From an uncultured Candidatus Saccharibacteria bacterium (lineage in GTDB: Bacteria > Patescibacteriota > Saccharimonadia > Saccharimonadales > Saccharimonadaceae): 64,000 nucleotides of DNA. Positions 1 through 64,000 of this stretch are shown one piece after another. The number at the start of each line of letters is the position of its first letter. Within the stretch, counting starts at the first letter, position 1. The stretch spans positions 1,223-65,222 of the forward strand of contig CAZXEG010000001.1 of the NCBI GenBank assembly GCA_964639835.1, given 5' to 3'. The translations under genes were made by a program, and so were the position numbers. The notes below the pieces were generated by a model. The model was given only the letters and a program-made list of their open reading frames with translations. It was not told where the DNA came from and did not search any database.

Positions 1-1
1 G

Positions 2-151
2 TTCTTTGAGGGACTTTCGGCCGATCCGGCGCTGAGTCGGGCGATTGCGATGGGTGAGCGGGAGATTTTGTCGAGATTGAAGCTGATTGCTGAAGATGGG
101 GAGGCGGTGCGTCAGAAATTGGCGAAAATAGCGAAAACGTCGGGCCAATAA
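2..151 (+). CDS. 3' end of an unidentified CDS (partial, runs off the left edge)
   Basis: Open frame FFEGLSADPALSRAIAMGERE...KTSGQ ending TAA at 149-151; not in the ORF track. Confidence 0.55.
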   Translation, partial: FFEGLSADPALSRAIAMGEREILSRLKLIAEDGEAVRQKLAKIAKTSGQ

Positions 152-174
152 AAAACAGCAGTGAGGATGCTGTT
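151..174 (-). terminator. Intrinsic terminator after tRNA-Leu (possibly bidirectional)
   Basis: aacagca/tgctgtt 7-bp stem flanked by an A-run that is a U-tract on the minus strand. Confidence 0.55.
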
Positions 175-176
175 AG

Positions 177-263
177 TGGTGCCCGAGACAGGGGTTGAAC
201 CTGCACGTCCGTGAAGACACTAGCACCTGAAGCTAGCGCGTCTGCCAATTCCGCCACTCGGGC
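177..263 (-). tRNA. tRNA-Leu(CAG)
   Basis: Minus strand GCCCGAGTGGCGGAATTGGCAGACGCGCTAGC-TTCAGGT-GCTAG, long variable arm, GGTTCAA T-loop, encoded ACCA end. Confidence 0.95.
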
Positions 264-281
264 ATAATTCAATTATACCAT

Positions 282-484
282 AAAAATCCCCCGGGCGCTA
301 GACCCGGGGGTAAGGGGGTGGAACGGAAATGCCGCCATGTGTGCATATTTGGCACACCTCATACAATATAAATGAAATATGCAGATGGCAGCGGGATAAT
401 AATTATTTTAAGTGGCCTTCTCAGCTAAAATTTTGGTTTTGTGGCGTTCTCGCCTCCTCAGATGGAAAAGAACTACCCCCATTA
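282..484 (-). ncRNA. Candidate ~200-nt structured noncoding transcript
   Basis: Minus-strand TTGCAT-17-TATAAT promoter (519-491), terminator at 288-310 with U-tract, internal stems 331-350/375-392, end pairing 313-321/473-480; no convincing ORF. Confidence 0.4.
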
Positions 485-490
485 ATATAT

Positions 491-532
491 ATTATATCAC
501 ACTTTGCGGAAAAATGCAAGGTTTAGTATAAT
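491..532. promoter_or_regulatory. Overlapping divergent sigma70-type promoters
   Basis: + TTGCGG(504)-17-TATAAT(527-532) for pgi; minus TTGCAT-17-TATAAT (519..491). Confidence 0.7.
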
Positions 533-555
533 GGGAATAATAAGCTGGAGGTTTT

Positions 556-1713
556 ATGATTACAGTAAATTGTGCGCCAGAGGTGGACGAGGCGAGGACG
601 CGGGAGATTCTAGAGGAGATTTTGAAGGACGAGATGGGGGGATTTTTGGAATTGCCGCGTCGAATTGATATGGCGGAGCTTTCGCGGGTGAAAGAGGCGG
701 CGGCGAAAATTCGGGATGAATCTGAGGTGGTGGTGTGTATTGGAATCGGCGGGTCGTATCTGGGGCATCGAGCGGTAATCGAAGCACTTTTGAACCCGGG
801 TGAAGTGCGGATGGTGTATGCGGGGAATTCGCTGAGCGCGAGAGAGCTGGAAAGGGCGGTAGAAGAAGTAGGGGAAGCGGATTTTTCGGTGATTGTGATA
901 TCAAAATCAGGGACGACGCTGGAGCCGGCGCGAGCGTTCCAAATGTTTCGGCGGAAATTGGTGGAGAAGTATGGCGAAGAGGGAGCGGCTCCTAGGATTT
1001 ATGCGGTGACGGATGCGAAGAGTGGGGCTTTCTTCGATGAGGCGGTGAGCAAGGGGTATGCTAGGTTTGTGGTGCCGGATAATGTGGGCGGGCGGTACTC
1101 GGTGCTTTCTTCGGTGGGGCTTTTGCCGATGGCGGTGATGGGGGTGGATATTGATGCGCTGCTCTCTGGGGCGGCGGAGGAAGCGGAGCGAGTGGCTCTA
1201 GCGATGCGGGACGGGGGAGCTTCTGAACTTGCGTGTGCGAAATATGCATGGATGCGACATGCGTTATTTATGCGGGGGTATGATACGGAGGTGTTTGCGA
1301 GTTTTGAGCCGGCGACGAGGTATTTCAATGAGTGGTTAAAGCAACTGTTTGGTGAGAGTGAGGGGAAGAATGGGCAGGGGGCGTGGCCGGCGAGCGTGAT
1401 TTATTCGACGGATTTACATTCTTTGGGACAGTTTATGCAGGAGGGGCGGCGGAATTTGTGGGAGACGATTATTAATTACCCGACGGATGAGCTGAATGCG
1501 AAAGTGGTGACTGCGGTTAGAATAGCGCATGCGGAGGGTGGGATACCAGTACTCTGTGTGGACGTGCCGACGTATGATGCAAAGGGGTTTGGGGAATTGA
1601 TTTATTTCTTTGAGGTGGCGTGTGCGGTCTCGGCGAAACTTGCGGGGGTGAATCCGTTTGATCAGCCGGGGGTGGAGCGGTATAAGGCGGAGCTCAAAAA
1701 ACTTATCGCTTGA
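556..1713 (+). CDS. pgi: Glucose-6-phosphate isomerase (short form)
   Basis: GIGGSYLG, SKSGTTLE, VGGRYSVLS, NPFDQPGVE motifs; GGAGG RBS. Confidence 0.95.
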   Translation: MITVNCAPEVDEARTREILEEILKDEMGGFLELPRRIDMAELSRVKEAAAKIRDESEVVVCIGIGGSYLGHRAVIEALLNPGEVRMVYAGNSLSARELERAVEEVGEADFSVIVISKSGTTLEPARAFQMFRRKLVEKYGEEGAAPRIYAVTDAKSGAFFDEAVSKGYARFVVPDNVGGRYSVLSSVGLLPMAVMGVDIDALLSGAAEEAERVALAMRDGGASELACAKYAWMRHALFMRGYDTEVFASFEPATRYFNEWLKQLFGESEGKNGQGAWPASVIYSTDLHSLGQFMQEGRRNLWETIINYPTDELNAKVVTAVRIAHAEGGIPVLCVDVPTYDAKGFGELIYFFEVACAVSAKLAGVNPFDQPGVERYKAELKKLIA

Positions 1714-2644
1714 CGATGGTGCCGGCTTTGCCGGCGAGAGCGAGTTCGAGGAAATCGATGTCGGTGATGATGCCGGTGCCGCCTTTTTTGGCGAAGGCGA
1801 TGGCGGCCTCGACTTTGGGAAGCATGGAGCCGGGCTTGAAGTAGCCACTTTTTTCGAGATGTGCGAGTTCGTGGGCGGTAATTTTGCCGATGGCGACTTG
1901 GTCTTTGGTGCCGTAATTGATGTAAACGTTCTTTACGGCGGTGACGGAAACGAAAATGTCGGCTTTTGTGAGCTCGGCGAGTTTCTCGGCGGCAAAATCC
2001 TTGTCAATGACGGCATCGACGCCTTTAAGACGTTTCAAAATTTTGGTGCGGTAGACGGGGATGCCACCACCGCCGGCGGTGATGACGATGACGCCACTTT
2101 CGACGAGCGCGGTGATGGTGCGCTTCTCGACTATATCGATAGGCCTAGGAGAAGGTACGACGCGACGCCAGCCGCGGCCGGCGTCTTCTTTGACTGTCCA
2201 GCCTTTGGTTTTTGCGAGCATTTTGGCGGTTTTTGCATCGTAAAATTCGCCGATGGGTTTTTCGGGGCGCTTGAAGGCAGGGTCGTTTTTGTCTACTACG
2301 ACTTGGGAAACGATGGTGGCGATCTTTTTGTGTTGACCGCGTTTCAAAAAAGCGTTGTTGATGGCCTGGGCGAGCCAGTAGCCGATTTGGCCTTGGCTCA
2401 TGGCGACGGCGGTTTCGAGGGGCATGGCGGGGGCTTTTTCGGTGGCGGCAGATTCTTCGTGGATGAGAATATTGCCGACTTGGGGGCCGTTGCCGTGGGC
2501 GATGATAATTTCGTATTTGCTAGATAAGTCCGCGATGACTTCGCCGACGGTTTGTGCGACTTGTTTTTGAGCCGTGGCAGTGACTTCGCCGTTTTTTTGC
2601 AAGGCGTTGCCACCGAGGGCTAGTACGATACGTTTCTTTGCCAT
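1703..2644 (-). CDS. arcC: Carbamate kinase
   Basis: ALGGNAL, HGNGPQVG, GRGWRRVVPSP, GGGGIPV, VIDKD, GSMLPKVEA; start moved to MAKKR, 7 nt after TATAAT. Confidence 0.95.
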   Translation of the reverse strand: MAKKRIVLALGGNALQKNGEVTATAQKQVAQTVGEVIADLSSKYEIIIAHGNGPQVGNILIHEESAATEKAPAMPLETAVAMSQGQIGYWLAQAINNAFLKRGQHKKIATIVSQVVVDKNDPAFKRPEKPIGEFYDAKTAKMLAKTKGWTVKEDAGRGWRRVVPSPRPIDIVEKRTITALVESGVIVITAGGGGIPVYRTKILKRLKGVDAVIDKDFAAEKLAELTKADIFVSVTAVKNVYINYGTKDQVAIGKITAHELAHLEKSGYFKPGSMLPKVEAAIAFAKKGGTGIITDIDFLELALAGKAGTIVKR

Positions 2645-2685
2645 AATTTTATTATAGCACAAAAGGCTTATGGTATAATGGGGTT

Positions 2686-3561
2686 ATGAAGCAGAAAAAA
2701 CGAACTAAGAAAAAGAAACTTGAATGGCCAAAATGGGTGGCGCTGATAAGCGGTTTTGTGATCGCGGTGGCGGTGATGGTGGGGGTGATTTTGGTGCAGG
2801 CACAGCCGGCAGATTACATTGTGGAGACGAATGCGTTTTTTGCGCCGTTTGAATTTTACGAGGGGAGAGAGATCAAGGGGGTGGATGTGGAAATCATTAA
2901 CCGGGTGGCGAAGCACATGGGGAAGAAGATTAAGATTGTCGACGTGGAGTTTGACGTGATTATCGATAACGTCGAGGCAGGGAAGATTGCGGACGCGGGG
3001 GCGGCGGGGTTGACGATCACGCCGGCAAGGGCGGAGAAAGTGAATTTTTCGATTCCGTATTATAATTCGGTGCAGTATGTAATATATAGTAAGACGGCGG
3101 AGCCAGAGTCGCGGAATGGGCATATTCTGTGGAATGCTTTGGCGGGAAAGACGCTGGGTTCGCAGACCGGAGGGACGGGATATTTGTTTGTTTCGGATGA
3201 AATTGATACGGGTGTCTTGAAGGATACGGGGGCGGTAACCAAGGGATTTGATTCGTATCAGCTGGCGGCGGATGCTATTTCTTCGCATTTGGTTGATTAT
3301 GCGATTGCGGATGAGTTGGCGGCAAAATTTATTGTGGCGAAAAATGATAATTTGGCGGCGATGCCACTTTACTATGCGGGTGAAACGCCAGCAGAAGATT
3401 ATGCGACGGAGGAAGCTTATGCTATCGCGGTGAACAAGGAGCGGGGCGAGCTTCTGGAAGCGTTTAACGTGGTTTTGGCGGAGATGTTGACAGAAGACGC
3501 AGAGGGGAAAACGGAGATTGACCGGCTGATCTTACAATACATGGGTTTTTCGGATGAATGA
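2686..3561 (+). CDS. Polar amino-acid ABC transporter substrate-binding protein
   Basis: FAPFEF, GVDVEI, AGLTITPARAEKVNFSIPYY (SBP family 3); N-terminal TM anchor. Confidence 0.9.
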   Translation: MKQKKRTKKKKLEWPKWVALISGFVIAVAVMVGVILVQAQPADYIVETNAFFAPFEFYEGREIKGVDVEIINRVAKHMGKKIKIVDVEFDVIIDNVEAGKIADAGAAGLTITPARAEKVNFSIPYYNSVQYVIYSKTAEPESRNGHILWNALAGKTLGSQTGGTGYLFVSDEIDTGVLKDTGAVTKGFDSYQLAADAISSHLVDYAIADELAAKFIVAKNDNLAAMPLYYAGETPAEDYATEEAYAIAVNKERGELLEAFNVVLAEMLTEDAEGKTEIDRLILQYMGFSDE

Positions 3562-4252
3562 TTTTTGGGGCAAGATAGTAGAGCTATTTAGTACGCCGGA
3601 ATATATTGATGCACTACTGCACGGGTTTTTGCTGACGCTTGAGATTGCGTTTTTGGCGATTTTGGTGGGGTTGGCGCTCGGGACGGTGATTGCGCTAGTC
3701 GAGACGGCGGAAAAGTCGAAGTGGCTGGCTTTGCCGAAGTTTGTTTGCCGGGTGTATACGACGGTGATTCGTGGCACGCCGATGGCGCTACAATTGTTTA
3801 TTATGTTTTTTATTATTTTTGCGATTCGGGGGTTTCCAGAAATTGTGACGGCGGTTTTGGCGTTTGGGTTTAATTCGGCGGCGTATACGTCGGAGGTGAT
3901 TCGGAGTGGGATACAGTCAGTGGATCCGGGGCAAAAAGAGGCGGGGCTGGCGCTGGGACTGAAGAATGTGACAGTGATGAGAAAAATTGTGATACCGCAA
4001 GCGATCAAGAATATCATTCCGGCGCTTGGCAATGAAATAATCACGGTTTTGAAGGAAACGGCGATTGTGAGTATGGTGGGGATGTATGACCTAAACATGG
4101 CAGCTAAGGATATCGGGTCGGGACAGAATATGGCGAGCTATGTGGTGCCGATGTTTACGGCGGCACTGTTTTACCTTGCGACGGTGTATTTGATCGCGTT
4201 TGCGGTTAAAATGATCGAGAAGCGGTTAAGAAGAAGCGAGGCGCGCGTATGA
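3554..4252 (+). CDS. Amino-acid ABC transporter permease
   Basis: [28 protein letters not shown] (EAA loop). Confidence 0.92.
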
Positions 4253-4986
4253 ATGAACCAAAAAACACGTTGCTGACAGTGGCGGCTTTAAAGAAATCTT
4301 TTGGTAAAAACGCGGTGCTTAGAGGCGTGAATTTTGAACTAAAAACGGGGGAACGAGTAGTGATTTTGGGGCCGAGTGGCTCGGGTAAGTCGACGTTTTT
4401 GAGATGCATAAATAGGTTGGAACAGCCAACGAGCGGAGCGGTGATTTTTGACGGAGTTTTGATAACGGATAAAAATGTGACGAAGATGCGACAACACATT
4501 GGGATGGTGTTTCAGCATTTTAATTTGATTAATAATTTGACCGTGATGGAGAATTTGACTTTGGCGCCAGTGAAATTGAAGTTAATGGATGAGGAAGCGG
4601 CGGAGCAAAAGGCGAAGCGGCTTTTGAAGCACATCGGACTTTTTGGCAAGCAAAAGGCGTATCCGGCGAGTTTGTCGGGCGGGCAAAAGCAAAGGATTGC
4701 GATTATACGGGCGATGATGATGGACCCGCAGATTTTGCTGTTTGATGAACCGACTTCGGCGCTTGACCCGGAATCGATTGGTGACGTACTGTCGCTCATA
4801 CGGGAGCTAGCGGAAAGAGGGATGACGATTGTGATCGTGACACACGAAATGAACTTTGCCAAAGAAATTGCGACGAGAGTGGTGTTTATGGACGAAGGGA
4901 AAATTGTGGAAGAAGGTACGCCGAGAGAATTTTTTGCGCATCCGAAAACCAAACGAGTGCAAGAATTTTTGAAAAAAGTTCTGTAG
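4249..4986 (+). CDS. Amino-acid ABC transporter ATP-binding protein (GlnQ-like)
   Basis: [35 protein letters not shown]. Confidence 0.95.
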
Positions 4987-5047
4987 GTGTTTTGGTGCCG
5001 AAAGAAGACGCTTGCGCTTAGAATGGACTTGGTATATAATGTTCAGT

Positions 5048-6064
5048 ATGGATGGGTATACACTAACACATAAAACACCAACAAGAAAAGATTTTATCGA
5101 TACGGCGGATTTTGATCAGTCGGAGATACTTGATATTATCAATACTGCGCGAATTGTGCGGGAGTATATTAAGGGGGGTGGCTATCTGAACTCGCTGTAC
5201 CATAAGACGCTAGCGATGGTATTTGAACAAAAGTCGACGAGGACGCGGGTGTCTTTTGAGGTGGCGATGGCGCAACTCGGAGGATATGCGCTGAACCTAG
5301 CACCAGGGGCGATACAGCTGGGTGGACATGAAACGATCGAGGACACGGCGCACGTTTTGGGGCGGATGTGTGATATGTTGATGTCGCGTGTGGATCGTCA
5401 CGAGTCAATTGAGGCCTTGGCAAAGTATTCGGCGGTGCCGGTGCTCAATGGGATGAGCGACCGAGTGCACCCGACGCAGGGGGTGGGGGATATGATTACG
5501 ATTTTTGATCATTGGCCGGCTGGGAAACAGGCTTCGCAGATCAAGGTGGTGTTCGTGGGGGATGCGACACAGGTTTGCAATACTTTGTGCGAAATGACGA
5601 CTAAGATGGGGATGAATTTTGTACACTATGGACCGGAAAATCACCGGATTAGTGATGAATGGTTGGGGATCGGAGCGGCGAATGTGGCGAAGTACGGTGG
5701 CTCATGCACGTGGAGCGATGACCCAGCGAGCCTTTTAGGAGCAGATTTTATCTATACGGATGTGTGGTATGGGCTTTATGACGCGGAGACGCCGAAGGAA
5801 GAGTACATGAAAGACTTTTACCCGAAATATCAAGTAAATGAAGAACTAATGATGGCGACCGGGAATCCAAATTGCAAATTTATGCATTGTTTGCCGGCGA
5901 ACCGGAATGAAGAAGTGACAGATGCAGTGCTAGACGGAGCAAATTCGGTGGCGTGGGATGAAGCGGAAAATCGTTTGACAGCGCAGCGAGGGCTGGTGCT
6001 CTATTTTGGCGGGGCAGCGCAGAGTACGCTCGATTACATTAAAGGCCAAAAGGAGGCAGTCTAG
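5048..6064 (+). CDS. aguB: Putrescine carbamoyltransferase
   Basis: STRTR, HPTQ and HCLP carbamoyltransferase motifs plus the PTCase-type YTDVWYGLYDAE...FYPKYQVN segment; adjacent to aguD/aguA; start at MDGY, 7 nt after TATAAT. Confidence 0.88.
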   Translation: MDGYTLTHKTPTRKDFIDTADFDQSEILDIINTARIVREYIKGGGYLNSLYHKTLAMVFEQKSTRTRVSFEVAMAQLGGYALNLAPGAIQLGGHETIEDTAHVLGRMCDMLMSRVDRHESIEALAKYSAVPVLNGMSDRVHPTQGVGDMITIFDHWPAGKQASQIKVVFVGDATQVCNTLCEMTTKMGMNFVHYGPENHRISDEWLGIGAANVAKYGGSCTWSDDPASLLGADFIYTDVWYGLYDAETPKEEYMKDFYPKYQVNEELMMATGNPNCKFMHCLPANRNEEVTDAVLDGANSVAWDEAENRLTAQRGLVLYFGGAAQSTLDYIKGQKEAV

Positions 6065-6126
6065 TTAGAAAGCTCAAAAGATATACGAAGATTGGCAAAA
6101 ATTAAAAGAAAGGAGAAAGTTAAAAA

Positions 6127-7620
6127 ATGCCAAAGAAAAAATATAAGTTCAGACTGCTTTCGGCGGTTTTTGCGACGGTCTGTATAATTTTGGTTGGGGA
6201 TGCAGTGGCGCCAACGGCGGCGATCGGCAACTCAATGTATATTTGGTGGGCAATTATGCTCATCGGTTTCTTCGTGCCATACGCGCTGATTTCGGCGGAG
6301 CTTGGTACGCAATATCCGTCTGAAGGCGGTATGTATACGTGGATTAAAAAAGCCTTTGGTAAAAAATGGGCAGCTAGGGTAGCGTGGTTTTATTGGGTGA
6401 ATTTCCCACTGTGGATTGCTTCGCTGGCTGATCTTATTACCACGATGATCATGCAGATGTTTGGCATCGAGATGGAAATGTGGATGGTACTGGCAATTCA
6501 GCTATTCTATATTGCGCTAGTGACGGTGCTCGGCATGCTGAGAATCTCGCAGTCCGACTGGGTATCGAACATTGGTGCGGTAATCAAGATGATACTGCTT
6601 GGCGCGATCGGCTTTTTGGGGCTCTATGTGCTATTCACGAAGGGGACAGCGAACCCGATTGAAGGTTGGCAGGATTTTGTACCACTAGCATCGGCGGACG
6701 GGGGGATTGATTGGGCCGGGCTTAGTTTTGTATCGCTGATCATCTTTAACATGCTTGGCTTTGAGGTGGTAGGTACGTTTTACGATGATATGGACAAGCC
6801 GAAATCGCAAATTCCAAAGGCAATTGTGCTCGGTGGGATTTTGATTGCGATTTTCTACATCTTCCCGTCATTTGGCATGGGCGTAGGTACGCCGTTTGAA
6901 GAGATCCAGACTAATACTGGTTTCCTCGATTCCTATAATGTATTAATGGCGAATGCCGGAATTGGCGAAGCCGCGATTCAAGCAATTACGATCGTGGTGG
7001 GAGGTCTATTCATCTTGACGCTAATTTCTAACATTTCCTCTTGGACGTTTGGTGTGTACTCGGTGACTGCGTACGCAGCGGAAGATGGAGCGTTCCCGAA
7101 GTCTTGGGCAAAGCGCAACAAAGACGGTGCGCCGTATGTAGTAAGTATTTGGACGGGCATTATCGCGGCGATTTTGTCTGCGGCGGGCGTGTTTATCGCT
7201 TATGCGTTGCCGGAGATGGGCGTGGATGAAGGATTCCTAGAAGGCTTTTCAAATATGTTCTGGGCATTCTTCTCGCTGTCCTTGGTATGTCTACTTCTTT
7301 CTTACATTCCGATGTTTGCGGCGTTTATTAAGCTTCACAAAGCTGGTCCGCAGGTTAAGAATGGCTACTGGGTCAAAATTGGGCCGGTGCTTAGGTGGCT
7401 GATGGGGGTGGTGCCACTGATACTTCTAGGCATAGCTTTGTTCTTTACGCTAGTGCCGGTTCCGGACGATCTTGCAACGACTTGGGAAGAAAATAACGTG
7501 TTGATTATTTCGACGGTTGTGTGTATCGTGATCGGTGAAATAATGGTACTAAACATGTCGCGAAAGGATCGCAAGAAAAAACTAGCAAGAAAAAGTTCAA
7601 GAAAGGCAATAAAGGCTTAA
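6127..7620 (+). CDS. aguD: Agmatine/putrescine antiporter (APC family)
   Basis: About 12 TM segments, SAELGTQYPSEGGMYTWIKKAFG, GFEVVG; position between aguB and aguA; AAAGGAG RBS. Confidence 0.82.
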   Translation: MPKKKYKFRLLSAVFATVCIILVGDAVAPTAAIGNSMYIWWAIMLIGFFVPYALISAELGTQYPSEGGMYTWIKKAFGKKWAARVAWFYWVNFPLWIASLADLITTMIMQMFGIEMEMWMVLAIQLFYIALVTVLGMLRISQSDWVSNIGAVIKMILLGAIGFLGLYVLFTKGTANPIEGWQDFVPLASADGGIDWAGLSFVSLIIFNMLGFEVVGTFYDDMDKPKSQIPKAIVLGGILIAIFYIFPSFGMGVGTPFEEIQTNTGFLDSYNVLMANAGIGEAAIQAITIVVGGLFILTLISNISSWTFGVYSVTAYAAEDGAFPKSWAKRNKDGAPYVVSIWTGIIAAILSAAGVFIAYALPEMGVDEGFLEGFSNMFWAFFSLSLVCLLLSYIPMFAAFIKLHKAGPQVKNGYWVKIGPVLRWLMGVVPLILLGIALFFTLVPVPDDLATTWEENNVLIISTVVCIVIGEIMVLNMSRKDRKKKLARKSSRKAIKA

Positions 7621-7630
7621 AATAAAAAGT

Positions 7631-7662
7631 CCTAAAAAGATTCCTGCGGGAGTCTTTTTAGG
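7631..7662 (+). other. Intercistronic hairpin between aguD and aguA
   Basis: cctaaaaagattcc/ggagtctttttagg 14-bp stem with one G-U. Confidence 0.55.
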
Positions 7663-7689
7663 CTTTAACGATAAAATAAAGGAGGTTTT

Positions 7690-8823
7690 ATGAAATTAAC
7701 TTCAACACCGAAACAAGATGGGTTCTACATGCCATCGGAGCTGGCGCCACATAAATGTACGTGGCTACTATGGCCAGAGCGACCAGATAACTGGCGCGGA
7801 GGGGCGAAACCGGCGCAGAAGGCGTTTCGGCAAGTAGTGGAAACAATTGCAAAATACGAACCGGTGGTACTGGGCGTGAACCAATCGCAGTATGCGCACG
7901 TTCTGGGTATGAATATGAAAAATGTGTCGGTAGTGGAAATATCGAATAATGATTCGTGGATACGGGATACTGGCGCGACGATGGTGGTGAATGATAAGGG
8001 TGAGATGCGAGCGGTAGATTGGGGTTTTAATGGCTACGGTGGACTAGTAGATGGTATTTATTTCCCGTGGGATCTAGATGATATGATTGCGGCAAAAATG
8101 GCGAACATTGAGGGTGTAGATAGATACCGAGCGGAGGATTTCGTGTTGGAAGGCGGTTCGATTCACTCGGATGGTGAGGGAACGCTACTCGTAACCGAAG
8201 AAACTTTGTTGTCGGAAGGGCGGAATCCAGGAATGACGCGCGAAGAAATTGAGGCGAAATTGATAGAATATACGGGATGTGAGAAAGTTTTGTGGTTGCC
8301 ATATGGCGTATATAAGGATGAAGATACAAACGGCCACGTGGATAATATTTGTCAATTTGTGGCGCCTGCGAAAGTGGTTTTGGCCTGGGAGGATGACGAA
8401 TCGGATCCGCAATATGAACGTTCGAAAGCGGACCTTGAGTATTTGGAATCAGTAACGGATGCGAAGGGGCGGAAGTTGGAAGTGCATAAAATTCACGTGC
8501 CGCGAGTGGTGACGATTACAAAAGAAGAGTCGGAGGGGGTGGATGTAGTGGAGGGGACGTTCCCGCGGAATGAAGGCGATAGACTGCCGGCGTCGTATGT
8601 GAATTATTATAATTGCAACGGGGCGATTATCTTGCCGATATTTAATGATCCGTATGATGCAGATGCGGTAAGGGTTTTGAAGGAATTGTTCCCGGATCGA
8701 GTGATCGAGCCGATTTATGCAAGGGAAATTCTATTGGGTGGGGGCAATATACATTGTATCACGCAACAGGTTCCAAATGGGACTTTCTTTGGGAAAGAAA
8801 GTCCCAACGAAAGAAACCAGTAA
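7690..8823 (+). CDS. aguA: Agmatine deiminase (peptidylarginine deiminase superfamily)
   Basis: WPERPDNWR, DSWIRD, LEGGSIHSDGEG, TNGHVD, GGGNIHCITQQ with catalytic Cys. Confidence 0.95.
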   Translation: MKLTSTPKQDGFYMPSELAPHKCTWLLWPERPDNWRGGAKPAQKAFRQVVETIAKYEPVVLGVNQSQYAHVLGMNMKNVSVVEISNNDSWIRDTGATMVVNDKGEMRAVDWGFNGYGGLVDGIYFPWDLDDMIAAKMANIEGVDRYRAEDFVLEGGSIHSDGEGTLLVTEETLLSEGRNPGMTREEIEAKLIEYTGCEKVLWLPYGVYKDEDTNGHVDNICQFVAPAKVVLAWEDDESDPQYERSKADLEYLESVTDAKGRKLEVHKIHVPRVVTITKEESEGVDVVEGTFPRNEGDRLPASYVNYYNCNGAIILPIFNDPYDADAVRVLKELFPDRVIEPIYAREILLGGGNIHCITQQVPNGTFFGKESPNERNQ

Positions 8824-8867
8824 GAAATTAAAGTCAGGCACATGTCCTGACTTTAATTTTGATTATA
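8778..8867 (+). repeat. Two-hairpin repeat family A, copy 1
   Basis: TGGGACTTTCTTT-ggg-AAAGAAAGTCCCA, linker ACGAAAGAAACCAGTAAG, AAATTAAAGTCAGG-cacatgt-CCTGACTTTAATTT, TGATTATA. Confidence 0.85.
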
Positions 8868-8868
8868 A

Positions 8869-8895
8869 CATCTTCTCGGCTTTGCCGAGAAGATG
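8869..8895. terminator. Hairpin between convergent aguA and gpmI
   Basis: catcttctcggc-ttt-gccgagaagatg 12-bp perfect stem. Confidence 0.6.
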
Positions 8896-8898
8896 GGG

Positions 8899-10485
8899 TT
8901 ATTTGAGTTTGATGAGAGAGGGTTGCCAGGAGGCGGGGTGGTCGTGGTAGCCGAGGAGAGTGGCGAGGGTGGAGGCGAGGTTGGCGAGGCCGGGGTGGGG
9001 CAGGTTGGCGAGGTCGTAGAAAACGCGGTTTTTGGTGTTGTCGTAGAAAATGCAGGGGACTTGGTTTACGGTGTGGGAAGTCTTTTCGTTGCCGTCGGCA
9101 TCGAGGAGCTCTTCGGCGTTGCCGTGGTCGGCGATGATGACTAGGAGGCCCTTTTTCTGGTCGATGGCTGTGGCGAGACGGGCGAGGGAAAGGTCGATGG
9201 CTTCCATGGCTAAAATGGTGGCGCCGATGTCGGCGGTGTGGCCGACCATGTCGCCGCCGGGGAAATTGAGACGGATGAATTTGTAATTGTCGAGGTTTTT
9301 AATAACGGCATCGGTGATTTCGGCGGTTTTCATCCAGGGGCGGGTTTCGAGGGGCTCGGTATCGGAAGTTATTTCGATGAATTCTTCGCCGGTGGATTTG
9401 TCGTAACTGTTGCCGTTCCAGTAATAGGTGACGTGGCCGAATTTGACGGTTTCGGACACGGCGAGCTGAGAAACGCCACGCATGCTAAGGAAGCGACTTA
9501 AGGTCTCGCGGACGGTGAGGGGCTGGACCAGACGATGCTCGGGGACGTGGGTGTTTGAATTATACTCGGTCATGCCGACGAAATAGACGTCGTCTGGGGT
9601 GTAATTGCCGCGGTCGAAATAAGGGAAGTCCCAGTAGGTAAAGGCTTGGGCGATTTCGATGGCACGGTCGGCGCGGAAGTCGAAGTAGATGAGGGCGTCG
9701 CCCTTTTTTACGAGGCCGATGGGGCGGTCCATGTCGTCAACGATGACGAAAGGCTCGAGGTTTTGGTCCTGGACGTCGGGAGCGATGCGATGGAGGATGT
9801 TTAGAGCCTCCTCGGGAGTACGGAAGTAGAAGTCGGCTTCGCCTCGTACCATCATGTCAAAACCGCGTCTTACGACATTCCAATCGTTTTCGTAGCGATC
9901 GGCGACGCAAACCATACGACCGCCGCCGGAGGCGATTTTGATGTCGGCATTGTCAAATTTGCGAGCGAAATTTTCGAAGCGTTGGATGTAGTTTTCGGCG
10001 CTGAAGGGGTCGACGTCGCGACCGTCAAAGATGGCGTGGACGCGAATGCGGGTGACGCCGTCGTTTACGGCTTTGGTAATCATCTGTTCGAGGTGAGCGA
10101 TATGGCTGTGAACGCCACCGTCGGAAAAAATACCAGCAAAATGCAAAGTACCGCCGTTTAAAGCTTTGGTAATGGCGGTACGCCAAGATTCGGAACCCCA
10201 GACTTCGTTTGAATCAAAGGCGGCGTTGATACGGGCGATGCCGTGCTTTAGGATCTGCCCGGAACCCATGGTGGTGTGGCCGACTTCGCTGTTGCCCATC
10301 TGGCCGGCAGTAAGGCCAACGGCTTCGCCGGAGGCATCGAGCGCAACGTGAAGATAATCTTTGGCAGCTTTCCCAAGAAAGGGCGTGCGTGCCCGGCTGA
10401 CTGCGTTACCTGGCCCATCTGGCGCTAGGCCCACCCCATCTAATATTGCGAGCACCACAGGCCCATCAAACTGTAGTCTATCCAT
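8899..10485 (-). CDS. gpmI: 2,3-bisphosphoglycerate-independent phosphoglycerate mutase
   Basis: AILDGVG, GQMGNSEVGH, SDGGVHSH, DFRADRA, DMVGHT, ADHGNAE; start at MDRLQF, 6 nt after TATAAT. Confidence 0.95.
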   Translation of the reverse strand: MDRLQFDGPVVLAILDGVGLAPDGPGNAVSRARTPFLGKAAKDYLHVALDASGEAVGLTAGQMGNSEVGHTTMGSGQILKHGIARINAAFDSNEVWGSESWRTAITKALNGGTLHFAGIFSDGGVHSHIAHLEQMITKAVNDGVTRIRVHAIFDGRDVDPFSAENYIQRFENFARKFDNADIKIASGGGRMVCVADRYENDWNVVRRGFDMMVRGEADFYFRTPEEALNILHRIAPDVQDQNLEPFVIVDDMDRPIGLVKKGDALIYFDFRADRAIEIAQAFTYWDFPYFDRGNYTPDDVYFVGMTEYNSNTHVPEHRLVQPLTVRETLSRFLSMRGVSQLAVSETVKFGHVTYYWNGNSYDKSTGEEFIEITSDTEPLETRPWMKTAEITDAVIKNLDNYKFIRLNFPGGDMVGHTADIGATILAMEAIDLSLARLATAIDQKKGLLVIIADHGNAEELLDADGNEKTSHTVNQVPCIFYDNTKNRVFYDLANLPHPGLANLASTLATLLGYHDHPASWQPSLIKLK

Positions 10486-10507
10486 GTTGTGATTATAGCA
10501 CAAGGAA

Positions 10508-10540
10508 TCAAAATAGTCCACCCGTGGTGGACTATTTTGA
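10508..10540 (-). terminator. Terminator of the 10550-10756 gene
   Basis: tcaaaatagtccac/gtggactattttga 14-bp perfect stem. Confidence 0.65.
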
Positions 10541-10549
10541 CCTTAAAAC

Positions 10550-10756
10550 TTAGGCTTTCTTCTTGAGGGTCAAGAAACCGTTGCGAGGATTCTCGCAGAC
10601 CATGCGGTCAGCTGGAAGGTCACATGGAGTGCCTTTGCCGCCGTTGGCGTCTTTGGTGAAGAAATAGATAGTTTGTTTTTTGCCACCACGCAAAGTCACT
10701 TCAGACTTGTGAAGATAGTATTTGATCCCTTTACCGTTGGTGTGTTCGTAAGCCAT
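10550..10756 (-). CDS. Small basic hypothetical protein (68 aa)
   Basis: AAGGAGG RBS, TTGACA-17-TAAGAT promoter (10817-10789) and own terminator. Confidence 0.8.
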   Translation of the reverse strand: MAYEHTNGKGIKYYLHKSEVTLRGGKKQTIYFFTKDANGGKGTPCDLPADRMVCENPRNGFLTLKKKA

Positions 10757-10853
10757 TTTAGACTTCCTCCTTAAGTTAGTATATTTTTATCTTATGATTC
10801 TGGAGGAAAAATGTCAAGGGGTTTTTCGCTATTTTTTGAAAAAAGTGGAGATT

Positions 10854-11576
10854 TTAGACAAATAACAGGGAAACCCTAAGCACGATAAAAATGACAAAAC
10901 GAATGATAATTACAACGATGACAAGCAAAGTTAGAAGTAACATAAAGCCGGTGAGGGTGGGGGCCCAGATGGGCGAAGCATAGTTGTGGCGATAAAGTTC
11001 AGTGGAAGGTAACTTGGCGATGATGGTATCTTGGATTTCGGCGGCGGAAGGATATTTATTAATCTCGGTCATCATGCAGTTGATAAAGTTAACGTCGTCC
11101 CAGGTCCAGCCGTTTGCGAGAGCGGCGGCTTTGCAGGTGGCGCCGGCTTCACCGTAGATATTGCCGTTGGGATTGTTGTCGGAAGTGAGGGATTTTTCGG
11201 CTTCGTCTAGGGCCTGGCGAGCGGCGCGGAGGTATTGATGCTCAAGGTAGAACGGGCCGGTGCCGAAAGTAACTTTTTGGATGCCGTTGTCGTCGACGAC
11301 GTTGATGACGATGTTTGAAAAGACGAATTCTTTTAGTGCGATGAGGGCGGTTTTTAGCTCGTCGTCGATTTGCTCTGTTTCTTCTAGCGTAGCGTTTTCG
11401 CTGATTTTGGCGTCGATGGCGAGGACTTGGTCGCGAAGCTTGGTCATTTTGATGTGATCTTGACGCATGAGCGAAGCATCAATAAAACCGAGCGGAATCA
11501 AAAGTAAAATTAACACCCAAGTTTTGATGCGGGCGTGGCGTAATTTCCGAAGTAGTTGTTTGATCTTGCCACCCAT
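10854..11576 (-). CDS. Hypothetical membrane protein with N- and C-terminal TM segments
   Basis: Start moved to MGGKIK because the longer ORF overlaps tRNA-Ile; two hydrophobic stretches. Confidence 0.75.
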   Translation of the reverse strand: MGGKIKQLLRKLRHARIKTWVLILLLIPLGFIDASLMRQDHIKMTKLRDQVLAIDAKISENATLEETEQIDDELKTALIALKEFVFSNIVINVVDDNGIQKVTFGTGPFYLEHQYLRAARQALDEAEKSLTSDNNPNGNIYGEAGATCKAAALANGWTWDDVNFINCMMTEINKYPSAAEIQDTIIAKLPSTELYRHNYASPIWAPTLTGFMLLLTLLVIVVIIIRFVIFIVLRVSLLFV

Positions 11577-11586
11577 AATAATTTCG

Positions 11587-11663
11587 TGGTAGGGATGCCT
11601 GGACTCGAACCAGGGACACTGCGTGTATAAGACGCATGCTCTAACCAACTGAGCTACATCCCC
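11587..11663 (-). tRNA. tRNA-Ile(UAU)
   Basis: Minus strand anticodon arm TGCGT-CTTATAC-ACGCA gives U34 A35 U36; AGCTCAGTTGGTTAGAGC D-arm, GGTTCGAGTCC T-arm, A73, CCA. Confidence 0.9.
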
Positions 11664-11704
11664 ACTTATATATATGATAACACAAAAAATGGTATAATAG
11701 AAAC

Positions 11705-12127
11705 ATGAGCGGGTTAAAATGGCGACAGGCGAAGTATAAATTGACGCACGACTATCTTTCGATCGAGAACGTGGCGCTTTTGGTGGCGGTGGTACTATGC
11801 CTAGTGTGGACGTATAACTCAATTACGTCGATGAGTAAAAACTGGGAGCTTTCGGAAAGGTTGAACGCCGAAAAGAAGAATTTGGAACTTTTGAAAATGG
11901 AAGTGGAGACGGCGGAGCTGACGAATGAATACTATAAAAGTGAGGAATACCAGGAGCTTGCGGCGCGAAAATTGGCAAATAAACAACTTCCGGATGAACA
12001 TATGGTGTACTTGCCGGAAAATTCGGAAACAGCCAAGAACAAACATAAGCAGGAAGAAGTGACGCTTTCAGAAGAGAAAAAAGATTACTCGAATTTTGAA
12101 AAGTGGATGATGTTTTTATTCCCGTGA
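11705..12127 (+). CDS. FtsB/FtsL/DivIC-like septum formation protein
   Basis: Short N-terminus, one TM, coiled coil, EYQELAARKL...LPDEHMVYLP resembling DivIC. Confidence 0.6.
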   Translation: MSGLKWRQAKYKLTHDYLSIENVALLVAVVLCLVWTYNSITSMSKNWELSERLNAEKKNLELLKMEVETAELTNEYYKSEEYQELAARKLANKQLPDEHMVYLPENSETAKNKHKQEEVTLSEEKKDYSNFEKWMMFLFP

Positions 12128-12139
12128 TATAATTGTTAT

Positions 12140-12961
12140 ATGAATAAGCGTAAGCGTAGGCTGGTCGGGTTTACTTTGGTGGAGGTTTCGTTGTTTTTGG
12201 CGGTGACGGCGGTGCTGTTTGTGGGGATAATTACGGCGACGCAGGGTTCGATATGGCAGCAGAGGTTTTACGATTCGGTACAGAGCTATGCGGAGTTTTG
12301 GCGGGGGATTTACTCGCAGGTTTCGAATCCGCAGACGGTGGGGCAAGGGAACACGGAGACGGCGATTTATGGGAAATTGGTGGTGTTTGGGGAGTCGGTG
12401 GATTTGCAAGGCAACAGTGTGAATGCGACGACGGACGCGAATTATGGGCAACAGATTTTTATTTACGATGTGGTGGGGGATGCGACGGGGACGGGGACCG
12501 GTAGTGTTGTGGAAATGCTGAGCGGGTTGAATGCAAATGTGATCATGAAAGTCCTAGATAGCAGAGGCAATACGGAGTGGATACCGGCGGGGGAAGTGAC
12601 GGATTACGTACCGAGATGGGGGGCGGAGATAGAGACGACGACGCAAGCGGAGCCGTTTACGGGCTCGATTTTGGTGGTGAGGCACCCGCAGTCGGGAACG
12701 ATTAATACGCTGGTGAGCAAGGAAGTGATACAAGTTAACGGAGCTTTGCAGAGCTACAACGGTAGTACTGGAGTGATGGAGAGGCTTTTGAAGTCTAAAT
12801 TGGATAGTTTTGAGCCGAGTGAGATTGATTTTTGCTTGAATCCGTATGGGTATGGGGTGGCGACCGATAACCGGCGCGATATTAGGCTGGCGAAAAATGC
12901 GCGAAATTCGTCGGGAGTGCAGATAATTGATTTGGATAGCGACGAAAATAGGTGTCGATAG
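12140..12961 (+). CDS. Type IV minor pilin-like protein
   Basis: Class III signal G|FTLVE followed by a hydrophobic helix. Confidence 0.85.
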   Translation: MNKRKRRLVGFTLVEVSLFLAVTAVLFVGIITATQGSIWQQRFYDSVQSYAEFWRGIYSQVSNPQTVGQGNTETAIYGKLVVFGESVDLQGNSVNATTDANYGQQIFIYDVVGDATGTGTGSVVEMLSGLNANVIMKVLDSRGNTEWIPAGEVTDYVPRWGAEIETTTQAEPFTGSILVVRHPQSGTINTLVSKEVIQVNGALQSYNGSTGVMERLLKSKLDSFEPSEIDFCLNPYGYGVATDNRRDIRLAKNARNSSGVQIIDLDSDENRCR

Positions 12962-12986
12962 ATGGTGCTTATGGTATAATGGAAGT

Positions 12987-14057
12987 ATGAGTGGCAGAAT
13001 GCGACGTGGTTTTACGCTGATTGAATTGTCCTTGTCGTTGGTTTTTGTGGGAACGCTGTCGATCATGATGATAGTGATTATTCAGAACACGGTTTCGTCG
13101 TATCAGCGGGGGATGACGCTGAATAAAATCAATACAGCAGGGATGGATCTGGTGGACGATTTCCGGTCGGCGGTGCAAAATTCGTCGTCGGATGCGGTGA
13201 CTTCGCTTTGCGTGGATTATTATCCGGAAGGTTCGGCGGGGCGACAGGCTTGTATTGAGGACGAAGCGGATAGTTTTGTGAGGATTACGAAATACGCTAG
13301 AGTGATACTGTCGGACGGGACGGTGCGTGAGCAAATGCCGGTGTCGGGAGCGTTTTGTACGGGCTCGTACTCGTACATTTGGAATTCTGGGTATTTTTGG
13401 GATGATGAGGAGTCGAACGTGGTCGCGAATGGCGCTGGTCAGGTGCGTGAAGTGGTAGGAGCGAAGCCGGCGGTGCTGAGATATTCGACGAGGGACGATA
13501 ACAACAAAGTGGTGGTGCGTACGGTAGGCAATGAAAATTGGCCAAATGGTGAAGGTGAAAACGATGCGGATTCTGGGAAAGCATTTAGGCTTTTAAAGGT
13601 GAGGGACGATACGCGAGCGGTTTGCGTGGCGGCGATGCGACAAGTAGTGGATGTAAAATACGGTAGTGGCTATGGTTCGAGCAATTACATGAACTACGAA
13701 ACGTTAGAAGCAAACCGCAATTTGATGACAAACGTTTTTGATATTAGTCAGGACGGATTGTATTCGTATTCGTTGCAAGATTCCAGCGAGTTGCCGATGG
13801 AAGTGTTGGCAAAGGATAGCAACAATGATTTGGTGTTGTATGATCTATATACGTCGAGGCCGGCGATAAGTTCGACTAGAAATAATATGTTTTATGCGGT
13901 ATCATTTATAGTAGGGACGGTGCGCGGAGGAATTGACATCGCGGGGACGGGGCAAAATTGTACGCCACCGGCAGAATATGACAAGGAAGATTTTGATTAT
14001 TGTGCGATTAACAAATTTAATTTTGCCGTACAGGCAAGTGGAGACATAACAAGATGA
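12987..14057 (+). CDS. Type IV minor pilin-like protein
   Basis: RRG|FTLIELSL class III signal; start at MSGRM, 6 nt after TATAAT. Confidence 0.85.
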   Translation: MSGRMRRGFTLIELSLSLVFVGTLSIMMIVIIQNTVSSYQRGMTLNKINTAGMDLVDDFRSAVQNSSSDAVTSLCVDYYPEGSAGRQACIEDEADSFVRITKYARVILSDGTVREQMPVSGAFCTGSYSYIWNSGYFWDDEESNVVANGAGQVREVVGAKPAVLRYSTRDDNNKVVVRTVGNENWPNGEGENDADSGKAFRLLKVRDDTRAVCVAAMRQVVDVKYGSGYGSSNYMNYETLEANRNLMTNVFDISQDGLYSYSLQDSSELPMEVLAKDSNNDLVLYDLYTSRPAISSTRNNMFYAVSFIVGTVRGGIDIAGTGQNCTPPAEYDKEDFDYCAINKFNFAVQASGDITR

Positions 14058-15412
14058 GCAAAAAAATGCGCAGAGGGTTCAGGCGGGGGGTGGCGTCGTT
14101 TTATATCGTGGCGTTTTCGACGTTGATTTTGACGGTGGTGTCGGTGGGGTTTGCAACGGTGATTTTGTCGGAAGTGACGAGGACGGCGAATGATGATTTG
14201 TCACAATCGGCGTATGATTCGGCGTTGGCGGGGATTGAGGATGCGAAATTGGCGTATTCGAATTACCGAAGGTGCAGGGAGCGGACGTCGGTTGCCAGGG
14301 AGCCAAACGGGGACGGAGTGGTGACTTGTGAAGAGATTATTTACTGGATGCAGAATCCGGATTGCTATATGGTGGGGAGGATTTTGGGGAGGCTATCGGA
14401 CAATAGTGAGCCGGGAGAGGTGAAGGTGGGTGATGTGATACAGACTAGTAGTGGTAGCACGACTGACGAGATGAACCAGGCGTATACTTGCGTGGAAATT
14501 CGGACGGAGCAGGAAGATTACCGGGCGGGGTTGTCGTCGGCGAACTCGAATCGGATGATAGCGTTGAATTTTGATAAGATATACGGGGAAAATGGTGAGC
14601 GGGTGACCGCAGGAATGATAGAGGAAATAAGGTTGAGCTGGTATTTGACGCGGGAGGATATGAATTTGAATTTTGCGAATTACTTGACGACGTCTTCGGG
14701 GAGAGTGGCGTTTTTGCCGGCAAAAAGCGTGCAGGTGGCGTCGCCACCGGCGATAGAATTGCAACTGGTGCAAACCGCGAATAACTTTAGACTGACGGAT
14801 TTTGACCGGACGGTGAATGGGCAAACGGACAGGGCGACGCTGTTTCTGGTGCCGATTGGGAGGACTAACGCTGCGAACGATGCCACTGCCAAGGCGATCG
14901 CAGGAAGGAGTGGCAATAGCTACGATGGAGTTTATAAAGGCGATGACACGGAGGGGAATCCGGTGAATCTGGTTTCGAGCGCGCAGGTCGCAAAGACGAA
15001 CGATCGGTATATCAGCAATAAGCCGTTTGGCCTGTATTGTAGTGAGGAGGCGACGCAAGAGTTTACATGCTCGGTGAGGGTGCAACTACCGGAGGCAGTG
15101 GGTGGTGGACGGAGTAATGAGACGTTTATGTTTGTGCTGAATTTGCCGTATGGGCAACCGGATACGGAGTTTGCGATGGAATTTTATTATCGAGCAGCGG
15201 ATGGGAATTTGAAGCGGACGACGATTCGTGATGCACAGGTGGTGGTGGACTCGACGGGGCGGACGAATGATTTGGTTAGGCGGGTAGAAGTGCGACTAGA
15301 GACATCAGATACATCGTTCGCGTACCCGATGTATGCGTTGCAACTTCTAGGGAACGAAGGTACTCTGACTAAAGATATGACGGTAACGAGTGAGTATAAT
15401 TTTTATAAATAA
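14054..15412 (+). CDS. PilX-like minor pilin
   Basis: RRG|VASFYIV lacking Glu5, DLSQSAYDSALAGIEDA PilX-type helix. Confidence 0.75.
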   Translation: MSKKMRRGFRRGVASFYIVAFSTLILTVVSVGFATVILSEVTRTANDDLSQSAYDSALAGIEDAKLAYSNYRRCRERTSVAREPNGDGVVTCEEIIYWMQNPDCYMVGRILGRLSDNSEPGEVKVGDVIQTSSGSTTDEMNQAYTCVEIRTEQEDYRAGLSSANSNRMIALNFDKIYGENGERVTAGMIEEIRLSWYLTREDMNLNFANYLTTSSGRVAFLPAKSVQVASPPAIELQLVQTANNFRLTDFDRTVNGQTDRATLFLVPIGRTNAANDATAKAIAGRSGNSYDGVYKGDDTEGNPVNLVSSAQVAKTNDRYISNKPFGLYCSEEATQEFTCSVRVQLPEAVGGGRSNETFMFVLNLPYGQPDTEFAMEFYYRAADGNLKRTTIRDAQVVVDSTGRTNDLVRRVEVRLETSDTSFAYPMYALQLLGNEGTLTKDMTVTSEYNFYK

Positions 15413-15475
15413 GTATTGACTTTTTGTGATGAGTGGTGTATAATAGAGAGTGTGGTGATACCACAATGCTTATGT

Positions 15476-15552
15476 CGTGGGGTAGAGCAGCCTGGTAGCT
15501 CGTTTGGCTCATAACCAAAAGGTCGCTAGTTCAAATCTAGCCCCCACAACCA
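15476..15552 (+). tRNA. Initiator tRNA-fMet(CAU)
   Basis: C1xA72 mismatch, A11, GAGCAGCCTGGTAGCTCG D-arm, CTCATAA loop, CCA. Confidence 0.92.
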
Positions 15553-15588
15553 AGTCTCAGGGTTCTGAAGGACTATAAAAGATTCAGG

Positions 15589-15634
15589 GCGAAAATGGAC
15601 CCACATTACCCCCCTAATGTGGGTCCATTTTCGC
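15589..15634. repeat. Perfect 20-bp inverted repeat
   Basis: GCGAAAATGGACCCACATTA-cccccc-TAATGTGGGTCCATTTTCGC. Confidence 0.85.
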
Positions 15635-15638
15635 GAAG

Positions 15639-15725
15639 TGGACTTTTCTTGAAAGAAAAGTCCAGCAAAAGAAACCAGTATGAAATCAAAATGAGGCACA
15701 TGTCCTCATTTTGATTTTGATTATA
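15639..15725 (+). repeat. Two-hairpin repeat family A, copy 2
   Basis: TGGACTTTTCT-tgaa-AGAAAAGTCCA, GCAAAAGAAACCAGTATG, AAATCAAAATGAGG-cacatgt-CCTCATTTTGATTT, TGATTATA. Confidence 0.85.
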
Positions 15726-17016
15726 AAATATTTTCAATAGAAGTGAGGTGGCGGTTGATGGTGAGGGAGAAGGTATAGCTGAGGGCGGAGGCGGAGGGGC
15801 TGATAATGGAAGCGCCGAGGAGATGGCCGGTGTGGTCGGTCATGAGTTTGGCCAGGCCAGTGGTGTGAAGACGAGGGAGGGTGGCTAGATTGATGATAGT
15901 GCGCTTGGCTTTGAGGTCGCGAGCGAGGAGGTCGCGTTCGTTCAAGCCGACGATGGCGATTTCGGGGTTGGTGCGAATAACACGAGCGATGGAGCTGTAC
16001 CGAGGGGAAGTTTTGAGCTTGCCTGCTAGGTTGCTAGCGAGGACGTGGGCTTCTTCTAGGGTGCGCTCGGGGGAGAAATTTTCTTCGGTGTCTACGGAGC
16101 TGCTGAGGCAGTAGATGTTTCTTGCGGAAGAGGTGAGGTATTTGTCGGCGATGATGCCGGCGCGTTTGTATTTGACGCCGGCGTTGTCGAGGCCGAGGCT
16201 TTCGACGTCGGGGACGGAGCCGGTGGCGAGGACAATGCAGTCAACGCGGACCATTTTTTCCTGGGCTTTGTTAGTGAAAATGGCGATTTTGGAGGCTTCG
16301 TCGCTACTGACGGCGGTGAGGCGGGAGTTATCTAGGATGGTGATGTCGAGATCCTCGGTAAAATGTCGCTTTATAGTGTCGGAGATTTCTTTGTCTTCCT
16401 TGGGAAGGAGGCGGCTCATGCGCTCCATGATGATGACTTTAGCGCCAAGCTCGGCGTAAAAACAAGCGATTTCGACACCGGTAGGGCCACCGCCGACGAC
16501 GAGGGCACACTCGGGAATGCGACGGATTCTGAAGGCGGTATCGGGGGTGAGGTAGTTGACGTGGTCGAGGCCGGAGATTTCGGTGGTTTTGAGCTTTCTT
16601 TTAGTAGCGATGATGAAGTTGTCGGCTGAATATTCAGAGTTACCGATGGCGACGGAATGGTCGCTGAGGAAATGGGCAGGGCCGTTTAAGAGCTCTACGC
16701 CTTTTTCGGCGAGGCTTTTAATGCGTGATTCTCTGGTGGCGGTGAAAACGCGGTCTTGATGGGCGACGAGAGTAGGAAGGTTATAATGGAGGGGCTGGCC
16801 GTGGACGGCAGGTTCCTGCAGTATATTATAATAGTGGTGAGAAAAATCTAGACTGAGGTTCCTAGCGATGTCGTAGGTGCTGAAGTCGGTGTAGCCGGCG
16901 GTGGGGGCTTCGGCGATGGCGAGGCGCTTGCCGGATTTGGCTAGTGCTAAGGCTAGCGAATAGCTGGCGGGGTGGCCGCCGAGGATGATATAATTGTAGT
17001 CGTATTTACTGCTCAT
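15721..17016 (-). CDS. Pyridine nucleotide-disulfide oxidoreductase homolog (Lpd/MerA-like) lacking the redox cysteines
   Basis: VVGGGPTGVEIA NAD site, VLATGSVP, interface domain; GGTCLNxGC position reads GYTDFSTYD. Confidence 0.75.
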   Translation of the reverse strand: MSSKYDYNYIILGGHPASYSLALALAKSGKRLAIAEAPTAGYTDFSTYDIARNLSLDFSHHYYNILQEPAVHGQPLHYNLPTLVAHQDRVFTATRESRIKSLAEKGVELLNGPAHFLSDHSVAIGNSEYSADNFIIATKRKLKTTEISGLDHVNYLTPDTAFRIRRIPECALVVGGGPTGVEIACFYAELGAKVIIMERMSRLLPKEDKEISDTIKRHFTEDLDITILDNSRLTAVSSDEASKIAIFTNKAQEKMVRVDCIVLATGSVPDVESLGLDNAGVKYKRAGIIADKYLTSSARNIYCLSSSVDTEENFSPERTLEEAHVLASNLAGKLKTSPRYSSIARVIRTNPEIAIVGLNERDLLARDLKAKRTIINLATLPRLHTTGLAKLMTDHTGHLLGASIISPSASALSYTFSLTINRHLTSIENIL

Positions 17017-17018
17017 CT

Positions 17019-17273
17019 TTATATAATTTTATCATAGATTTTGTAAACGTAAGCCAAATCTCGGTGGTATTTTTGGAGGGATTTGGTGACGGCGCGAGTG
17101 AGGTCGTTTTTGGTGATGATTTTTTTCTGGGCAAGGGAGTGCTTGGCATCTTTGATAGCGCGGGCGATAAAATCATTGGCGGCGCCGGAAGGGATTTCGA
17201 GGCCACGAGCGTGGAATTTGAGGGTTTTTTCGATTTCCTGCCAAGTTTTTTCGGTGATTTCTTGAGTTTTCAT
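17019..17273 (-). CDS. Hypothetical protein (84 aa)
   Basis: Tightly packed co-oriented ORF overlapping the upstream gene by 4 nt. Confidence 0.7.
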   Translation of the reverse strand: MKTQEITEKTWQEIEKTLKFHARGLEIPSGAANDFIARAIKDAKHSLAQKKIITKNDLTRAVTKSLQKYHRDLAYVYKIYDKII

Positions 17274-17977
17274 AGCGTGGTCCTAATGATGATAAGAATT
17301 GCGATGAGGAGATAACTGACGGTGAGAATCATGCGGGTGAAGGGTTTGTATTTGATGCGGAGGCGCTCGATGATAGCGAGGTTGTGGTGGACGAAGAAGA
17401 GGCGGGTGGCAAAGAGGGGCAGGGCGGCGACGATGATGTAGAGGATGATAAGGAGGCTGATACTCATGGCGGGGAGGCTTGTGATGCAGAGCGACATGAT
17501 GACGTAGAGTGGGAGGGTGAAGGGGAGTTCGAGGCTGGCGGTGATGAGGCCGAGGGCAATGCCGTCGGAGCGACTTTTGGCGACTTTAGTGTGGAGGGTG
17601 AGGGCAGCGGCGGAGCGTCGGGCGAGGAAAAGTTTGGTGGAGTTTTTGGCGGCTTTTCCGCGACGGAAGTAGAAGAAAAAGACGGAGATGGCTTCGGCGA
17701 TGAAGACGCCGGTAAGGAGCCAAGGGAGGATTCTGGTGGTGAAGAAGTTGGGATCTTGGAAGCTAAAGGCGACGAGCGAATAGACGGTGAGGAAAATGAT
17801 GGCGGTGAAAATTTCTTGCCCGAGGATGAAGCTGAGGCTTTCGTCGTCGGCTTTTTTGCGACTAAAATTGGCTAGGGTGGAATGGTAAAAAATCGCAAAA
17901 GTGGCGGGTGTGAGTTGCAAAAAACCTTGGATAAGCATAGAAATTAAAAGGATTCCTAAAGAGGTGAAAAAACTCAT
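17270..17977 (-). CDS. Multi-pass membrane protein
   Basis: About six hydrophobic segments; ATG 6 nt after TATAAT. Confidence 0.75.
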   Translation of the reverse strand: MSFFTSLGILLISMLIQGFLQLTPATFAIFYHSTLANFSRKKADDESLSFILGQEIFTAIIFLTVYSLVAFSFQDPNFFTTRILPWLLTGVFIAEAISVFFFYFRRGKAAKNSTKLFLARRSAAALTLHTKVAKSRSDGIALGLITASLELPFTLPLYVIMSLCITSLPAMSISLLIILYIIVAALPLFATRLFFVHHNLAIIERLRIKYKPFTRMILTVSYLLIAILIIIRTTL

Positions 17978-18037
17978 GCTTTAATTATAGCATGTGGGGG
18001 GTTGATTTTCTAGTGGGTTTGTGCTAGAGTTCAAGGC

Positions 18038-19516
18038 ATGAAAAAAATTTTGACTTATTTAGTAGTGATGGCGGTGGTGGTTTGTGGTGGGGTATTTCGG
18101 GTTTTTAGTGGCGCCTTTGATACGGCGGCGCGGGCAGAGGGTGGTGATGAAGCGCTCGAGTCCTTGCCGGAATTTTACATCAAGGCAGTCAACCCTGGGT
18201 ACACGGTGGATGGAGTAAATAACGTTGGAGAGATGATTGAGATTGCACGTAGACGCTCCGACGAGGCTAGCGAGGGGGCTAGCAATTTGGTTTCGCTCGC
18301 TGGTTTGAAAGTAAGCTATACTAATTCAAGCGGAAATGAGGTGATTTTGGCCGAATTTTCCGAGTACATCAAGATGGCCGGCGAGACTATCCTCCTCCGT
18401 TTTGCCAGCTCGCCTGAGAGCGAGCTGGCAAATGGTACTTACAGCAAGACGCTAGCGTTTAAGGCGGGGCCGCTAGCGCTCTGGCGAGGTGAGGAGGTAC
18501 TGGATACGGTATGTTGGACGGGGAAGGAGGGCTGTGCGAGGGAATTTCGTTCGGCGGAGCCGACGAGTTTAGTGCGGAATCTGGCGACGGGGGAGTTTGA
18601 GCATGTGGCTGTGTACGAACCGGAGTATAATACGGAGGCTCTGGTGGACGAGTTGCCACCAGATGACGCGGAGAATGGGGGCGCGGATGATTATTCCGGT
18701 GAGGCTGGCGGTTCTGGCGGTTTTGGCGGTGGTCAGTGTAGGGGAGTGGTGTTTTCGGAGATACTGAGCTACTATGAGGAGTCTAGGGAGGAGCAGTTTG
18801 TGGAATTTTACAATACAGGGGCGGAGCAGGTGCTACTTGATGGGTGTTTCTTGCGGTATAAGAAGAAGACGTACCCTTTGAGCGGTATTGTGAAGCCGGA
18901 GGGGTATGCGGTGCGGTGGGCGACGGATTTTGCGTTGACGAAGAATCCGTCGTCGACGAATTTGTTGGAACTTTTGGATGGTAGTGGCGTGGTGGTGGAT
19001 GCGCTGGAGTATCCGAATGGACAGCGGAAGGGAACGTCTTATGCAATGGTGGGGTATGGTGAGGATGGCGAGGAAATGTGGCGGGTGACGTATGCGCCGA
19101 CGCCAGGGGAGCCGAATAATTACCAGGAATTTCGGAGTTGTGCGGAGGGGAAGGTGATTAACGAGGCGACGGGAAATTGTGTGAAGGTGACGGAAGTGAC
19201 AGAGAAGGTTTGTGCGGAGGGGCAGTATTTGAATTTGTTGACTGGGAGGTGTAAGAAATATGACACGGAAACGGCGACGGTGTGTAAAGAAGGGTACGAG
19301 CTGAATCCGGAGACGGGGCGGTGTCGGAAGATCAAGGAAAATACGGGGACGGATTACGCCTTGGTGCCGGAAACTTATGAGGAAGGGACGTCGTTTGTGG
19401 CGGTGACGGCGGTGCTTGTGGTGGTGGCGCTGGGACTTTTGTATGTGGGATGGGAATTTCGGCGAGATATCGCAAAAGGATGGAGATGGGTGATGGAAAA
19501 AATACGATGGAGGTGA
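18038..19516 (+). CDS. Surface protein with lamin-tail-like domains, three Cys repeats and a C-terminal TM
   Basis: Signal peptide, FSEIL..EQFVEFYN, TPGEPN, CxEGxxxNxxTGxC x3, TM plus basic tail. Confidence 0.65.
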   Translation: MKKILTYLVVMAVVVCGGVFRVFSGAFDTAARAEGGDEALESLPEFYIKAVNPGYTVDGVNNVGEMIEIARRRSDEASEGASNLVSLAGLKVSYTNSSGNEVILAEFSEYIKMAGETILLRFASSPESELANGTYSKTLAFKAGPLALWRGEEVLDTVCWTGKEGCAREFRSAEPTSLVRNLATGEFEHVAVYEPEYNTEALVDELPPDDAENGGADDYSGEAGGSGGFGGGQCRGVVFSEILSYYEESREEQFVEFYNTGAEQVLLDGCFLRYKKKTYPLSGIVKPEGYAVRWATDFALTKNPSSTNLLELLDGSGVVVDALEYPNGQRKGTSYAMVGYGEDGEEMWRVTYAPTPGEPNNYQEFRSCAEGKVINEATGNCVKVTEVTEKVCAEGQYLNLLTGRCKKYDTETATVCKEGYELNPETGRCRKIKENTGTDYALVPETYEEGTSFVAVTAVLVVVALGLLYVGWEFRRDIAKGWRWVMEKIRWR

Positions 19517-19517
19517 C

Positions 19518-20132
19518 TTAGGACAGAGATTTTGTGTAGAGCTGGTCTATGATGTCGGCAAAGACTTGCTCGCGAGTTTGGTTCCCGTCAATGGCGATGA
19601 GGAGGCCAAGGTCGCGGTAGTGTTCAAGGACGGGGAGGGTCTTTTCCTGGAACTCTTCGAGACGGGTTTTGAAAACTTCTGGGTCGTTATCGTCGGTGCG
19701 GTGGCCACGGTCGTTTAAGGTTTTGGCGGCGTCGAAGCGCGTGATGGCGACTTCTCTAGTGAGATCTAGGAGAATGACGGCCTTAATTTCGTGGCCAGCG
19801 CTGGCGGCGGTGGTCATGACTGTGTCTTCCTCGCCGGACCAGCGACCGATAGAAGAGAGAACGAGTGGAAAATCGCGCAAATCTTTGCGTTCAAAGTAGG
19901 GTAAGACCCAATCGTAGAAAACATTGGTGGGGATGAGGGCGCCGTTTCCGGTGAGATCTTGGTGGGTTTCGGCTTCTCTTTTACGGATGATGAGGCCAGA
20001 GGAGAGGAATTTGGCGCTGATGGCTTCGGCGAGCTTGAGGCCCTGAGTGTCCTTGCCAGACATGGGGAGGCCGAAGAAATTGATGGAGCCGGTGCCGAGC
20101 CAAGATTTGATTTGTGCGATTTTGTCTTCCAT
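19518..20132 (-). CDS. adk: Adenylate kinase / NMP kinase
   Basis: GLPMSGKDTQG P-loop, GALIP, RTDDND...RLEEFQEKTLPVLEHY, IDGNQTREQVF; start at MEDK. Confidence 0.8.
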   Translation of the reverse strand: MEDKIAQIKSWLGTGSINFFGLPMSGKDTQGLKLAEAISAKFLSSGLIIRKREAETHQDLTGNGALIPTNVFYDWVLPYFERKDLRDFPLVLSSIGRWSGEEDTVMTTAASAGHEIKAVILLDLTREVAITRFDAAKTLNDRGHRTDDNDPEVFKTRLEEFQEKTLPVLEHYRDLGLLIAIDGNQTREQVFADIIDQLYTKSLS

Positions 20133-20171
20133 ATTATTATAATAGCACAGTTTTGGTGCTCGGGTGCAACA

Positions 20172-20198
20172 TTGGCAGACTTGCAATTTGAGTGCTAA
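20172..20198 (+). promoter_or_regulatory. CIRCE operator (degenerate left arm) over the hrcA promoter
   Basis: TTGGCAGAC-N9-GAGTGCTAA versus consensus TTAGCACTC-N9-GAGTGCTAA; overlaps TTGCAA -35. Confidence 0.75.
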
Positions 20199-20215
20199 TT
20201 TTGTATAATGGGGGT

Positions 20216-20938
20216 ATGGAAATAACTGAGCGACAGAGACAGATTCTCGAGGCGATTGTCGAGGAGTACGCCGAGACAGCGGCGCCGGTGGGGAGCGTGA
20301 CGATTCGGAAGCTTTTTGAGGTGTCGCCAGCGACGATTCGGGCAGAGATGGCACGGCTGGAAGTGCTGGGGCTGATTGCGCAACCTTATACTTCGGCGGG
20401 GCGGGTGCCGACGGATGCGGGGTATCGGTATTATGTGAACCATATGAGTGGTAACGAGAGTGAAGTGGCGGAAGGGTCGACTTTGGAGCGGGGTGCGCAT
20501 GCGCTGGAGGTGCGGGTGGCGTCGCAGTCGCGGGCGGATGCAGCGATTCGGGGGGCGGTGGATGCTTTGGTGGATCTAACCGGGAACTTGGGGCTGGCGA
20601 CGGTGGATGGACAGTTGTACCTCTCGGGACTGACGCGGCTATTTATGCAACCGGAGTTTGGTGATACTAGGCGAGTGCAGTCGGTGGCGAAGCTTCTGGA
20701 TAATTTGGAGCCGTGGCTTCGGGAGGCAGCGCCGGGGGAGGCTTTAAATATCTTCATTGGGCATGAGAACCCGATCGGGAAGAATTCGGAGGCGTCTTTG
20801 ATTGTGTCGAGGTTTAAGTCGCCGTTTTCGGATCGGAGCTATATCGGGGTGCTGGGGCCGACGCGACAGAATTACGCGCGGGTGACGGCGCTGGTGAAGC
20901 ATGCGGGGGCGGTGCTAGAGGAAATGTTATATAGGTAA
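20216..20938 (+). CDS. hrcA: Heat-inducible repressor HrcA (short form)
   Basis: ITERQRQILEAIVEEY, PVGS, SPATIRAEM, SAGRVPTDAGYRYYV, GVLGPTRQNY. Confidence 0.92.
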   Translation: MEITERQRQILEAIVEEYAETAAPVGSVTIRKLFEVSPATIRAEMARLEVLGLIAQPYTSAGRVPTDAGYRYYVNHMSGNESEVAEGSTLERGAHALEVRVASQSRADAAIRGAVDALVDLTGNLGLATVDGQLYLSGLTRLFMQPEFGDTRRVQSVAKLLDNLEPWLREAAPGEALNIFIGHENPIGKNSEASLIVSRFKSPFSDRSYIGVLGPTRQNYARVTALVKHAGAVLEEMLYR

Positions 20939-20946
20939 GGAGGAAA

Positions 20947-21420
20947 ATGAAAGACAAGAAAAAAGTAACGGAAAATGAGGCAGGTGCGAAACAGGCGGGC
21001 GATGGAGCGCAAGATGCGCGAGTGGCGGAGCTTTTGGCGAAAAATGCGGAGATGTTGAATGATTTGCAACGGACGCGGGCGGATTTTGAGAATTACCGGA
21101 AGCAGGTGGAGTCGCAAAGAGAGGTGGCAGCGAGTGCGGCGCGGATGGCGACGGTGTATAAAGTGCTGGGGCTTTTAGATGATATCGATAGGGCGATTTC
21201 TACCTATGATGAATTGAAACCACTAGAGAAGACTTTGGAGAAGACGCTAAAAGAACTGACGCTTGCGAAGATTCCGGCGGAGGTGGGGCAGGAATTTAAC
21301 CCGGATTGGCACGAGGCAGTGATGGCGGAAGGGGACGAAGGAAAAATTGCGGAAGTTTTGCGCCCGGGGTACATCTATAATGGCGAAGTGCTAAGGCCGG
21401 CGATGGTGAAAGTTTGTTAA
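20947..21420 (+). CDS. grpE: Nucleotide exchange factor GrpE
   Basis: RTRADFENYRK, FNPDWHEAV, RPGY..NGEVLRPAMVKV. Confidence 0.93.
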   Translation: MKDKKKVTENEAGAKQAGDGAQDARVAELLAKNAEMLNDLQRTRADFENYRKQVESQREVAASAARMATVYKVLGLLDDIDRAISTYDELKPLEKTLEKTLKELTLAKIPAEVGQEFNPDWHEAVMAEGDEGKIAEVLRPGYIYNGEVLRPAMVKVC

Positions 21421-22641
21421 TTACCCTTTAGGGAGAATTTCGGTGAGGAATTCGGGCAAGTAGACTTTCTTGATACCGTCTTGGTTTTCTCCCCAATCTC
21501 TATCTAGCGTGAGGACGTATTTCGGGTAGTTATCTGAGATGCCTGCAAAGGCGCCGAATTCTCGCTCGATGGTCTTTGGTTCGGTCATGGTGAGTGCGAC
21601 TTGCAAATATAGTTTTTCTCCGTTTTTTTCGGCGACAAAATCGATTTCTTGCTCGTTGTTCTTGCCCACGTATACGGTGTAGCCGTACGAAATTAATTCG
21701 TTATAGACTATGTTTTCTAAGATTCCCGGTTGCATCGAAGCGTGACGGCCGTTGATAGCGAATAGGAGCCCGATGTCGCCGAGGAAGATTTTTTCATTTG
21801 ATTTCAGGATGGCTTTGCCGCGGAGATCGTATCGGTGGGCTCGCGAGATTACGTAGACTTCTTCTAGCCAGTCTAAGTAGTTATAGACTGTCTCGGGTTT
21901 GAGGGTGCGCTGTTCTGATTTGAGGTAGTCGATGATAGACTTACCGGAGAAATTGTTGCCGATGTTGTCGAAGATGTATTTGATGACCCGGGATAAAAGT
22001 TCTGTGTTGCGGATGCCTTTACGCTCTACGAGGTCTTGAAAAAGGATGGAGTTATAAATGTCTTTGACGATGCCGTCGCTCTGCTCTAGGGTGTAATCGG
22101 CGATATGTACAAGCGGGAAGCCACCTCTTTGCATGTAGGTAGCGAACCCTGCGTCGAGACTGCTTACTGCTCGCCCCTTGGCGCGCTCGAATGCTAGGTA
22201 TTCTGAGAAATTTAATGGTAATACGCGGATGTTGATGTACCTACCGGTGAGCAGAGTCGATAACTCGCTGGAAAGTAGCTTGGAGTTGCTACCAGTGAGG
22301 TAGATGTCTACGTCCTTTTCGGCGAGGAGACCGTTGATGACGATTTCCCAGTTTTCGATGTTTTGGATTTCGTCGAAGAGCAAGTAGTGCCGGCCGTCAC
22401 CCGCAAGAATGCCGTCGATGAGACGCATAAACTCTGCTTGCGTGCGAACGTTTAAATATGAGTATTGCTCAAAATTGATATGCACAACTTTTTCGGTGGG
22501 GACGCCGCGCTTTACGATGAGCTCCTTGACTTGCTCTAGTACGGTGGACTTACCGCCACGGCGGATGCCCACTAAAATTTTAACTAGTGGCTGATCGATG
22601 TAGGGCTCGATTTTCTTTAAATACAATGGTCGTTCTATCAT
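21421..22641 (-). CDS. AAA_14 / DUF4143-type ATPase
   Basis: GIRRGGKS, LLFDEIQ, YLTGSNS, RGGFP, ENIVYNEL, EIDFVA..LQV PD-(D/E)xK-like tail. Confidence 0.85.
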   Translation of the reverse strand: MIERPLYLKKIEPYIDQPLVKILVGIRRGGKSTVLEQVKELIVKRGVPTEKVVHINFEQYSYLNVRTQAEFMRLIDGILAGDGRHYLLFDEIQNIENWEIVINGLLAEKDVDIYLTGSNSKLLSSELSTLLTGRYINIRVLPLNFSEYLAFERAKGRAVSSLDAGFATYMQRGGFPLVHIADYTLEQSDGIVKDIYNSILFQDLVERKGIRNTELLSRVIKYIFDNIGNNFSGKSIIDYLKSEQRTLKPETVYNYLDWLEEVYVISRAHRYDLRGKAILKSNEKIFLGDIGLLFAINGRHASMQPGILENIVYNELISYGYTVYVGKNNEQEIDFVAEKNGEKLYLQVALTMTEPKTIEREFGAFAGISDNYPKYVLTLDRDWGENQDGIKKVYLPEFLTEILPKG

Positions 22642-22691
22642 GTTACTCCTTAAAATAATTTTAGCAAAAGAGGGCGCTTATGTCAAGTTTT

Positions 22692-22749
22692 TCACCCTAT
22701 AGGGTAAAAATTTGGGGATTTTGTGGTGGCTTTTACCTGTATAGGGTGA
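22692..22749. promoter_or_regulatory. Nested dyad between divergent promoters (operator candidate)
   Basis: TCACCCTATAGGGTAAAA ... TTTTACCTGTATAGGGTGA; left arm itself palindromic (ACCCTATAGGGT). Confidence 0.5.
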
Positions 22750-22771
22750 CAAATTTTGATGAAAAAAGTGG

Positions 22772-22800
22772 TTGCGGGGGCGGAGGATTAATGGTACAAT
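22772..22800 (+). promoter_or_regulatory. Promoter of the FISUMP gene
   Basis: TTGCGG-17-TACAAT. Confidence 0.65.
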
Positions 22801-22806
22801 GGTAGT

Positions 22807-22960
22807 ATAAAAGTTTGACGACTAAGTGTACATTAGATGGAATTAGCGAGTTAGTTCGACAGTATAAATCAGCACCAGTAGGTACTATTTGCTGTTGAAA
22901 CGCTTGTTCTCAATGACACTTAGTCGTCAAAGCCTACGGGTGCTGATTTGTATGTTGGCC
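22807..22960 (+). ncRNA. Highly structured 5' leader (candidate cis-regulatory RNA)
   Basis: 22814-22829 pairs perfectly with 22916-22931; about 22857-22882 pairs with 22933-22957; the two helices cross. Confidence 0.5.
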
Positions 22961-22997
22961 TCGTGAGAAAATTAATAAAAACATAGGAGGTCCGGAC

Positions 22998-25337
22998 GTG
23001 AAAGTCATACATACAAAATTTGGTTATCGCTGGGTAGCGAAAGTGCTGGGAGGCTGTGGGATGCTGGCGCTTTGTGCGCTGGGCGTGCTGGAGGTGCTTG
23101 GTGGTGGCAATGCTTATGCTACGAACATGGACTTTTCGATCAATGTCAGGCCTTCTGCTAGTATTACGGTCCCTTCTAACCCGGTGAATTTGTCTATTAA
23201 CCCTGGGAGTAGTGCCTTTAGTTCTGCTACACTGAATATAGAAGCTGGGACTAGCTATGATAATGGCTATACTATTATTATGCAATCCGGTCATAATGCT
23301 AGTGAGATTAGTAACTATAATCTTGTTAATACTACTGATTCTAGCTCTGTAATTCCTATGTTAACTACTACTTATACGGAAGCCAACTTCCCTGCTAACT
23401 ATTGGGGAGTAAAAGTAGGTAGTGGTAACTATGGTGGTATCGGTACTAATGGAGCCATCACTTCTACCAATACTAAAGGTGGTAGTACTGTACCAGTAAC
23501 TCTAGCTGCTAAAGTAGACTATACTAAACCAGCTGGTGATTATACTACTACACTAAACTTCTCCATTGTAGCTAATGTAGATAGTAGTGCTAGTATCACT
23601 AACTTTACCTACATGCAAGACGTTGCAAATCTCTCCTCTACCGAAAGACAGGCAGTAGTAGATGGCATGGTAGAATCAAAGACCTATACCCTAAAAGATA
23701 GCCGTGACCAGCAAGATTATACCATCGCCAAACTTAAAGATGGAAAAGTGTGGATGACGAAGAACTTAAATCTGGCTGGTGGCACTACCCTAACTTCTGA
23801 TGATACTGATATGCCAAGTGGTTATGCTTTGCCTACTGCTAATGGATTCCAATCTGGCAATAAACTCCCAGCTTCGGAAACCATTTCAAGCGGTACTACG
23901 CTGGCAAATAGTTCAGCATTTAGTGACAATGCCACCGCGTATGTTTTTAATAGCAATAACACTACTTGTAGTTCATCCTCGCCTTGTTATAGCTATTATT
24001 CTTGGGCTACTGTTACCCTTGGCTCCGGAACGGGGGTCAGTACGGATGGCGAGGATGTTCCTTATAGTATCTGCCCGAAAGGCTGGAGGTTACCTACATC
24101 AGGCAACCAAATCACCGACAATGCCAATAACTGGAAAAAAGGCGACCTCTATGCCCTCGGCACTGCATACGGGGCCAACTTGGAAAACAGCTACTACGAT
24201 AACTCCGTTACGACTGGCGCCAACTTCTATAATAATGCCGGGCCGGACGCCACCGTACCGAACTTTTTACCTGCAGGCAACTATTATTCTAGTTTGTTTG
24301 ACTATGGTGGTGACTATGGACTATATTGGTCATCCACTGTTAGTTCGTCTACCAGCGCATACAATCTTCACTTCACTTCCAGCAATATGGATTCAGCCGT
24401 AAGTAGTGATCGTAGTACCGGCAGGGGGGTTCGTTGTATATTGGACGCAAACGCGCCGACGATTGAGGATCTTGGAACGATGCAAGATTTTGCTAGCCTC
24501 GATACCTACGACAAGCAATCCGTCGTAAATAGCATGGCTATGGAAACTAATTACACTTTGAAGGACAGCCGCGACGACCAAGATTATACCATTGCCAAGT
24601 TGAAAGATGGTAAGGTCTGGATGACTAAGAACCTAAACCTAGCTGGCGGTACGAAGCTTAACTCTACCACTACGGATATGGCGGATGATTACGTGATGCC
24701 AACTGCAAATGGGTTCCAGGCCGATAATACCTTGCCAGCTTCGGCTACCAAGAATACGGGCGACAATAACCTGACTGATAGTACTCAGTTCAACATTAAT
24801 ACTATGGCGTACGTATTTAACTCTGGTACTACATCGGGTTGTGGTGCGAGTGGGCAGAACGTGCCTTGCTATAGCTACTATTCCTGGACGGCGGCGACAC
24901 TTGGCTCTGGCGTAGACATTTCGGCTGATGGTACGAGTGCGTCTTATAGCATCTGTCCGAAGGGCTGGAAATTGCCAACTGCGACGACAGAAGATGTCTC
25001 GCGAGACAATGGTGGCTACACCGGTGGTGATTTCTACAAGCTGATTATGCCTTATATGAATGGCGCTACATCGCTTAACCGAGGCTACTATGACAATACT
25101 AACCCGAATCCATTTACTACGAATGCTGGTCCTGGCACGCTTGCGTCGTTCCTGCTCGCCGGCGGCTACAATACCGGCTTGCTCTACAATGGAGGTTCCA
25201 TCGGCGACTATTGGTCTTCTACTTCTAGATCTGCTACCTTTGCCTATAGTCTCACTTTCCTTTCTGACGTCGTGTATTCAGCCAATATCGCTTATCGCGC
25301 CGTCGGTAGCTCTGTTAGGTGTATGCTCGCGGATTAG
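22998..25337 (+). CDS. Surface protein with two Fibrobacter succinogenes major paralogous (FISUMP, CLec-fold) domains; candidate DGR target
   Basis: Duplicated YTLKDSRDxQDYTIAKLKDGKVWMTKNLNL, CPKGWxLP, YWSST...VRC; GTG start after AGGAGG. Confidence 0.85.
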   Translation: MKVIHTKFGYRWVAKVLGGCGMLALCALGVLEVLGGGNAYATNMDFSINVRPSASITVPSNPVNLSINPGSSAFSSATLNIEAGTSYDNGYTIIMQSGHNASEISNYNLVNTTDSSSVIPMLTTTYTEANFPANYWGVKVGSGNYGGIGTNGAITSTNTKGGSTVPVTLAAKVDYTKPAGDYTTTLNFSIVANVDSSASITNFTYMQDVANLSSTERQAVVDGMVESKTYTLKDSRDQQDYTIAKLKDGKVWMTKNLNLAGGTTLTSDDTDMPSGYALPTANGFQSGNKLPASETISSGTTLANSSAFSDNATAYVFNSNNTTCSSSSPCYSYYSWATVTLGSGTGVSTDGEDVPYSICPKGWRLPTSGNQITDNANNWKKGDLYALGTAYGANLENSYYDNSVTTGANFYNNAGPDATVPNFLPAGNYYSSLFDYGGDYGLYWSSTVSSSTSAYNLHFTSSNMDSAVSSDRSTGRGVRCILDANAPTIEDLGTMQDFASLDTYDKQSVVNSMAMETNYTLKDSRDDQDYTIAKLKDGKVWMTKNLNLAGGTKLNSTTTDMADDYVMPTANGFQADNTLPASATKNTGDNNLTDSTQFNINTMAYVFNSGTTSGCGASGQNVPCYSYYSWTAATLGSGVDISADGTSASYSICPKGWKLPTATTEDVSRDNGGYTGGDFYKLIMPYMNGATSLNRGYYDNTNPNPFTTNAGPGTLASFLLAGGYNTGLLYNGGSIGDYWSSTSRSATFAYSLTFLSDVVYSANIAYRAVGSSVRCMLAD

Positions 25338-25346
25338 CGGGCAGTA

Positions 25347-25414
25347 GATAATTACCTCCCCGGTACCCACAAGTTCCGACCTCAACGCTTGCGGGTGCCG
25401 GAGAGGTAATTATC
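25347..25414. other. 27-bp stem-loop just after the FISUMP stop
   Basis: GATAATTACCTCCCCGGTACCCACAAG / CTTGCGGGTGCCGGAGAGGTAATTATC, 14-nt loop, no U-tract. Confidence 0.75.
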
Positions 25415-25494
25415 CGGTGGTAGCGCAAGGGGTTTACAATTTGGGGTTTTGGTGGTAGAATTAAGAGAAGTTAAAAGTAGAAAAAGGAAACTAA

Positions 25495-26172
25495 ATGGCT
25501 GAGTATAAGTTGACGCTAGAGAAGCGTGAGATAACAGGCAAGAAATTAAAGGGGCTAAGAGCGGAAGGGATGATTCCGTCGGTGGTGTACGGAGATATCA
25601 AGCCGACTTTGGCGATGAGTGAGTACGTGGCGACGGAGAAGGTGCTGCTTGGTGCAGGGTATCACTCCCCGATCGATCTAGACATCGCAGGGAAGAAGCA
25701 ACTAGCAATCGTAAAAGACGTGCAGGTTGACCCGGTGACGCGGAAGATCGTTAACATCGAATTCCAGGCGGTCTCGGCGAACGAAGCAGTGGTGGCGACG
25801 ACGCCAATCGTGATTGTGAACTTTGAAGCATCGGAAGCGTCGAAACTTTATCACTTTGCGATGACGCAAGCGATAGAGGAGATCGACGTAAAGGCGAAGC
25901 CGGCGGATCTACCGAAAGAGCTTGAGGTGGATGCAGGATTCATGAAGGATGTGGATGATAAGATCGTAATTGCGGACATTAAGCTACCGAACGGGGTGGA
26001 GCTGGCCGATAAGGAGCTCTTCGCAGAGCAGGTGGTAGCATCGCTCTACGACCCGGCGGCAGAGGCGGCGGCGCGGGAAGCCGAGAATGAAAAGCCAGAG
26101 GTAGAAGCGGCGGATGTGCCAGCAGAAAACGGTGCGAAACCGGAAGAGAACAAGGAAGCTTCGCAAGAGTAG
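25495..26172 (+). CDS. rplY: 50S ribosomal protein L25 / Ctc
   Basis: REITGKKLKGLRAEGMIPSVVYG, VQVDPV, IEEIDVKAKPADLP, acidic tail. Confidence 0.92.
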   Translation: MAEYKLTLEKREITGKKLKGLRAEGMIPSVVYGDIKPTLAMSEYVATEKVLLGAGYHSPIDLDIAGKKQLAIVKDVQVDPVTRKIVNIEFQAVSANEAVVATTPIVIVNFEASEASKLYHFAMTQAIEEIDVKAKPADLPKELEVDAGFMKDVDDKIVIADIKLPNGVELADKELFAEQVVASLYDPAAEAAAREAENEKPEVEAADVPAENGAKPEENKEASQE

Positions 26173-26197
26173 TAAAACAATTATAGTGTTGTAAAAA

Positions 26198-28048
26198 TTA
26201 CAACACTATAGTATTAGCGATGAGCCTGTCAAGGAAAGCTTGGCGGGCTTTTTCGAGGTTATTGTCGGCCCCTTGCCAGAGGTCAAGCGAAGGCTCCTTC
26301 AGGGCGCGGGCAAAGGAGAAGGAAATGGGCCAGGGATAAGGGCCACTTGCAATAATAGCGGCGAGGTTTTTGGTGGCTTGGTCGGGAGTTTGACCGCCAG
26401 AGAGGAAGACGACGCCGGCGAGATCTTCGGGGACGTGGGCGCGGAGGACTTCGGAAGTGGCGTGGGCGACTTCGTCGGGTGTGGAGGGCTCGTCGTAGGC
26501 TTTGCCGGCGAGGATCATGTTGCATTTCAAGATACAGGCTCTTAAATTAACTTCGTAGGCGCGGAGGGCTTCGAAGAGGTTATCGAGGACGACTCCGGTG
26601 ACGGTAGCGCAGAGTTCGATGGGATAATTGCCATCATAAGACACTTCTGGTTCGACGATGGGTACAAGGCCAAAGGTTTGGCAATCTTTGGCAAATTCGG
26701 CGAGGCGACGGCAGTTTTCGCGGATGGCGTCTTCGGTAGGAGTGAGAATTTGGCCGTTTTCGCCGAGGGTAATGTTGAAACAGGCGCGCCATTTGGCGAA
26801 GCGGAGGCCCATTTGGTAATATTCGCGCAGGCGGGCGGGGAGGGAATCAAGGCCGTCGGTGTAAGTTTCGGAGGAGTTGTTGAAGGGGACGAGGCCTTGG
26901 TCGACCTTGATGCCAGGGATGATGCGGTGGCCAGTGAGGTAGTCGGGGTAGGTTTGGCCGGCGGAAGTGTGGTCGCGGGCGGTTTCGTCGAAGAGGATGA
27001 CGCCGTTAACGTATTGGTTGAGGTCGTCGAGAGTAAGGAAAATGTCGCGATAGGCGTGGCGATGCCGAAAATCGTTCGGGATGTGGAGCTTTTCGAATTG
27101 CTTCTTGATGGAGCCACCGGATTCATCGGCGGCGAGGATGCCTTTGCCTTTTAGCATGAGGCTTTTTGCGACGAGCTCGAGGTTGCCCTTGGAAGCGTGA
27201 AGGACGAGGTTTTCGAGCTCAGCGTAGTTAAGAGTGGAGCTCAAGGTGGAATGCTCGACGTTGACGCGGGCCATGCGGAGGCTGTACTCGACGGTTTTGC
27301 CGAGGATGAAGCCACCGAGGATGGTGGCGCTAATGATGGAATAAGCACTGAGGTGGGTGAGGGTATTGATGCGTTCGATGGAAACGTCTTCTCTGATGGA
27401 TTGGTAGGCTAAGTGGTCTTCGGCGATGGTGATGATGCGATCTTTTGGGAAGTCTTTTAAAACGCTAGGCATGGATGTAAGCGCGGTTTGATATTCCGGC
27501 CTTTTAGGCGGTTTTTCGAGGAAAATGAGGCTGGCGCGACGAATCAGGCCGGTGAGGATGAGGTTGGTTTGGTCCTTGAGATAGAGGATAAGCTTGACAT
27601 CCTTTGCGTAACTGAGGTAGGCGTTGATGCGGTCGACGACCTGAGGGGTGAGGTTGGCAGAGCGGTCGATGTAGAGATAATCGATGGGCTCGGTCGGGGT
27701 GGCGAAGAGGGATTTTTCGGCGATAGAAGGGGTGAAGTAGGTGACGCCGTTTTCGGTAGTCAAGATGTAGCGGTGAGTGGAAACTGGGGCGGTCGGGACT
27801 GGGCCGGTGGCGTCGAAGTGGAAATCGGTTTCGGAAATGGCGGTTTCTAACCCCATTTTTTGGAGAACTTCTAGAGTGATGGCGGCGCCACCGAAATTGC
27901 TAGTGCGGTTGAAAAAGTGATGCTCGCTGGCGTCGAAACTGAGGTCGAGCCAGTCAATCTGACGGCTGTCGGCTTCGATGTTTTCGGTTCTTTCGTCGAT
28001 ATTTAGATATACGTCTTTGATGACGTTGCCCACTACTAAGATCTTCAT
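26198..28048 (-). CDS. Degenerate PfkB-like domain fused to class I fructose-bisphosphate aldolase
   Basis: N-term ILVVGNVIKDVY..GGAA; C-term KGILAADES, GIKVDQG, FAKWR, PIVEPE, ILKCNM, FLSGGQ, SFSFARAL. Confidence 0.88.
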   Translation of the reverse strand: MKILVVGNVIKDVYLNIDERTENIEADSRQIDWLDLSFDASEHHFFNRTSNFGGAAITLEVLQKMGLETAISETDFHFDATGPVPTAPVSTHRYILTTENGVTYFTPSIAEKSLFATPTEPIDYLYIDRSANLTPQVVDRINAYLSYAKDVKLILYLKDQTNLILTGLIRRASLIFLEKPPKRPEYQTALTSMPSVLKDFPKDRIITIAEDHLAYQSIREDVSIERINTLTHLSAYSIISATILGGFILGKTVEYSLRMARVNVEHSTLSSTLNYAELENLVLHASKGNLELVAKSLMLKGKGILAADESGGSIKKQFEKLHIPNDFRHRHAYRDIFLTLDDLNQYVNGVILFDETARDHTSAGQTYPDYLTGHRIIPGIKVDQGLVPFNNSSETYTDGLDSLPARLREYYQMGLRFAKWRACFNITLGENGQILTPTEDAIRENCRRLAEFAKDCQTFGLVPIVEPEVSYDGNYPIELCATVTGVVLDNLFEALRAYEVNLRACILKCNMILAGKAYDEPSTPDEVAHATSEVLRAHVPEDLAGVVFLSGGQTPDQATKNLAAIIASGPYPWPISFSFARALKEPSLDLWQGADNNLEKARQAFLDRLIANTIVL

Positions 28049-28056
28049 ATATATTA

Positions 28057-28821
28057 TTATATCACACCTAAAATTCCGCGCAAGGCATAAGCGGTGTCTT
28101 CGTGGGAGCGGACGGTGATGGTGTCGATGCCCATCTGAACGACCGGGTAATCGTTGCCACCGGGGGCGGTCATGTCGCCGAAATAGAGGATGTCGGACTT
28201 TGCGACGTGGAGCTCCTCTAGGAGGTGGGTCATGCCGAATTCTTTGTTCATGCCAGGGGTGATGGCGTTAATAGAGGTAGTGCCGCCGATTTCGTAGTCA
28301 AACTCGGGGGCCTTTTCTTTGGCGAGGGCGACGATTTTTTCGCGTTTCTTGCAATCGGGGTCCCAAGCGTATTTGGCTTCGGTGCCGGCATGCTGGCCAA
28401 GGGCGGAAAAGGTGACTTGGGAGAGGCGGTTTTCGATGATTTCGTCGCCTGCTGCGAGCTGGTCGGCCTCCCAGAAGCCGAGCTCCTTGGCGGCCTCTTC
28501 GAGGGCTTGGCTGATTTTGGCGACTTGCTCGTCGGTTAAGGGGTAATTATAGACCTGGACCCAGTTATTTGTGGTAGTGTCGTACTTGTAATACTGAGTG
28601 CCCTGAGCGACGAAAAGGTGGAGATGGCTGAGCTGCTTTGGAGTGGGGTGAGGCAAGCGGTCGACGATTTGGATGAGGAATTGGTCGAATTTTTGCCCGG
28701 AAATAGGACAAATCTCGAAGTGGTCGAGACATTTGGTCAATAATTCTGCCATGTCGTCGTCGATGGGGGTTTTGGCGATGTTTAAGGTTTGGTCAATATC
28801 AAATGCTAGAACTTTTTTCAT
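28057..28821 (-). CDS. HAD-IIB hydrolase (phosphomannomutase-like)
   Basis: AFDIDQTL, ISGQ, IENRLSQVTFS, GGTTSI, YFGDMTAPGGND; start at MKKV. Confidence 0.85.
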   Translation of the reverse strand: MKKVLAFDIDQTLNIAKTPIDDDMAELLTKCLDHFEICPISGQKFDQFLIQIVDRLPHPTPKQLSHLHLFVAQGTQYYKYDTTTNNWVQVYNYPLTDEQVAKISQALEEAAKELGFWEADQLAAGDEIIENRLSQVTFSALGQHAGTEAKYAWDPDCKKREKIVALAKEKAPEFDYEIGGTTSINAITPGMNKEFGMTHLLEELHVAKSDILYFGDMTAPGGNDYPVVQMGIDTITVRSHEDTAYALRGILGVI

Positions 28822-28827
28822 ATTTTG

Positions 28828-28845
28828 ATTATAGCATGCTATAAT
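28828..28845. promoter_or_regulatory. Perfectly palindromic bidirectional -10 promoter
   Basis: ATTATAGCATGCTATAAT; each TATAAT is 6 nt from an ATG (28821 minus, 28852 plus). Confidence 0.8.
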
Positions 28846-28851
28846 GGGTTT

Positions 28852-29622
28852 ATGAAGACTTTTATCGTGGGCAACTTTAAAATGAATTTTACGGTGGGGG
28901 AGGCATCGATTTATTTGCATAAGTTGATGAAGAAAATACCGAATTACAGGGATGTGGAGGTGGTGGTAGCACCTTCGACTTTGGCGCTCCAGCCATTGTC
29001 TTTGCAGGTGGACCGGCACAAGATGAAGCTGTGTGCGCAGAATGCGTTTTACCGGGACTATGGGGCGTTTACGGGAGAGACGTCGTTTTCGCAACTGAGA
29101 GGGGTGGTGGATTATTGCTTGGTGGGGCATTCGGAGCGGCGGTATATTTTTGGCGAGGACGATAAGATGATTGCGAAAAAGGTGGCGGCGGCGGTGCGGA
29201 ATCGAATTCGGCCGATTTTGTGCATTGGCGAGACGGAGAGTGAGCGGGCGTTTCAGGAGACGGCGGATGTGATACGGGACCAGCTTTTGGGAGGGTTGTC
29301 GGAGGTATCGGAAGAGGATGTGACGAAGGTGATGGTGGCGTATGAGCCGGTGTGGGCGATTTCGTCGGTGTCGGCGGCGAAGCTAGCGACGCCGGATGAG
29401 GTGGCGGAAGTGGTGAAGCTGATAAGGGGAGTTTTGACGGAAGTGTACGGGAAAAAGACGGCAGAAGCGGTGACGGTGATGTTTGGCGGAAGCGTGAATC
29501 CGTCGAATGCGGGGGCGTATTTGACGGTGCCGGGGGTTTCTGGGCTACTCGTCGGTGGGTCGAGCTTGATTCTTTCGGAATTTGCTGATATAATAGAGGT
29601 AGCAAAGCGAGTAAACTCATGA
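28852..29622 (+). CDS. tpiA: Triosephosphate isomerase
   Basis: VGNFKMN, GAFTGE, GHSERR, CIGE, AYEPVWAI, GGSV, LVGGSSL. Confidence 0.96.
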   Translation: MKTFIVGNFKMNFTVGEASIYLHKLMKKIPNYRDVEVVVAPSTLALQPLSLQVDRHKMKLCAQNAFYRDYGAFTGETSFSQLRGVVDYCLVGHSERRYIFGEDDKMIAKKVAAAVRNRIRPILCIGETESERAFQETADVIRDQLLGGLSEVSEEDVTKVMVAYEPVWAISSVSAAKLATPDEVAEVVKLIRGVLTEVYGKKTAEAVTVMFGGSVNPSNAGAYLTVPGVSGLLVGGSSLILSEFADIIEVAKRVNS

Positions 29623-30323
29623 ATAAGCGATACATTGATTTTGTGCCAGTCAAGGGTGCAGAAAAGGTAGATACGAAGGTGGCTACAAGTGTAGCTACGA
29701 ATGAAGCCCGGGTGAAACCGGTTGCTATGCCGGCGAGAACTGCCCCGTCTAGCGCTGGGACGAAGAAAGTTGCTAGACCACAACCGGCGAGGGCAGTAGC
29801 GAAGCCGGAGTTTGATGTGACGCAAGTGATGGCAGAACGACATGTGGCTGGGGTGTCGGCGTCGAAGCGACCGCGGTATGGTGTGGTGGAAGATTATAGG
29901 CCGAAATTTGTGCAGACCGAAGTGAAGAAGCGACCCCTGTCGAAGCAAGCTATGAGGGACACATTGACGGATGCGAAGCAGAAGAAAATCGTGAAGCGAC
30001 CATTAGAAACGGTGGCAGAGAAGGTAGAAACGCTTTCGGAGCGGGAGCCACGGGCGTCGAAGGCAGTGGCGAAGAAGCAGGCAAAGCTTTTGAAGATGCC
30101 GAGAGTGCCGTTTGTGAACACTGATAAGATAGCGAAGCGACCTTTGTCGAAGAATGTGTACAAGAAGAAGGTGGTGGTGCCGAAGGAAGAGCCGTCGGGG
30201 CCGACGACGATTATCGAGAAGCCAGAGAAGGACTCGAAAGTGGGGATGGTGGTGGCGATTATTTTGACGATTATTCTGGGAGCAGCAGCTGGGACGGTGG
30301 CGTTTTTGCTACTGCCGAAGTAG
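29619..30323 (+). CDS. Hypothetical basic protein with C-terminal TM
   Basis: Overlaps tpiA stop; hydrophobic C-terminal helix. Confidence 0.7.
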   Translation: MNKRYIDFVPVKGAEKVDTKVATSVATNEARVKPVAMPARTAPSSAGTKKVARPQPARAVAKPEFDVTQVMAERHVAGVSASKRPRYGVVEDYRPKFVQTEVKKRPLSKQAMRDTLTDAKQKKIVKRPLETVAEKVETLSEREPRASKAVAKKQAKLLKMPRVPFVNTDKIAKRPLSKNVYKKKVVVPKEEPSGPTTIIEKPEKDSKVGMVVAIILTIILGAAAGTVAFLLLPK

Positions 30324-30345
30324 TTTAACGGGTGGCGGAGGTTTG

Positions 30346-30609
30346 ATGGATAAAAATCCGTTTATGAAATACGTGATGAAGGGGAATAAGAAGGAAGATA
30401 TTTTTCATTCGTCGGCGTACGGCAAGGCGCAGAACGGGGCCGGAATGGGGGTGGCGTCGACGGAGAGTTTTGCGAAACGGCGGGCGGTGGATTTGAACCG
30501 GCGAGTGGTGAGGGGGTATGGCGAGTCTGGGGTGGTGAATAATTCGAGGGCGCAAGGGCCGAAGGCGAAGCCATATACGCCGATTTCGCCAGAAAAAAAT
30601 AAAGCCTGA
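30346..30609 (+). CDS. Hypothetical protein
   Basis: GGAGG RBS, co-oriented, fills the gap before the tRNAs. Confidence 0.55.
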   Translation: MDKNPFMKYVMKGNKKEDIFHSSAYGKAQNGAGMGVASTESFAKRRAVDLNRRVVRGYGESGVVNNSRAQGPKAKPYTPISPEKNKA

Positions 30610-30622
30610 GGCTTTACCTGGT

Positions 30623-30697
30623 TGGTGCGGGTATGGAGGGTCGAACTCCAATCCTCAGTTTGGAAAACTGATATACTAGCCGCTGTACTATACCCGC
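30623..30697 (-). tRNA. tRNA-Gly(UCC)
   Basis: GCGGGTATAGTACAGCGG, TCAGT-TTTCCAA-ACTGA, GTTCGA, ACCA end. Confidence 0.92.
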
Positions 30698-30700
30698 GCG

Positions 30701-30778
30701 TGGGGTGGGATATCGGGATCGAACCGACGACCTTCTGGACCACAATCAGACGCTCTAACCATCTGAGCTAATCCCACC
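30701..30778 (-). tRNA. tRNA-His(GUG)
   Basis: G-1, C73, TCTGA-TTGTGGT-CCAGA, GGTTCGATCCC, CCA. Confidence 0.94.
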
Positions 30779-30867
30779 ATAGGTATTATTATACAGGGTT
30801 TCTCTAAAAATGCAAGGGGGTGTGGGCCGGGGTGCGTTGGAGATTTTTAGAATTTGTGGTTTTAGCA

Positions 30868-30896
30868 TTGACATTTTGAGCAAAGTGTGATATAAT
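30868..30896 (+). promoter_or_regulatory. Consensus sigma70 promoter
   Basis: TTGACA-17-TATAAT with AAGTGTGA extension. Confidence 0.75.
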
Positions 30897-30952
30897 GGAA
30901 TTATGTAGCTTAACAAGTGCCATTTTTTATTGAAAATAAGGAGGTGGAAAAG

Positions 30953-31459
30953 ATGTCAAAGAGCAAAGTTTTGGAAGAGATGGCAGCGAAGGCAGTAGCT
31001 GAGGCGTCAAAGCCCGAAGAGGTAAAGACGGAGAAGGTTGGACCCGAAGCGAAGGTGGAACCCGTGAAAGAGGTGACGCCCGAGCCACAGGCGAAACCGG
31101 AAACAGAACCGGAGGCGAAGCCGGAAGCGAAGGCAGAGCCGAAGGTAGAGCCGGAGGCAAAAGCGGAGGCGAAAGCGGAACCTGTTCCGGATGCTGTGTT
31201 GGCCGAAACTGTGCCTGAGACGGTGGTGACATCGTCACCGGCATCCCGGCCGGCGCCGGCGAAGCATCTCCCTGTGGAGTCTGAAATTGACTCTGTGGAC
31301 AGGAAACTTGCTGCTGCGATCGCTGAAATGAACGCGGTGATTGTGCTTTTGGACAACAAGATTGCTGTGGTCAAGAAGCTGAAAGCAGAGAAAGCGCAGG
31401 CTGAGCTTCGGATGAAGCAGAGAATCGCTGATATTAAGTCAGCGCTGGAAAGCCTGTAA
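30953..31459 (+). CDS. Hypothetical protein with PEAK-rich repeats and C-terminal coiled coil
   Basis: AAGGAGG RBS; start at MSKSK; terminator at 31473-31505. Confidence 0.75.
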   Translation: MSKSKVLEEMAAKAVAEASKPEEVKTEKVGPEAKVEPVKEVTPEPQAKPETEPEAKPEAKAEPKVEPEAKAEAKAEPVPDAVLAETVPETVVTSSPASRPAPAKHLPVESEIDSVDRKLAAAIAEMNAVIVLLDNKIAVVKKLKAEKAQAELRMKQRIADIKSALESL

Positions 31460-31472
31460 GCTACCCGTACCT

Positions 31473-31505
31473 TAGCCCCTAGTGTAATACTGGGGGCTAT
31501 TTTTT
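31473..31505 (+). terminator. Intrinsic terminator
   Basis: tagcccctagt/actgggggcta stem plus T6. Confidence 0.75.
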
Positions 31506-31561
31506 GTGCTAACAGGGGAGCTTAGCCCGACTAGACATAAGCGGAATATATGTTGAAAGTA

Positions 31562-31590
31562 TTGACAAAAACGCTTAAGTGTGATACAAT
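31562..31590 (+). promoter_or_regulatory. Consensus sigma70 promoter
   Basis: TTGACA-17-TACAAT with AAGTGTGA extension. Confidence 0.75.
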
Positions 31591-31741
31591 GGAATCAGTC
31601 TGAGTTTTGGGTGTGTTTTTCAAAACAAGACGATCGTTAACAGTCGAATCATCTCAGGTTTTAATAACCTGAATGCCTATATAGTAACTTCCCCAACAAC
31701 TGGGGGCGTTGCCCCCAACTACAAAAAAAGGAGGCAATGCC

Positions 31742-33685
31742 ATGATAATGATGTTACTAAATTTGGTTTTAGCAGTAGTGGTAATGAGCCTTTGGATGGC
31801 ATTAAATAACATGCTGTTCGAGGGTAAGAAAACTATAGTCAAAGTGGCTGAGAGTACCGCAGTCGGGACTGAGGGTAAGAAAACTATAGTCAAAGTGGCT
31901 GAGAGCATCGTAGTCGGGACTGCACTCGGAATCTTTAATTATGCGATTCCGAAGACGCCCTGGGGTGTGAGCCTGGTGGCCATGATTTTCGCCATATCTG
32001 CCATGATATACGTGGCGTATCTTTGGCTAAAGGAAGGTAGTAGCCTGAAGGAGTTTGTCTGCTACGCCGTGATCGTACTACTAATTTATGGAGTTGGCAA
32101 TGTTGCGGCTCAAGTGGTAGCTACTCAGGTAACTGGGTGGATCGCTGGAGTGATCTTGTGGCTTCCGGCGGCGGTGATGGCGACGGTCATAGTTTTTGCC
32201 ATTGGAAACGCAGTGAGTTTCTATGGGAAAAGCAGTGGAAATAAGTCGCTGGCGCAGGTCGGCAAGCTGGTAGTAGCGGCCGGCATCATCGTGGCGGCTA
32301 TTATGGTCGTCTATGGTGGAGCCAATGTAACGCGAAATGCTACCGGTGCCGGAGAGGCAATGGCTGCTCCGGCTGCAACAACGCAGATCCAGACCACGGA
32401 GAAGACTACCACTACTACTACGGTAGTCCCGGAAGCTGACGAAGCGCTTAGCTTCAATGCTGGGGTCGTGGAGGCAGCGGGGCTGACCGCTTGGCAGTAT
32501 CGGCATGACGGGGTGCTTGACAACGAAACGAAGAAGGATGATTACGATTTTAGTAACGATCCTTTGGACACGATTTTGACGCGTAGAGCGTCAAACGGAG
32601 AACTCTCCGTCAAGGACCTCGCCAACAAGTCCGAGAAGCAATTATACGGGCTGCTGGTTGGAGAAGACGCGGACGACATCCTCGAGGTAATTGAGGATTG
32701 GTACGCGCTTGACCCGGCTGGCATTGCTGGTATGGCGGCGTGGTATGACGCCAACATGCACACGGACATCTTGGGCGAGTTCTTCACGGATTGGAAGAAC
32801 GAGTCCAAGACGGCCGACTGGATGACCATCATCGAGTCGGCGGCGAGTGCATGGGCGGATGATCCTGAGCTCTTTTATGCGGCGAGGGATAATTTCTACG
32901 CCCACCTGGAGCATGCGGACGAAATTATCGTCCAGTACGTAAAGTCTGGGATTAATGACCAGATGTACATGGACGGGCTGACGATTGGCGAGCGACCGAA
33001 GGTCATCGTCATGGAATCGGCAAACCACGACGGATATTTCGTAACCTTTAAATATGTAATAAAGGAAACGAAGACCGTTGAGGTTTCGTACCGCATCAAC
33101 TGTGGCTTCCAGCCTTGCAATGTAGCCAAGGTGCTCGGAGTAAAGGCGAAGAAGAACCCGAACAAGCCGACACCGGTGCCACAGGCTGTTGGTGGCGGTG
33201 GTGGCTCTAGCTCTGGCTCCTCTGGTGGAGGCGGAGGTGGCTCTGGCTCCGGTGGCGGAGGTGGTGGTGGCATCAAGAAGAAAAATCCCACTGATGGGAT
33301 TGATACGTTGCCAAACGACGATCCCGGGCCGGGACCGAAGACCATCGATCCGTCCGACCCGTCGCATTCGACGGAGGATTTGCCGACCAACTCGAATCAT
33401 GAATCCTTGGATGACTACAAGGATGACATGAGCGAGCTGAAGGATATCAATGACCACCAGAAGGAAGGCGGCGATAGTAATACGCCGTCGACTTCGGCAT
33501 CGTCATCGGATACCAAGGTTGACTCAAATGCCGATTCTGGTACTGGTAACGGTGGGATAGATCATCCGACCGAAACTAGTAGCGGGGCAACTACCTCGGA
33601 TAGCGGTAACGGTGGGTCAACCGGTAGTTCGTCGTCGGTTTCAGACGACAAAGCGGGGGATGAATGGGAAGGTCCTTCGCTTTGA
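31742..33685 (+). CDS. Multi-TM membrane protein with large acidic, Gly/Ser-rich extracellular region
   Basis: AAAGGAGG RBS; about six N-terminal TM helices; Thr-rich and Gly-rich linkers. Confidence 0.75.
   Translation: MIMMLLNLVLAVVVMSLWMALNNMLFEGKKTIVKVAESTAVGTEGKKTIVKVAESIVVGTALGIFNYAIPKTPWGVSLVAMIFAISAMIYVAYLWLKEGSSLKEFVCYAVIVLLIYGVGNVAAQVVATQVTGWIAGVILWLPAAVMATVIVFAIGNAVSFYGKSSGNKSLAQVGKLVVAAGIIVAAIMVVYGGANVTRNATGAGEAMAAPAATTQIQTTEKTTTTTTVVPEADEALSFNAGVVEAAGLTAWQYRHDGVLDNETKKDDYDFSNDPLDTILTRRASNGELSVKDLANKSEKQLYGLLVGEDADDILEVIEDWYALDPAGIAGMAAWYDANMHTDILGEFFTDWKNESKTADWMTIIESAASAWADDPELFYAARDNFYAHLEHADEIIVQYVKSGINDQMYMDGLTIGERPKVIVMESANHDGYFVTFKYVIKETKTVEVSYRINCGFQPCNVAKVLGVKAKKNPNKPTPVPQAVGGGGGSSSGSSGGGGGGSGSGGGGGGGIKKKNPTDGIDTLPNDDPGPGPKTIDPSDPSHSTEDLPTNSNHESLDDYKDDMSELKDINDHQKEGGDSNTPSTSASSSDTKVDSNADSGTGNGGIDHPTETSSGATTSDSGNGGSTGSSSSVSDDKAGDEWEGPSL
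31820..31921 (+). repeat. In-frame 51-bp tandem duplication
   Basis: Two copies differing at 3 positions (EGKKTIVKVAESTAVGT / EGKKTIVKVAESIVVGT). Confidence 0.9.
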
Positions 33686-33871
33686 TTGTTTGACATATAT
33701 AGGCATGGTGGGGCCCGGTGAGCAGGACAAGCTCAAGCACTTTACTTGGTCCGGCGGTTTTTACCGCCGGGCTCTACCAAAGAGGCCCGCTATTGAAGCT
33801 TGAGATGATTCGATTGCTGACGGAAGGTGTGTTTTAAAAGCACCCTAAATATCATTAATAGAAAGGATAAT

Positions 33872-35137
33872 ATGAATAAGATTTACAAATCTGTTCTCGC
33901 GATGGCGGCGGTTACTGCGGTAGCTGGTGCTTCGCTTGCTCCGGCGTTAGTAAACGCTTGGGGTGATTCTTCCGAGTCTGGTAACGGCCGGAAGAGCTAT
34001 ACGCTTGCTGAGATTAACGATGGCAAGCTTGGCGATACTATTACCTTTAACTCTATCTCCAACAGTAAGATTGGCGATGAGAAGAACTTCGTGGGTGCAC
34101 GTTTGACTTCTGGGAACGCTACGACCTACAACGCCAATGAAATCGAGGTGAAGGACGGTGAGACTTACACGATTCGTCTATATGTCCACAATAACAGCCC
34201 GAAGGGTACTAGTGCGATTGCGAAAAACGTGAAGGCGAACTTCTCTTTGCCGACGACGGTGAGCACTTCGCAGACCATTATTGGTTATTTGAACTCTTCG
34301 AACGCTACCCCGACCCGTTACTGGGATGAGGTGACGCTGAAGTCTAGCGACGAATTCTACATCGAGTATGTAATGGGTTCGGCGAAGTATCGCAACGAAA
34401 AGATGGGTACGGTGTCGCTTTCGGATGAAATCATCTCGAATGCTGGTGGCGTGCTACTAGGCTACTCTTCTCTGAATGGCGAGATTCCTGGCTGCTATGA
34501 TTACGACGGCGAGGTGACCATCCAGGTGAAGGTGCACTCTTCGGTGACGGCTAAGCTGTCGAAGACCGTGCGGATCAAGGGCTCTGGTAATGCATTTACT
34601 GAGTCGGTTGACGCTAAGGTTGGTGACGAAGTAGAGTTCCAGATTGAGTACAAGAACTTGCTCTCTGACAAGGTGGATAATGTGATGATTCGCGACATTT
34701 TGCCGACCAACATGGAATATGTGCAGAATTCGACTTATCTTTACAACTCGAACTATCAGAACGGTACTTTGCTCAAGGATAACACTGTAACTACCTCTGG
34801 TATCAACATTGGTAGCTACAATGCCAAGGGTAACGCCTATGTGCGGTTTACTGCGAAGGTGGTTGACAAGACCATGGCCTGTGGTAATAACCAACTCGTG
34901 AACTGGGCAAGCTCGACGGTCAATACGAAGGTGACCAAGGACGACGCTTCGGTGATGGTAAAGAAGGATTGTGGTGGTGACGATTCCAAGAAGAATACCC
35001 AAGATAACAACGGTGGTTCTTCGGTTTCGCGGATCGTTTCGACTGGTCCTGAAGCTATCGTGGTTGGTGCGCTTGGTGCCGGTGCTGTGACTACGGTTGC
35101 TGGCTATGCGGTAATGAGCCGTCGCTCGCGCAAGTAG
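33872..35137 (+). CDS. Secreted DUF11-like domain surface protein with a sortase-like C-terminus
   Basis: Signal peptide, KVGDEVEFQIEYKN..VMIRDILPTNMEYV, IVSTG-hydrophobic-RRSRK. Confidence 0.75.
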   Translation: MNKIYKSVLAMAAVTAVAGASLAPALVNAWGDSSESGNGRKSYTLAEINDGKLGDTITFNSISNSKIGDEKNFVGARLTSGNATTYNANEIEVKDGETYTIRLYVHNNSPKGTSAIAKNVKANFSLPTTVSTSQTIIGYLNSSNATPTRYWDEVTLKSSDEFYIEYVMGSAKYRNEKMGTVSLSDEIISNAGGVLLGYSSLNGEIPGCYDYDGEVTIQVKVHSSVTAKLSKTVRIKGSGNAFTESVDAKVGDEVEFQIEYKNLLSDKVDNVMIRDILPTNMEYVQNSTYLYNSNYQNGTLLKDNTVTTSGINIGSYNAKGNAYVRFTAKVVDKTMACGNNQLVNWASSTVNTKVTKDDASVMVKKDCGGDDSKKNTQDNNGGSSVSRIVSTGPEAIVVGALGAGAVTTVAGYAVMSRRSRK

Positions 35138-35165
35138 TTTACCCTGATCGCTTTAAACGCAGAGC

Positions 35166-35192
35166 AAAAACTCCCCCTTTGGGGGAGTTTTT
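35166..35192 (+). terminator. Intrinsic terminator
   Basis: aaaaactccccc-ttt-gggggagttttt. Confidence 0.8.
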
Positions 35193-35302
35193 GTGCGGTG
35201 GTTTTTGTGCGGTGGTTTTTGTGCGGTGGTTTTTGTGCGGTGGTTTTGGTGTGGTGTGATAGCGCGCGATGGTGAGGCGTGATGGGGTGGCGTGATGGGG
35301 TG
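35188..35302 (+). repeat. Intergenic tandem repeats
   Basis: TTTTTGTGCGGTGG x4 exact (35188-35243); GCGTGATGGGGTG x2 (35277-35302). Confidence 0.9.
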
Positions 35303-35319
35303 GCGCGACAGGGGTGAGG

Positions 35320-35348
35320 TTGACAAATTGGCATAAGTGTGATATAAT
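35320..35348 (+). promoter_or_regulatory. Consensus sigma70 promoter
   Basis: TTGACA-17-TATAAT with AAGTGTGA extension. Confidence 0.75.
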
Positions 35349-35420
35349 GGAAGTATGTAGGGCTCCCAACGTGCGTTTTGGCATGAACAGGGGCTAGTAG
35401 CTTAAAAAGGAGGTTGGAAC

Positions 35421-36296
35421 ATGATGGAAATGGATGATGGCGAGAAGGGGAGGATAATGATGACAGTTGAGATTGTGAGTGCTCTAATAGTGCTCATACT
35501 GCTGGTACTATTTTACCAGCATTGCTCCCAGTTTTTAGATCAGAAGTTTGATGGTGACGATGGGCTTTTTACCGCGAGTCAAAGCGGGGAAAGCCCGGTT
35601 GTGGCTATCGATGATGGTCTAAACAGTGGGACGCTTGAGAGCTTGAAGCTGTCGAGAGACGAGGCGCTCAAGGTGCACGGCAACTTGTACCTCATGAAGG
35701 GGGAAGAGTTGTTTGCACTGTGCAAGGTGCCGAAGAACGAAAACGGCATCGGGGCTTTGGTATCCGGTGACGCGGATGTTTTTGATCTGTACCATTTTGG
35801 AGCTAACTCAGTGTTGGCGCTGGGAGATTTCCCGGTGCCCGAGGCGGGTCCTTCGGACCAGCTGGTGAGTTTTAGCTCGGAAACGCTGACGCTTTATCCG
35901 GCGGAGTTCTTGGGCTTTTCGGTGCCGGTAGTCGAGCATTCGTATGATTTGCCGAAGGTATTGATCTTTACGGCGGATCGGACGATCGGTTTGGACCGCA
36001 AGGGTGCTAGCCAGCTCAAGGTGACTGATGCCGAGGGGCGGGCGGTTTGGTCCCATTACAACCTGAAACACAATGAAACGTATACGGTGTCATGGGTGGA
36101 TGGTGACGCGAGGCGTGAGGTCGAGATGAAGGCCAACTGCCGGTGTTACAGAGTGAACCGCGAAGTTAGTTATCCTCTGGGGTGTCGAATTTTGGAGGAT
36201 GGGAGTTTTGTGTATGATCTTGACGGGGTGCCTGGCGGGATTTATCTGGCTGGGACTGCGACGGGGTCGGGTATCGTGAAAGTTTCTTCAAAGTAA
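35421..36296 (+). CDS. Membrane-anchored hypothetical protein (paralog of the next gene)
   Basis: AAAAGGAGG RBS; N-terminal TM; shared motifs with 36310-37311. Confidence 0.75.
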   Translation: MMEMDDGEKGRIMMTVEIVSALIVLILLVLFYQHCSQFLDQKFDGDDGLFTASQSGESPVVAIDDGLNSGTLESLKLSRDEALKVHGNLYLMKGEELFALCKVPKNENGIGALVSGDADVFDLYHFGANSVLALGDFPVPEAGPSDQLVSFSSETLTLYPAEFLGFSVPVVEHSYDLPKVLIFTADRTIGLDRKGASQLKVTDAEGRAVWSHYNLKHNETYTVSWVDGDARREVEMKANCRCYRVNREVSYPLGCRILEDGSFVYDLDGVPGGIYLAGTATGSGIVKVSSK

Positions 36297-36309
36297 GGAG
36301 GGAAGAGAA

Positions 36310-37311
36310 ATGAAGAAAATTATGTTAGTAGCTCTCGTTTGTGTTATGTTGATTTGTGGATGCAGTAATGGTAGCGCCGGGTCTGTTGGTTCTGGTTCTG
36401 CTGGCTCTTCTGGTTCGGCGGGGGCTTATGAGCCCTTGGCCGAGCAGGCGGCGGCTGTGGATAGCGCGGAAGACCAGGCGGCGCTGACCGAGAATATCGA
36501 GGCGGCGTTGGATGAGCTGGACGATTATGAGGCGTGGAATAACAATGATGGCGCTGGGCAGGCAGAAGTGGTTGCTGCTATAGAGGCGGCTGAGGTTGCG
36601 GAAGCAGCTGAGACGGAACCGCCGGTGAGCGACGATCCGTATGCGATGCTCATGGTTAGCGAGGAGTTTATGAAAGACGAATCACACCGGCAGTTTGTTA
36701 TTGATGCTTGTTTTTTAAAACGCGGAGACAAGATATATTCACTGGATTATCTTCCGATCGATCAGGCACGTCAGTGGAACGTAGGGTTTACCCTGCTAAC
36801 GATGGAAGATATTGCGCGTTTGTCTATGAAGCCAACGTCAGACACTAAAGGAAGAGTTATGATGGGGGAGATTCCGATAGTTACCGTTGAACCTGACGAT
36901 CAGCTAGTTGTCTATAGCAGTAGTTGGAGAGCTTGGACGCTGTTTCCGGTAACCGAAGTAACCTATACATTTAGGCATTACGGAAGTACAGCGGGACAAA
37001 TTGTTACTATTAACCCTGATTACTCAGAAGGCTGTGGTGACCATTTTCAGCTGGTAGACGCAAATGGTAAGGAAGTTGAGAACATTAATGCGTTGGAGCA
37101 TAATGGGCAATATAAATTGTCCTGGGTACAAGGTTCTCAGTTGCGCGAGTTGAACGTTGTGGCAGATGCAAAATTTTTGGAGTATGACGAAAGCGATCGT
37201 TTAACGGCGCCAGGTGAAGCGACGACGGAAGGGTATGCGGTCGTAGATCTGTCGGGTATTCCTGCAGGAATTTACGTAAACCAGAGTGGTGCAGCGATAG
37301 AAATCAAATGA
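36310..37311 (+). CDS. Putative lipoprotein (paralog of the previous gene)
   Basis: MKK-hydrophobic-ICGC lipobox-like, Ser/Gly linker. Confidence 0.7.
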   Translation: MKKIMLVALVCVMLICGCSNGSAGSVGSGSAGSSGSAGAYEPLAEQAAAVDSAEDQAALTENIEAALDELDDYEAWNNNDGAGQAEVVAAIEAAEVAEAAETEPPVSDDPYAMLMVSEEFMKDESHRQFVIDACFLKRGDKIYSLDYLPIDQARQWNVGFTLLTMEDIARLSMKPTSDTKGRVMMGEIPIVTVEPDDQLVVYSSSWRAWTLFPVTEVTYTFRHYGSTAGQIVTINPDYSEGCGDHFQLVDANGKEVENINALEHNGQYKLSWVQGSQLRELNVVADAKFLEYDESDRLTAPGEATTEGYAVVDLSGIPAGIYVNQSGAAIEIK

Positions 37312-37332
37312 TTTTTCCAACTTCTTTATTAC

Positions 37333-37363
37333 AATACGCCGAGCGTAAGCTCGGCGTATTTTT
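37333..37363 (+). terminator. Intrinsic terminator
   Basis: aatacgccgagc-gtaa-gctcggcgtatt plus T-tract. Confidence 0.8.
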
Positions 37364-37399
37364 GTGCTTTTGAAAGAGCTTGTGGTATAATGGGTATAT

Positions 37400-38266
37400 A
37401 TGGATTCGTCATACAACGCTAGTTTTGGCATGATGCCACAGGCACCGGTGGTGAGTTCTGGTGGTGGTGATGTGATTTTGTCATCCAGTAAAGGTGGCAA
37501 AGGCTCGCGAAAGTGGTTAGTTGGTGGAATCTTGGCTATCATAATACTTGTAATTATAGTGGCGATTCTGGTGATAGTGAGTAATTTAAATGGGAAGAAC
37601 AACGGTCATGATGCAGTGAGTATATCAGAACAATATTTGAATTACGTGGTGAACGGAGATGTGAATAATAATGTGGAAGTAGGCACAAATTATTCCGGAG
37701 AGAGGGGCTATTATTTTGCAAAGGTTTTTTACTATGGAGATGATATTGAATGGAGTGGTTTTTTGAGTACGACAAATGGGCTTTTGGACGCGCTACAGCG
37801 AAAAATAAGTGACGAAACGCAAGTTTTTGATGGGCACAAAGAGATGCTGGCTTTTTTCAACGTATATCGGAATTTAAAACAATTTGGGCCATCAAGTTTA
37901 ATGGAAAAGATAGTGATGGGCGAGCTTGAAATTACATCGGAATCAATTAATAACGAGCTAAATGGATTAGATACGAATTTTAATGGATATATTGCACAAT
38001 ATGTTGAAAATGAAAAGGCAATATTGACGAAAGTTGGTGAGGTGAGCGCGTTGCTACAGGACAATGGGTGTGCGGTGAATAGCTTGGAAGAGCTAGAAGC
38101 TTGTCAGCTATCGGAAGAAGCGAGAGGGATTTATGATGGTAAGATAGATGAAGTGCTTACGTTGCAAAATGATGTTGTCTATGTAATAAGTGTAGCGGTG
38201 CCGTATTATATTGAGACGGTCTATGGATTGCATGATAATTTGAGCGCGGGGGTAGTGGATGAATAA
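37400..38266 (+). CDS. Membrane-anchored hypothetical protein
   Basis: Single TM after basic patch; AT-rich; overlaps the next start. Confidence 0.7.
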   Translation: MDSSYNASFGMMPQAPVVSSGGGDVILSSSKGGKGSRKWLVGGILAIIILVIIVAILVIVSNLNGKNNGHDAVSISEQYLNYVVNGDVNNNVEVGTNYSGERGYYFAKVFYYGDDIEWSGFLSTTNGLLDALQRKISDETQVFDGHKEMLAFFNVYRNLKQFGPSSLMEKIVMGELEITSESINNELNGLDTNFNGYIAQYVENEKAILTKVGEVSALLQDNGCAVNSLEELEACQLSEEARGIYDGKIDEVLTLQNDVVYVISVAVPYYIETVYGLHDNLSAGVVDE

Positions 38267-41200
38267 GGTGCTAAAGAAAATATTGGCGGGGCTAGTGTGT
38301 AGTATGATAGTGGCGGTTTTTGCGACTTCAGAAACTCATGCGGCAATTAATGAGGGCGATGCGATTTATCAGAAAGCATTTTACGAGGGTGTGGTGACTT
38401 GTTACATGACCAATGAGAGTGCAGGCGGGTTGGTGGGGCAAGTCGAACTGAATACATTTGATGGCTCGGTGAACGCGCTGGTGCCAAACGCTAACGGCCT
38501 GGAGGGCGGAAAAGTTGTGCCGATTCTGGGAAGTAATAAAGGGAGTTTGTCCAATGGGCTACCGGGTATTTCGTGTGCAACGCTTTTGTCATCTAAAACA
38601 GCAATGAAAGTTTCGAGTGGGGCGAGCAGAGATACGGCACAGAACAAGAAGACTTTGGAAAATTTGCAATATACGTTAGAAAGTGGAAGTACGGCAAGCG
38701 ATAGTAAGAAGTGTTTGAGCTTTAAGTATGTGCAGGCAAAGAGCGATCAGGATCGGGAGCTGAAAGATACGCCGACGGCATGTATCGAGGGGAGTGGGGG
38801 AAACCGAGTGTGGCAAATTATAGACAATGGAAGTGGAATAATTACGTTTACCGGAGCAGGGACGAGCATACTTACTATTACGGTGTCGGCTAATGGGCCG
38901 GCGAATGTTATTCCGCACGAGGAGACGCAGAATGTGGAGTTGAGCGGAAAGTCGGATGGTGAGGCGTTTAAGACAATAGGCGATGCATTAACGGGGTTAC
39001 TCGATACTAATTACGCTAAAGCTAAATTTGCGAAGAGCGTAGGAACCGTAAGTAGTGGAACTAGTGGTAATATTCCTATAACTGCTAGATTCTATGCGGC
39101 TTGTTATAGCTTTACCGTCGGTACGAATAGGTTGACTTGTAATGGTACTGAATCGGGTTTTAGCCTCGATGAGTTAGGCGGAACTTTTGGTAGCGCGGCA
39201 AATTTGTCGGGTACATATAATAAGCCAAGCGTGGATAGATCGGGACGTAGTACCGTAATCCCGAAAATTTTGCAGAACCTTTCCGGTGATAAGTACAAGA
39301 CTTATGGCGGATTAGCATTGACTGAAAAAGAGGTATATAAGTTGTATTATAGCTATTTGCAAGATTATTTTGGGATGTCAGATTTTCAATGTAGTGACAC
39401 GGCGATTAGCACGGATCGGAATTTTAAAGATATTAAAATGTGGGATCCAAATAGCGGAAAATGGATGGAGCATTGTAATTTTGACGCAAATGGGACAGAA
39501 AGTGTACAGAGTGGCTCGACTTTTCAAACACATACGATTGAAGTGTGGGGGGTGTTTGACGATGGAGAGCGAAGAAACCATTTTGGCAATGCAATTACTT
39601 TGGAACAGCTGGTCGAAAGAATAAAGTCGATGAATATCACGGATAATCCGGGGGTGGTTAGCGGAAGTAGTGGCGGATCTAATGGCAATAGTACTAACAA
39701 TACCAGTAGCAACAGTAATAGCAACAGTAGTTGCTATGGTTCGAGTTTAGGGAGTACGGAGTGGATACTTTGCCCGGCGATGGAAAATATGCAATATACG
39801 GCAAGTGGGCTTGATAAGATTGTGCAAGATTGGTTGGAAGTCAAATCTAATTCTTATGATAGCAATTCTAATCTACGTATTGGTTGGGAAGTAGTGCGAA
39901 ATGTGGCAAATATAGCAATGATTGGAGCGCTGGTGGTGATTATATTCTCGCAAATTACGGGATACGGGATTGACAACTATGGAATTAAGAAGATGTTGCC
40001 AAAGTTGATACTGGTGGCGATATTAATAAATTTGAGTTTTGTGATATGCCAAGTGGCGGTAGACGCTTCAAATATTCTGGGTGTGGGGCTGAGAAATTTA
40101 TTTGGCTCGATTGGTGGCGCCTTGGATGACCCCGAACTTACAGGGAATGAATTCATTGGGAGAGCAATTGCTGGAATTTTTACGGCTTCAAGCGCGCTTG
40201 GGACGGTGGTCGGCATGGCAGGGGGGGCGGCGGCATTTGTTACGGGGGGAGGGTTAGCAGTGATTATAGTAATACTAGCTTTAATACCGATACTGTTGGC
40301 GGTATTAACATTCTTTATTATGCTAGGGGCGAGACAGATTATTATTATATTGTGTATAGTGCTGGCACCGATAGCGTTCGTGGCGTATATATTGCCGAAC
40401 ACGCAAAGCTTCTTTAAGAGATGGTGGAAACTATTCGAGGCGGCTTTGGTGATATTTCCGATTTGTGGAGCGCTTGGTGGTATCAGTGTGATGGTAAGAG
40501 GGCTTTTAGGTAGTGGCGACGAGCTTTGGCAGTGGGTGGTGGCGATGTTGTTGCCGTATTTGCCGTTTTTCCTATTGCCGGCGTTACTCAGGGGAGCGCT
40601 ATCGGCGCTTGGAACGGTGGGTGGTGCGATTACGGCCGGGTTGACGGCGCTTCGGACTGGGGCTAATAAGGCGATAGATACGGGGCGGGGTGCTTTGCAG
40701 GGTACGGAAGCGTACAAGAATGCACAGAATGAGGCGGCGAGGCGTAGGCAAGAGCGGAATGCGCAGAGAATTTTGAATAGAACCAATGGAAGCGTCGACG
40801 CATTGAAGGCTCAGGCTGCGAATGGCGATAGAAGGGCGCAGAGATTATTGAGAATGCGTGAAAATGCACAACAGACGATGAATCAATTGACTAATGAGCA
40901 GGAAAGAGCGAATGCAGGTGCGACTTTGGAATTGACCCCAGAGATGGCAGCAAGACGGGCGCAGTCTGGTATAGATGCGCAGAGGTTCAAGGAGAATCAA
41001 GAGGAGTTTGCGGGTTATGACAAAAATGAATTGCAACAGGTAGCTAATAATGCCGGTAGTTGGCTGAGGGAGCCTGGAGGTACGCAGAGAATGACTGCGT
41101 TAATTCAGGCGATGGAGTCTCAAGGGATGCAGTCCAATATTTATGACATGCTAAGGCGGAACAATGTGAGTAATAACGCTGGCATCATGCAATCTTTGTC

Positions 41201-41720
41201 GAATTCGAGTGATAAAATTTTGAAAGCATATGGCAAGAAGGGCGCCGGAGTGGACTATAGTGCTTTTATGTCTGGGACGGGCGCTGGTAGTTTGCATGGA
41301 TATGCACAGGAAAAAGGCGCAGATTTCTTGAATGGCTTGGATGATAAGTCGTTGGCGGAAATTCTCAGAACTGGAGGTGGCGCACTAAGCGATGCACAAT
41401 TGATGCAGGCGGCGGCGAGTATGACTGGGCAGGATGCAGTTGACCAAGTTGATGGACTAATTCGACAAAGAATTTCGCAAAGAAATGCCAGAGGGGAGTC
41501 GGCTGGGTTCCAGTTCTCGGCGGATCAGTTATCGCGATTTAATAGTAGTACAATGTCTTTGCTGGCTCAGCATGCACGTACCGATTCAGATTTGCAGAAT
41601 GCTATTGTGGCGGCTTCGTCTGGAATGACACAAGAACAAGTTAGCAAACTCGATCCGTCTGTTCGACAGCAAATCAACAATGTGCGGGCGAACGCCATGG
41701 GCAATGGTCAAGATATATAA
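38259..41720 (+). CDS. Large secreted/membrane protein with a VirB6/TrbL-like multi-TM core
   Basis: WEVVRNVANI..IFSQITGYGIDNYGIKKMLPKLILVAILINLSF, LAPIAFVAYILPNT..FKRWW. Confidence 0.7.
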   Translation: MNKVLKKILAGLVCSMIVAVFATSETHAAINEGDAIYQKAFYEGVVTCYMTNESAGGLVGQVELNTFDGSVNALVPNANGLEGGKVVPILGSNKGSLSNGLPGISCATLLSSKTAMKVSSGASRDTAQNKKTLENLQYTLESGSTASDSKKCLSFKYVQAKSDQDRELKDTPTACIEGSGGNRVWQIIDNGSGIITFTGAGTSILTITVSANGPANVIPHEETQNVELSGKSDGEAFKTIGDALTGLLDTNYAKAKFAKSVGTVSSGTSGNIPITARFYAACYSFTVGTNRLTCNGTESGFSLDELGGTFGSAANLSGTYNKPSVDRSGRSTVIPKILQNLSGDKYKTYGGLALTEKEVYKLYYSYLQDYFGMSDFQCSDTAISTDRNFKDIKMWDPNSGKWMEHCNFDANGTESVQSGSTFQTHTIEVWGVFDDGERRNHFGNAITLEQLVERIKSMNITDNPGVVSGSSGGSNGNSTNNTSSNSNSNSSCYGSSLGSTEWILCPAMENMQYTASGLDKIVQDWLEVKSNSYDSNSNLRIGWEVVRNVANIAMIGALVVIIFSQITGYGIDNYGIKKMLPKLILVAILINLSFVICQVAVDASNILGVGLRNLFGSIGGALDDPELTGNEFIGRAIAGIFTASSALGTVVGMAGGAAAFVTGGGLAVIIVILALIPILLAVLTFFIMLGARQIIIILCIVLAPIAFVAYILPNTQSFFKRWWKLFEAALVIFPICGALGGISVMVRGLLGSGDELWQWVVAMLLPYLPFFLLPALLRGALSALGTVGGAITAGLTALRTGANKAIDTGRGALQGTEAYKNAQNEAARRRQERNAQRILNRTNGSVDALKAQAANGDRRAQRLLRMRENAQQTMNQLTNEQERANAGATLELTPEMAARRAQSGIDAQRFKENQEEFAGYDKNELQQVANNAGSWLREPGGTQRMTALIQAMESQGMQSNIYDMLRRNNVSNNAGIMQSLSNSSDKILKAYGKKGAGVDYSAFMSGTGAGSLHGYAQEKGADFLNGLDDKSLAEILRTGGGALSDAQLMQAAASMTGQDAVDQVDGLIRQRISQRNARGESAGFQFSADQLSRFNSSTMSLLAQHARTDSDLQNAIVAASSGMTQEQVSKLDPSVRQQINNVRANAMGNGQDI

Positions 41721-41724
41721 CTAG

Positions 41725-42516
41725 TTAAATGGTTTTGGTGGCCTGGATGACGTGATCAAAGAGGCAGGTGACGGTGAGGGGGCCGACGCCGCCGAGGATG
41801 GGGGTGATGGCAGCGAGGTCTTGGCGAGAGCGAAGGTCGTCGGCGAGGTCGCCTTTTAAGACGCCTTTGTCGGAGGCGGTGCCGGCGTCTACGAGGACGG
41901 CGCCGGGACTGACGTAAGAACTCAAGATTAAGCCGGGTTGACCGGTTGCGCTTATGATTATATCAAAGTTTGTGAGATTTGTCAAGTCGGAACCCTTGTG
42001 AAAGATAGTGACGTCGTAGCCGCTCTCTCGCCACATTTTGGCGAGGGGGGCGCCGACGAGTTTGCCACGACCGATGATGGCAATCTTTTTGCCCTTTAAA
42101 TTGATGTCGTAGCCGGCGAGGAGCCAGTGGATGGCGGTGGCGGTGGCGGAGTCAAAGGCGCCGGGTTTGCCGGAGAGGCCGTCGACGTCTTTTTCGGGTT
42201 TGATGAGGGAGGTGATTTCGTCGGTTTTTGCTTTATCTTTAATTGGGAGTTGCAAAATAATGCCGTGAACGTGCGGGTTGTCATTAGCGGCTAAGATTTT
42301 GGACTTGACGTTTTCAGCGTCTCTTGCGACGTAGTCGGTAACTTTGACGCCGATGTCTTCGCCGTATTTGATTTTGAGATTGACGTATTTGGTGATGACC
42401 GGGTCGCTTGAGTCGCGGATGATGAGGAGATGGGGTGTGACCTCGAGGGACGCGACCTCGTGGGCTTGGCGCTCCTTGATGAAACCGGCGAGTTCTTTGC
42501 CACTTAGGATTTTCAT
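41725..42516 (-). CDS. folD: Methylenetetrahydrofolate dehydrogenase/cyclohydrolase
   Basis: YVNLK, GIILQLP, KDVDG, IGRGKLVGAP, GDL, GGVGPLTV. Confidence 0.9.
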   Translation of the reverse strand: MKILSGKELAGFIKERQAHEVASLEVTPHLLIIRDSSDPVITKYVNLKIKYGEDIGVKVTDYVARDAENVKSKILAANDNPHVHGIILQLPIKDKAKTDEITSLIKPEKDVDGLSGKPGAFDSATATAIHWLLAGYDINLKGKKIAIIGRGKLVGAPLAKMWRESGYDVTIFHKGSDLTNLTNFDIIISATGQPGLILSSYVSPGAVLVDAGTASDKGVLKGDLADDLRSRQDLAAITPILGGVGPLTVTCLFDHVIQATKTI

Positions 42517-43538
42517 TTGGGGGCTCCCTTGTCCTTGGTGTCGATAATTTCGACGGGTTCTTGTTCGAGCCAGTAGCCGAATTTGTCGTAAACGGCGCTG
42601 GCGATTTCCCCGCGGGCTTTGGCGAGATTTTCGTAGGTGCCGGCGGATTCGTTGATGAGGTTTAGGGCGGCCTTGTCGTTTATGCGGATGCCGTGAAGGA
42701 GTTGGCCCTTTAAGCCGACTTGTTCGATGAGCCAGCCGGCGTTGATTTTATTGCCATCTTTGCCACGGTGGACGGGGTAGCCCTTTTCGATGGCAGCTTC
42801 GGCGGCGCGGTCGTCTAGATAAACGTTTTTGAAGAAGGAACCGGCGCTGGGCTTTATGCTAGGGTCGGGGAGTTTGTCAGCGCGGATCTTAGTGACAATG
42901 TCGCGGAGGCCTTTGGGGCTAAAGTCGGTGAGGTGGTTCTCTTCGATGTGAGCCTCGATGGAATTGTAGAAGGGGCGGGGCATTTGACCCTGTTTTAACC
43001 TGAGGGTGACGCTGGTGATGAAAAAGCGGCCCTGTTTGGTGGTATTGAGGGCGGACTTGCGGTAGGAGAAGTCAAGGTCCTTGGCGCCGAGCTCGACGAG
43101 ACCACGGGTGACGGTGTCGTAGGCGGTGGCGCTTTCGAAGGTTTGGGAGAGGTCCTGACCGTAGGCGCCGATGTTTTGAACGGGGGCGGCGCCGGTGAGG
43201 CCGGGGATTTTGCTCAGGGCCTCGATGCCGGTGTAACCCTTTTCGCAGGCGTAGGCGACGACGCTGTCCCATGGTTCGCCGGCGGCGATGGTGAGGATGC
43301 CGTCTTGATCGTTGAATCCTCTGAGGCGGTTTAAGAGAATGACGCCGTTAAAACCTTCGTCGTGACCGATGGTATTGGCGCCGCCACCGAGAATGAAAGT
43401 GGGGAGCCAGTAGGCTTCGGCGAAACCGTAGGCTTCGGGGATGTCCTTGGGCTCGGCGATTTCGAGGACGTAGCGTGCGGGGCCGCCGATGCGCATGGTG
43501 GTGAGGCTAGAAATCAAGATGTTTTCGTAAACTTTCAT
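42513..43538 (-). CDS. murB: UDP-N-acetylenolpyruvoylglucosamine reductase
   Basis: TTMRIGGPA, LGGGAN, IPGLTGAAPVQNIGAYG, FSYRKS, SAGSFFKN, LEQEP; start at MKVYE. Confidence 0.92.
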   Translation of the reverse strand: MKVYENILISSLTTMRIGGPARYVLEIAEPKDIPEAYGFAEAYWLPTFILGGGANTIGHDEGFNGVILLNRLRGFNDQDGILTIAAGEPWDSVVAYACEKGYTGIEALSKIPGLTGAAPVQNIGAYGQDLSQTFESATAYDTVTRGLVELGAKDLDFSYRKSALNTTKQGRFFITSVTLRLKQGQMPRPFYNSIEAHIEENHLTDFSPKGLRDIVTKIRADKLPDPSIKPSAGSFFKNVYLDDRAAEAAIEKGYPVHRGKDGNKINAGWLIEQVGLKGQLLHGIRINDKAALNLINESAGTYENLAKARGEIASAVYDKFGYWLEQEPVEIIDTKDKGAPK

Positions 43539-43720
43539 TAAAAATAGTATAGCATAGGTTGAAGTAGTTCGCAATTGATACAGGGGTGAAAACGCTTGCT
43601 CTCGGCGGGGGGTTGATTTTTGGGTTGGTTTGTGCTAGTTTATATGGCAGAAAATAGGAAAGTCAACCCTATTTTCTATCATTAAAATATTGTATAATAG
43701 TCATAAAGGAAGGTAATACT

Positions 43721-44773
43721 ATGACGAAAAAAGATGTGGTGGCAGAAAAAAGCGATAAGCCTGAGGCGAAGGGGGCGGGTGCGGTGAAGAAAGACGATGG
43801 GAGGGCGGAGGCGTTGAAGCTGGCGCTTCAGCAGATTACGAAACAGTTTGGTGATGGGTCGATTATGAAGCTGGGTGAGACGCCGAAGATGGATGTGGAG
43901 CTTTTACCGTCGGGGTCTTTGTCGCTTGATTTGGCGCTTGGGGGCGGGTGGCCGAAGGGGCGGATTATTGAGATTTATGGGCCGGAATCGTCGGGAAAGA
44001 CGACTTTGGCGCTACACGCGATTTCGGAGATTCAGAAGCAGGGTGGGCAGGCAGCGTTTATCGATGCAGAGCATGCGCTCGACCCGGCGTATGCGAAGAA
44101 GATTGGGGTGGACACGGCGAATCTTTTGATTTCGCAGCCGGATAACGGGGAGCAGGCGCTCGAGATTTGCGAGACGTTGGTGCGGTCTAATGCGGTAGAT
44201 TTAATTGTGGTGGACTCGGTGGCGGCGCTGGTGCCACAGGCGGAAATCGACGGTGATATGGGAGATGCGCAGATGGGGCTTCAGGCGCGGCTGATGTCGC
44301 AGGCGATGCGGAAGCTCACTGGGATTATCTCGAAATCTAGAGCGACGGTGATTTTCATTAACCAGATTCGGATGAAGATCGGGGTGATGTTTGGTAACCC
44401 AGAGACGACGACGGGTGGTAATGCGCTGAAGTTTTACGCGAGCGTGCGGGTGGACATTCGGCGGATTGGGCAGATTAAGGACGGCGATGCGATTTCGGGC
44501 AACCGGACGAAGATTAAGGTGGTGAAGAACAAGATTGCGGCGCCATTTCGGACGGCGGAGTTTGATATCATGTATAATGAGGGGATATCGAAGACGGGGG
44601 ATGTGCTAGACCTCGGGGTGCAGTATGGAGTGCTGGAGAAGGCGGGGGCGTTCATTAAGTATAATGGCGAGACGTTGGGGCAGGGGCGTGAAGCGGTGAA
44701 GAAATTGTTCCGCGAGAAGCCGGAATTGATGGCAGAAGTGGAAGCTAAGGTGCGAGAGAAGGCCGGAATTTAA
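43721..44773 (+). CDS. recA: Recombinase RecA
   Basis: [52 protein letters not shown]. Confidence 0.98.
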
Positions 44774-44787
44774 ACGTAAGGACAAAA

Positions 44788-45339
44788 ATGCATACGGATG
44801 AAATGTGGCAGTTATATAAGCCGAATGGTGAGCCGATTGTAGGCGAAGGGTGGCCGTCTTGCAAGGATAATCCAGTGGATGAGACACAGATTGTGGGGGC
44901 GGCGATAGTTTTTATCTATCGGAAGAATCGGGAGGGGCAACTGGAGTTTTTGTGGCAAAAGAGATCCGATAAGGTTAGCAGTTATCCTGGTAAGTTTGAT
45001 TTTTCGGCGGGAGGGCATATTAATTTGGGCGAATCTTTGATCGAGGCGGCTTTGCGTGAGGCGCATGAGGAAATTGGCGCGAAGATTATGGCAGACGATC
45101 TAATGCTTTTAACGATGGTCGGGTATGGAAAAAACCGGTTTGGCTGGGTGTATTTGGTAGATTTTACAGGTAAGCCAGAAGAGTTTGAATTTGACGATGG
45201 AGAAGTAAGCGAGATAAGGTGGGTGCCGTATGCAGGGATGGATGTGTTTCGAAAGAAATATGCGAAAAAATCTATAGTAAAGGATGAGGTAACGTTTACG
45301 GCGCTTGATGAATGGCTGAGGGCAAGAGAACTGGTTTAG
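44788..45339 (+). CDS. NUDIX hydrolase
   Basis: GGHINLGESLIEAALREAHEEIG Nudix box. Confidence 0.88.
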   Translation: MHTDEMWQLYKPNGEPIVGEGWPSCKDNPVDETQIVGAAIVFIYRKNREGQLEFLWQKRSDKVSSYPGKFDFSAGGHINLGESLIEAALREAHEEIGAKIMADDLMLLTMVGYGKNRFGWVYLVDFTGKPEEFEFDDGEVSEIRWVPYAGMDVFRKKYAKKSIVKDEVTFTALDEWLRARELV

Positions 45340-45346
45340 GATTTTG

Positions 45347-46123
45347 ATGGAAATCTATAGGCTAAAAGATGAAGTGCCGGAGAAGAGACGGAAGCGTGGC
45401 GCTAGGGGTGCTGGTTTCGGTGGTGACGGTGGTCTTAGTGACAACGCTAGCGATGTCGGCGATGCCGGTGACGTAGAACTGGTGATTACGGAGATGCGAC
45501 AGGGGGTGCGGGATGAGAATCGGGTAAATGTGTTTGTGAATTCTAAATTTGCGTTTTCTTTGGATGTGGCGCAGGTGGTGGAGCTGGGGGTGAAAGTGGG
45601 GCAAACTTTGACGAAAGAGCGACTGGCGGAGCTTTTGGAGGCTTCGAAATACGGGAAGCTGTACCAGAGGACGCTAGAGTGGGTTTTAACGCGGACGAGG
45701 AGTGTAAGAGAGACGAAAGATTACCTGAGGAAGAAGATTTTTGAGAGGAAGTTGGACGCAAAATATGGTGAAATGATAATTAAGCGGTTAATTGATAAGG
45801 GGTATTTGGACGATCGGAGGTTTGCGGAGTTTTGGGTGGAGAATCGGTTCACGAAGAAGGGGGTGTCGGTAAAACGGCTTAAAATGGAGCTGATGAAAAA
45901 AGGAGTGAGTCGGGAAATTATTGATGAAGTAGTGGATAGTTCGGGGCGGGACGAGGCTGAGGAAGTACGTAAAATGATCGCGCGGAAGCGGACGCGGTAT
46001 AATGATGAAAAATTGGTGGCGTATTTGTGTCGGCAGGGGTTTTCGTATGATTTGGTGCGGGAGCTGGTTCAGGAATCTTCGGAGGCGGGCCCTTCGGTAG
46101 TGGATTCTGACTTGTCAATGTGA
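45347..46123 (+). CDS. recX: RecX regulatory protein
   Basis: RVNVFVN..FAFSL, RSVRETKDYL, GYLDDRRFAE, KLVAYLCRQGFSYD; downstream of recA. Confidence 0.85.
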   Translation: MEIYRLKDEVPEKRRKRGARGAGFGGDGGLSDNASDVGDAGDVELVITEMRQGVRDENRVNVFVNSKFAFSLDVAQVVELGVKVGQTLTKERLAELLEASKYGKLYQRTLEWVLTRTRSVRETKDYLRKKIFERKLDAKYGEMIIKRLIDKGYLDDRRFAEFWVENRFTKKGVSVKRLKMELMKKGVSREIIDEVVDSSGRDEAEEVRKMIARKRTRYNDEKLVAYLCRQGFSYDLVRELVQESSEAGPSVVDSDLSM

Positions 46124-46695
46124 GCGGGGGCGGGCTCGGTAGTGGTGCGGAAGGGGTTGACGAAGTTGGGGACGAAATCTTCCTTCATGGCACGAGCTTT
46201 GATGGTTTTTTCTTCGTCCTTTACGATGACTTTGTAGTCGGTGATTTCGACGATTTCTCTCCTTGGGATGACGAGCTCGGGGTCGAGGAAGCTTTTGACG
46301 AGGGGGCGCTTGACGACGAGTTGTTCAATGGTGAAATTATCGTTCGTGATGGTGAAGTCGATGATTTTGCCGAGCTTGCTGCCCTTTTTAGTTTCGACTT
46401 TGAGGTTTAGGAGATCGAAGTTTAGCTCGAGGATTTTGTTGAGCTTGATGACGTCGGTGGGTTCGACGAGCTCGTCGATGGAATCGATGACACAGCCGAG
46501 CTCGGAATGTTCGCGGATACTACTGGTCATGAGAAAGTTGGCGCTTGACTTGGCGACGAGCGGACCGGCGAGGCGGAAGGCGATGATTTTGAGTGAGTCG
46601 GGGTCGATGATGGAGGCGTCGATGTAGGCGATGGGGCCGGCGGCTTGCACGCTGAGAATCTGGGAGCCGAGGAGACGAGAGTTATATATTAACAT
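46069..46695 (-). CDS. PRC-barrel-like protein
   Basis: Two PRC-type repeats (KVETKKGSKLGKIIDF); start at MLIYN. Confidence 0.6.
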   Translation of the reverse strand: MLIYNSRLLGSQILSVQAAGPIAYIDASIIDPDSLKIIAFRLAGPLVAKSSANFLMTSSIREHSELGCVIDSIDELVEPTDVIKLNKILELNFDLLNLKVETKKGSKLGKIIDFTITNDNFTIEQLVVKRPLVKSFLDPELVIPRREIVEITDYKVIVKDEEKTIKARAMKEDFVPNFVNPFRTTTEPAPAHIDKSESTTEGPASEDS

Positions 46696-46702
46696 AATTT
46701 TA

Positions 46703-47437
46703 TTATAGCACTCTAGCGTCCTTGATGTCAAAATCGCCGACTTTGGTGCGACGGAGAGCGGTGAGATAGGCGCCGGTTTTGAGGGCTTTGCCGATGTCTT
46801 CGGCGAGGGTGCGAATGTAGGTGCCGGAGCTACAATGGACGCGGACTTTGAGCTCGGGGTAGCGGTAGTCTAGGATGTCAATGCTGTAGATTTCGACTTC
46901 GCGTGCGGGGATTTCGAAATCCTGGCCGTTTCGGGCGAGCTTGTAGGCGCGTTGGCCGCCTATTTTGATGGCGGAGAATTTGGGTGGGGTTTGACTGAGT
47001 TTGCCTACGAAGCCAGAGATTACAGATTGCACCGTGCTCAGTCTTGGAGCCGCGTCGAAAACCCCTGTCGCCACAGGGGTTTTCGCGCTTATGCTCGCGC
47101 TGCCGCGCTCCGCGATCTCCTCGACTGAGCATGGTGCAATCTCGTTTTCGATTGAGTATGGCGTAATTTCGCCTTCGGGGTCGCCGGTGGTGGAAACGTA
47201 GCCGAGTTTCAGGGTGGCTTCGTAGACTTTGTCTTTCTTTAAGAATTCGTTGGATTTTTTGGTCATTTTGCCAGAGAGGAGGATGAGAAGGCCGGTGGCG
47301 AAGGGGTCTAACGTACCGGTGTGGCCGACTTTGATTTTGTGGCCAAATTCGTTTTTCAGTTTGGAGCGGATTTTGGCAACGACGCCGAAACTGCTAATGC
47401 CGGCGGGTTTGTCGATGAGGATAATCTGGTCTTCCAT
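46703..47437 (-). CDS. truB: tRNA pseudouridine(55) synthase carrying an in-frame palindromic insertion
   Basis: IDKPAGISS, KVGHTGTLDPFATGLL, PPKFSAIK, CSSGTYIRTLAED. Confidence 0.95.
   Translation of the reverse strand: MEDQIILIDKPAGISSFGVVAKIRSKLKNEFGHKIKVGHTGTLDPFATGLLILLSGKMTKKSNEFLKKDKVYEATLKLGYVSTTGDPEGEITPYSIENEIAPCSVEEIAERGSASISAKTPVATGVFDAAPRLSTVQSVISGFVGKLSQTPPKFSAIKIGGQRAYKLARNGQDFEIPAREVEIYSIDILDYRYPELKVRVHCSSGTYIRTLAEDIGKALKTGAYLTALRRTKVGDFDIKDARVL
47024..47142. mobile_element. Palindromic element family B, copy inside truB
   Basis: 20-bp outer inverted repeat (1 mismatch), 13-bp inner hairpin 47056-47085, 29-nt core 47084-47112 shared with the lepA copy. Confidence 0.75.
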
Positions 47438-47478
47438 CTCTTGATTATAACATAAAAGTGTGGTATAATGGGGACACT

Positions 47479-47745
47479 ATGATAACAAAAGAGAATAAAG
47501 AGAAAGCTATTGCCAAGGTGGCTCGGAATAAGAGCGACGTTGGTTCTCCTGAAGTTCAAGTGGCTATTCTGACGGCTCGCATCAAAGAGGTGACGGAGCA
47601 CGTGAAGAATAATAAACATGACTTTATGGCTAAAAGAGGTCTAATCCAGATGGTAGGGAAGCGGAAGAAACTGCTGAAGTACTTGGAAAAGACAGATTTT
47701 GAGCTATATAAGAAAACGGTAGCTAAATTGGGCCTTAGGAAATAG
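47479..47745 (+). CDS. rpsO: 30S ribosomal protein S15
   Basis: DVGSPEVQVAILTARI, HVKNNKHD..RGLIQMVGKRKKLLKYL. Confidence 0.97.
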   Translation: MITKENKEKAIAKVARNKSDVGSPEVQVAILTARIKEVTEHVKNNKHDFMAKRGLIQMVGKRKKLLKYLEKTDFELYKKTVAKLGLRK

Positions 47746-47851
47746 ATTTCGGCAAGATACTGTGTCAGCAGTTCCGGTACTCAGTCGGCGCACAATAAGT
47801 GCGCCTTCTTCCGTTCCTCACTGCTTCCTTGTCTCTTGCTCGAAATCTATT
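47741..47851. repeat. Multi-stem element overlapping the rpsO stop
   Basis: AATAGATTTCGGCAAGA / TCTTGCTCGAAATCTATT outer stem, inner GGCGCAC-aataa-GTGCGCC, GCAG/CTGC stem. Confidence 0.6.
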
Positions 47852-47859
47852 CCCTGAGA

Positions 47860-47885
47860 AAAACCCGCTCGAGAGAGCGGGTTTT
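47860..47885. terminator. Bidirectional terminator
   Basis: aaaacccgctc-gaga-gagcgggtttt. Confidence 0.75.
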
Positions 47886-47898
47886 AAGGTGCTTAAAT

Positions 47899-48567
47899 TT
47901 AAATGGATGCTTCTTCGTTGATGTTGGCGACTAGTTCGGTGGTTTCCGAATAGTTGCGGAGTTCGATTGAAACTCTGTCGAACTCTTCGAGGATGCCGGC
48001 GATCTTTTTGAAGTAACCCTCGACGCGAGGGTCGGGGTTGTCGTTTTTGTATCTGATGTCGTGCTCGATGCTTGCCCAGAGGTTCATGGATTTTGAACGA
48101 ATCTGGATTTCGACGGGCACGAGTTTACTACCGGTAGAAGTATAGATTTCTACCTGGCAACCGAAATGGAGACTGCTGTAGCCGTTGGGCTTGGGCTGGT
48201 CTACATAATTCTTTCTCCGGACGATGTTGATGCCCGGAATGTGCTCGATCAAGTTCGCGACAATGTTGATCTCGTCACGGTATTTGGTGACGATTCGGAT
48301 GCCGGCGATGTCGCAGACGTTTTGCCTGATTGACTCGATGGTCTGCGGAAAGTCCTTCTTGCGGCACTTTTTAATGGTGCTTTCGAAGGTTTTGATCCGG
48401 CTCTCGATACGGTCGAACGGGTTTTTCCCACTTGAACGCGAGAGTGATCTACGCATGTTTTCGATGCGAACCAGCGTAATGTTTAAGGCTGATTCACATT
48501 CGGATGCGTAGTCGTCGTAATCGTCGATTAACGAGTCATTGTCGGGATCGAAGGTTAACTCATCCAT
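47899..48567 (-). CDS. Small alarmone synthetase (RelP/RelQ-like, RelA_SpoT domain)
   Basis: SRIKTFES..K, DIAGIRIV, PKPNGYSSLH, VEIQIRS..LWASIEH; start at MDELT after GGGG RBS. Confidence 0.88.
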   Translation of the reverse strand: MDELTFDPDNDSLIDDYDDYASECESALNITLVRIENMRRSLSRSSGKNPFDRIESRIKTFESTIKKCRKKDFPQTIESIRQNVCDIAGIRIVTKYRDEINIVANLIEHIPGINIVRRKNYVDQPKPNGYSSLHFGCQVEIYTSTGSKLVPVEIQIRSKSMNLWASIEHDIRYKNDNPDPRVEGYFKKIAGILEEFDRVSIELRNYSETTELVANINEEASI

Positions 48568-48677
48568 ATTTACCCCCTTATGGTAAAGTGCAAGATTTAA
48601 TACTCCATGTATAATTATAGCACAAGTTGTATAAAAAGTCAAGGTGTGGTATACTAGGGGTAGGATACATTAACAAT

Positions 48678-48772
48678 AGGGAAGACGGCAGAGACGGACC
48701 CATCAGAGTCCAACGGGCATTTCGTTGTTGTTGGTGCCGGTTGCTGGTGAGTCCATCTCTGATGTTTTCCCT
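48678..48772 (+). promoter_or_regulatory. Long hairpin in the pnp 5' leader
   Basis: AGGGAAGAC/GTTTTCCCT, CAGAGACGGAC/GTCCATCTCTG and CATCAG/CTGGTG nested stems. Confidence 0.6.
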
Positions 48773-48787
48773 TAGGAAAGGATTTTT

Positions 48788-50959
48788 ATGGAAATTATCA
48801 ACCCTAATGGCAAAAAGACGATTCAGGTTTCGACTGAATGGCTGGGGCGGACTTTGACACTAGAGGTGAATAGAGTGGGGTTTCGGTCGACTTCGTCGGT
48901 GCTCGTGACCTATGGCGATACGGTGGTTTTGGGCTCGGTGGTAGTGGGGACGAAGCCGGTGGTGCAGGACTTTTTCCCATTGTCGATTGATTACGAAGAG
49001 AAGTTTTATGCGGCGGGGAAGATTTCGTCGTCGAGGTTTATTAAGCGGGAGGGGAAGCCGGCGGATGAAGCGGTGCTGGTCGGGCGACTGATCGACCGAC
49101 CGATCCGGCCGCTGTTCCCGAAGGGGTATCGGCAAGAGGTACAGGTGGTGTGTACGGTGCTTTCTATGGATCCGACGTTTCGGCCGGATTGCGTGGCGAT
49201 GATTGCGGCGTCGTCGGCTCTCATGAATGCGGGGGTACCGTTTGATGGGCCGGTGGCGGGGATTCGGATTGGAAGGATTTCTGGTGAGTTTAAGGGATTC
49301 TTGAGCCCGGCGGAGCGCCAGGTGTCGCCGCTTGACCTTGTAGTAGCGTGTAAAGACGGTAAGGTGATGATGGTGGAGGCTGGCGCGAATGAAGTGCCGG
49401 AGGACACGATTATCGAGGCGATGCATTGGGCAGTGAAGAATGTGCAGCCGGCGCTAGATTTGCAAAGGCAACTAGCGAAAATTGTGGATGCTCCGGAACA
49501 GGAATACGAGTTGGTGTTGCCGACCGAGGAGATTATTGAGGAAGTGGCGGCTTGGACTGAGGGGAAATTTGGTTCGCAGATACGGGGGAATGTGATGGAG
49601 CGGTCGCAGATGCTGGACGATCTCAAATATGCGATGCATGATGAAATGGCCTTGAAACACGGTGAGGGGGCGACGGATGATGACAAGGTGAAATGGTATG
49701 ATGAGAATTTGCGGGATGTGTATGACCAGGCGTTTGAGCTGACGGTGTTTAAGGAAGTGAGGCGGGGGATTATCGAAGAGGGGGTGCGGCCGGATGGGCG
49801 GAAGCTCGAGGAAGTGCGGCCTCTCTCCTCGCAAGTTTCGATTTTGCCGAGGGTGCACGGGTCGTCGCTGTTTACACGAGGGGTGACGCAGGCGATGAAT
49901 ATTGTGACTTTGGCGCCGCTCTCGTATGCGCAGGAAGTGGACACGATGGAAGTGACGGATGGCAAGCGGCGGTATATGCACCACTACAATGCGCCGTCTT
50001 ATACGGTGGGGGAGTGTGGTCGGATGGGCTCGCCGGGACGACGTGAGATCGGGCATGGGTACTTGGCGGAGCGGGCGCTTTTACCAGTGCTACCGTCTGA
50101 GGAAGAGTTCCCGTACGCGATTCGCTCGGTGACGGAGATTATGTCGCAGAATGGGTCGACTTCGATGGCGGCGACTTGTTCGTCTTGTATGGCCTTGATG
50201 GATGCGGGGGTGCCTTTGAAACGGCCGGTGTCGGGGGTGGCGATGGGGCTGATGGTGGACGTGCCGAAGGGTGAGCCGATTGAGGCTTCGGATATCGACA
50301 AAGCGTATGTTTTGACTGATTTAATGGATGCGGAAGATTTTGCCGGAGATATGGACTTTAAGGTAACTGGTACGACGGAGGGGGTGACGGCGCTCCAGAT
50401 GGACATGAAAGTGCATGGGCTACCGGTAGAGATTCTTGAGAAGGCGATCAAGCAATCGCATGAGGGGCGGATGTTTATCTTGAAGCACTTGGTGAGCGTG
50501 ATTGCGGGGCCGCGAGATAAGATTTCGGATTTGGCACCAAGGATTGAGAAAGTGAAGATTTCGAAAGACAAGATTGGGACGGTGATCGGCAAGGGTGGCG
50601 AGACGATTAACAAGATTACTTCGGAAACGGGGGCGGAAGTGGATATTGACGAAGATGGGCTGGTGACGATTGCCGGAACGGATGGCGAGTCGATTCGGAA
50701 GGCGGTTGAGTGGGTGAAGGCCCTAACGGAAGAGCCGGAGGTGGGGAAAATCTACGAAGGTAAGGTGGTGACGATTAAGGACTTCGGGGCGTTTGTGAAC
50801 ATTTTGCCGGGGATTGACGGGATGTTGCACATTTCGCAGATTACGGATAAGAAGCGGTTGAAGTCGGTGGAGGAAATGCTCCATGTAGGGGACATGGTGA
50901 AGGTGAAGCTGGTGGCGATTGACCAGAAGGGGAAGTTGTCGCTGTCGATGATTTATTAG
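48788..50959 (+). CDS. pnp: Polyribonucleotide nucleotidyltransferase
   Basis: RLIDRPIRPLFP, HGSSLFTRG, RREIGHG, NGSTSMA, GDMDFKV, KH and S1 domains. Confidence 0.97.
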   Translation: MEIINPNGKKTIQVSTEWLGRTLTLEVNRVGFRSTSSVLVTYGDTVVLGSVVVGTKPVVQDFFPLSIDYEEKFYAAGKISSSRFIKREGKPADEAVLVGRLIDRPIRPLFPKGYRQEVQVVCTVLSMDPTFRPDCVAMIAASSALMNAGVPFDGPVAGIRIGRISGEFKGFLSPAERQVSPLDLVVACKDGKVMMVEAGANEVPEDTIIEAMHWAVKNVQPALDLQRQLAKIVDAPEQEYELVLPTEEIIEEVAAWTEGKFGSQIRGNVMERSQMLDDLKYAMHDEMALKHGEGATDDDKVKWYDENLRDVYDQAFELTVFKEVRRGIIEEGVRPDGRKLEEVRPLSSQVSILPRVHGSSLFTRGVTQAMNIVTLAPLSYAQEVDTMEVTDGKRRYMHHYNAPSYTVGECGRMGSPGRREIGHGYLAERALLPVLPSEEEFPYAIRSVTEIMSQNGSTSMAATCSSCMALMDAGVPLKRPVSGVAMGLMVDVPKGEPIEASDIDKAYVLTDLMDAEDFAGDMDFKVTGTTEGVTALQMDMKVHGLPVEILEKAIKQSHEGRMFILKHLVSVIAGPRDKISDLAPRIEKVKISKDKIGTVIGKGGETINKITSETGAEVDIDEDGLVTIAGTDGESIRKAVEWVKALTEEPEVGKIYEGKVVTIKDFGAFVNILPGIDGMLHISQITDKKRLKSVEEMLHVGDMVKVKLVAIDQKGKLSLSMIY

Positions 50960-51038
50960 ACTTTCTTTGAAAAAGAAAGTCTAGCAAAGAAACAATGAAG
51001 TCAAAAGTCACAGAGCCCGACTTTTGACTTTGATTATG
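50957..51038 (+). repeat. Two-hairpin repeat family A, copy 3
   Basis: TAGACTTTCTTT-gaa-AAAGAAAGTCTA, GCAAAGAAACAATG, AAGTCAAAAGTC-acagagccc-GACTTTTGACTT, TGATTATG. Confidence 0.8.
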
Positions 51039-51064
51039 ACGGGAAATATAGTATAATTATAGAG

Positions 51065-53002
51065 ATGGATAAGATACGGAATTTTTGCATAATTGCGCAT
51101 ATTGATCATGGCAAATCCACCATTGCAGATAGGATGATGGAATTGACCGGGACGGTGTCGAAGCGAGAGATGAAGGAGCAGTTGCTCGATTCGATGGAGC
51201 TTGAGCGGGAGAAGGGGATTACGATTAAGCTGGCGCCGGTGACGATGGAGTGGAAGGGGTATACGCTGAACTTGATTGATACGCCGGGGCATGTGGACTT
51301 TTCGTATGAGGTGTCGCGTTCTTTGGCGGCGGTGGAGATTGCCGTCCTGGTAGTGGATGCAACGCAAGGGATACAGGCACAGACGCTCGCGAATGTGTAT
51401 CTGGCGCTCGAGCAGGACCTTAAGATTATTCCAGTGATCAATAAAGTGGATTTGCCGGCGGCGGATGTGCCGGGGGTGGCGGCGCAGATTGTGAATTTGC
51501 TGGGGTGCTCCAGAGATGAGATTATTGAGGTGTCTGGGAAAACTGGGTATAATGTGGATAAAATATTGGATGCTGTGGTGGCTGAGCCAGACTTAGTTGC
51601 GGGGTCGCGTCGCTCGCGCCCGTCGACTGAAGTCGTCCGCCAGTCGTCGCCTCGAAACAACGAACGAGTTCGTTGTTCGCTCGGCTCCTCCGGCGGTCTG
51701 CCACGGGGCTCGCGCGCTAATCCTCGCGCTGCCGCGCTCCGGAATACCCCGCAACTAAGCCTGGCTCAGACGCCTACCAGGGCGCTAATATTTGATTCGT
51801 ATTTCGATGATTACCGAGGGGTGGTGTTGTATGTGAGGGTGTTTGAGGGGGAGATTGCGAAAAATTCGGAGATTTTGATGATGGCGGCGGGGAAGAAGGG
51901 GTTAGCGCTCGAGGTGGGGGTGTTGACGCCGAAGATGAGCCCGAGGGAGAAGTTGTCGGCGGGGGAGATTGGGTACATCGTGACGAATCTCAAGACGACA
52001 CGAGAGGCAAAAGTAGGTGATACCGTTACAATTTGGAATACCCAAGTGGACTCTGCATTGGAGCCTTTGCCTGGGTATAAGGATGTATTGCCGTTTGTGT
52101 ATGCAGGGTTTTTCCCGGTGTCGAATGAGCAGTATAAGGAGTTGAAAGAAGCGGTGGAGAAACTGGCGCTGTCGGACTCGGCGCTGAGGTATGAGCCGGA
52201 GAATTCGCCGGTTCTAGGCTTTGGGCTTAGGATTGGGTTTTTGGGGCTGCTTCACATGGATATCATTCGGGAGAGGCTGGAGCGGGAGTTCGGGCTGGAC
52301 TTGATTGTGACAAATCCATCGACGAATTACGAGGTGATACTTTCTGATGGAGAGAGGCTGGAGATAAAATCGGCGGCGGATTTGCCGGACATTTCGAAAG
52401 TGGCGGAGATTCGGGAACCGTGGGTGAAGGGTGAAATTATCGTGCCACGGGAGATGATTGGCGGGGTTTTGAACCTGATTAATGAGAAGCGAGGGCATCA
52501 GACGAGCTTGTCATATATTGAAGAGCGGGCGGTGATTGATTTTGAGGCGCCGATGGCGAATCTTCTGACGGATTTTTATGATCAACTGAAGTCGGTGACG
52601 AGCGGGTATGCGTCGTTTAATTATGAGCTTTCGGGGTACCGGGCGGAGGATTTGGTGCGAGTAGACTTTTTGGTGGGTGGACATAAACTTGATGCACTGT
52701 CAATAATGTGCCACAGGTCGGAGGCGGATAAGATTGGGCGAGAGACGGTGAAAAAGCTGAAAGAGGTGATCCCGCGGCAAAACTATGAGGTGGCACTTCA
52801 GGCGGCGATTGGGGCGCGGATTATTGCGCGGGAGACGATCGGGGCATACCGAAAAGACGTGACGGTGAAAATCCATACGGGCGACCGCGACCGGAAGGCG
52901 AAGTTGCTAGAAAAGCAGAAGCGGGGTAAGGCGCGGATGAAGCGGTTTGGAAAAATTGATATTCCTTCGGAAGCGTTTACCGTAATGCTAAAGCGAGATT
53001 AG
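51065..53002 (+). CDS. lepA: Elongation factor 4 carrying an in-frame palindromic insertion
   Basis: IAHIDHGKST, RGITIK, DTPGHVDF, NKVD, GFLGLLHM, KLLEKQKRGK. Confidence 0.97.
   Translation: MDKIRNFCIIAHIDHGKSTIADRMMELTGTVSKREMKEQLLDSMELEREKGITIKLAPVTMEWKGYTLNLIDTPGHVDFSYEVSRSLAAVEIAVLVVDATQGIQAQTLANVYLALEQDLKIIPVINKVDLPAADVPGVAAQIVNLLGCSRDEIIEVSGKTGYNVDKILDAVVAEPDLVAGSRRSRPSTEVVRQSSPRNNERVRCSLGSSGGLPRGSRANPRAAALRNTPQLSLAQTPTRALIFDSYFDDYRGVVLYVRVFEGEIAKNSEILMMAAGKKGLALEVGVLTPKMSPREKLSAGEIGYIVTNLKTTREAKVGDTVTIWNTQVDSALEPLPGYKDVLPFVYAGFFPVSNEQYKELKEAVEKLALSDSALRYEPENSPVLGFGLRIGFLGLLHMDIIRERLEREFGLDLIVTNPSTNYEVILSDGERLEIKSAADLPDISKVAEIREPWVKGEIIVPREMIGGVLNLINEKRGHQTSLSYIEERAVIDFEAPMANLLTDFYDQLKSVTSGYASFNYELSGYRAEDLVRVDFLVGGHKLDALSIMCHRSEADKIGRETVKKLKEVIPRQNYEVALQAAIGARIIARETIGAYRKDVTVKIHTGDRDRKAKLLEKQKRGKARMKRFGKIDIPSEAFTVMLKRD
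51582..51769. mobile_element. Palindromic element family B, copy inside lepA
   Basis: 24-bp outer inverted repeat (1 mismatch), inner hairpin 51656-51677, core 51713-51741 matching the truB copy at 27/29. Confidence 0.78.
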
Positions 53003-53069
53003 ACTTTTTGTAGTTTTTGCAGTTTTTGTGGTATAATAAGCATAAGAATAATAAAAAATAGGAATTTTT

Positions 53070-53921
53070 ATGCAACCGAATCAACCAAATCAACCAAGTG
53101 CGCCGGGTGGGGCGACGATGCCGGGGATGGGTCCGGCAACGAATCAAGCAGTGCCTGGTGGAGCGGATCCGCTGGTGGCAGGGGCGACGGCTTCTGCTGG
53201 TACGCCACCGATGCCGCCAGTAACGCCATCGGCAACACCTCCGGTGACGTCGACTGCTGCGCCGACAGCGCCTTTGAACGCTAAATCGCCGGTGGATTCT
53301 GTGAGTGCGCCGAGTGACATTTCGTCGTTGATTGATGAAGAGTTGGCGAAGCCGGTGGCGACGCCAGCGGAAGTTGCACCGATGTCAGTGGAGCCGAAAA
53401 AGAAGGCGAAGACGAACGTTTGGATGATTGGTATGATTGTCGCTTCCGTGGTGGCGCTAATTGGCATTGTGTTTGGCGTGATGATGATGGTGCAGAAGAA
53501 CAATTCGGAGACGAGTTTGAATAAGCAGATTTCGACGCTCAAGAGCCAGGTGACGCAGCTACAAAATCAAATCGACGAGGAACCGGAGACGGTAGAAGTT
53601 AATCCAGCTGGGTATGTTTACATCGGCGAGTGGGGGATTAAAATCGCGACGACTGCGCGAAACTATACCTTTAGCAATGGTGTGCTGAACTTCTTGTTCG
53701 ACAACGGGGCTAATGTGACCATCACCAGGATACTGACATCGGAAATAGCGTGTGATGACACAGAAGGCGCGGAGTGTCCGCAGTATAATTTTGAGATTAG
53801 TGACTACAGCTACCTGGTGGCCATTAACGGTGATGTGCCGGCGGACATCAGCTCTGAGTTAGTAAGTAGCGCGAACTACTCGCTGATTTACGTAGCAGGA
53901 GAAAACGAAGTCGAAGGATAA
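53070..53921 (+). CDS. Membrane protein with Pro-rich N-terminus, TM and coiled coil
   Basis: Composition and hydrophobic segment; terminator at 53932-53961. Confidence 0.72.
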   Translation: MQPNQPNQPSAPGGATMPGMGPATNQAVPGGADPLVAGATASAGTPPMPPVTPSATPPVTSTAAPTAPLNAKSPVDSVSAPSDISSLIDEELAKPVATPAEVAPMSVEPKKKAKTNVWMIGMIVASVVALIGIVFGVMMMVQKNNSETSLNKQISTLKSQVTQLQNQIDEEPETVEVNPAGYVYIGEWGIKIATTARNYTFSNGVLNFLFDNGANVTITRILTSEIACDDTEGAECPQYNFEISDYSYLVAINGDVPADISSELVSSANYSLIYVAGENEVEG

Positions 53922-53931
53922 AGAGATAATC

Positions 53932-53961
53932 AAAAAAGAGCCTCAAATGGGGCTCTTTTTT
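53932..53961 (+). terminator. Intrinsic terminator
   Basis: aaaaaagagcctc-aaat-ggggctctttttt. Confidence 0.75.
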
Positions 53962-53977
53962 GTGATATAATGATGAT

Positions 53978-54493
53978 ATGAAGAAAAGATGGCTGGTAGC
54001 TACGGCGGTACTAATGGTGCAGTTTTTGGTGGTAAATGGTGGTACGAGGGCGGAAGAAGCGGAACTTTCGGAAGAGCGGCGGAGCGCGATAGTGGATCAT
54101 TGCGAGACGATACGGGGTGATCTGAGAAATTTGCAACGGATGGATTCGCGGACGCGGGTGTATTTGGGGCGGTATTACGAGACGATTTTGACGAAATTTG
54201 TGACGCCATTAAATTTACGGTTGGTGGAGAATAACCTTTCGGATGTGAAATTGATCGAAAATCAAACTAATTTGGTGACAAAGCGGAGTGATTTTGTGGA
54301 TGATTTTACTAAATACAGTCAGACTCTCGAGGAGCTAATCGGGATAGATTGCAAGGCCGAGCCGGAGAGGTTTTATGAACGGCTGGTGGTGACGCGAGAA
54401 AGACGAGCGAAGTTGAATCGGGACGCGGAGAAAATGCGAGATTTGACGGGCGAACAAGTAACGCTGGTAAAGGAGTTAAGAGATAGATTATGA
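53978..54493 (+). CDS. Secreted helical hypothetical protein
   Basis: Signal peptide, two Cys; ATG 6 nt after TATAAT. Confidence 0.75.
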   Translation: MKKRWLVATAVLMVQFLVVNGGTRAEEAELSEERRSAIVDHCETIRGDLRNLQRMDSRTRVYLGRYYETILTKFVTPLNLRLVENNLSDVKLIENQTNLVTKRSDFVDDFTKYSQTLEELIGIDCKAEPERFYERLVVTRERRAKLNRDAEKMRDLTGEQVTLVKELRDRL

Positions 54494-54819
54494 CAAAGGG
54501 AGCGCGGAATTTGGTGATTTTGGGGGTGTCGGCGACGATTGTGGCGTTGGGACTAACGGCTACGTCTTTGGCGATCTATCATTATTCGGGGGATATTTAT
54601 CTGGATCGGTCACGGCCAGGGTATTTGCCGGATAAGGCGGAAGTGGAGAAGGAAGAAGAGACGCTAGAGGGAGCGTACAGTTTTGACAAGAGTGGAGTGG
54701 TAACTGAAGAGGCGTTGACCGAGTATCTGGAGAAGATAGAAGTGGAGGTTAGGGCGCTAGACGATTACCAGGAGCCATTTAGTGCGGAAGCTTTGAGCGA
54801 CGAGAGGCTGGGAATCTAG
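54490..54819 (+). CDS. Membrane-anchored hypothetical protein
   Basis: ATGA overlap; N-terminal TM. Confidence 0.7.
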   Translation: MTKGARNLVILGVSATIVALGLTATSLAIYHYSGDIYLDRSRPGYLPDKAEVEKEEETLEGAYSFDKSGVVTEEALTEYLEKIEVEVRALDDYQEPFSAEALSDERLGI

Positions 54820-54845
54820 CGAGTTTGTGGTATAATGGGGGTATT

Positions 54846-55676
54846 ATGAGAATTTCAAAAGCAATTATTCCGGTAGCGGGGTGGGGTACGCGGAGATTAC
54901 CAATTACGAAGGTTGTAGAAAAATCAATGCTTCCGGTGGGGAACCGGCCGCTGGTGGATTATTCGGTGCAAGAGTTGATTGATGCGGGAGTGAAGGATAT
55001 TTATATGGTGGTGTCAAATGTGGAGCCGTGCCAGGTGCGGGCGTTTTATCAAGACAATTTGGCACTGAATTTGTATCTGAAAGAGAGAGGTAAAGAGGAT
55101 AAGCTGGAAAAGGCAAAGACTTTGCCGGATGATGTGACGATTCACTACGTGGCGCAGGACCCGTCGGATAAGTATGGGACGGCGGTGCCAGTGGCGTTAG
55201 CGGTGGAAGAATTTGGGATTGACGAGCCTGTGCTGGTGTTTATGGGGGATGATTTTATCTGGAACCCGGGCGGGGAGACTTCGGCGGAAGCCTTGATTAA
55301 ATCAGTGCGAAGTGAAGACGAGTCGGCACTATTTGCGATTGATAAGCCGTATGAGGCGCTTCTCAACGGTGGGGCGCTGACGATTAAGGATGAGAGAGTG
55401 GTGAAAATTACGGAAAAGCCGAAGCCAGAGCAAATTACGGGACTAACGAGTGTGAGTAAGTATATTTTGTCGCCGAGGATGCTTGAGGAGATCGTGGAAT
55501 ATGTGCATGCGAATGATTTTGGGCCGGCAGATCAAGAATATATGATTACGGACCCGTTTGCGAGTTATATTGCAAAGGGCGGGGTGATGCGAGTAGCAAG
55601 AACTGATGGCGAATATCTAGATGGTGGCACGGTAGAGGGGTGGGTGCACGCAAACGTGGTGGTGGCGGGTAGCTAA
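54846..55676 (+). CDS. galU: UTP--glucose-1-phosphate uridylyltransferase-like nucleotidyltransferase
   Basis: AIIPVAGWGTRRLPITK..KSMLPV, YGTAVPV, FMGDD, EKPKPE. Confidence 0.75.
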   Translation: MRISKAIIPVAGWGTRRLPITKVVEKSMLPVGNRPLVDYSVQELIDAGVKDIYMVVSNVEPCQVRAFYQDNLALNLYLKERGKEDKLEKAKTLPDDVTIHYVAQDPSDKYGTAVPVALAVEEFGIDEPVLVFMGDDFIWNPGGETSAEALIKSVRSEDESALFAIDKPYEALLNGGALTIKDERVVKITEKPKPEQITGLTSVSKYILSPRMLEEIVEYVHANDFGPADQEYMITDPFASYIAKGGVMRVARTDGEYLDGGTVEGWVHANVVVAGS

Positions 55677-55690
55677 GAAAGTGCCGAAAA

Positions 55691-55717
55691 TTAGCACTCG
55701 GGGGTTGAAAGTGCTAA
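55691..55717 (+). promoter_or_regulatory. CIRCE operator at the clpC-clpP promoter
   Basis: TTAGCACTC-N9-AAGTGCTAA (1 mismatch) overlapping TTGAAA -35; TATAAT at 55728. Confidence 0.88.
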
Positions 55718-55742
55718 TTACTTGTGATATAATAGGGGTAGT

Positions 55743-58232
55743 ATGCAAGAAGAATTTAGTGAAATAATGAACCATCTGTCGGAAAATGCGCGTTTTGCGC
55801 TTCAGAAGGCAGATTATTACAGTAAACGTTATAATAACGGTTATATGGGGACGGAACATTTGCTCCTAGGGGTGATGGCAATGGATACTTCGACAGGGGC
55901 AAAAATGATCCGGGATGAGGGGGCGACGCTTGAGGAGATTGAGAAGGCGCTTAATAAAGTAGCGGTAGAGGTTCCGGGGTCGGATATGGCGATGATGTCG
56001 CTGTCGGAGTCGGTGATTTTGACGCTTCGGATGGCACAGAATTACGTGAACGAAGAGGGGCTTAGCGTAATCGGGACGGAGCATATATTATATGCATTGC
56101 TTTCCCAACCGAATTCGCGGGCGTCGTTGATACTGATGGGGCTTAATGTTGACACTGAGAAAGTGTTGGATTTGATTGAAGATTTGGTGGAGGAGCAGAC
56201 GAAAGACGAGAAAGCCAAGGCAGAGAAAGCTAAGTATGTGAAAAACCCAGGGCTGAAGTTTTTGGCAAGGTATGGGAAGGATTTGACGGAAGAGGCTAAG
56301 AGTGGCAAACTAGACACGGTGATTGGGCGAGAGCAAGAGATTGAGCGAGTGGTGACGGTTTTGTCACGACGGACGAAGTCGAATCCGGTGTTGATCGGCG
56401 AGGCGGGGGTCGGAAAGACGGCAATTGTGGAGGGGCTGGCGACGCGGATGGTGAAGAACGAAGTGCCGGGGGCTTTAATTGGCAAGCATATTTGGCAGGT
56501 AGATCTTTCGGGTCTAGTGGCAGGGACGAAGTTTCGGGGTGAATTTGAGGAGAGGCTGAAGGGGATAATCGATGAAGCGACGGGGGACGAGTCGATACTG
56601 CTGTTTATTGACGAGCTACACCTTTTGTGTGGGGCTGGATCGGGTGAGGGGACGATGGACGCGGCAAATATTTTGAAGCCGGCGCTAGCGCGGGGACAGC
56701 TGAATTTGATTGGCGCGACGACCTTGGATGAATATCGGAAGTCGATTGAAAAAGACAAGGCGTTGTCGCGGCGGTTCCAGACGGTGATGGTGGAGGAGCC
56801 GTCAAATACGGTGACACTGAGAATATTGAAGGGAGTGAAGAAGTATTACGAAAATCACCATGGCGTAGTGATACCGGATGAGGTGATAGAAACCGCAATT
56901 GTAATGGCGCAGAGGTATATTAATGATAGGTTTATGCCAGATAAGGTGATTGATATTATTGACGAGGCAGCAGCGATTTGTAAGGTGGCGGCGGACAAGA
57001 AGGGTGGGTCGAAGTATAAAAAGATGAAAATTGAAGCGGCAGGGTTGGAGGAAAAAATTGAGACGGCGGCGGAAGCAGAAGATTATGAAAAAGCCGCAGA
57101 GTACAAAACTGAGCTGGCCAGACTGGAAAAGGAGATTAAGAAGTTAGAAAAAGCGGGGGCAAAGAAAGAGGCTAAGGCGCCGGTTCTCTCGGAGGAGAAT
57201 TTAGCGAGGGCGGTGTCACTGAAGACCGGTATTCCGGTATCGAAAGTGCATGGTTCGGAAATGAAGATGCTGATGGAGCTTGAGTCGCACATCAAAGAGT
57301 CGATCGTAGGGCAAGATGAGGCGGTGTCGGCGGTGGCAAAGGCGATCCGGCGAGGGCGGAGCGGAATTGCGGATCCGAGAAGGCCGATTGGTTCGTTTAT
57401 CTTTATGGGGCCAACTGGCGTAGGGAAAACGGAGCTTGCGCGTGTAATAGCAAGAGAAGTATTTGGTGGCGAAAATGCCTTGATCAAAATCGACATGAGT
57501 GAGTTTGGCGAGAAACACAATGTTTCGCGACTAGTGGGGGCGCCGGCGGGCTACATTGGCTATGACGACGGCGGGAAGCTAACTGAGGCGGTGCGAAGGC
57601 GGCCGTATTCGGTGGTGTTGTTTGACGAAATCGAGAAGGCGCACCCGGATGTGTTTAATTTGTTACTACAAATCTTGGAAGATGGGGTGCTGACGGATGG
57701 GCAAGGTAATAAAATTAAGTTTAATAACACGATTGTGATTTTGACTTCGAACCTCGGTTCGGCGGAAATGTACCGCGAATCGGAATTAGGCTTTACTGCG
57801 AAAACCGCAAAAGACAAGAAGGCACTTCTTGAAGAGTACGAGGAGAATAAATCGTATGCGATGAAAGCGCTCAAGAAGGCAATGCGACCGGAGCTGATTA
57901 ATCGGCTAGATTCAGTGCTGGTGTTCCACGCTTTGACGCGGAAGAATATTGAGCGGATATTTGACAACCTGATTAACGATTTGAAGAAGCGATTGGCGAC
58001 GAAGGGTATAGGGCTAAAAATTGATGATAAGGCCAAAGATTATTTGATCGAGAAAGGTTATGATTCGAAGAACGGGGCACGACCGATGCGAAGATTAATT
58101 GAGGATGAGGTAGAATCGCTACTTTCGGAAGGGATTATTTCGGGTGAATTTGTAAAGGGCGATATTCCAGAAGTAAAACTTGTGGGTGGTAAGTTAAAAT
58201 TATTAAGAGAACCAGTAAGAAAGGAGAAATAA
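55743..58232 (+). CDS. clpC: ATP-dependent Clp protease ATPase subunit
   Basis: ClpN repeats, GEAGVGKT, GATTLDEYR, UVR-like middle domain, GPTGVGKT, LFDEIEKAHPDV. Confidence 0.93.
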   Translation: MQEEFSEIMNHLSENARFALQKADYYSKRYNNGYMGTEHLLLGVMAMDTSTGAKMIRDEGATLEEIEKALNKVAVEVPGSDMAMMSLSESVILTLRMAQNYVNEEGLSVIGTEHILYALLSQPNSRASLILMGLNVDTEKVLDLIEDLVEEQTKDEKAKAEKAKYVKNPGLKFLARYGKDLTEEAKSGKLDTVIGREQEIERVVTVLSRRTKSNPVLIGEAGVGKTAIVEGLATRMVKNEVPGALIGKHIWQVDLSGLVAGTKFRGEFEERLKGIIDEATGDESILLFIDELHLLCGAGSGEGTMDAANILKPALARGQLNLIGATTLDEYRKSIEKDKALSRRFQTVMVEEPSNTVTLRILKGVKKYYENHHGVVIPDEVIETAIVMAQRYINDRFMPDKVIDIIDEAAAICKVAADKKGGSKYKKMKIEAAGLEEKIETAAEAEDYEKAAEYKTELARLEKEIKKLEKAGAKKEAKAPVLSEENLARAVSLKTGIPVSKVHGSEMKMLMELESHIKESIVGQDEAVSAVAKAIRRGRSGIADPRRPIGSFIFMGPTGVGKTELARVIAREVFGGENALIKIDMSEFGEKHNVSRLVGAPAGYIGYDDGGKLTEAVRRRPYSVVLFDEIEKAHPDVFNLLLQILEDGVLTDGQGNKIKFNNTIVILTSNLGSAEMYRESELGFTAKTAKDKKALLEEYEENKSYAMKALKKAMRPELINRLDSVLVFHALTRKNIERIFDNLINDLKKRLATKGIGLKIDDKAKDYLIEKGYDSKNGARPMRRLIEDEVESLLSEGIISGEFVKGDIPEVKLVGGKLKLLREPVRKEK

Positions 58233-58814
58233 ATGAAAAATTATTTAGTACCAACGGTAGTAGAAGAAACTAACCGCGGGGAGAGGGCGTATGATATTTA
58301 TTCGCGCCTTTTGAACGACCGGATTGTGTTTTTGGGGGAAGATGTGAATGCACATACAGCGAATTTGGTGGTGGCGCAGCTTTTGTATTTGGCGCATGAA
58401 GATCCGAAGAGACCGATTAAACTGTATATTAATTCGCCTGGTGGGTCGGTGTATGACGGGCTAGCGATTATTGACACGATGAACTACATCGAGCCGGATG
58501 TGGAGACGATTGGGATTGGGCTTCAGGCTTCGATGGGGGCAATGCTTTTGTCGTCGGGGGCGAAGGGCAAGCGGTATTGCTTGCCGAACGCGCGGGTGAT
58601 GATTCATCAGCCTTCGTCTGGTACGGAAGGCAAGATTACCGACCAGGAGATCATGCTGAAGGAAGGCATATTCCTTAAGAAACGGCTGGCAGAGATTTTT
58701 GCCAAGAATACCGGGAAATCATTGGCGACGGTCGAGAAAGACATGGACCGGGATAATTGGATGAGCGCTGAGGAAGCACTTGAATATGGTATTATAGACA
58801 AAATTATAGCTTAA
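58233..58814 (+). CDS. clpP: Clp protease proteolytic subunit
   Basis: [36 protein letters not shown]. Confidence 0.97.
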
Positions 58815-58893
58815 ACTTTCTTTTTAAAGAAAGTTCGGCAAAGAAATGATGAAAATTGAAATGGAAATGAATTCCATTTCAATTTTTGTTGTA
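58814..58893 (+). repeat. Two-hairpin repeat family A, copy 4 (most diverged)
   Basis: AACTTTCTT/AAGAAAGTT, CGGCAAAGAAATGATG, AAAATTGAAATGGAA-atgaa-TTCCATTTCAATTTT, TGTTGTA. Confidence 0.7.
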
Positions 58894-58903
58894 TAATGAT
58901 AGT

Positions 58904-60055
58904 ATGGGTAAGAAAAAAAATATTATAATTGTGGGGATAATCGGGGTTTTGATAGTTGTGGCGGTCGCGGGGGTGATGCTGGGGCTTAGAAACACGGTGG
59001 GGGAGTTGAAGACGGAGATTAGTCGGAGTCCGGTGGATGCGATACTGGCTAGCGCGAACGTCGAAGACGAAACAGTAGTGACGGTGCCGATTTTGTATTA
59101 TGACCAGACGATGGATGAGTGTGTGAATTTATATGATGCTGGCTTGGCGGACACACTTTCTTTGCGACAGTTTGAGTGGGCGAGCTGTGGATATTATAAT
59201 AGCATGCTTGAGCAGGGCATGGTCGAAGTAAGATTGGGCGAAGATTATTTGCCAGTGGCGACTGGCGGGCAAATGTTGCCGAATCGAGGGGTGAAGGCGG
59301 ATAATTTTGCGCGGTGGTTTAGTAGCGTGGAGGGTAAGAGCCAAGTCTATGGTGGTAACCTAAGCTTGCGTTACAATGCTAGCACGGCGAGTTTTTCGTA
59401 CGAGAGTGAGAATTTTTATCCGTTAAATGGTCTTGCGGTACCGGATGAACCGGTGAATAAGGATGGAAATAACCATTTGTTTACGCTAAACTTGGGCGTG
59501 CCGGTGCAGATCATCGCGGATGGAAATGAAGTGTTTAGCGTGACGGCAGACGATGACACTTGGGTGTACGTGGGAGATAAGCTGGTGCTTGATATGGGTG
59601 GCGTGCATGAAGCGATGGTTGGTCGGTTTAAGGTGATGAATGGTGGCGAAATTTACACGGCGCTCGGTGAAGAAGATTTGGCATATTCTGGTGTGACGGC
59701 GGAAGCAAATACCGGCGCGATTGTGCGGATATTCCATGCGGATCGTAACAGTGAGAGTTCGGTGTTTCGGGTGAGTTTTTCGAACATGCTACTAAACGTG
59801 ACGGATGATGTAACTTTGGCGCGGGGAGCGGGTGCAGAGACCGTGGATGGTGCAACGGTGGCGTATAACCCAGAAGATCCGGGATACGCGGCGCCACTAG
59901 GCGAGAGTTTGACTTACCAGCCAAATCGGAGCAAAGTAGTGTTGGCTTCGGCGATTGTGCAGGCGCTAGTTTTGGGGGTGTTGTCGGTAATATTGATTGC
60001 TGCTATTTCCGCGGCGTGGAGATATGGGCGGCGCGACCATAGTCAGGAAGAATAA
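58904..60055 (+). CDS. Fibro-slime / PA14-like surface protein
   Basis: NHLFTLNL..FSVTADDDTWVYVGDKLVLDMGGVH; TM at both ends; start at MGKKK. Confidence 0.72.
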   Translation: MGKKKNIIIVGIIGVLIVVAVAGVMLGLRNTVGELKTEISRSPVDAILASANVEDETVVTVPILYYDQTMDECVNLYDAGLADTLSLRQFEWASCGYYNSMLEQGMVEVRLGEDYLPVATGGQMLPNRGVKADNFARWFSSVEGKSQVYGGNLSLRYNASTASFSYESENFYPLNGLAVPDEPVNKDGNNHLFTLNLGVPVQIIADGNEVFSVTADDDTWVYVGDKLVLDMGGVHEAMVGRFKVMNGGEIYTALGEEDLAYSGVTAEANTGAIVRIFHADRNSESSVFRVSFSNMLLNVTDDVTLARGAGAETVDGATVAYNPEDPGYAAPLGESLTYQPNRSKVVLASAIVQALVLGVLSVILIAAISAAWRYGRRDHSQEE

Positions 60056-60335
60056 GCGGAAGTTGATTGCCGTAGTGATCGTAGAGCGGGATATTTAGCT
60101 CGTGCGCTAAGGTATTGACGACAGTGGCACCGATGCGAAGCCCGGTAAATGAACCAGGGCCGGACATGAAGGTGATTTCGGTGAGGTCGTGAAAAGTATG
60201 GCCGGTGATGGCGAGCTTGTCTTTGATGAAGCCGAGGAGGCCTTCGGCTAAGTCGCGACCGGATTCCCATTGGTACTTAGCGTCGTCTAAGCGGAGGATG
60301 GTGGTAGGAGTGCTGGTGTCTAGATACATTTTCAT
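60003..60335 (-). CDS. tsaB: Half-length TsaB (t6A biosynthesis)
   Basis: YLDTST, GPGSFTGLRIGATVVNTLAHELNIPLY; adjacent to tsaE. Confidence 0.82.
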   Translation of the reverse strand: MKMYLDTSTPTTILRLDDAKYQWESGRDLAEGLLGFIKDKLAITGHTFHDLTEITFMSGPGSFTGLRIGATVVNTLAHELNIPLYDHYGNQLPLILPDYGRAAHISTPRK

Positions 60336-60769
60336 AGAAAAGTAACCTCGCGAGAATTGTCATCGGTGTAGGTGATTTTGACGATGTGATGAGGGTCGGG
60401 GAGAAAATCTTGGACGGAAGCGCCCCATTCGACTACGATAATGTTGAATGGCGCGAGATGCTCGGCGAGGTCGTCGACCATGATGCCGGGATCGTTTAGG
60501 CGATAGAAATCATAGTGGGTGAGGGTGCATGGGGTGCCTGCCTCGTCTTTTACGGCGTAAGTTTTGGAAATGGTGAAACTGGGGCTAGTGACTGTGTCGG
60601 TGACGCGGAGGGCAGTGGCGAGACCACGGGTAAAAGTGGTTTTGCCGGCGCCGACATCGCCTAAAAGTTCAATGACGATGGGGCCGTCGGCAAGATTTGC
60701 GTGGGAAAAGATTTTTTCGCCGTATTTTTTGCCGAGGGTAATGAGGTCGGCTTCGGAATTAACTTTCAT
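60332..60769 (-). CDS. tsaE: tRNA threonylcarbamoyladenosine biosynthesis ATPase
   Basis: LLGDVGAGKTTFTRG, VTSPSFTI, HYDFYRL, VVEWG. Confidence 0.92.
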   Translation of the reverse strand: MKVNSEADLITLGKKYGEKIFSHANLADGPIVIELLGDVGAGKTTFTRGLATALRVTDTVTSPSFTISKTYAVKDEAGTPCTLTHYDFYRLNDPGIMVDDLAEHLAPFNIIVVEWGASVQDFLPDPHHIVKITYTDDNSREVTFL

Positions 60770-62045
60770 GGGAGAGCCTTTCGCGGAGCCAGGTGTCGGC
60801 GGGGCCGGCGGTCATGAGGAGGACGAGGTAATTCTGGCGGGCGTAATCCTGGATGAGGCGGAAGAGTTCATCGTTTAATTCGGCTGGCTCGGCGCTGATG
60901 TGGGGTGCGAGATCGTGAATGAAATCGATGGGGTTAAGAACGGGAAGGGCTGGGTTTTCGCGGACTAAATAGGTGGGGAGCCAAAAAACGTGGTCGGTAC
61001 CGAGGAAAGCATCGTAATATTGGTCTTTGATTTGGTGCTGGCGGGTGTTTTGGTGTGGCTCGTAGATGACGACGAGGCCGGATTTCTTGGTGCGGTCGAC
61101 TTCGTCGAGGGCGGTGGCGATGGTGGCGGCGATTTCTTCGGGGTGGTGGGCGTAGTCGGTATAGATGTTGTCCGTGAGCCGTTCGAAGCGGCGACCGACG
61201 CCGGGGAAAGTATTGAGAGTGTCGATGAGTTGTTCGCGGGTGGGGGGATTTTTGAGGCCACTGGCTGAGGCGACGATTTTTTCGAGGGCGATGAGAGCGA
61301 GGCAAGCGTCAAGGCGACGTGAGGCGCCGGCGAGCGTGAAGATGGAATTGTCGAGGTCGTTAGGTAAGTCGGCGGGAGTGATGACAGTTTGGCTTTGGGA
61401 TTTGAACTGATCGAAGGCGGATTGATAGTCGGCGGGGGTGGGGTAGATGTCAGGATGGTCGTAAGAGATTGATGGAATGACGGAGAGCCAAGGGTGGAAT
61501 TTGAGGAAGTTGCGGTCGTATTCGTCGGCCTCGTAGACGAAGAACTGGTCGCCTTGGTGATAACTGCCGCTGGGGGCGAAACCTAAGGTGGTGCCGACGA
61601 CGTAGGAAACTGGGAGGCGTAACTTGGTGGCAGCGTAGATAATCATAGAAGTAGTGGTGGTTTTGCCGTGAGTGCCGGCGACGGCGACGAGCTTGAGGTT
61701 TAGACTGCTAATAAGATGGGCGGTGAAATCGTCGCGCTTGGTGACCTTGAAATCGGGATGGGTGGTAGCGTAGGTGCGGGCCATGGTTAGCTCCGGATGG
61801 GTTTCGGGTAGGGCAGAAGTGTAGACGAACCAGTTGAGTCCCTCGGCCAGCTGTTGCTTTAGAAAAACGCCGGTTTGGTCGCCGATGTGCATGGGGATGT
61901 CAGCAGCGGTGAGTTCGGAAGAAATGGCGCCGGTAGATTGATCGGAGCCGACGACTGTGTAGCCGGCTTGTTTTGCGAAAAGCGCAAGTGGCCCGAGCCC
62001 GGTGCCGGAGATGCCAGAAAAATAAACTTTTTGATCGATAACCAT
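60759..62045 (-). CDS. murC: UDP-N-acetylmuramate--L-alanine ligase-like Mur ligase
   Basis: FSGISGTGLGPLA, AVAGTHGKTTTT, EADEYD, DHPDIY, GVGRRFE, DYAHHPEEI; start at MVIDQ. Confidence 0.88.
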   Translation of the reverse strand: MVIDQKVYFSGISGTGLGPLALFAKQAGYTVVGSDQSTGAISSELTAADIPMHIGDQTGVFLKQQLAEGLNWFVYTSALPETHPELTMARTYATTHPDFKVTKRDDFTAHLISSLNLKLVAVAGTHGKTTTTSMIIYAATKLRLPVSYVVGTTLGFAPSGSYHQGDQFFVYEADEYDRNFLKFHPWLSVIPSISYDHPDIYPTPADYQSAFDQFKSQSQTVITPADLPNDLDNSIFTLAGASRRLDACLALIALEKIVASASGLKNPPTREQLIDTLNTFPGVGRRFERLTDNIYTDYAHHPEEIAATIATALDEVDRTKKSGLVVIYEPHQNTRQHQIKDQYYDAFLGTDHVFWLPTYLVRENPALPVLNPIDFIHDLAPHISAEPAELNDELFRLIQDYARQNYLVLLMTAGPADTWLRERLSHES

Positions 62046-62103
62046 ACTATATATTATATGCGATTTTGGTGAAAAAATAAATCGCTTGTGATAGAATAGA
62101 AGT

Positions 62104-62679
62104 ATGGAGCGTAATACTAAGGAAGACCCGAATAGAAAAATACTTTTTGGTGTTCTTAGCGGTTTAGCTCTGATAATCGTGGGTTTGGTCGCGGTAATTG
62201 CCATAGTAGCGAACAATAGGGATACTGAAAATAACCAAAACAAGAGAGATGACGAGTCAAAATATTTGAGTGGAGTAGAGTTGGGCAATACTAATGAAGA
62301 GATAATAGCGGCTAATTGCTTAGCGAATGAAGATATTTACGAGGTTTCTTCATGTATAGAGAATGACGACGACGAATTCGTTACCGAAGAGTCTTGGGAT
62401 GTGGATGCAGTATACAAAGAGGCAGTGGAGATTTTAGAAAAAGGCGAAAATTACACTGAAGCAATACAATTGATATCTTATCAAGCGATTGAATTAGCTG
62501 TCGATGGAGATTGTGCGGGGGCATTGACGATTTTCGAAAATACAGATTTGACTAAATATAGCGAACTTTTGAAAGCAGTTTTTTATGGTAATGCGATTGG
62601 CGTGAGTAATCTTTGTCAAGATACAGTTTCGGCAGAAAAATGGACGGAGAAAAGAGATGAAGCGATGGACAATGAGTAA
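62104..62679 (+). CDS. Membrane-anchored acidic hypothetical protein
   Basis: Single TM; Cys pairs; AT-rich. Confidence 0.7.
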   Translation: MERNTKEDPNRKILFGVLSGLALIIVGLVAVIAIVANNRDTENNQNKRDDESKYLSGVELGNTNEEIIAANCLANEDIYEVSSCIENDDDEFVTEESWDVDAVYKEAVEILEKGENYTEAIQLISYQAIELAVDGDCAGALTIFENTDLTKYSELLKAVFYGNAIGVSNLCQDTVSAEKWTEKRDEAMDNE

Positions 62680-64000
62680 AAAGTGGTGGGTATTGATAGC
62701 TGTATTTGTGGTGGACCTGATATGCATAGGTAATTGCGTCAGAGATACCTTTGCAGCTGGTGTGTCAGAGTTTGATGGAAATCCGACGTATGGCAAAAAG
62801 ACGGCGTGCGCAGGGTTTTATTATGGTTACCAACGATTATGTGGTACTCCGGCAGGGTCGGCTGGTGGTGGGGCTAGTTGGAGAATATATAGCACGAGCG
62901 ATTCGTCTGGTCCGGGCTATGTAGAAAGCAAAAATTTGTGGGGTGGTAATGGTGTGCCTAGTGTGACGTTGAGCACCGTACAGGCAAGTTGTCCGGCTAG
63001 TAAATATCAGTGGTATGCCGCATATGGCTGGGAGGGGTCAACGGCAAAGGGCAAGGGGAAGCAGTGGGGGATAGCACAGTACGGTACTGGGGTGATTGCC
63101 TCAGCTGTTTATAATGATTATGGTGGAGTAAGCTTGGAAAGCGCAATTACGGCGATTATGTCGGGGTCAGTGAGTAGTGGTATGAAACTTAGTAGTACTG
63201 CGGATGCCCTTGCTTTGGCCGGTATAGTATCTGGCTATGAACGCAAAGCGTTTAATGCAACTACCGGGTTTTTCTGTATTGCTCAGGATGCTTTCTTAGA
63301 CAAGCCGAATAGTGATAATGCTGGTGGAGGTGGTGGAGGGGGAACCGATAATCCTGATGATAGCAGGCTTTGCGAGACATGGAAACCATCTTCTTACCAG
63401 GATTCAGGGTCGGAGGGTGGTACGACGTCGGTGGCTGAGGGTGTAATAAATCAACGCTTGCGTCAATATGGTAGCGGAACTTATAAAAAATGGCAGTGGA
63501 GCGTAAACGGAACTAGGACAACTTATGCAATGCCGACTGATACAGTAAAATGGCAAGGATGCTATTATCCGGGCGTACAGAGAGTGGATAGAAATAGAGC
63601 AGTTGTTACCGTGGGTGGCAGTGTAAGTTGGAACGGTCATGAAGGACATCATGATCAAGACTCTTGCGATGTAACACATAATGACACTACAACTGTTGTT
63701 TCATTATTAGGGGGTGAAGGTAACGATAGTGGATGGCAGAATAAGTATATTCTTTCAAAGTGGAATGGTGGCCTTGTATATTCATCAAATAGTTTTACGT
63801 TGCCAACGTCGCCGAAGGAGTTTCTAATCGGTGATTCTGCGGTTAAAACTTGGGACAAAACTCAAGAGCTAGAAATTAGCTATGTCGACGGAGGGAGAAG
63901 CTACGGTATCGAGATGAAGACTGGGAGGCCAGTGGCAATGAGTTTAGGTAATGAGGGAACTCATCCGAGAGACTGCGATTTTCACTGTGAGTGCGGGTGC
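62672..64000 (+). CDS. Large secreted Cys/Gly-rich protein (partial, runs off the right edge)
   Basis: ATG overlapping the previous stop; MSKKWWVLIAVFVVDLICIG signal; frame checked at both ends (ends DFHCECGC); not in the ORF track. Confidence 0.65.
   Translation, partial: MSKKWWVLIAVFVVDLICIGNCVRDTFAAGVSEFDGNPTYGKKTACAGFYYGYQRLCGTPAGSAGGGASWRIYSTSDSSGPGYVESKNLWGGNGVPSVTLSTVQASCPASKYQWYAAYGWEGSTAKGKGKQWGIAQYGTGVIASAVYNDYGGVSLESAITAIMSGSVSSGMKLSSTADALALAGIVSGYERKAFNATTGFFCIAQDAFLDKPNSDNAGGGGGGGTDNPDDSRLCETWKPSSYQDSGSEGGTTSVAEGVINQRLRQYGSGTYKKWQWSVNGTRTTYAMPTDTVKWQGCYYPGVQRVDRNRAVVTVGGSVSWNGHEGHHDQDSCDVTHNDTTTVVSLLGGEGNDSGWQNKYILSKWNGGLVYSSNSFTLPTSPKEFLIGDSAVKTWDKTQELEISYVDGGRSYGIEMKTGRPVAMSLGNEGTHPRDCDFHCECGC

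Follow-up and report, generated by a model that had tools for sequence, protein, structure and literature searches.

In the window analysed here, a stretch of 64,000 nucleotides from an uncultured Candidatus Saccharibacteria bacterium of the gut, several hairpins seem to be built from one arm of host sequence and one arm that is its inverted copy, which raises the question of how such stems arise and whether a single process could produce all of them. The usual marks of a mobile element are fixed ends and a direct duplication of its target. The preliminary description had suggested an insertion or repair process generating inverted rather than direct target duplications, by which two repeat families (A and B) could be unified. 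The check that it proposed, namely a search for orthologous empty alleles holding exactly one of the two arms, was carried out, and such alleles were found at the GatA and rpsO sites. The features of the window are collected in table 1.

Family B is defined by an exact 18-mer core present in 11 copies in the 745 kb genome, all of them in-frame within genes and in open frames (11/11), with TruB, LepA, LeuRS, ValRS, GatA and TatD among the hosts. The same 18-mer was detected in 25 of the 60 further congeneric genomes searched and in none of 149 genomes of other genera, a distribution limited, among the genomes searched, to one genus of Saccharibacteria; no Rfam family matched the element. Each of the 11 copies is flanked by inverted arms of 17–30 nt that are private to its locus. 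Over all copies examined (11 in this genome and 24 more in congeners), every core carries arms (35/35) and, as first described, copies share their cores and not their arms: the cores are more than 90% identical, and arms are unrelated from one copy to another. Such arm pairing lies far outside chance: the median arm-alignment score of the 35 elements is 35, whereas 600 random genomic positions gave a median of 15, with 22 as the 99th percentile. Depending on the host gene, the core is translated as PRAAALRN, SSRCRAP, AERGSASISA or RSAAARAEAP; since translation of the inserts runs in four or more frames or orientations, the conserved unit is DNA rather than peptide. The only arm sequence common to copies is the TCGGGGC/GCCCCGA adjoining the core, and most of them have one and the same 8-nt sequence next to the core. 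However, TCGGGGC occurs 106 times in the genome (approx. 98 expected) and only about nine of these occurrences lie within elements, so that the motif alone is not sufficient to set the insertion site.

The strain-level comparison of an empty and a filled allele (n = 1) concerns GatA, and the junction microhomologies of 9, 8 and 3 nt all come from this single event. A 98.6%-identical strain has an empty site holding exactly the left arm, TTTCGGGGCC included, whereas the filled allele of the source genome is longer by 90 nt, consisting of the core and an inverted copy of the left arm; the flanks are identical at 1375 of 1395 nt. This duplication is inverted and of about 25 nt, the direct repeat at the junctions being just the 3-nt GCC in which the insert ends and by which it is preceded. 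The core-adjoining TCGGGGC/GCCCCGA already existed in the empty target. The new core, of the 64–140 nt class and common to other loci, was inserted together with the copied arm (the new sequence is not all local); it is identical to that of the LeuRS copy, divergence beginning exactly after GCCCCGAA. Although recent, the copy arm is already inexact, with one mismatch and one additional base relative to its template. The tree requires at least four state changes (gain and loss) at this site, and no pre-existing palindrome was found at any of the empty sites inspected.

At rpsO, the stop codon TAG (47743–47745) does lie in the left arm of a 125-nt hairpin, as had been noticed. In relatives, the stop codon and ATT(T)(T)GGCAA.. 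are directly followed by the terminator: only the left arm is present there and the copy arm is a net addition, as judged from a nucleotide-level comparison across species. In both GatA and rpsO, the junctions show new sequence that reverse-complements its neighbourhood, and microhomology is found where the switches occurred. The core at rpsO belongs to another family (C); in other species, copies of this family are present in truB and in a PolA-like gene, likewise with locus-specific arms containing native motifs.

Three further genes point in the same direction through protein or codon homology. The arm of the truB insert reported to encode RLSTVQS at the position expected for the native helix indeed reads PRLSTVQS, and this gene-3′ arm is the start of the native helix itself, insert-free orthologues displaying P-x-x-x-[DE]-[VI]...F.G at the same position. 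Of the 81 truB loci compared, linkers exceed 24 aa in 53, and outer arms of 17–33 nt are present in 30 or more of these; in most, the 3′ arm ends one to five codons ahead of the F.G motif. Within the truB arms, EIQEY codons pair with TLES codons. The left arm of the copy in a NrdG-like gene shows homology to codons of the native N-terminus in relatives, and in the ligA-like gene of a congener (G039) an arm carries the essential E-I-R-G-E context. The direction from host arm to copy, relative to the core, varies: in GatA, truB and the NrdG-like gene it is the reverse of that in ligA and another locus (L025). The left arm of the lepA insert is probably the host arm, judging from congeners in which the native xPxP motif sits in that arm; its long core variant recurs in an FtsJ-like gene (contig C15). 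The LepA and LeuRS linkers are wholly different sequences in a 98%-identical strain; such linker alleles are moved by recombination as well, which can blur their histories.

Table 1. Hairpins, arms and cores located in the window (positions count from its first letter).
Feature	Positions	Strand	Remarks
Family A copy, for comparison	8793–8877	+	
Family A copy, for comparison	15651–15735	+	
Aldolase hairpin	26180–26212	.	15 bp, perfect, no core, between convergent genes; right arm 26198–26212 = stop and last four codons (TIVL), left arm its mirror
truB insert, host arm	47024–47049	-	Gene strand encodes PRLSTVQS, before the F.G motif
truB insert, family B core	47050–47116	.	18-mer at 47094–47111 (+); minus-strand translation EEIAERGSASISAKTPVATGVFDAA
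truB insert, copy arm	47117–47142	-	Inverted copy of 47024–47049, 23/26 complementary; encodes EIAPCSVEE
rpsO hairpin, host arm	47734–47757	+	Last three rpsO codons, TAG stop and native spacer up to the terminator position of relatives
rpsO hairpin, family C core	47758–47833	+	76 nt; single copy in the genome, related copies at other loci in three congeners
rpsO hairpin, inverted copy of host arm	47834–47858	+	25 nt; net insertion
rpsO canonical intrinsic terminator	47862–47888	+	Pushed downstream by the insert
Family A two-hairpin intergenic element after pnp	50957–51040	+	Hairpin 1 = 50957–50983, begins at the pnp stop TAG
lepA insert, left arm (probable host arm)	51582–51605	+	Encodes AEPDLVAG
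lepA insert, long family B core variant	51606–51745	+	Extra internal hairpin; 18-mer at 51723–51740
lepA insert, right arm	51746–51769	+	23/24 complementary to left arm; encodes PQLSLAQ

The mobile cores of families B and C are small and non-coding (about 65–140 nt), and each insertion consists of a core and a reverse-complement copy of 17–30 nt of host DNA taken from one side. Thereby, one arm of the stem is pre-existing host sequence and the other is new, as had been proposed and as holds for these two families. Landing sites are coding linkers and loops, entered in-frame, or positions directly after a stop codon or before a start codon.

The reading that we favour, with a probability of roughly 0.6, is that the inverted target duplication is made by fold-back or template-switch synthesis, and that template switching later maintains and extends the stems. 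Synthesis of the insert would take place on one DNA strand, in the course of replication or repair, and would comprise three steps. A 3′ end finishing in target sequence that resembles the sequence adjoining the core (TTCGGGGCC at GatA) would pair with another copy of the element and copy its core; the fresh ...GCCCCGAA end would then snap back on its own TTCGGGGC and copy upstream host bases in reverse; finally, synthesis would rejoin the original template through a microhomology of a few bases (GCC at GatA). Later on, intrastrand template switching would keep the arms complementary and grow the stem outward until protein constraint stops its growth, hairpin deletions would remove copies, and no dedicated transposase would be needed. 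The individual steps have precedents in the literature, both for hairpins made and maintained by template switching (PMC8794818) and for fold-back inverted duplications at yeast DNA breaks (PMC11724301).

The orientation of the copies fits such a replication-linked single-strand mechanism: relative to GC skew, the core strand is on the G-rich strand for 11/11 copies in the genome and for 30 of 35 overall (30:5, p = 2e-5). Mismatches between arms, read on the sense strand, comprise 31 A·C versus 18 G·T, and since there is no G·U excess, they give no sign of selection for mRNA pairing. Compensated arm differences were observed between orthologous copies (PepN in G000 versus G004; L021 versus L039). 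An additional nucleotide in the arm 3′ of the core, found in 15/35 copies versus 2/35 for the other arm, is not predicted by the template-switch model. A wider proposal is put forward tentatively, at slightly worse than even odds: that these cores form a class of mobile DNA independent of any transposase, which spreads when replication switches template (a donor copy is captured through microhomology, the nascent strand snaps back, and synthesis returns through microhomology), is recognisable by a footprint of 17–30 nt of inverted target duplication and repeatedly remodels surface linkers of essential Saccharibacteria proteins.

Core-less remnants in which only arms are left occur at these hot spots too (L065 in truB, L117 in lepA), as do core-less hairpins at aldolase 3′ ends of several species, and orthologous PepN sites carry different core subtypes (G000 versus G004), as gene conversion would yield. 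Both observations would be expected from a two-step origin, in which a local fold-back mutation first creates a core-less palindrome at a site ending in TCGGGGC and the core is then gained by short-homology recombination or gene conversion via the TCGGGGC/GCCCCGA stem. However, the GatA empty allele contains no intermediate palindrome, no arms-only palindrome with TCGGGGCC-GGCCCCGA at its centre was seen even though all cores are armed, and 8–9 bp of homology is very short for recombination, so that this origin appears rather unlikely.

Retro-insertion, whereby a reverse transcriptase would copy element RNA from a target nick (target-primed) and the cDNA end would snap back to copy the flank, is less probable still. 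Snap-back is a classic behaviour of reverse transcriptases, which, together with their low fidelity, would account for an imperfect copy arm, and the genome has four such genes (three generic or DGR-like and one AbiP2). Yet reverse transcriptases show no association with the core across 60 congeners (present in 18/25 genomes with it and 24/35 without), three genomes rich in core copies (G067, G068 and G057; 96–99% complete, six to eight exact cores each) gave no RVT_1 match, and no master copy adjoins a reverse transcriptase gene.

An unrecognised DNA enzyme, such as a hairpin-binding recombinase, a nuclease or an HUH-type enzyme acting on single-stranded DNA at the fork, could also insert the core and leave host repair to generate the inverted flank. 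The strong replication-strand orientation bias of family B is shared with transposition of the IS200/IS605 type (including RAYT/REPtron), which acts on single strands; the one-base bulge found systematically on one arm is reminiscent of attC hairpins, on which extrahelical bases guide integrase; and the same 8-nt sequence adjoins most cores. The enzyme classes covered by our search were Y1 transposases and reverse transcriptases, and no match to the Y1 (HUH) transposase (Y1_Tnp, PF01797) was found in the 94%-complete genome, whereas control genomes were positive. This genome of 745 kb has few mobile-element genes, arm length is variable, unlike a fixed stagger, and no enzyme family is known to leave an inverted target copy of 17–30 nt; we thus give this possibility as little credence as retro-insertion. 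Finally, an old conventional palindromic element whose once identical arms diverged while selection on mRNA structure kept them paired, or cores inserting into pre-existing palindromes, would suit the truB, lepA, TatD and PepN sites, filled in several species with differing arms and compensated changes, but is refuted for GatA and rpsO and extremely improbable overall, given that the recent GatA insertion already has locus-specific arms, one of them pre-existing, that empty sites are not palindromic, that a sense-strand G·U excess is lacking and that near-identical cores stand beside unrelated arms.

Among known systems, the Rickettsia palindromic elements (RPEs) are likewise short palindromic repeats of a reduced, host-dependent bacterium, inserted in-frame in unrelated housekeeping genes, translated as extra loops and free of any associated transposase (PMC10969869, PMC3733652). 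However, RPE families are reported to encode a conserved peptide in one frame (PMC10969869) and to be conserved over their full length, whereas only the centre of family B is; the outer 17–30 nt of family B elements are copied from the target, and inverted target duplication is not described for RPEs in PMC10969869 or PMC3733652. Distribution also sets the two apart, RPEs being elements of Rickettsiales and family B, among the genomes searched, of one Saccharibacteria genus. REP/CGTC repeats and MITEs (Correia, ERIC, RUP and others) are dispersed stem-loop repeats as well, sometimes lying within ORFs or providing stop codons. The CGTC repeat families, which lack a dedicated transposase, consist of a 20–40 bp palindrome with a CGTC tag, an 8–9 bp stem starting with A/T pairs, a 4–5 nt loop and a CCA tail (PMC3733652). 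In core B, a CGTC precedes the first inner hairpin; its inner stems comprise 10–12 bp of G/C, the loop (TCGCCA) has 6 nt, and a CCA tail is absent. In MITEs, the terminal inverted repeats are fixed and the target duplication is short and direct, whereas the ‘terminal repeats’ of family B differ at each locus, one of them being the target.

Template-switch mutation, or quasipalindrome correction, is the subject of the Ripley model and of assays from the Lovett laboratory. Like the process favoured here, it copies adjacent sequence as its reverse complement along the nascent or complementary strand; it creates perfect stems in one event, repairs and maintains existing ones, and explains multi-base compensatory changes (Monttinen and Loytynoja 2022, PMC8794818). 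Classical events copy local sequence only, whereas a conserved foreign core common to dozens of loci and species is involved here; because every event also carries this core, the process behaves as a mobile element. At yeast DNA breaks, fold-back inverted duplications copy 5–34 bp of flank, with fold-back microhomology and hybrid end capture (PMC11724301), a size range matching the present arms; however, they are a eukaryotic by-product of break repair, without a recurring core and not heritable as a family. In mitochondria of Nematomorpha, long inverted repeats occur in functional protein-coding genes, both arms being translated under amino-acid constraint (PMC6649704), but these repeats lack a mobile core in common, and no insertion event is linked to their origin.

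An element that takes its ends anew from the target at each insertion would escape all standard repeat and MITE finders and, if the favoured reading is true, a polymerase-driven route of DNA mobility would be added beside the enzyme-driven ones. Template switching, so far mostly inferred indirectly, would gain a natural test case that is dated and replicated, with a single event at strain level and dozens of orthologous sites. Such insertions would also explain the odd hypervariable loops of 25–60 residues in many Saccharibacteria housekeeping proteins (LepA, TruB, GatA and aminoacyl-tRNA synthetases), which are of relevance for annotation, the alignment of phylogenetic markers and structure prediction in candidate-phyla bacteria. 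How hairpins are dealt with at the fork in ultra-small genomes with reduced repair tool-kits could be approached through the strand bias and the one-base bulge.

Two hairpins of the window call for another account. The class-I aldolase gene, identified by Pfam on the minus strand, has its end mirrored as described for 26182–26194, the perfect pairing extending to 15 bp (26180–26194 with 26198–26212), and the stem is followed on the gene strand by a T-rich tract, ATTGTTTTAC. To judge from these features, it is probably an ordinary terminator-type hairpin overlapping the stop codon, in line with the earlier suggestion that selection for terminators could explain some cases; an inverted-copy origin is plausible here but inseparable from such selection. 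After pnp, the stop codon (50957–50959) does start a family A hairpin: it supplies the initial three nucleotides of a 12-bp stem, pairing with the CTA at 50981–50983. Nevertheless, both arms of hairpin 1 are conserved in approximately 20 copies and travel with the element, the very behaviour that the preliminary description had set against its own proposal. Because both arms correspond to the family A consensus, those at pnp are not host-derived, and the TAG...CTA pair reads as a compensated variant of the consensus stem base; the one-host-arm pattern thus does not extend to family A, and its unification with family B by one process fails. Hairpin 2 of family A is followed in about 20 copies by a T-rich tract, TTTTGATTAT, a putative terminator.

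The clearest view of what is inserted comes from GatA, one of the host genes of family B (in-gene elements with a common core, marked by an exact 18-mer, and locus-specific inverted arms). An ENA metagenome encodes a GatA protein 30 residues shorter than that of the genome of the window (G000) and elsewhere identical to it at 459/463 residues, the contig of this empty allele being identical at 1375/1395 nt over the gene. The empty allele contains the complete left arm, including TTTCGGGGCC, followed by the immediately downstream codons; at this site, G000 carries 90 additional bases, which consist of the core and the reverse complement of the left arm. The last bases of the insert (GCC) are the same three bases as those found just before it. 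GatA and LeuRS carry identical cores, and their sequences part directly after GCCCCGAA. In the GatA tree, the filled state requires at least four changes, with support of 100/97 and 100/98 for sister species of which one is filled and the other empty. Thus, in this single strain-level event, the empty allele holds exactly one arm, and the inverted target duplication proposed in the preliminary description is upheld: one arm (the host arm) pre-exists, and the core with its inverted flank (the copy arm) is a net insertion.

The same arrangement is seen at rpsO, whose stop codon does lie, as initially noted, in the left arm of a 125-nt hairpin. More than 10 congeners display the rpsO stop, ATT(T)(T)GGCAA.. 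and the terminator directly after, so that alleles without insert hold the left-arm spacer only. G000 displays the same spacer as left arm, then a 76-nt core, a 25-nt inverted copy and the terminator; the inverted copy is net additional DNA and replaces nothing. This core (family C) is single-copy in G000, and related cores were retrieved in other genomes, with the native motifs GD.EGE and DDIIGTLA in the arm 5' of the core in G049 and G061, respectively. In further species, these truB and lepA linkers house other, unrelated hairpin families. Accordingly, insertion of a core plus an inverted flank is a general mode in the genus.

At truB, the identification of one arm as the native helix was correct. 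Insert-free TruB orthologues read GDPEGE-(~10 residues)-P-x-x-x-[DE]-[VI]-...-F.G, and wherever an insert is present, in G000 as in all such congeners, this native helix forms the gene-3' arm and its complement the 5' arm. TruB linkers exceed 24 residues in 53 of the 81 loci, at least 30 of which have clear outer arms, mostly with the 3' arm stopping 1-5 codons before F.G. In many species the stem has grown up to the pairing of EIQEY codons with TLES codons, indicating that both arms are constrained coding sequence. The N-terminal codons native to relatives can be recognised in the left arm of the NrdG-like gene (TDWHKIS changed to AEGHTNS). Host arms are likewise clear where inserts of relatives were compared with empty G000 orthologues, namely in the ligA-like gene, whose host arm contains E-I-E-I preceding RGE, and at loci L025 and L036. 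For the lepA insert, the left arm is probably the host arm. Scoring host arms by protein alignment against single G000 orthologues was decisive at approximately 6/17 sites only, because linkers are too variable.

Coordinates and settings of the features discussed
Feature	Location	Remarks
Family A copies	window 8793-8877, 15651-15735, 50957-51040	
pnp stop TAG	window 50957-50959	opens 12-bp stem closed by CTA
Aldolase stem	window 26180-26194 pairs with 26198-26212	class-I aldolase by Pfam
truB arm	window 47024-47049	encodes PRLSTVQS on gene strand
rpsO left arm	window 47734-47757	stop TAG at 47743-47745
Family C relative	G031, after stop codon	own arms
Family C relative	G049, truB hot spot	own arms
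Family C relative	G061, PolA-like gene	own arms
NrdG-like gene, upstream part	G000 C5:4338-4465	family B insert
Reverse transcriptase genes	G000 C36:2301-3491, C12:15507-16727, C7:10503-12080, C3:27465-28826	
Tandem 14-nt repeat	window 35180-35256	TGCGGTGGTTTTTG, ~5 copies
Tandem 51-nt repeat	window 31820-31921	2 copies, 94% identical

Genome-wide, the exact 18-mer of family B occurs 11 times in G000. The long hairpin formed by each copy has a centre that is conserved and outer arms of 17-30 nt without match anywhere else; the initial observation of common cores with distinct arms thus extends to the whole genome. Elements reach a median arm score of 35, versus a median of 15 and a 99th percentile of 22 for random positions; the outer boundaries are blurred by chance matches, making arm lengths unsuited to reading-frame arithmetic. 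All 11 copies lie in open reading frames without introducing stops (TruB, LepA, LeuRS, ValRS, GatA, TatD, an FtsJ-type methyltransferase, an M1 aminopeptidase, a P-type ATPase, a beta-lactamase-like protein and the NrdG-like activase). As translation of the core runs in either orientation and in four or more frames, the DNA rather than a peptide is what is conserved. Of 60 further congeneric genomes searched, 25 carry the 18-mer (1-15 copies each); with up to one mismatch allowed, it was absent from all 149 genomes sampled across 119 other genera of the same order. No Rfam family matched the elements.

Not every hairpin initially reported belongs to this pattern. Family A, a two-hairpin intergenic module with approximately 20 copies genome-wide, located 0-12 nt after stop codons, has both arms of hairpin 1 conserved (GGACTTTCTTT / AAAGAAAGTCC), with covariation at the stem base only. 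Hence family A stands outside, and the idea of one process unifying families A and B fails. The stop codon of pnp does open a hairpin and is mirrored, as described, but the TAG...CTA pair is a covarying family A variant rather than copied host DNA. The stem of hairpin 2 varies in sequence with full compensation, its loop (CAGGCACATGTCCTG) is conserved, and its T-rich tail ends with TTGATTAT(A/G)A; it resembles a terminator, and family A possibly includes a promoter module. Similarly, the mirroring of the aldolase 3' end was confirmed, the stop and last four codons lying in a perfect 15-bp stem, which is a terminator-type hairpin overlapping the stop; an origin as inverted copy is plausible here, as is selection. 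Several congeners have unrelated aldolase C-terminal tails, also paired with the sequence just downstream, compatible with hairpins produced by local template switching and, to the same degree, with a drift of stop codons into the stems of terminators.

Other near-strain comparisons were less direct. At LeuRS, a 98%-identical strain displays an unrelated 16-residue linker and an adjoining patch of raised synonymous divergence, which suggests a recombination patch (allele replacement) through which the filled allele was acquired or lost, and leaves the comparison uninformative. In this strain (L118 versus G000 C3, 98% identical across LeuRS), 7 of 24 synonymous-type positions differ over the 8 codons just 3' of the insert or linker. 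The LepA comparison was also uninformative on arm origin, the linker of the 98%-like strain being unrelated and containing an arms-only hairpin of its own (10 bp). Near-strain clusters of TruB, TatD, ValRS and the beta-lactamase-like protein contain no empty allele. Selection on mRNA pairing was ruled out: arm mismatches on the sense strand comprise 31 A·C versus 18 G·T, an excess of A·C over G·U showing that mRNA pairing is not what is preserved. Insertion into existing palindromes was rejected, as the empty sites examined are not palindromic, and TCGGGGC is not a sufficient target, with approximately 9 of its 106 occurrences within elements.

Of the systems already described, the Rickettsia palindromic element (RPE) comes nearest, forming in-frame palindromes in housekeeping genes without a transposase (PMC10969869, PMC3733652); however, RPEs are described as encoding a conserved peptide, and the cited work mentions no target-derived arms for them, unlike family B. 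MITEs and REPs have fixed ends, in contrast to the locus-specific arms of families B and C, and classical template-switch mutations lack the shared core. The coding palindromes of Nematomorpha (PMC6649704) have in common only the outcome that both arms are translated. Given these differences, we place families B and C in none of these kinds.

The orientation of the elements follows strand composition. GC skew in G000 is very large and uniform per contig (~±0.2 to 0.35, contigs C1-C49), and the G-rich strand carries the 18-mer for 11/11 copies in G000 and 30/35 overall (p = 2e-5), or 24:1 at loci with |skew| >0.1; some congeners have almost no skew, so that their copies are uninformative on polarity. 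A fixed polarity of the host arm relative to the core was ruled out, both configurations being found. Where skew is strong, six determinable cases (few and not fully independent: rpsO, truB, GatA and the NrdG-like gene in G000, and the family C copies of G061 and G049) have the host arm on the 5' side of the core along the G-rich strand, with L034 as the one exception. Among the relatives (L256-L263), strong skew was also observed in G031, G049, G061 and G064 (0.23-0.44), and values near zero in G011, G032, G039 and G057, a sharp contrast in strand composition inside one genus.

The search for associated enzymes covered two families. No Y1 transposase was found in G000; reverse transcriptase genes are present, yet their occurrence in the genus is not associated with that of the element, and three near-complete genomes carrying 6-8 copies have none. 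The four G000 genes comprise three generic or DGR-like types and one AbiP2-type defence gene (E = 4e-123, PADLOC model). Arm pre-existence, net insertion, microhomology at the insert junctions (one event at strain level), core orientation following the replication strand and these enzyme results are consistent with an event driven by a polymerase on a single strand. In it, a 3' end would be captured by a donor copy via a TTCGGGGCC-like target, snap back at GCCCCGAA / TTCGGGGC, copy the flank in reverse and return to the original template via microhomology; we infer both the donor capture and the enzyme independence. This model does not account for the imperfect copy arm of the recent GatA event, for the whole-linker differences in a 98%-identical strain, or for the additional base carried by the arm on the 3' side of the core (15/35 versus 2/35 in the other arm).

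Once present, stems appear dynamic. In orthologous copies (PepN of G000 versus G004; L021 versus L039), changes are paired across both arms, a one-base bulge is shared and the core subtype can differ; hot spots also include arms-only hairpins (L065, L117). The elementary steps of the proposed event have precedents in other systems. Quasipalindrome correction is established in E. coli. Template switching both makes and maintains hairpins (PMC8794818), and fold-back inverted duplications of 5-34 bp arise at breaks (PMC11724301).

G000 totals 745 kb in 53 contigs, with the window at C1:1223-65222; among public genomes, G000 is closest to 'Candidatus Nanosyncoccus sp.' and to Candidatus Saccharibacteria MAGs recovered from guts of goat, sheep, yak, buffalo and roe-deer. 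In its NrdG-like gene, the insert stands in place of a conserved N-terminal segment of relatives (MTDWHKISLEKIAKQLETP) and puts an ATG within the copy arm, so that the start codon used may be inside the hairpin; a 90%-identical relative has a longer core at this site. The window also carries two tandem repeats. Finally, low-complexity inserts such as 'WAGDAPGGGPPLSDSEMGE..RARQDPPS' occur in several G000 proteins at sites of family B in relatives (the C4 orthologue of the L016/L041 sites; C10); this peptide, found in at least three G000 proteins, including the N-terminal region of an FtsJ-like ORF, possibly represents another inserted family.

Follow-up and report, generated by a model that had tools for sequence, protein, structure and literature searches.

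A hairpin-bearing insert in truB

The locus lies within truB, which encodes tRNA pseudouridine-55 synthase, on a 64,000-nt stretch of DNA (hereafter the window; G000:C1:1223-65222) from a Saccharibacteria genome (G000; 745 kb, 53 contigs, 50.7% GC). The genus of this genome is Ca. Nanosyncoccus, a group of ruminant-gut Saccharibacteria, and 101 genomes of the genus were examined. The relatives carry the names Candidatus Nanosyncoccus or Candidatus Saccharibacteria and are MAGs recovered from the guts of goat, sheep, yak, buffalo and roe-deer. Coordinates of the features in truB, together with those of a sister copy in lepA, are presented in Table 1.

Table 1 Features of the truB element and its sister copy, in window coordinates
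Feature	Position	Strand	Basis or remark
truB (tRNA pseudouridine-55 synthase), host gene	46703..47437	-	ORF, 244 aa; solved TruB structures match
Native arm, truB codons P-R-L-S-T-V-Q-S (PRLSTVQS), start of conserved helix (P, 12 residues, then F-x-G)	47024..47047	-	Alignment with alleles and model helix
Conserved core, 69 nt	47048..47116	+ (antisense to truB)	Covariance model R1, 79.7-83.9 bits; 29-nt block common with lepA
Inner hairpin, 13-bp perfect stem, loop CGCC	47056..47085	.	47056-47068 pairs with 47073-47085
Small conserved hairpin GCGC-TGCC-GCGC, asymmetric right half	47097..47108	.	Consensus structure
Copy arm, 27-nt inverted copy of native arm, encodes EIAPCSVEE	47117..47143	-	23/26 nt complementary to 47024-47049
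Older arm or tandem duplicate, encodes EITPYSIEN after conserved G of GEI	47144..47170	-	19/27 nt identical to copy arm, tandem register
Sister copy in lepA, long form, extra nested hairpin module in apical loop	51582..51769	+	Sense to lepA

The window TruB matched solved TruB structures (E = 5e-38) in two blocks (query residues 5-92 and 135-243) split around an insert, such that about 11 residues in the solved structures correspond to 42 in the window protein. We collected 96 truB alleles from the genus and measured their spacing from TGD to SA[IV]K. This spacing was 75 residues in the window TruB and 43-44 residues in 41/96 alleles, which are thus insert-free orthologs; the initial annotation, made from the letters of the window, had put the excess at about 30 residues, and this proved accurate. 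When loop lengths were anchored instead on the helix, using the conserved proline 12 residues before F-x-G, the loop between TGDxEGx and this proline spanned 8-9 residues in insert-free alleles and 40 in the window TruB, and ranged from 6 to 59 residues over the genus. The insertion site falls in the loop that joins the GEI strand to the helix after it. As this loop precedes the thumb by about 20 residues, the insert is not a variant of the thumb loop. An AlphaFold model of the window TruB, with 33 alleles as input, gave a pLDDT of 86.5 and a pTM of 0.81. Values of pLDDT below 50 were confined to residues 100-127, and the helix containing the native arm (residues 133-141) scored about 95. The insert is accordingly predicted to be a disordered loop on an otherwise confident TruB fold.

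Parts, junctions and stability of the truB hairpin

The hairpin in truB is 119 nt in length. An outer inverted repeat of 20 bp and an inner hairpin of 13 bp had been noted initially; both are real, and the outer repeat is longer than first thought, with 47024-47049 pairing with 47117-47142 (26 nt at 88% complementarity), whilst the 13-bp inner stem is perfect. Folding of 151 nt around the hairpin gave -48.8 kcal/mol as DNA (z = -8.6) and -81.8 kcal/mol in the mRNA sense (z = -9.3), with 0/200 shuffles as good in either case.

The two outer arms differ in origin. The native arm aligned to the same helix in all 95 anchor-bearing alleles, insert-free ones included. The copy arm had no counterpart in insert-free alleles and sits in the low-confidence region of the model (residues 100-127). 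Of the two arms, therefore, only that at 47117-47143 is inserted DNA, the one at 47024-47047 being native truB. The insertion in the window thus comprises 47048-47143, i.e. 96 nt or 32 codons, made up of the 69-nt core, which in truB encodes IAERGSASISAKTPVATGVFDAA, and the 27-nt inverted copy of the native arm. The boundary between native arm and core can be placed to within about 3 nt, as the CCCC/CTCC end of the element and the native Pro codon overlap. Comparison of truB alleles with and without the insert, which had been suggested as a check, defined these junctions and revealed an inverted duplication of one flank; no direct target-site duplication was found in the filled/empty truB allele pairs.

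A degenerate direct repeat (EITPYSIE/EIAPCSVE) had also been pointed out at one edge of the element. This repeat holds at the DNA level, as 47144-47170 and the window's own copy arm shared 19/27 nt in tandem register, a value reached by 0/20000 shuffles. We rejected its interpretation as a target-site duplication; 47144-47170 instead represents either an older generation of the host-derived arm or its tandem duplicate. The same segment shared 15-16/27 nt with the single copy arms of alleles L066 and L076, 14/27 nt with that of L069 and 8/27 nt, no better than chance, with that of L070. Its match to the equivalent segment of L071 was again 19/27 nt, and in L071 10 nt of core still lie between the two arms. 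An extra arm and a partial core beside a full element were observed in both L071 (truB) and L042 (pepN).

A family of hairpin elements across the genus

The truB element was originally described as a second copy of an element in lepA, in the opposite coding orientation and with unrelated outer arms, and each part of this description was borne out. A 29-nt core (47085-47113) has a counterpart in lepA (51714-51742) that differs from it at 3 positions, 0 such matches being expected by chance; the truB copy is antisense to its host gene, the lepA copy is sense, and their arms are unrelated. The shared core reads AERGSASISA in TruB and RANPRAAALR in LepA, from which conservation as DNA, not as peptide, had been proposed. 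This was confirmed across species, as one truB site is read in all three frames in related species (PVxTG, ARISA...PWRR, LRSAAAR).

A 19-nt core word occurred in 11 copies in G000. A covariance model of the core (A2, R1), built from nine short copies, gave 16 matches in G000, including the truB and lepA copies. All 16 lie inside ORFs of 219-958 aa that remain open across the element, in both orientations and several frames, and the hosts include truB, lepA, leuS, gatA, a TatD-like hydrolase and aminopeptidase N. Across the genus, R1 matches were found in 81/101 genomes, about 790 in all, and 20/101 genomes had no match. The truB feature is therefore very probably one copy of a genus-wide family of GC-rich hairpin elements, roughly 80 nt in size, of Ca. 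Nanosyncoccus. A literature search for in-frame palindromes in Saccharibacteria or Patescibacteria returned nothing relevant.

Copies share a conserved core with conserved terminal inverted repeats (CTCGGGG/CCCCGAG). Outer arms, 13-25 nt long, are unique to each copy and mutually complementary, and the inner stem differs between copies yet stays paired. Across 95 aligned copies, 96.6% of pair cells were standard pairs vs 79.4% in shuffles, and 21/28 pairs had changed on both sides, with almost no pair passing through one-sided G·U intermediates. Compensation was full in the inner stem (11/15 pairs changed on both sides, 97.6% of cells paired), and the small GCGC-TGCC-GCGC hairpin (helix 5) was 100% paired. 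At pepN, copies in three species had different but fully compensated inner stems, and one of these species carried an extra arm and a partial core.

Two other species also carry an element at the lepA site of the window, and a third has a decayed one there. The long-form elements, represented by the lepA copy (window 51582-51769) and by L026 (G000:C15:4806-4940), have an additional hairpin module, about 75 nt long, nested within the loop at the apex of the inner hairpin; one element can therefore harbour another. Separately, four weaker model matches of 26-43 bits (G000:C20:7131-7217, C11:20162-20242, C13:3886-3970 and C9:22456-22532) share the inner hairpin, have a different right half and lie in frame within long ORFs, which points to sister subfamilies.

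Reading frame and probable translation of the insert

The reading frame was kept in every coding copy, i.e. 16/16 copies in G000 and 18/29 and 38/47 copies in two samples from the genus. The remaining copies of the 29- and 47-copy samples (9-11/29 and 9/47, respectively) lie in, or at the edge of, intergenic DNA. Counting the core in coding versus intergenic DNA had been proposed at the outset, and the result led us to reject the idea that the element occurs in coding DNA only, which is true for G000 (16/16) and not for the genus. In truB, the insert is exactly 32 codons long, and across species the same site is read in three frames without stops. RNA-level removal would impose no constraint on length or frame, and we therefore infer from frame conservation that the insert is probably translated, as a floppy loop tolerated by TruB.

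Repeated gain, loss or exchange, and decay, at the truB site

An element at the window position, antisense and with its core end abutting the helix proline, was present in 16 truB alleles. A second position, about seven codons upstream, is occupied in L004, L072 and L079 and has clean empty partners in L094, L095 and L098; here again, native sequence makes up the downstream arm and its inverted copy the upstream one. Four alleles from other clades carry the element in sense orientation. In a quick TruB tree, all antisense carriers fell within one clade (97% support) that also holds 19 insert-free alleles, and well-supported branches within this clade force at least 4 changes of state. The truB site has therefore been hit, lost or exchanged repeatedly, the gene tree being weakly supported overall such that repeated gain is not firmly separable from loss or allele exchange. 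A single ancestral insertion in truB was rejected given the at least 4 state changes, at least 2 insertion positions and two orientations.

Five alleles with 30-residue loops (L066, L069, L070, L074 and L076) inform on how the copy arm is placed. In all five, the conserved GEI codons mark the exact start of the copy arm. These codons have a natural complement in the native arm, TTGAATCT, and the alleles lack the native loop of 8 residues.

Decayed copies were also identified. The truB of G012 (L013:about 1900-2050) retains the last 9 nt of the core and four extra codons, and the lepA of G002 (L062) has kept both arms and the CTCGGGG/TCCGAG ends and lost the core. Internal deletion thus seems to turn elements into short permanent loop extensions, and it can be concluded fairly safely that the element persists as selfish DNA, decaying by internal deletion. 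The core of the window truB copy was 66-69% identical to those of L003 and L076, below the 70-80% of the flanks; by this comparison the window copy is fairly old and diverged.

Another copy of the element lies about 1 kb from truB, in a neighbouring gene and at a similar relative position, in three related genomes (L012:2787-2865, L013:3024-3108 and L014:2767-2851).

Orientation and strand bias

GC skew in G000 was about ±0.3 in every 5-kb interval, and its sign was constant along each contig (contigs C1-C8). Since this skew is strong and has one sign per contig, we took it as a replication-strand signal, i.e. as a stand-in for the direction of replication. In the + orientation of the element, flanking GC skew was positive in 31/37 copies (mean +0.15) and in 37/47 copies of an independent second set. 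When orthologous sites were merged, skew was positive at 46/55 distinct sites (binomial P = 4e-7).

A strand bias was also apparent within the arms. Transition mismatches favoured G·T wobbles on the minus strand of the element in both sets (46:9 and 32:9; 78:18 pooled), and the excess was on that strand whether copies were sense (22:3), antisense (11:3) or intergenic (9:2). As the bias is independent of host-gene direction, the relevant pairing is that of the element's own strand, not of the host mRNA. One arm usually contains an extra nucleotide (a 1-nt bulge) 6-10 nt from the core, and this is seen in intergenic copies too. From hand-picked cases it had seemed that the copy arm might be recognisable by a signature of polymerase G·T errors, an idea discarded when a count in 19 truB alleles came out the other way (10:5).

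A proposed mode of spread

These facts appear to fit a replication-coupled, single-strand process better than cut-and-paste transposition. The best explanation as a whole, to which we give somewhat better than even credence, is a genus-wide hairpin element carried in frame, with one arm derived from the host and with spread coupled to replication in the absence of a transposase of its own.

Known processes offer a partial precedent. In quasipalindrome template switching (the Ripley model; FoSTeS/MMBIR), the nascent strand is extended on the wrong template across an inverted repeat. Such mutagenesis creates or perfects palindromes, has its junctions at microhomologies and depends on the replication strand. 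It acts at single loci, and no case is known to us in which it has spread a conserved 70-nt core over hundreds of sites.

We tentatively suggest a replication-coupled template-switch mechanism for the element, a model built after the fact that may well be wrong in this form. The nascent strand would leave its template at a short inverted microhomology and copy the adjacent host sequence backwards, producing the arm. Via the TCGGGG/CCCCGA ends it would next switch to a core at another genomic location, before returning to the original template at a CCnGA-like target. The relevant form would be the single-stranded hairpin of one particular strand, and both spread and renewal would take place during replication, without a transposase of the element's own. 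If this enzyme-free reading were true, it would make sense of the inverted copy of the flank, the absence of the native loop from the 30-residue-loop alleles, the re-use of sites, the replication-locked orientation and the wobbles confined largely to one strand. It leaves unexplained the recurrent 1-nt bulge in one arm and the uniformity of the core across species. The further step, that the element represents a new kind of mobile DNA without an enzyme of its own, a single-stranded hairpin copied at the fork with a stem built and rebuilt from host sequence, is more speculative again, and we put it forward with considerable doubt.

Alternative explanations

A conventional MITE, i.e. the deletion derivative of an insertion sequence, mobilised in trans by a transposase with specificity for the CTCGGGG/CCCCGAG ends, with the arms as a by-product of repair, is an unlikely origin for the family. 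The resemblance to classical bacterial MITEs (Correia/NEMIS, ERIC, BOX, RUP) is considerable, in that both are small, non-autonomous and dispersed, have terminal inverted repeats and form hairpins, and those MITEs too are occasionally found in genes. Here, the core ends are conserved short inverted repeats, copies number in the hundreds, and orientation is biased relative to replication as in single-strand transposons of the IS200/IS605 type. However, a MITE is flanked by direct target-site duplications and derives from a parent insertion sequence, and neither was found for the Nanosyncoccus element in searches that covered Y1_Tnp and DDE_5. The duplication in filled/empty allele pairs is inverted, and the left and right halves of all 11 core matches in G000 are at most about 120 nt apart, with no long autonomous version among them. 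Y1_Tnp (PF01797, Y1 HUH) was present in 7/101 genomes of the genus and absent from 94/101, G000 included, and DDE_5 (IS701-type) in 0/101. RVT_1 occurred in 68/101 genomes and was unrelated to copy number, as G010 (20 copies) and G068 (11 copies) both have no reverse transcriptase. None of these three families tracks the element. A mobilising enzyme of another family, or one supplied by a phage or by the host bacterium, may conceivably be involved.

The 745-kb genome G000 itself contains four reverse-transcriptase genes (C36:2532-3236, C12:15921-16541, C7:11220-11621 and C3:28107-28640), which are probably of the diversity-generating retroelement (DGR) type. A DGR-like variable region was noted in the first reading of the window at 25158-25414.

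IS200/IS605 transposons, and REP/BIME sequences with their RAYT (Y1 HUH), bear on the orientation bias from another side. In both, the active form is an imperfect hairpin of one DNA strand, and the orientation of the elements correlates with replication direction. The Nanosyncoccus element is similarly strand-specific, with its + strand on the G-rich strand at the 46/55 sites and wobbles at 78:18. In contrast to these systems, most Nanosyncoccus genomes have no Y1 transposase (7/101 have one). Furthermore, IS200/IS605 and REP elements make no inverted copy of flanking host sequence, and REPs are intergenic.

Adoption of the hairpin by the host, either as a DNA-level replication, recombination or nucleoid signal or as an RNA-processing or translational-pausing site, is quite improbable. 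Such a function would be consistent with pairing maintained by changes on both sides, with an orientation tied to the replication strand and with the recurrent 1-nt bulge. The core was also somewhat better conserved than the flanks at 3/4 orthologous pairs outside truB (identities of 0.89-0.92 vs 0.76-0.85). This effect was mild and limited to pepN and two other sites, whereas at truB the core was less conserved than its flanks (0.66-0.69 vs 0.70-0.80), and we therefore rejected the broader claim of a core much more conserved than its host gene. A host role is also opposed by a patchy distribution, seen even among sister alleles, by the 20/101 genomes with no match and by the decay of copies through deletion. 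A role in mRNA faces the further difficulty that the wobble strand does not follow host transcription.

It is very unlikely indeed that the insert is an intervening sequence, cut out at the mRNA or protein level such that mature TruB would be without it. The mRNA hairpin is very stable (-81.8 kcal/mol) and CPR bacteria are known for insertions in rRNA genes, but all 16 copies in G000 keep the frame, for which the chance on length alone is (1/3)^16, and excision of the whole hairpin would delete eight native helix residues. No intron, ribozyme or intein signature was found in the element, an Rfam search with the truB and lepA copies (E up to 10) gave chance-level matches only, and an intein is ruled out by the size of 32 residues and the use of three frames. 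Finally, ordinary variation in TruB loop length with a chance palindrome, to which the range of 6 to 59 residues over the genus might have lent itself, was refuted by the R1 score of about 80 bits (E about 1e-15 to 1e-17), the same core in 15 other G000 genes and the folding z-scores of -8.6 and -9.3.

Relation to Rickettsia palindromic elements and significance

In its behaviour, the Nanosyncoccus element has its closest known relatives in the Rickettsia palindromic elements RPE-1 to RPE-10 (Ogata et al. 2000, 2002; summarised in PMC10969869), each family of which is described as encoding a conserved peptide. Both are hairpin-forming repeats of about 100-150 nt, present in many copies in bacteria with very small genomes, and both lie in frame in unrelated housekeeping genes, where they seem to be translated into surface segments that the protein tolerates; for neither is a transposase known. 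They differ in host phylum and are probably unrelated in sequence. In RPEs it is the peptide that is conserved, whereas the Nanosyncoccus element is conserved in nucleotide sequence and structure only. Half of the outer stem of the Nanosyncoccus element is, moreover, host sequence. We know of no report for RPEs of an orientation tied to GC skew, of a strand-specific wobble bias or of a recurrent bulge. What is new here is the orientation that follows GC skew, the strand-specific wobble bias and the lack of tracking by Y1, IS701-type or reverse-transcriptase genes.

Hundreds of these hairpins are located in essential genes of Saccharibacteria, whose genomes are among the smallest in bacteria, and TruB, LepA, LeuRS and GatA are lengthened by them. 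With Rickettsia as the first, this would be another and independent instance of selfish palindromes whose survival depends on their remaining translatable; the elements supply loop insertions and short leftover peptides, and thereby feed the evolution of proteins in reduced genomes. Three features point to single-stranded, replication-linked spread, namely the stem of host origin, the orientation along the replication strand and pairing that is specific to one strand. Such spread is testable now that Saccharibacteria are culturable and transformable. Gene callers and alignment-based phylogenies of the phylum should expect such inserts.

Length variation in TruB extends beyond the loop described above. 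A second variable site, in the N-terminal region between the first helix and the KVGHTGTLDP motif, was seen in L007, L010, L011 and L019, with 15-25 extra residues in some species, e.g. FIEVKGRDGVVRQRRK. In addition, G082 contains two different truB genes with different loop inserts (L081 = G082:C12 and L142 = G082:C7), which could be due to contamination (3% by the quality figure) or to two strains binned together.

Follow-up and report, generated by a model that had tools for sequence, protein, structure and literature searches.

The window, a stretch of 64,000 nucleotides of Saccharibacteria DNA, carries a lepA (EF4) gene that is interrupted, yet not broken, by a palindrome: the reading frame runs without a stop through a GC-rich (66%) segment at 51582-51769 that is inserted in frame, as the earlier note had claimed. 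This segment is bounded by inverted arms (51577-51605 and 51746-51774; 29 nt, 90% complementarity), the central 24 nt of which have one mismatch, and it holds internal hairpins (51621-51649 and 51656-51677). Folded as RNA, it reached −97.2 kcal mol−1 (z=−6.2), and none of 200 shuffled sequences was equally stable; folded as DNA, the z scores were −6.3 for the + strand and −6.9 for the − strand. A related insert is found in truB of the same window (Table 1).

Table 1. Coordinates of the two inserts and their host genes in the window.
Feature	Position	Strand	Description
lepA (EF4) host ORF	51065..53002	+	645 aa; matches PDB 2ywe/3cb4 (E ~1e-180) in two blocks, residues 3-173 and 233-643
Left arm CTGAGCCAGACTTAGTTGCGGGG	51582..51604	+	encodes (A)EPDLVAG; ends in GGGG, by analogy with gatA the target motif; inverted repeat
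Core, 5′ part TCGCGTCGCTCGCGCCCGTCG	51605..51625	+	5′ half of hairpin P3 to its loop; from copy alignment, consensus structure and covariation
Optional 75-nt module in P3 loop (long form)	51626..51700	+	holds a perfect 10-bp hairpin (51656-51677); missing from short-form copies
Core, 3′ part CCACGGGG..GCGCTAATCCTCGCGCTGCCGCGCTCCGGAATA	51701..51746	+	3′ half of P3 plus hairpin P2; best conserved block of the family
Right arm CCCCGCAACTAAGCCTGGCTCAG	51747..51769	+	left arm inverted, one A.C mismatch; encodes PQLSLAQ
truB copy	47024..47142	+	arms 47024-47049 and 47117-47142; core 47050-47116; opposite to the gene (truB ORF 46703-47437, minus strand)

In LepA, the insert replaces the linker between the G domain and domain II and makes the protein longer by ~52 residues. 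Between LDAVV and TRALIFDS there are 65 residues, the count first given, and the normal linker is short, as had been stated, with 15 residues in other genera of the order. The position of the insert was taken from a PDB sequence alignment, in which Aquifex LepA (2ywe) has 7 residues where 59 stand here; the AlphaFold model, built on an alignment of 30 sequences, had a mean pLDDT of 44 and was useless for locating it. Close relatives carry short, unrelated linkers, so the objection that all of them might share a conserved long linker fails. The predicted tryptic peptide region of the insert reads ...SSPRNNER/VRCSLGSSGGLPR....

The lepA and truB inserts do share a core, as proposed, of 29 nt at 93% identity (nhmmer E=1e-11 for the whole truB copy), and the P3 stem of truB differs from that of lepA (AAAACCCCTG..CAGGGGTTTT). 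Across the 745-kb genome, nhmmer found 13 copies at E<1e-4; exact matches to a 23-base block of the core numbered at least 98 in GTDB species-representative genomes and at least 120 in metagenomes. These numbers rule out chance for the lepA/truB match, and the objection of a lone pair or a misassembly fails with them. As copies in public collections were gathered by this exact 23-base pattern, the conservation of that block is partly ascertainment. Among the matches listed for the GTDB representatives, all were in Saccharibacteria/Nanosyncoccus except one (L085), a chance match. In gut Saccharibacteria (Ca. Nanosyncoccus) such small, GC-rich, mobile DNA hairpins are common, and the lepA insert is one of them; no earlier description for Saccharibacteria or CPR bacteria was found in the literature, in line with what the note had surmised.

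What the copies have in common is only a core of 65-67 nt, or 140 nt with the optional 75-nt module. This module recurs in C15, where 90 nt align at 92%, and in three other copies (L035, L063 and L110), while the P3 loops of L056, L089 and L113 are filled by different modules. The arms, ~23 nt each, are unlike in every copy, even between copies with identical cores (C13 and C3). The 24-nt bounding repeat is therefore not the element's own terminal repeat: it is copy-specific, one arm being host sequence and the other its inverted copy. Relative to empty orthologues, the filled genes are longer by a net 90-114 nt, about as much as a core and a single arm together. Copies are found directly 3′ of a target motif, for which 97 copies gave the logo Y Y Y S G G G.

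The origin of the arms was visible at gatA, the one site where a clean filled/empty pair was recovered. The filled allele is present in G000, L139, L140 and L142 and the empty one in L141 and L145, and the two genes are 98.8% identical with identical flanks. The samples with these alleles are ERZ28019060 and ERZ28655079 on one side and ERZ28018901 and ERZ28019072 on the other. The empty allele reads ..GCAGAAAAAGCTGTTTCGGGGCC|TTACACC..., with the left arm, TTTCGGGG included, already there; the filled allele has an additional 90 nt made up of the core and of CCCCGAAACAGCATTTTTCTGTG(CC), which repeats the 23-25 nt upstream in inverted orientation. The new sequence beside the breakpoint is thus the reverse complement of the flank, as expected of fold-back or template-switch synthesis, and this explains why the arms differ in every copy: the left arm pre-exists in the host and the second is copied from it. 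At this single clean empty site, a 2-3 nt ambiguity of the junction (CC/GCC) was all that might mark a direct target-site duplication. Species differ in whether their gatA loop carries a copy, so an outgroup does not polarise the event; the polymorphism probably reflects an insertion, the alternative being that the empty allele arose by precise excision between the GCC repeats. In the strain-level contigs fetched, no presence/absence polymorphism was found at leuS, valS, tatD, the iscS-like gene, mnmA or the beta-lactamase-like gene.

In truB, whose insert is carried by most relatives, the arm encoding RLSTVQS falls in a native TruB helix (alignment to PDB 1sgv, from residue 135) and adjoins the same core end as the pre-existing arm of gatA. 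For lepA, analogy with gatA suggests that the left arm is host target sequence predating the insertion: its EP..VAG also occurs in the LepA alleles P0003, P0005 and L016 and is similar to the empty-type linker ETEPELF (P0007). Under this reading, and again by comparison with the gatA pair, the inserted DNA in lepA would be 51605-51769 (165 nt, 55 codons); the predicted empty lepA allele was absent from the metagenome scan. Protein-level scoring with the core plus either arm removed, against empty G000 orthologues, favoured neither arm as the ancestral one in two rounds (12 versus 15 across species, relative to core orientation), since these loops change too quickly from one species to the next.

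A core that inserts alone, with a stem that grows later by quasi-palindrome template-switch 'correction' overwriting or extending the neighbouring host sequence, is an unlikely origin of these arms. It would fit several LepA alleles that exceed the 15-residue linker by just 25-27 residues, about the size of a core, a ligase site at which both outer stem halves resemble host residues, and a genome with 280 inverted repeats of at least 11 bp versus ~23 expected. However, arms are present in all of the ~110 copies, their length is narrowly spread (short-form totals are mostly 114-125 nt), and in gatA the allele filled at so little divergence already has the full-length inverted copy, its 90 nt having been added and not written over host sequence.

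To judge from their surroundings, most copies are genic: 82 of 99 (~83%) are inside ORFs, where 42 share the orientation of the gene and 40 oppose it, and the remaining copies are just 3′ of genes. The host proteins include LepA, TruB, GatA, LeuRS, ValRS, AlaRS, an IscS-like protein, TatD and an FtsJ-like methyltransferase, with the inserts in surface loops or linkers. The element is asymmetric between strands. Arm mismatches on the + strand are A.C in 87 cases versus G.T in 31 (P=2.5e-7), irrespective of gene orientation, and the − strand folds more stably in 97 of 99 copies. The covariation score (0.447 versus 0.143 in shuffles) was reached by none of 500 shuffles, with compensatory changes in both P2 and P3. 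The mismatch spectrum is not A-specific, and adenine mutagenesis between the arms of the kind seen in DGRs was rejected on that account.

Strand-biased pairing and covariation are not expected of inert junk, so a host function is conceivable. The folded single strand, DNA or RNA, might serve the cell as a protein-binding, replication, repair or uptake signal or as mRNA structure, its spread being due to selection; the retention of the TruB copy across species at 70-77% protein identity would agree with this, as would the better pairing of the − strand in either gene orientation and the compensatory changes. We regard it as quite improbable nonetheless. The copies, ~13 per genome, occupy unrelated places without positional logic relative to genes (see the near-equal orientations above), they are strain-polymorphic and decaying or deleted, no Rfam family was matched at E≤1 (introns and ribozymes included), and a mobilising enzyme that recognises the fold would equally account for the conserved structure.

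Several observations show turnover of the copies. In a 97-99% identical strain, the lepA and ftsJ-like alleles are without the core and with short palindromes, core-deleted remnants are present at C9:20876 and L164, and in the LepA, GatA and TatD loops the copies differ in orientation or form between species. Pre-existing hairpins as the targets of insertion were considered and rejected: solo genic hairpins are few and look like core-deleted remnants, and the gatA empty site has no hairpin.

With a single exception, the genic copies keep the reading frame and contain no stop. Host frame use was 37/31/7/5/2/0 (chi-square P ~1e-18), with two of the six frames accounting for 68 of the 82 copies, and this two-frame dominance points, on sequence grounds, to translation of the insert. 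A +1 nt bulge in the copied arm was found in 36 of 81 genic versus 4 of 16 intergenic copies; by a rough estimate this genic excess is not significant, and the bulge was dropped as a frame-restoring feature.

The frame bias bears directly on whether LepA might be made without the insert, which would then act like an intron in the RNA, as a translational bypass element or like an intein. Removal of the segment in any of these ways is very improbable. A highly stable hairpin within a coding region, and the insertions in rRNA genes for which CPR bacteria are known, speak for it; against it, copies occur in both orientations relative to genes, the in-frame, stop-free condition and two-frame dominance would be irrelevant were the segment removed, and the Rfam search gave no intron or ribozyme. 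The insert is also far too short for an intein and has no intein-like residues, and an unsystematic inspection of the sequence revealed no stop codon or pair of take-off and landing codons. An assembler creating the palindrome or its absence is scarcely credible: contigs do break at repeats (C41 and C20 end in copies) and one contig is a chimera joining an aminopeptidase copy to a lepA copy (L134), but the identical lepA allele is found in two independent assemblies (L131 and L132), the gatA empty allele was recovered from two samples with different assemblers and a linked SNP, and frames are kept throughout.

Searches for a mobiliser returned no candidate within their scope. Querying all ORFs and six frames of the 94%-complete genome with a single sequence, that of the Y1 HUH transposase RayT of E. 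coli (phmmer and tblastn), gave nothing below E=0.25, a search of the same genome with one reverse transcriptase motif gave no match, and neither a multi-copy transposase gene nor a multi-copy small ORF was found. A phage carrier was also considered and rejected, the single IMG/VR match (L138) being a chance one without the rest of the core.

Taken with the above, the insert is probably a small, non-autonomous, structure-forming mobile element of Ca. Nanosyncoccus, RPE/REP-like and selfish, with a stem templated on its target. The suggestion of a selfish family in surface linkers, already made in the note, is supported by copies that are dispersed, in frame and strain-polymorphic. The transposed unit would be the GC-rich core alone, 65-67 nt or, with the 75-nt module in the main hairpin loop, ~140 nt, and it would enter directly 3′ of a motif that is rich in pyrimidines and ends in GGG(G) (YYYSGGG). 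The product would also gain an inverted copy of the ~23 nt of host sequence directly upstream, which would leave the core capping a hairpin of ~115 nt (~190 nt in the long form) with a host-derived stem. By the most likely route, a new strand ending in CCCC would snap back onto the GGGG of the target, prime fold-back or template-switch synthesis along the upstream flank and be rejoined via a microhomology of 2-3 nt. Of the insertions into genes, only those that keep the frame, contain no stop and lie in a tolerant surface loop would survive, and a translated insert would add ~30 residues (~55 in the long form) rich in Gly, Pro, Ser, Ala and Arg. Later imprecise deletions that leave short palindromic remnants are proposed to account for the hypervariability of the loops.

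The analogy with Rickettsia palindromic elements (RPEs), reportedly described by Ogata et al. in 2000, stands in part: both are dispersed palindromic repeats of ~100-150 bp that lie in frame in genes, yet RPEs are, as far as is known, conserved over their whole length, ends included, whereas the ends here are not conserved between copies. Each consists of short palindromes that interrupt housekeeping genes in frame, in a host-dependent bacterium with a reduced genome, and that are apparently translated into surface peptides, and to our knowledge a dedicated transposase is known for neither. The Nanosyncoccus element differs in that only the central 65-67 nt are shared, the stem is the inverted local target and the host belongs to another phylum. 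The genes with in-frame RPEs include truB and tRNA synthetases (PMC3733652). Unlike classical MITEs, the element has copy-specific terminal repeats, and its genome has no multi-copy transposase gene as a parent IS.

CGTC REPs are GC-rich hairpin units with a CGTC tag beside the stem, a CCA-like tail and no dedicated transposase; REP units measure 20-40 nt and usually lie outside genes, although some are intragenic, and some REP dimers lie within longer palindromes, the outer palindromes around dimers having a consensus (PMC3733652). Compared with that description only, the Nanosyncoccus core has GCGTC before P3 and CGTCGCCACGG in the P3 loop, which might correspond to the GTAG or CGTC tag at one end of a REP. 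It differs from REPs and REPINs by a unit of 65-67 nt with two hairpins, site-unique arms, a low copy number and no RAYT homologue found. With IS200/IS605 it shares insertion 3′ of a short motif, apparently without classical direct duplication, one-strand hairpins and strand asymmetry; however, IS200/IS605 ends are conserved and the flank is not known to be copied inverted, and TnpA was not found here (RayT query only).

Short template-switch mutations that create hairpins were reportedly treated by Monttinen and Loytynoja in 2022. Fold-back (snap-back) priming and short template switches create hairpins (PMC10622511, PMC7954356). The order of flank, spacer and inverted copy of the flank is the same in the Nanosyncoccus product, but known events are sporadic and their spacer is local, whereas here the spacer is a conserved, dispersed and target-specific element, which points to a fold-back process coupled to a mobile sequence. 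The mobile GC clusters, or double-hairpin elements, of fungal mitochondria are likewise GC-rich hairpins in AT-richer small genomes, some of them within coding regions and in frame, and no enzyme is known to mobilise them. They are organellar and unrelated in sequence, and we know of none flanked by inverted target copies.

We tentatively propose, at somewhat less than even confidence, a kind of bacterial element that has not been described, in which a ~65-nt core inserted after a GGG-ending motif uses the target as template for its own terminal inverted repeat by snap-back synthesis on the upstream flank, perhaps without a dedicated transposase and by replicative template switching, and in which cycles of insertion and imprecise loss remodel surface loops of essential CPR proteins. 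A host-templated stem is unexplained by standard cut-and-paste, copy-paste or peel-and-paste schemes, and the gatA empty/filled pair provides a concrete substrate and product for biochemistry. For metagenomics of Saccharibacteria, the element would explain contig breaks and chimeras at repeats as well as hypervariable loops in phylogenetic marker proteins, and its copies provide a natural record of which loops in conserved proteins tolerate insertions. Even the 0.7-Mb genomes of epibiotic CPR bacteria appear to carry active or recently active selfish DNA, which would write peptides of 30-55 residues into essential proteins such as EF4, TruB, GatA and aminoacyl-tRNA synthetases.

The palindromic segment of lepA, noticed earlier from the DNA sequence alone, was found in the window as described, with internal hairpins and with arms that reach 29 nt at 90% complementarity (Table). 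Its G+C content is 66% versus 50.7% for the genome, and its fold, as RNA (z = -6.2) or as DNA of either strand, is far more stable than that of shuffled sequences. The claimed in-frame position was borne out by the open reading frame (ORF). Host LepA aligns with solved LepA structures in two blocks (residues 3-173 and 233-643), thus 59 residues stand in place of the 7 of Aquifex LepA at the junction of the G domain and domain II; orthologues from other genera of the same order carry a 15-residue linker at this site, in line with the claimed enlargement. The AlphaFold model was too poor for use.

Table. Location of the palindromic element and of related features.
Feature	Location	Remarks
lepA	window 51065-53002	645 aa
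Palindromic segment in lepA	window 51582-51769	
Full arms of this segment	window 51577-51605 / 51746-51774	
Predicted lepA insert	window 51605-51769	165 nt, 55 codons
Module in lepA copy	window 51626-51700	75 nt; also in the copy on contig C15
truB copy	window 47024-47142	
Region between rpsO and next gene	window 47736-47977	
Diverged core relatives	C20:7123-7223; C11:20148-20254; C9:22435-22550; C13:3865-4060	own long site-specific arms
Core-less hairpin, ArgRS	C9:20876	
Unrelated palindrome, variant-strain lepA	L129:1335-1380	39 nt

The genome to which the window belongs (G000; 745 kb, 53 contigs) was found to harbour 13 copies at E < 1e-4, plus weaker diverged ones, and the truB copy, whose kinship with the lepA segment had been proposed, is among the 13. 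Further copies, as expected for a repeat family, were present in G000, species-representative genomes and metagenomes alike: an exact 23-base core pattern, searched against public collections, occurs in at least 98 stretches of the representative genomes and at least 120 metagenomic contigs. Among the matches listed for the representative genomes, all are from Ca. Nanosyncoccus or other Saccharibacteria metagenome-assembled genomes, mostly of ruminant gut, with a chance hit (L085) as sole exception. A viral carrier was rejected, the sole viral hit being a chance match, and an Rfam search of the element matched no family. Diverged relatives of the core (..CGCTCGCGCCCGTCGTTACGGGGCTCGCG..) are found on four G000 contigs (Table), and ValRS holds two copies, one standard and one diverged. 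Contigs C41 and C20 terminate in or beside element copies. Contig L134 (ENA ERZ28019060 k141_262018) starts with the left flank, arm and core 5′ half of the aminopeptidase-N copy and continues into the module, core 3′ half and right arm of the lepA copy, a junction through the shared core that is either an assembly chimera or a recombinant.

Alignment of the copies revealed that their centre alone is common. The arms outside the GGGG/CCCC base (~20-25 nt) are different in every copy; for example, the copies on C13 and C3 have identical cores yet unlike arms. On the better-folding strand, the consensus consists of a base stem, a small hairpin P2 (CGGAGCGCGGCAGCGCGAG) and a long hairpin P3, with 91.2% of cells paired (73.6% in shuffles) and a covariation score of 0.447 (0.143 for shuffles) that was reached by 0 of 500 shuffles. 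The closing pair of P2 alternates between U-A (26 copies) and C-G (18), and six positions of the P3 stem covary (e.g., C-G versus G-C). Hairpins of the short form, which has no extra module, are mostly 114-125 nt in total length, and the P3 loop can house modules, namely the one shared by the lepA and C15 copies (the long form) and different ones at the same spot in other copies.

The origin of the arms was revealed by contigs of near-identical strains, retrieved via exact neighbour proteins, which gave one clear case of presence versus absence at the site of the gatA copy. Identity between the filled and the empty gene is 98.8%, the flanks show no difference over 60 nt or more on either side, and the empty allele was present in two samples from different assemblers. 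The empty allele reads ..GGGCGCAGAAAAAGCTGTTTCGGGGCC|TTACACC.., and the filled allele has the identical left part, 90 nt and then TTACACC. These 90 nt consist of the core GCGTCC..CTCCGGAATG followed by CCCCGAAACAGCATTTTTCTGTGCC, which, apart from one mismatch and one additional base, repeats the 23-25 nt directly upstream in reverse complement; the junction is ambiguous by 2-3 nt (CC/GCC). As judged from this pair of alleles, therefore, the left arm, TTTCGGGG included, belongs to the host and served as the template from which the inverted right arm was copied. Three other observations agree with this rule: the TruB arm at the same core end encodes RLSTVQS, which overlaps the native helix as placed by alignment with solved TruB structures; the left arm in LepA retains the E-P motif of uninterrupted linkers; and the net insert in other species relative to empty G000 orthologues measures 90-114 nt, about as much as a core and a single arm make up. 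Applied to lepA, the rule gives the predicted insert (Table). The sequence before the core on the target side, Y Y Y (G/C) G G G over 97 copies, points to a target preference. The selfish-repeat interpretation of the earlier note was supported, except that the bounding repeat is host-derived and outside the mobile unit.

The simplest route to a 'target-GGGG / core / CCCC-inverted target' arrangement would take four steps: a 3′ end at ...GGGG would be extended with the core as template; the new 3′ CCCC would fold back onto GGGG, aided by the core's own hairpins; the folded end would be extended ~23 nt along the upstream flank; and microhomology would rejoin it to downstream DNA. These steps may be carried out by an enzyme dedicated to them or by template switching in ordinary replication, and there is a substantial chance that the mechanism is new. 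The gatA pair, with its added 90 nt against a background of 98.8% identity, speaks against the main rival, in which arms grow after insertion through quasi-palindrome correction, and so does the fact that no copy among ~110 is free of arms.

Arm mismatches are biased on the strand as written (87 A.C/C.A versus 31 G.T; P value = 2.5e-7), with the A.C mismatches reading as G.T wobbles on the opposite strand; the bias is independent of gene direction and extends to intergenic copies. In 97 of 99 copies the complementary strand is the stabler, the mean difference being -8 kcal/mol under RNA and -3.3 under DNA parameters. Strand bias and covariation taken together indicate that something recognises the folded form of one single strand, the simplest candidate being a mobilising or replication enzyme that acts on single-stranded DNA. 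G000 yielded no RayT-like protein with one RayT query, no reverse transcriptase motif with one motif and no multi-copy transposase.

Every copy in G000 is genic and in frame. Among the 99 analysable copies of other genomes, 82 are within ORFs of at least 150 aa (42 along the gene and 40 against it), 16 are directly downstream of genes, and one, inside a helicase gene, has a stop codon after it. The host reading frames are very unequally represented (37, 31, 7, 5, 2 and 0; P value ~1e-18), and the two favoured ones encode peptides rich in Gly, Pro, Ser, Ala and Arg (..GPRPAGPSPRAAGANPRAAALRNAP.. and ..RSAAARGLAPAARGDGPAGRGP..). The two orientations, the strict frame preservation and this frame bias argue for translation of the element with selection acting on its peptide, and against an intron, bypass segment or intein.

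Rickettsia palindromic elements (RPEs) and intragenic REPs are likewise small in-frame palindromic repeats of housekeeping genes, truB included (PMC3733652), and the GCGTC/CGTCG motifs are reminiscent of REPs with a CGTC tag, another group without a known dedicated transposase (PMC3733652). The RPE analogy drawn earlier holds for the in-frame housekeeping palindromes but not for the ends, whose conservation is expected of RPEs and MITEs and is not seen here; nor was the RAYT expected of REPs found in G000 with one RayT query. Target specificity and strand bias resemble IS200/IS605, unlike which the element bears an inverted copy of its flank. In agreement with the earlier note, which knew of no description, a literature search found no paper on such elements in Saccharibacteria; the one naming Nanosyncoccus mentions no palindromes, transposons or mobile elements.

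G000 harbours other repeats. Perfect inverted repeats of at least 11 bp within 200 nt number 280 (21-25 in Markov shuffles). Among them are a terminator-like family with 41 members (TGGACTTTCTTT..AAAGAAAGTCCA and AAAGTCAGGACATGTGCCTGACTTT), 9 copies of an intergenic repeat of ~170 nt that starts with CAATTCTGAGAGC, and 4 copies of a repeat of ~105 nt whose limits are marked by TACTACGCCACGG. A second family of ~12 full copies, outside the window on C4, C9, C10, C11, C15, C24, C26, C38 and C48, has the layout GGGTCCTG-[covarying stem]-CCTCCCCCA(C/T)(G/T)TCGCT..GGGGGTCCCCCT-[stem']-GTCACCC, with outer pairs of just 4-6 nt, and likewise occurs in either orientation inside long ORFs; in other species a lepA-type core is surrounded by the GGGTCCTG...CCACCC frame of this family (L032, L049, L064, L094, L113 and L122). 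The region next to rpsO (Table) matches the Rfam Leu_leader on both strands below threshold (24.9 and 21.9 bits; gathering score 50) and is probably just palindromic and terminator-like. On strain contigs L154 and L176, small ORFs (131-137 aa) with CdiA_C toxin-domain matches adjoin mnmA and leuS.

Turnover of the element is evident between strains. In one strain (locus L129, with 97-99% identity at the nucleotide level), LepA (P0002) departs from that of the window only in the linker, where an unrelated palindrome, GGTGGGAACGGGATC..GATCCGTTCCCACC, replaces the 197-nt block of the window, with divergence locally raised at its right flank. The FtsJ-like gene of this strain is without the 177-nt long-form block and has a short palindrome, GGCTTCGAGC-CCA-GCTCAAAGCC, instead. 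Such short palindromes are unique and located exactly at the full-element sites of G000 (L129 and L149, ENA ERZ28654653); they may be what is left of other insertions, or alleles that have recombined. Hairpins with similar arms but no core occupy the full-copy sites of other species in ArgRS (Table) and ValRS (L164), and copies in the LepA, GatA and TatD loops differ by species in orientation, form or decay state. The TruB copy, in contrast, is old and widely shared; the TruB homologue P0156 (278 aa) has a 22-residue tandem duplication (KLDKEYVATLKLGYTSTTGDPE, twice) immediately upstream of the element site. The turnover among strains and species has the pattern of a selfish element under birth and death, by which tolerant loops are remodelled.
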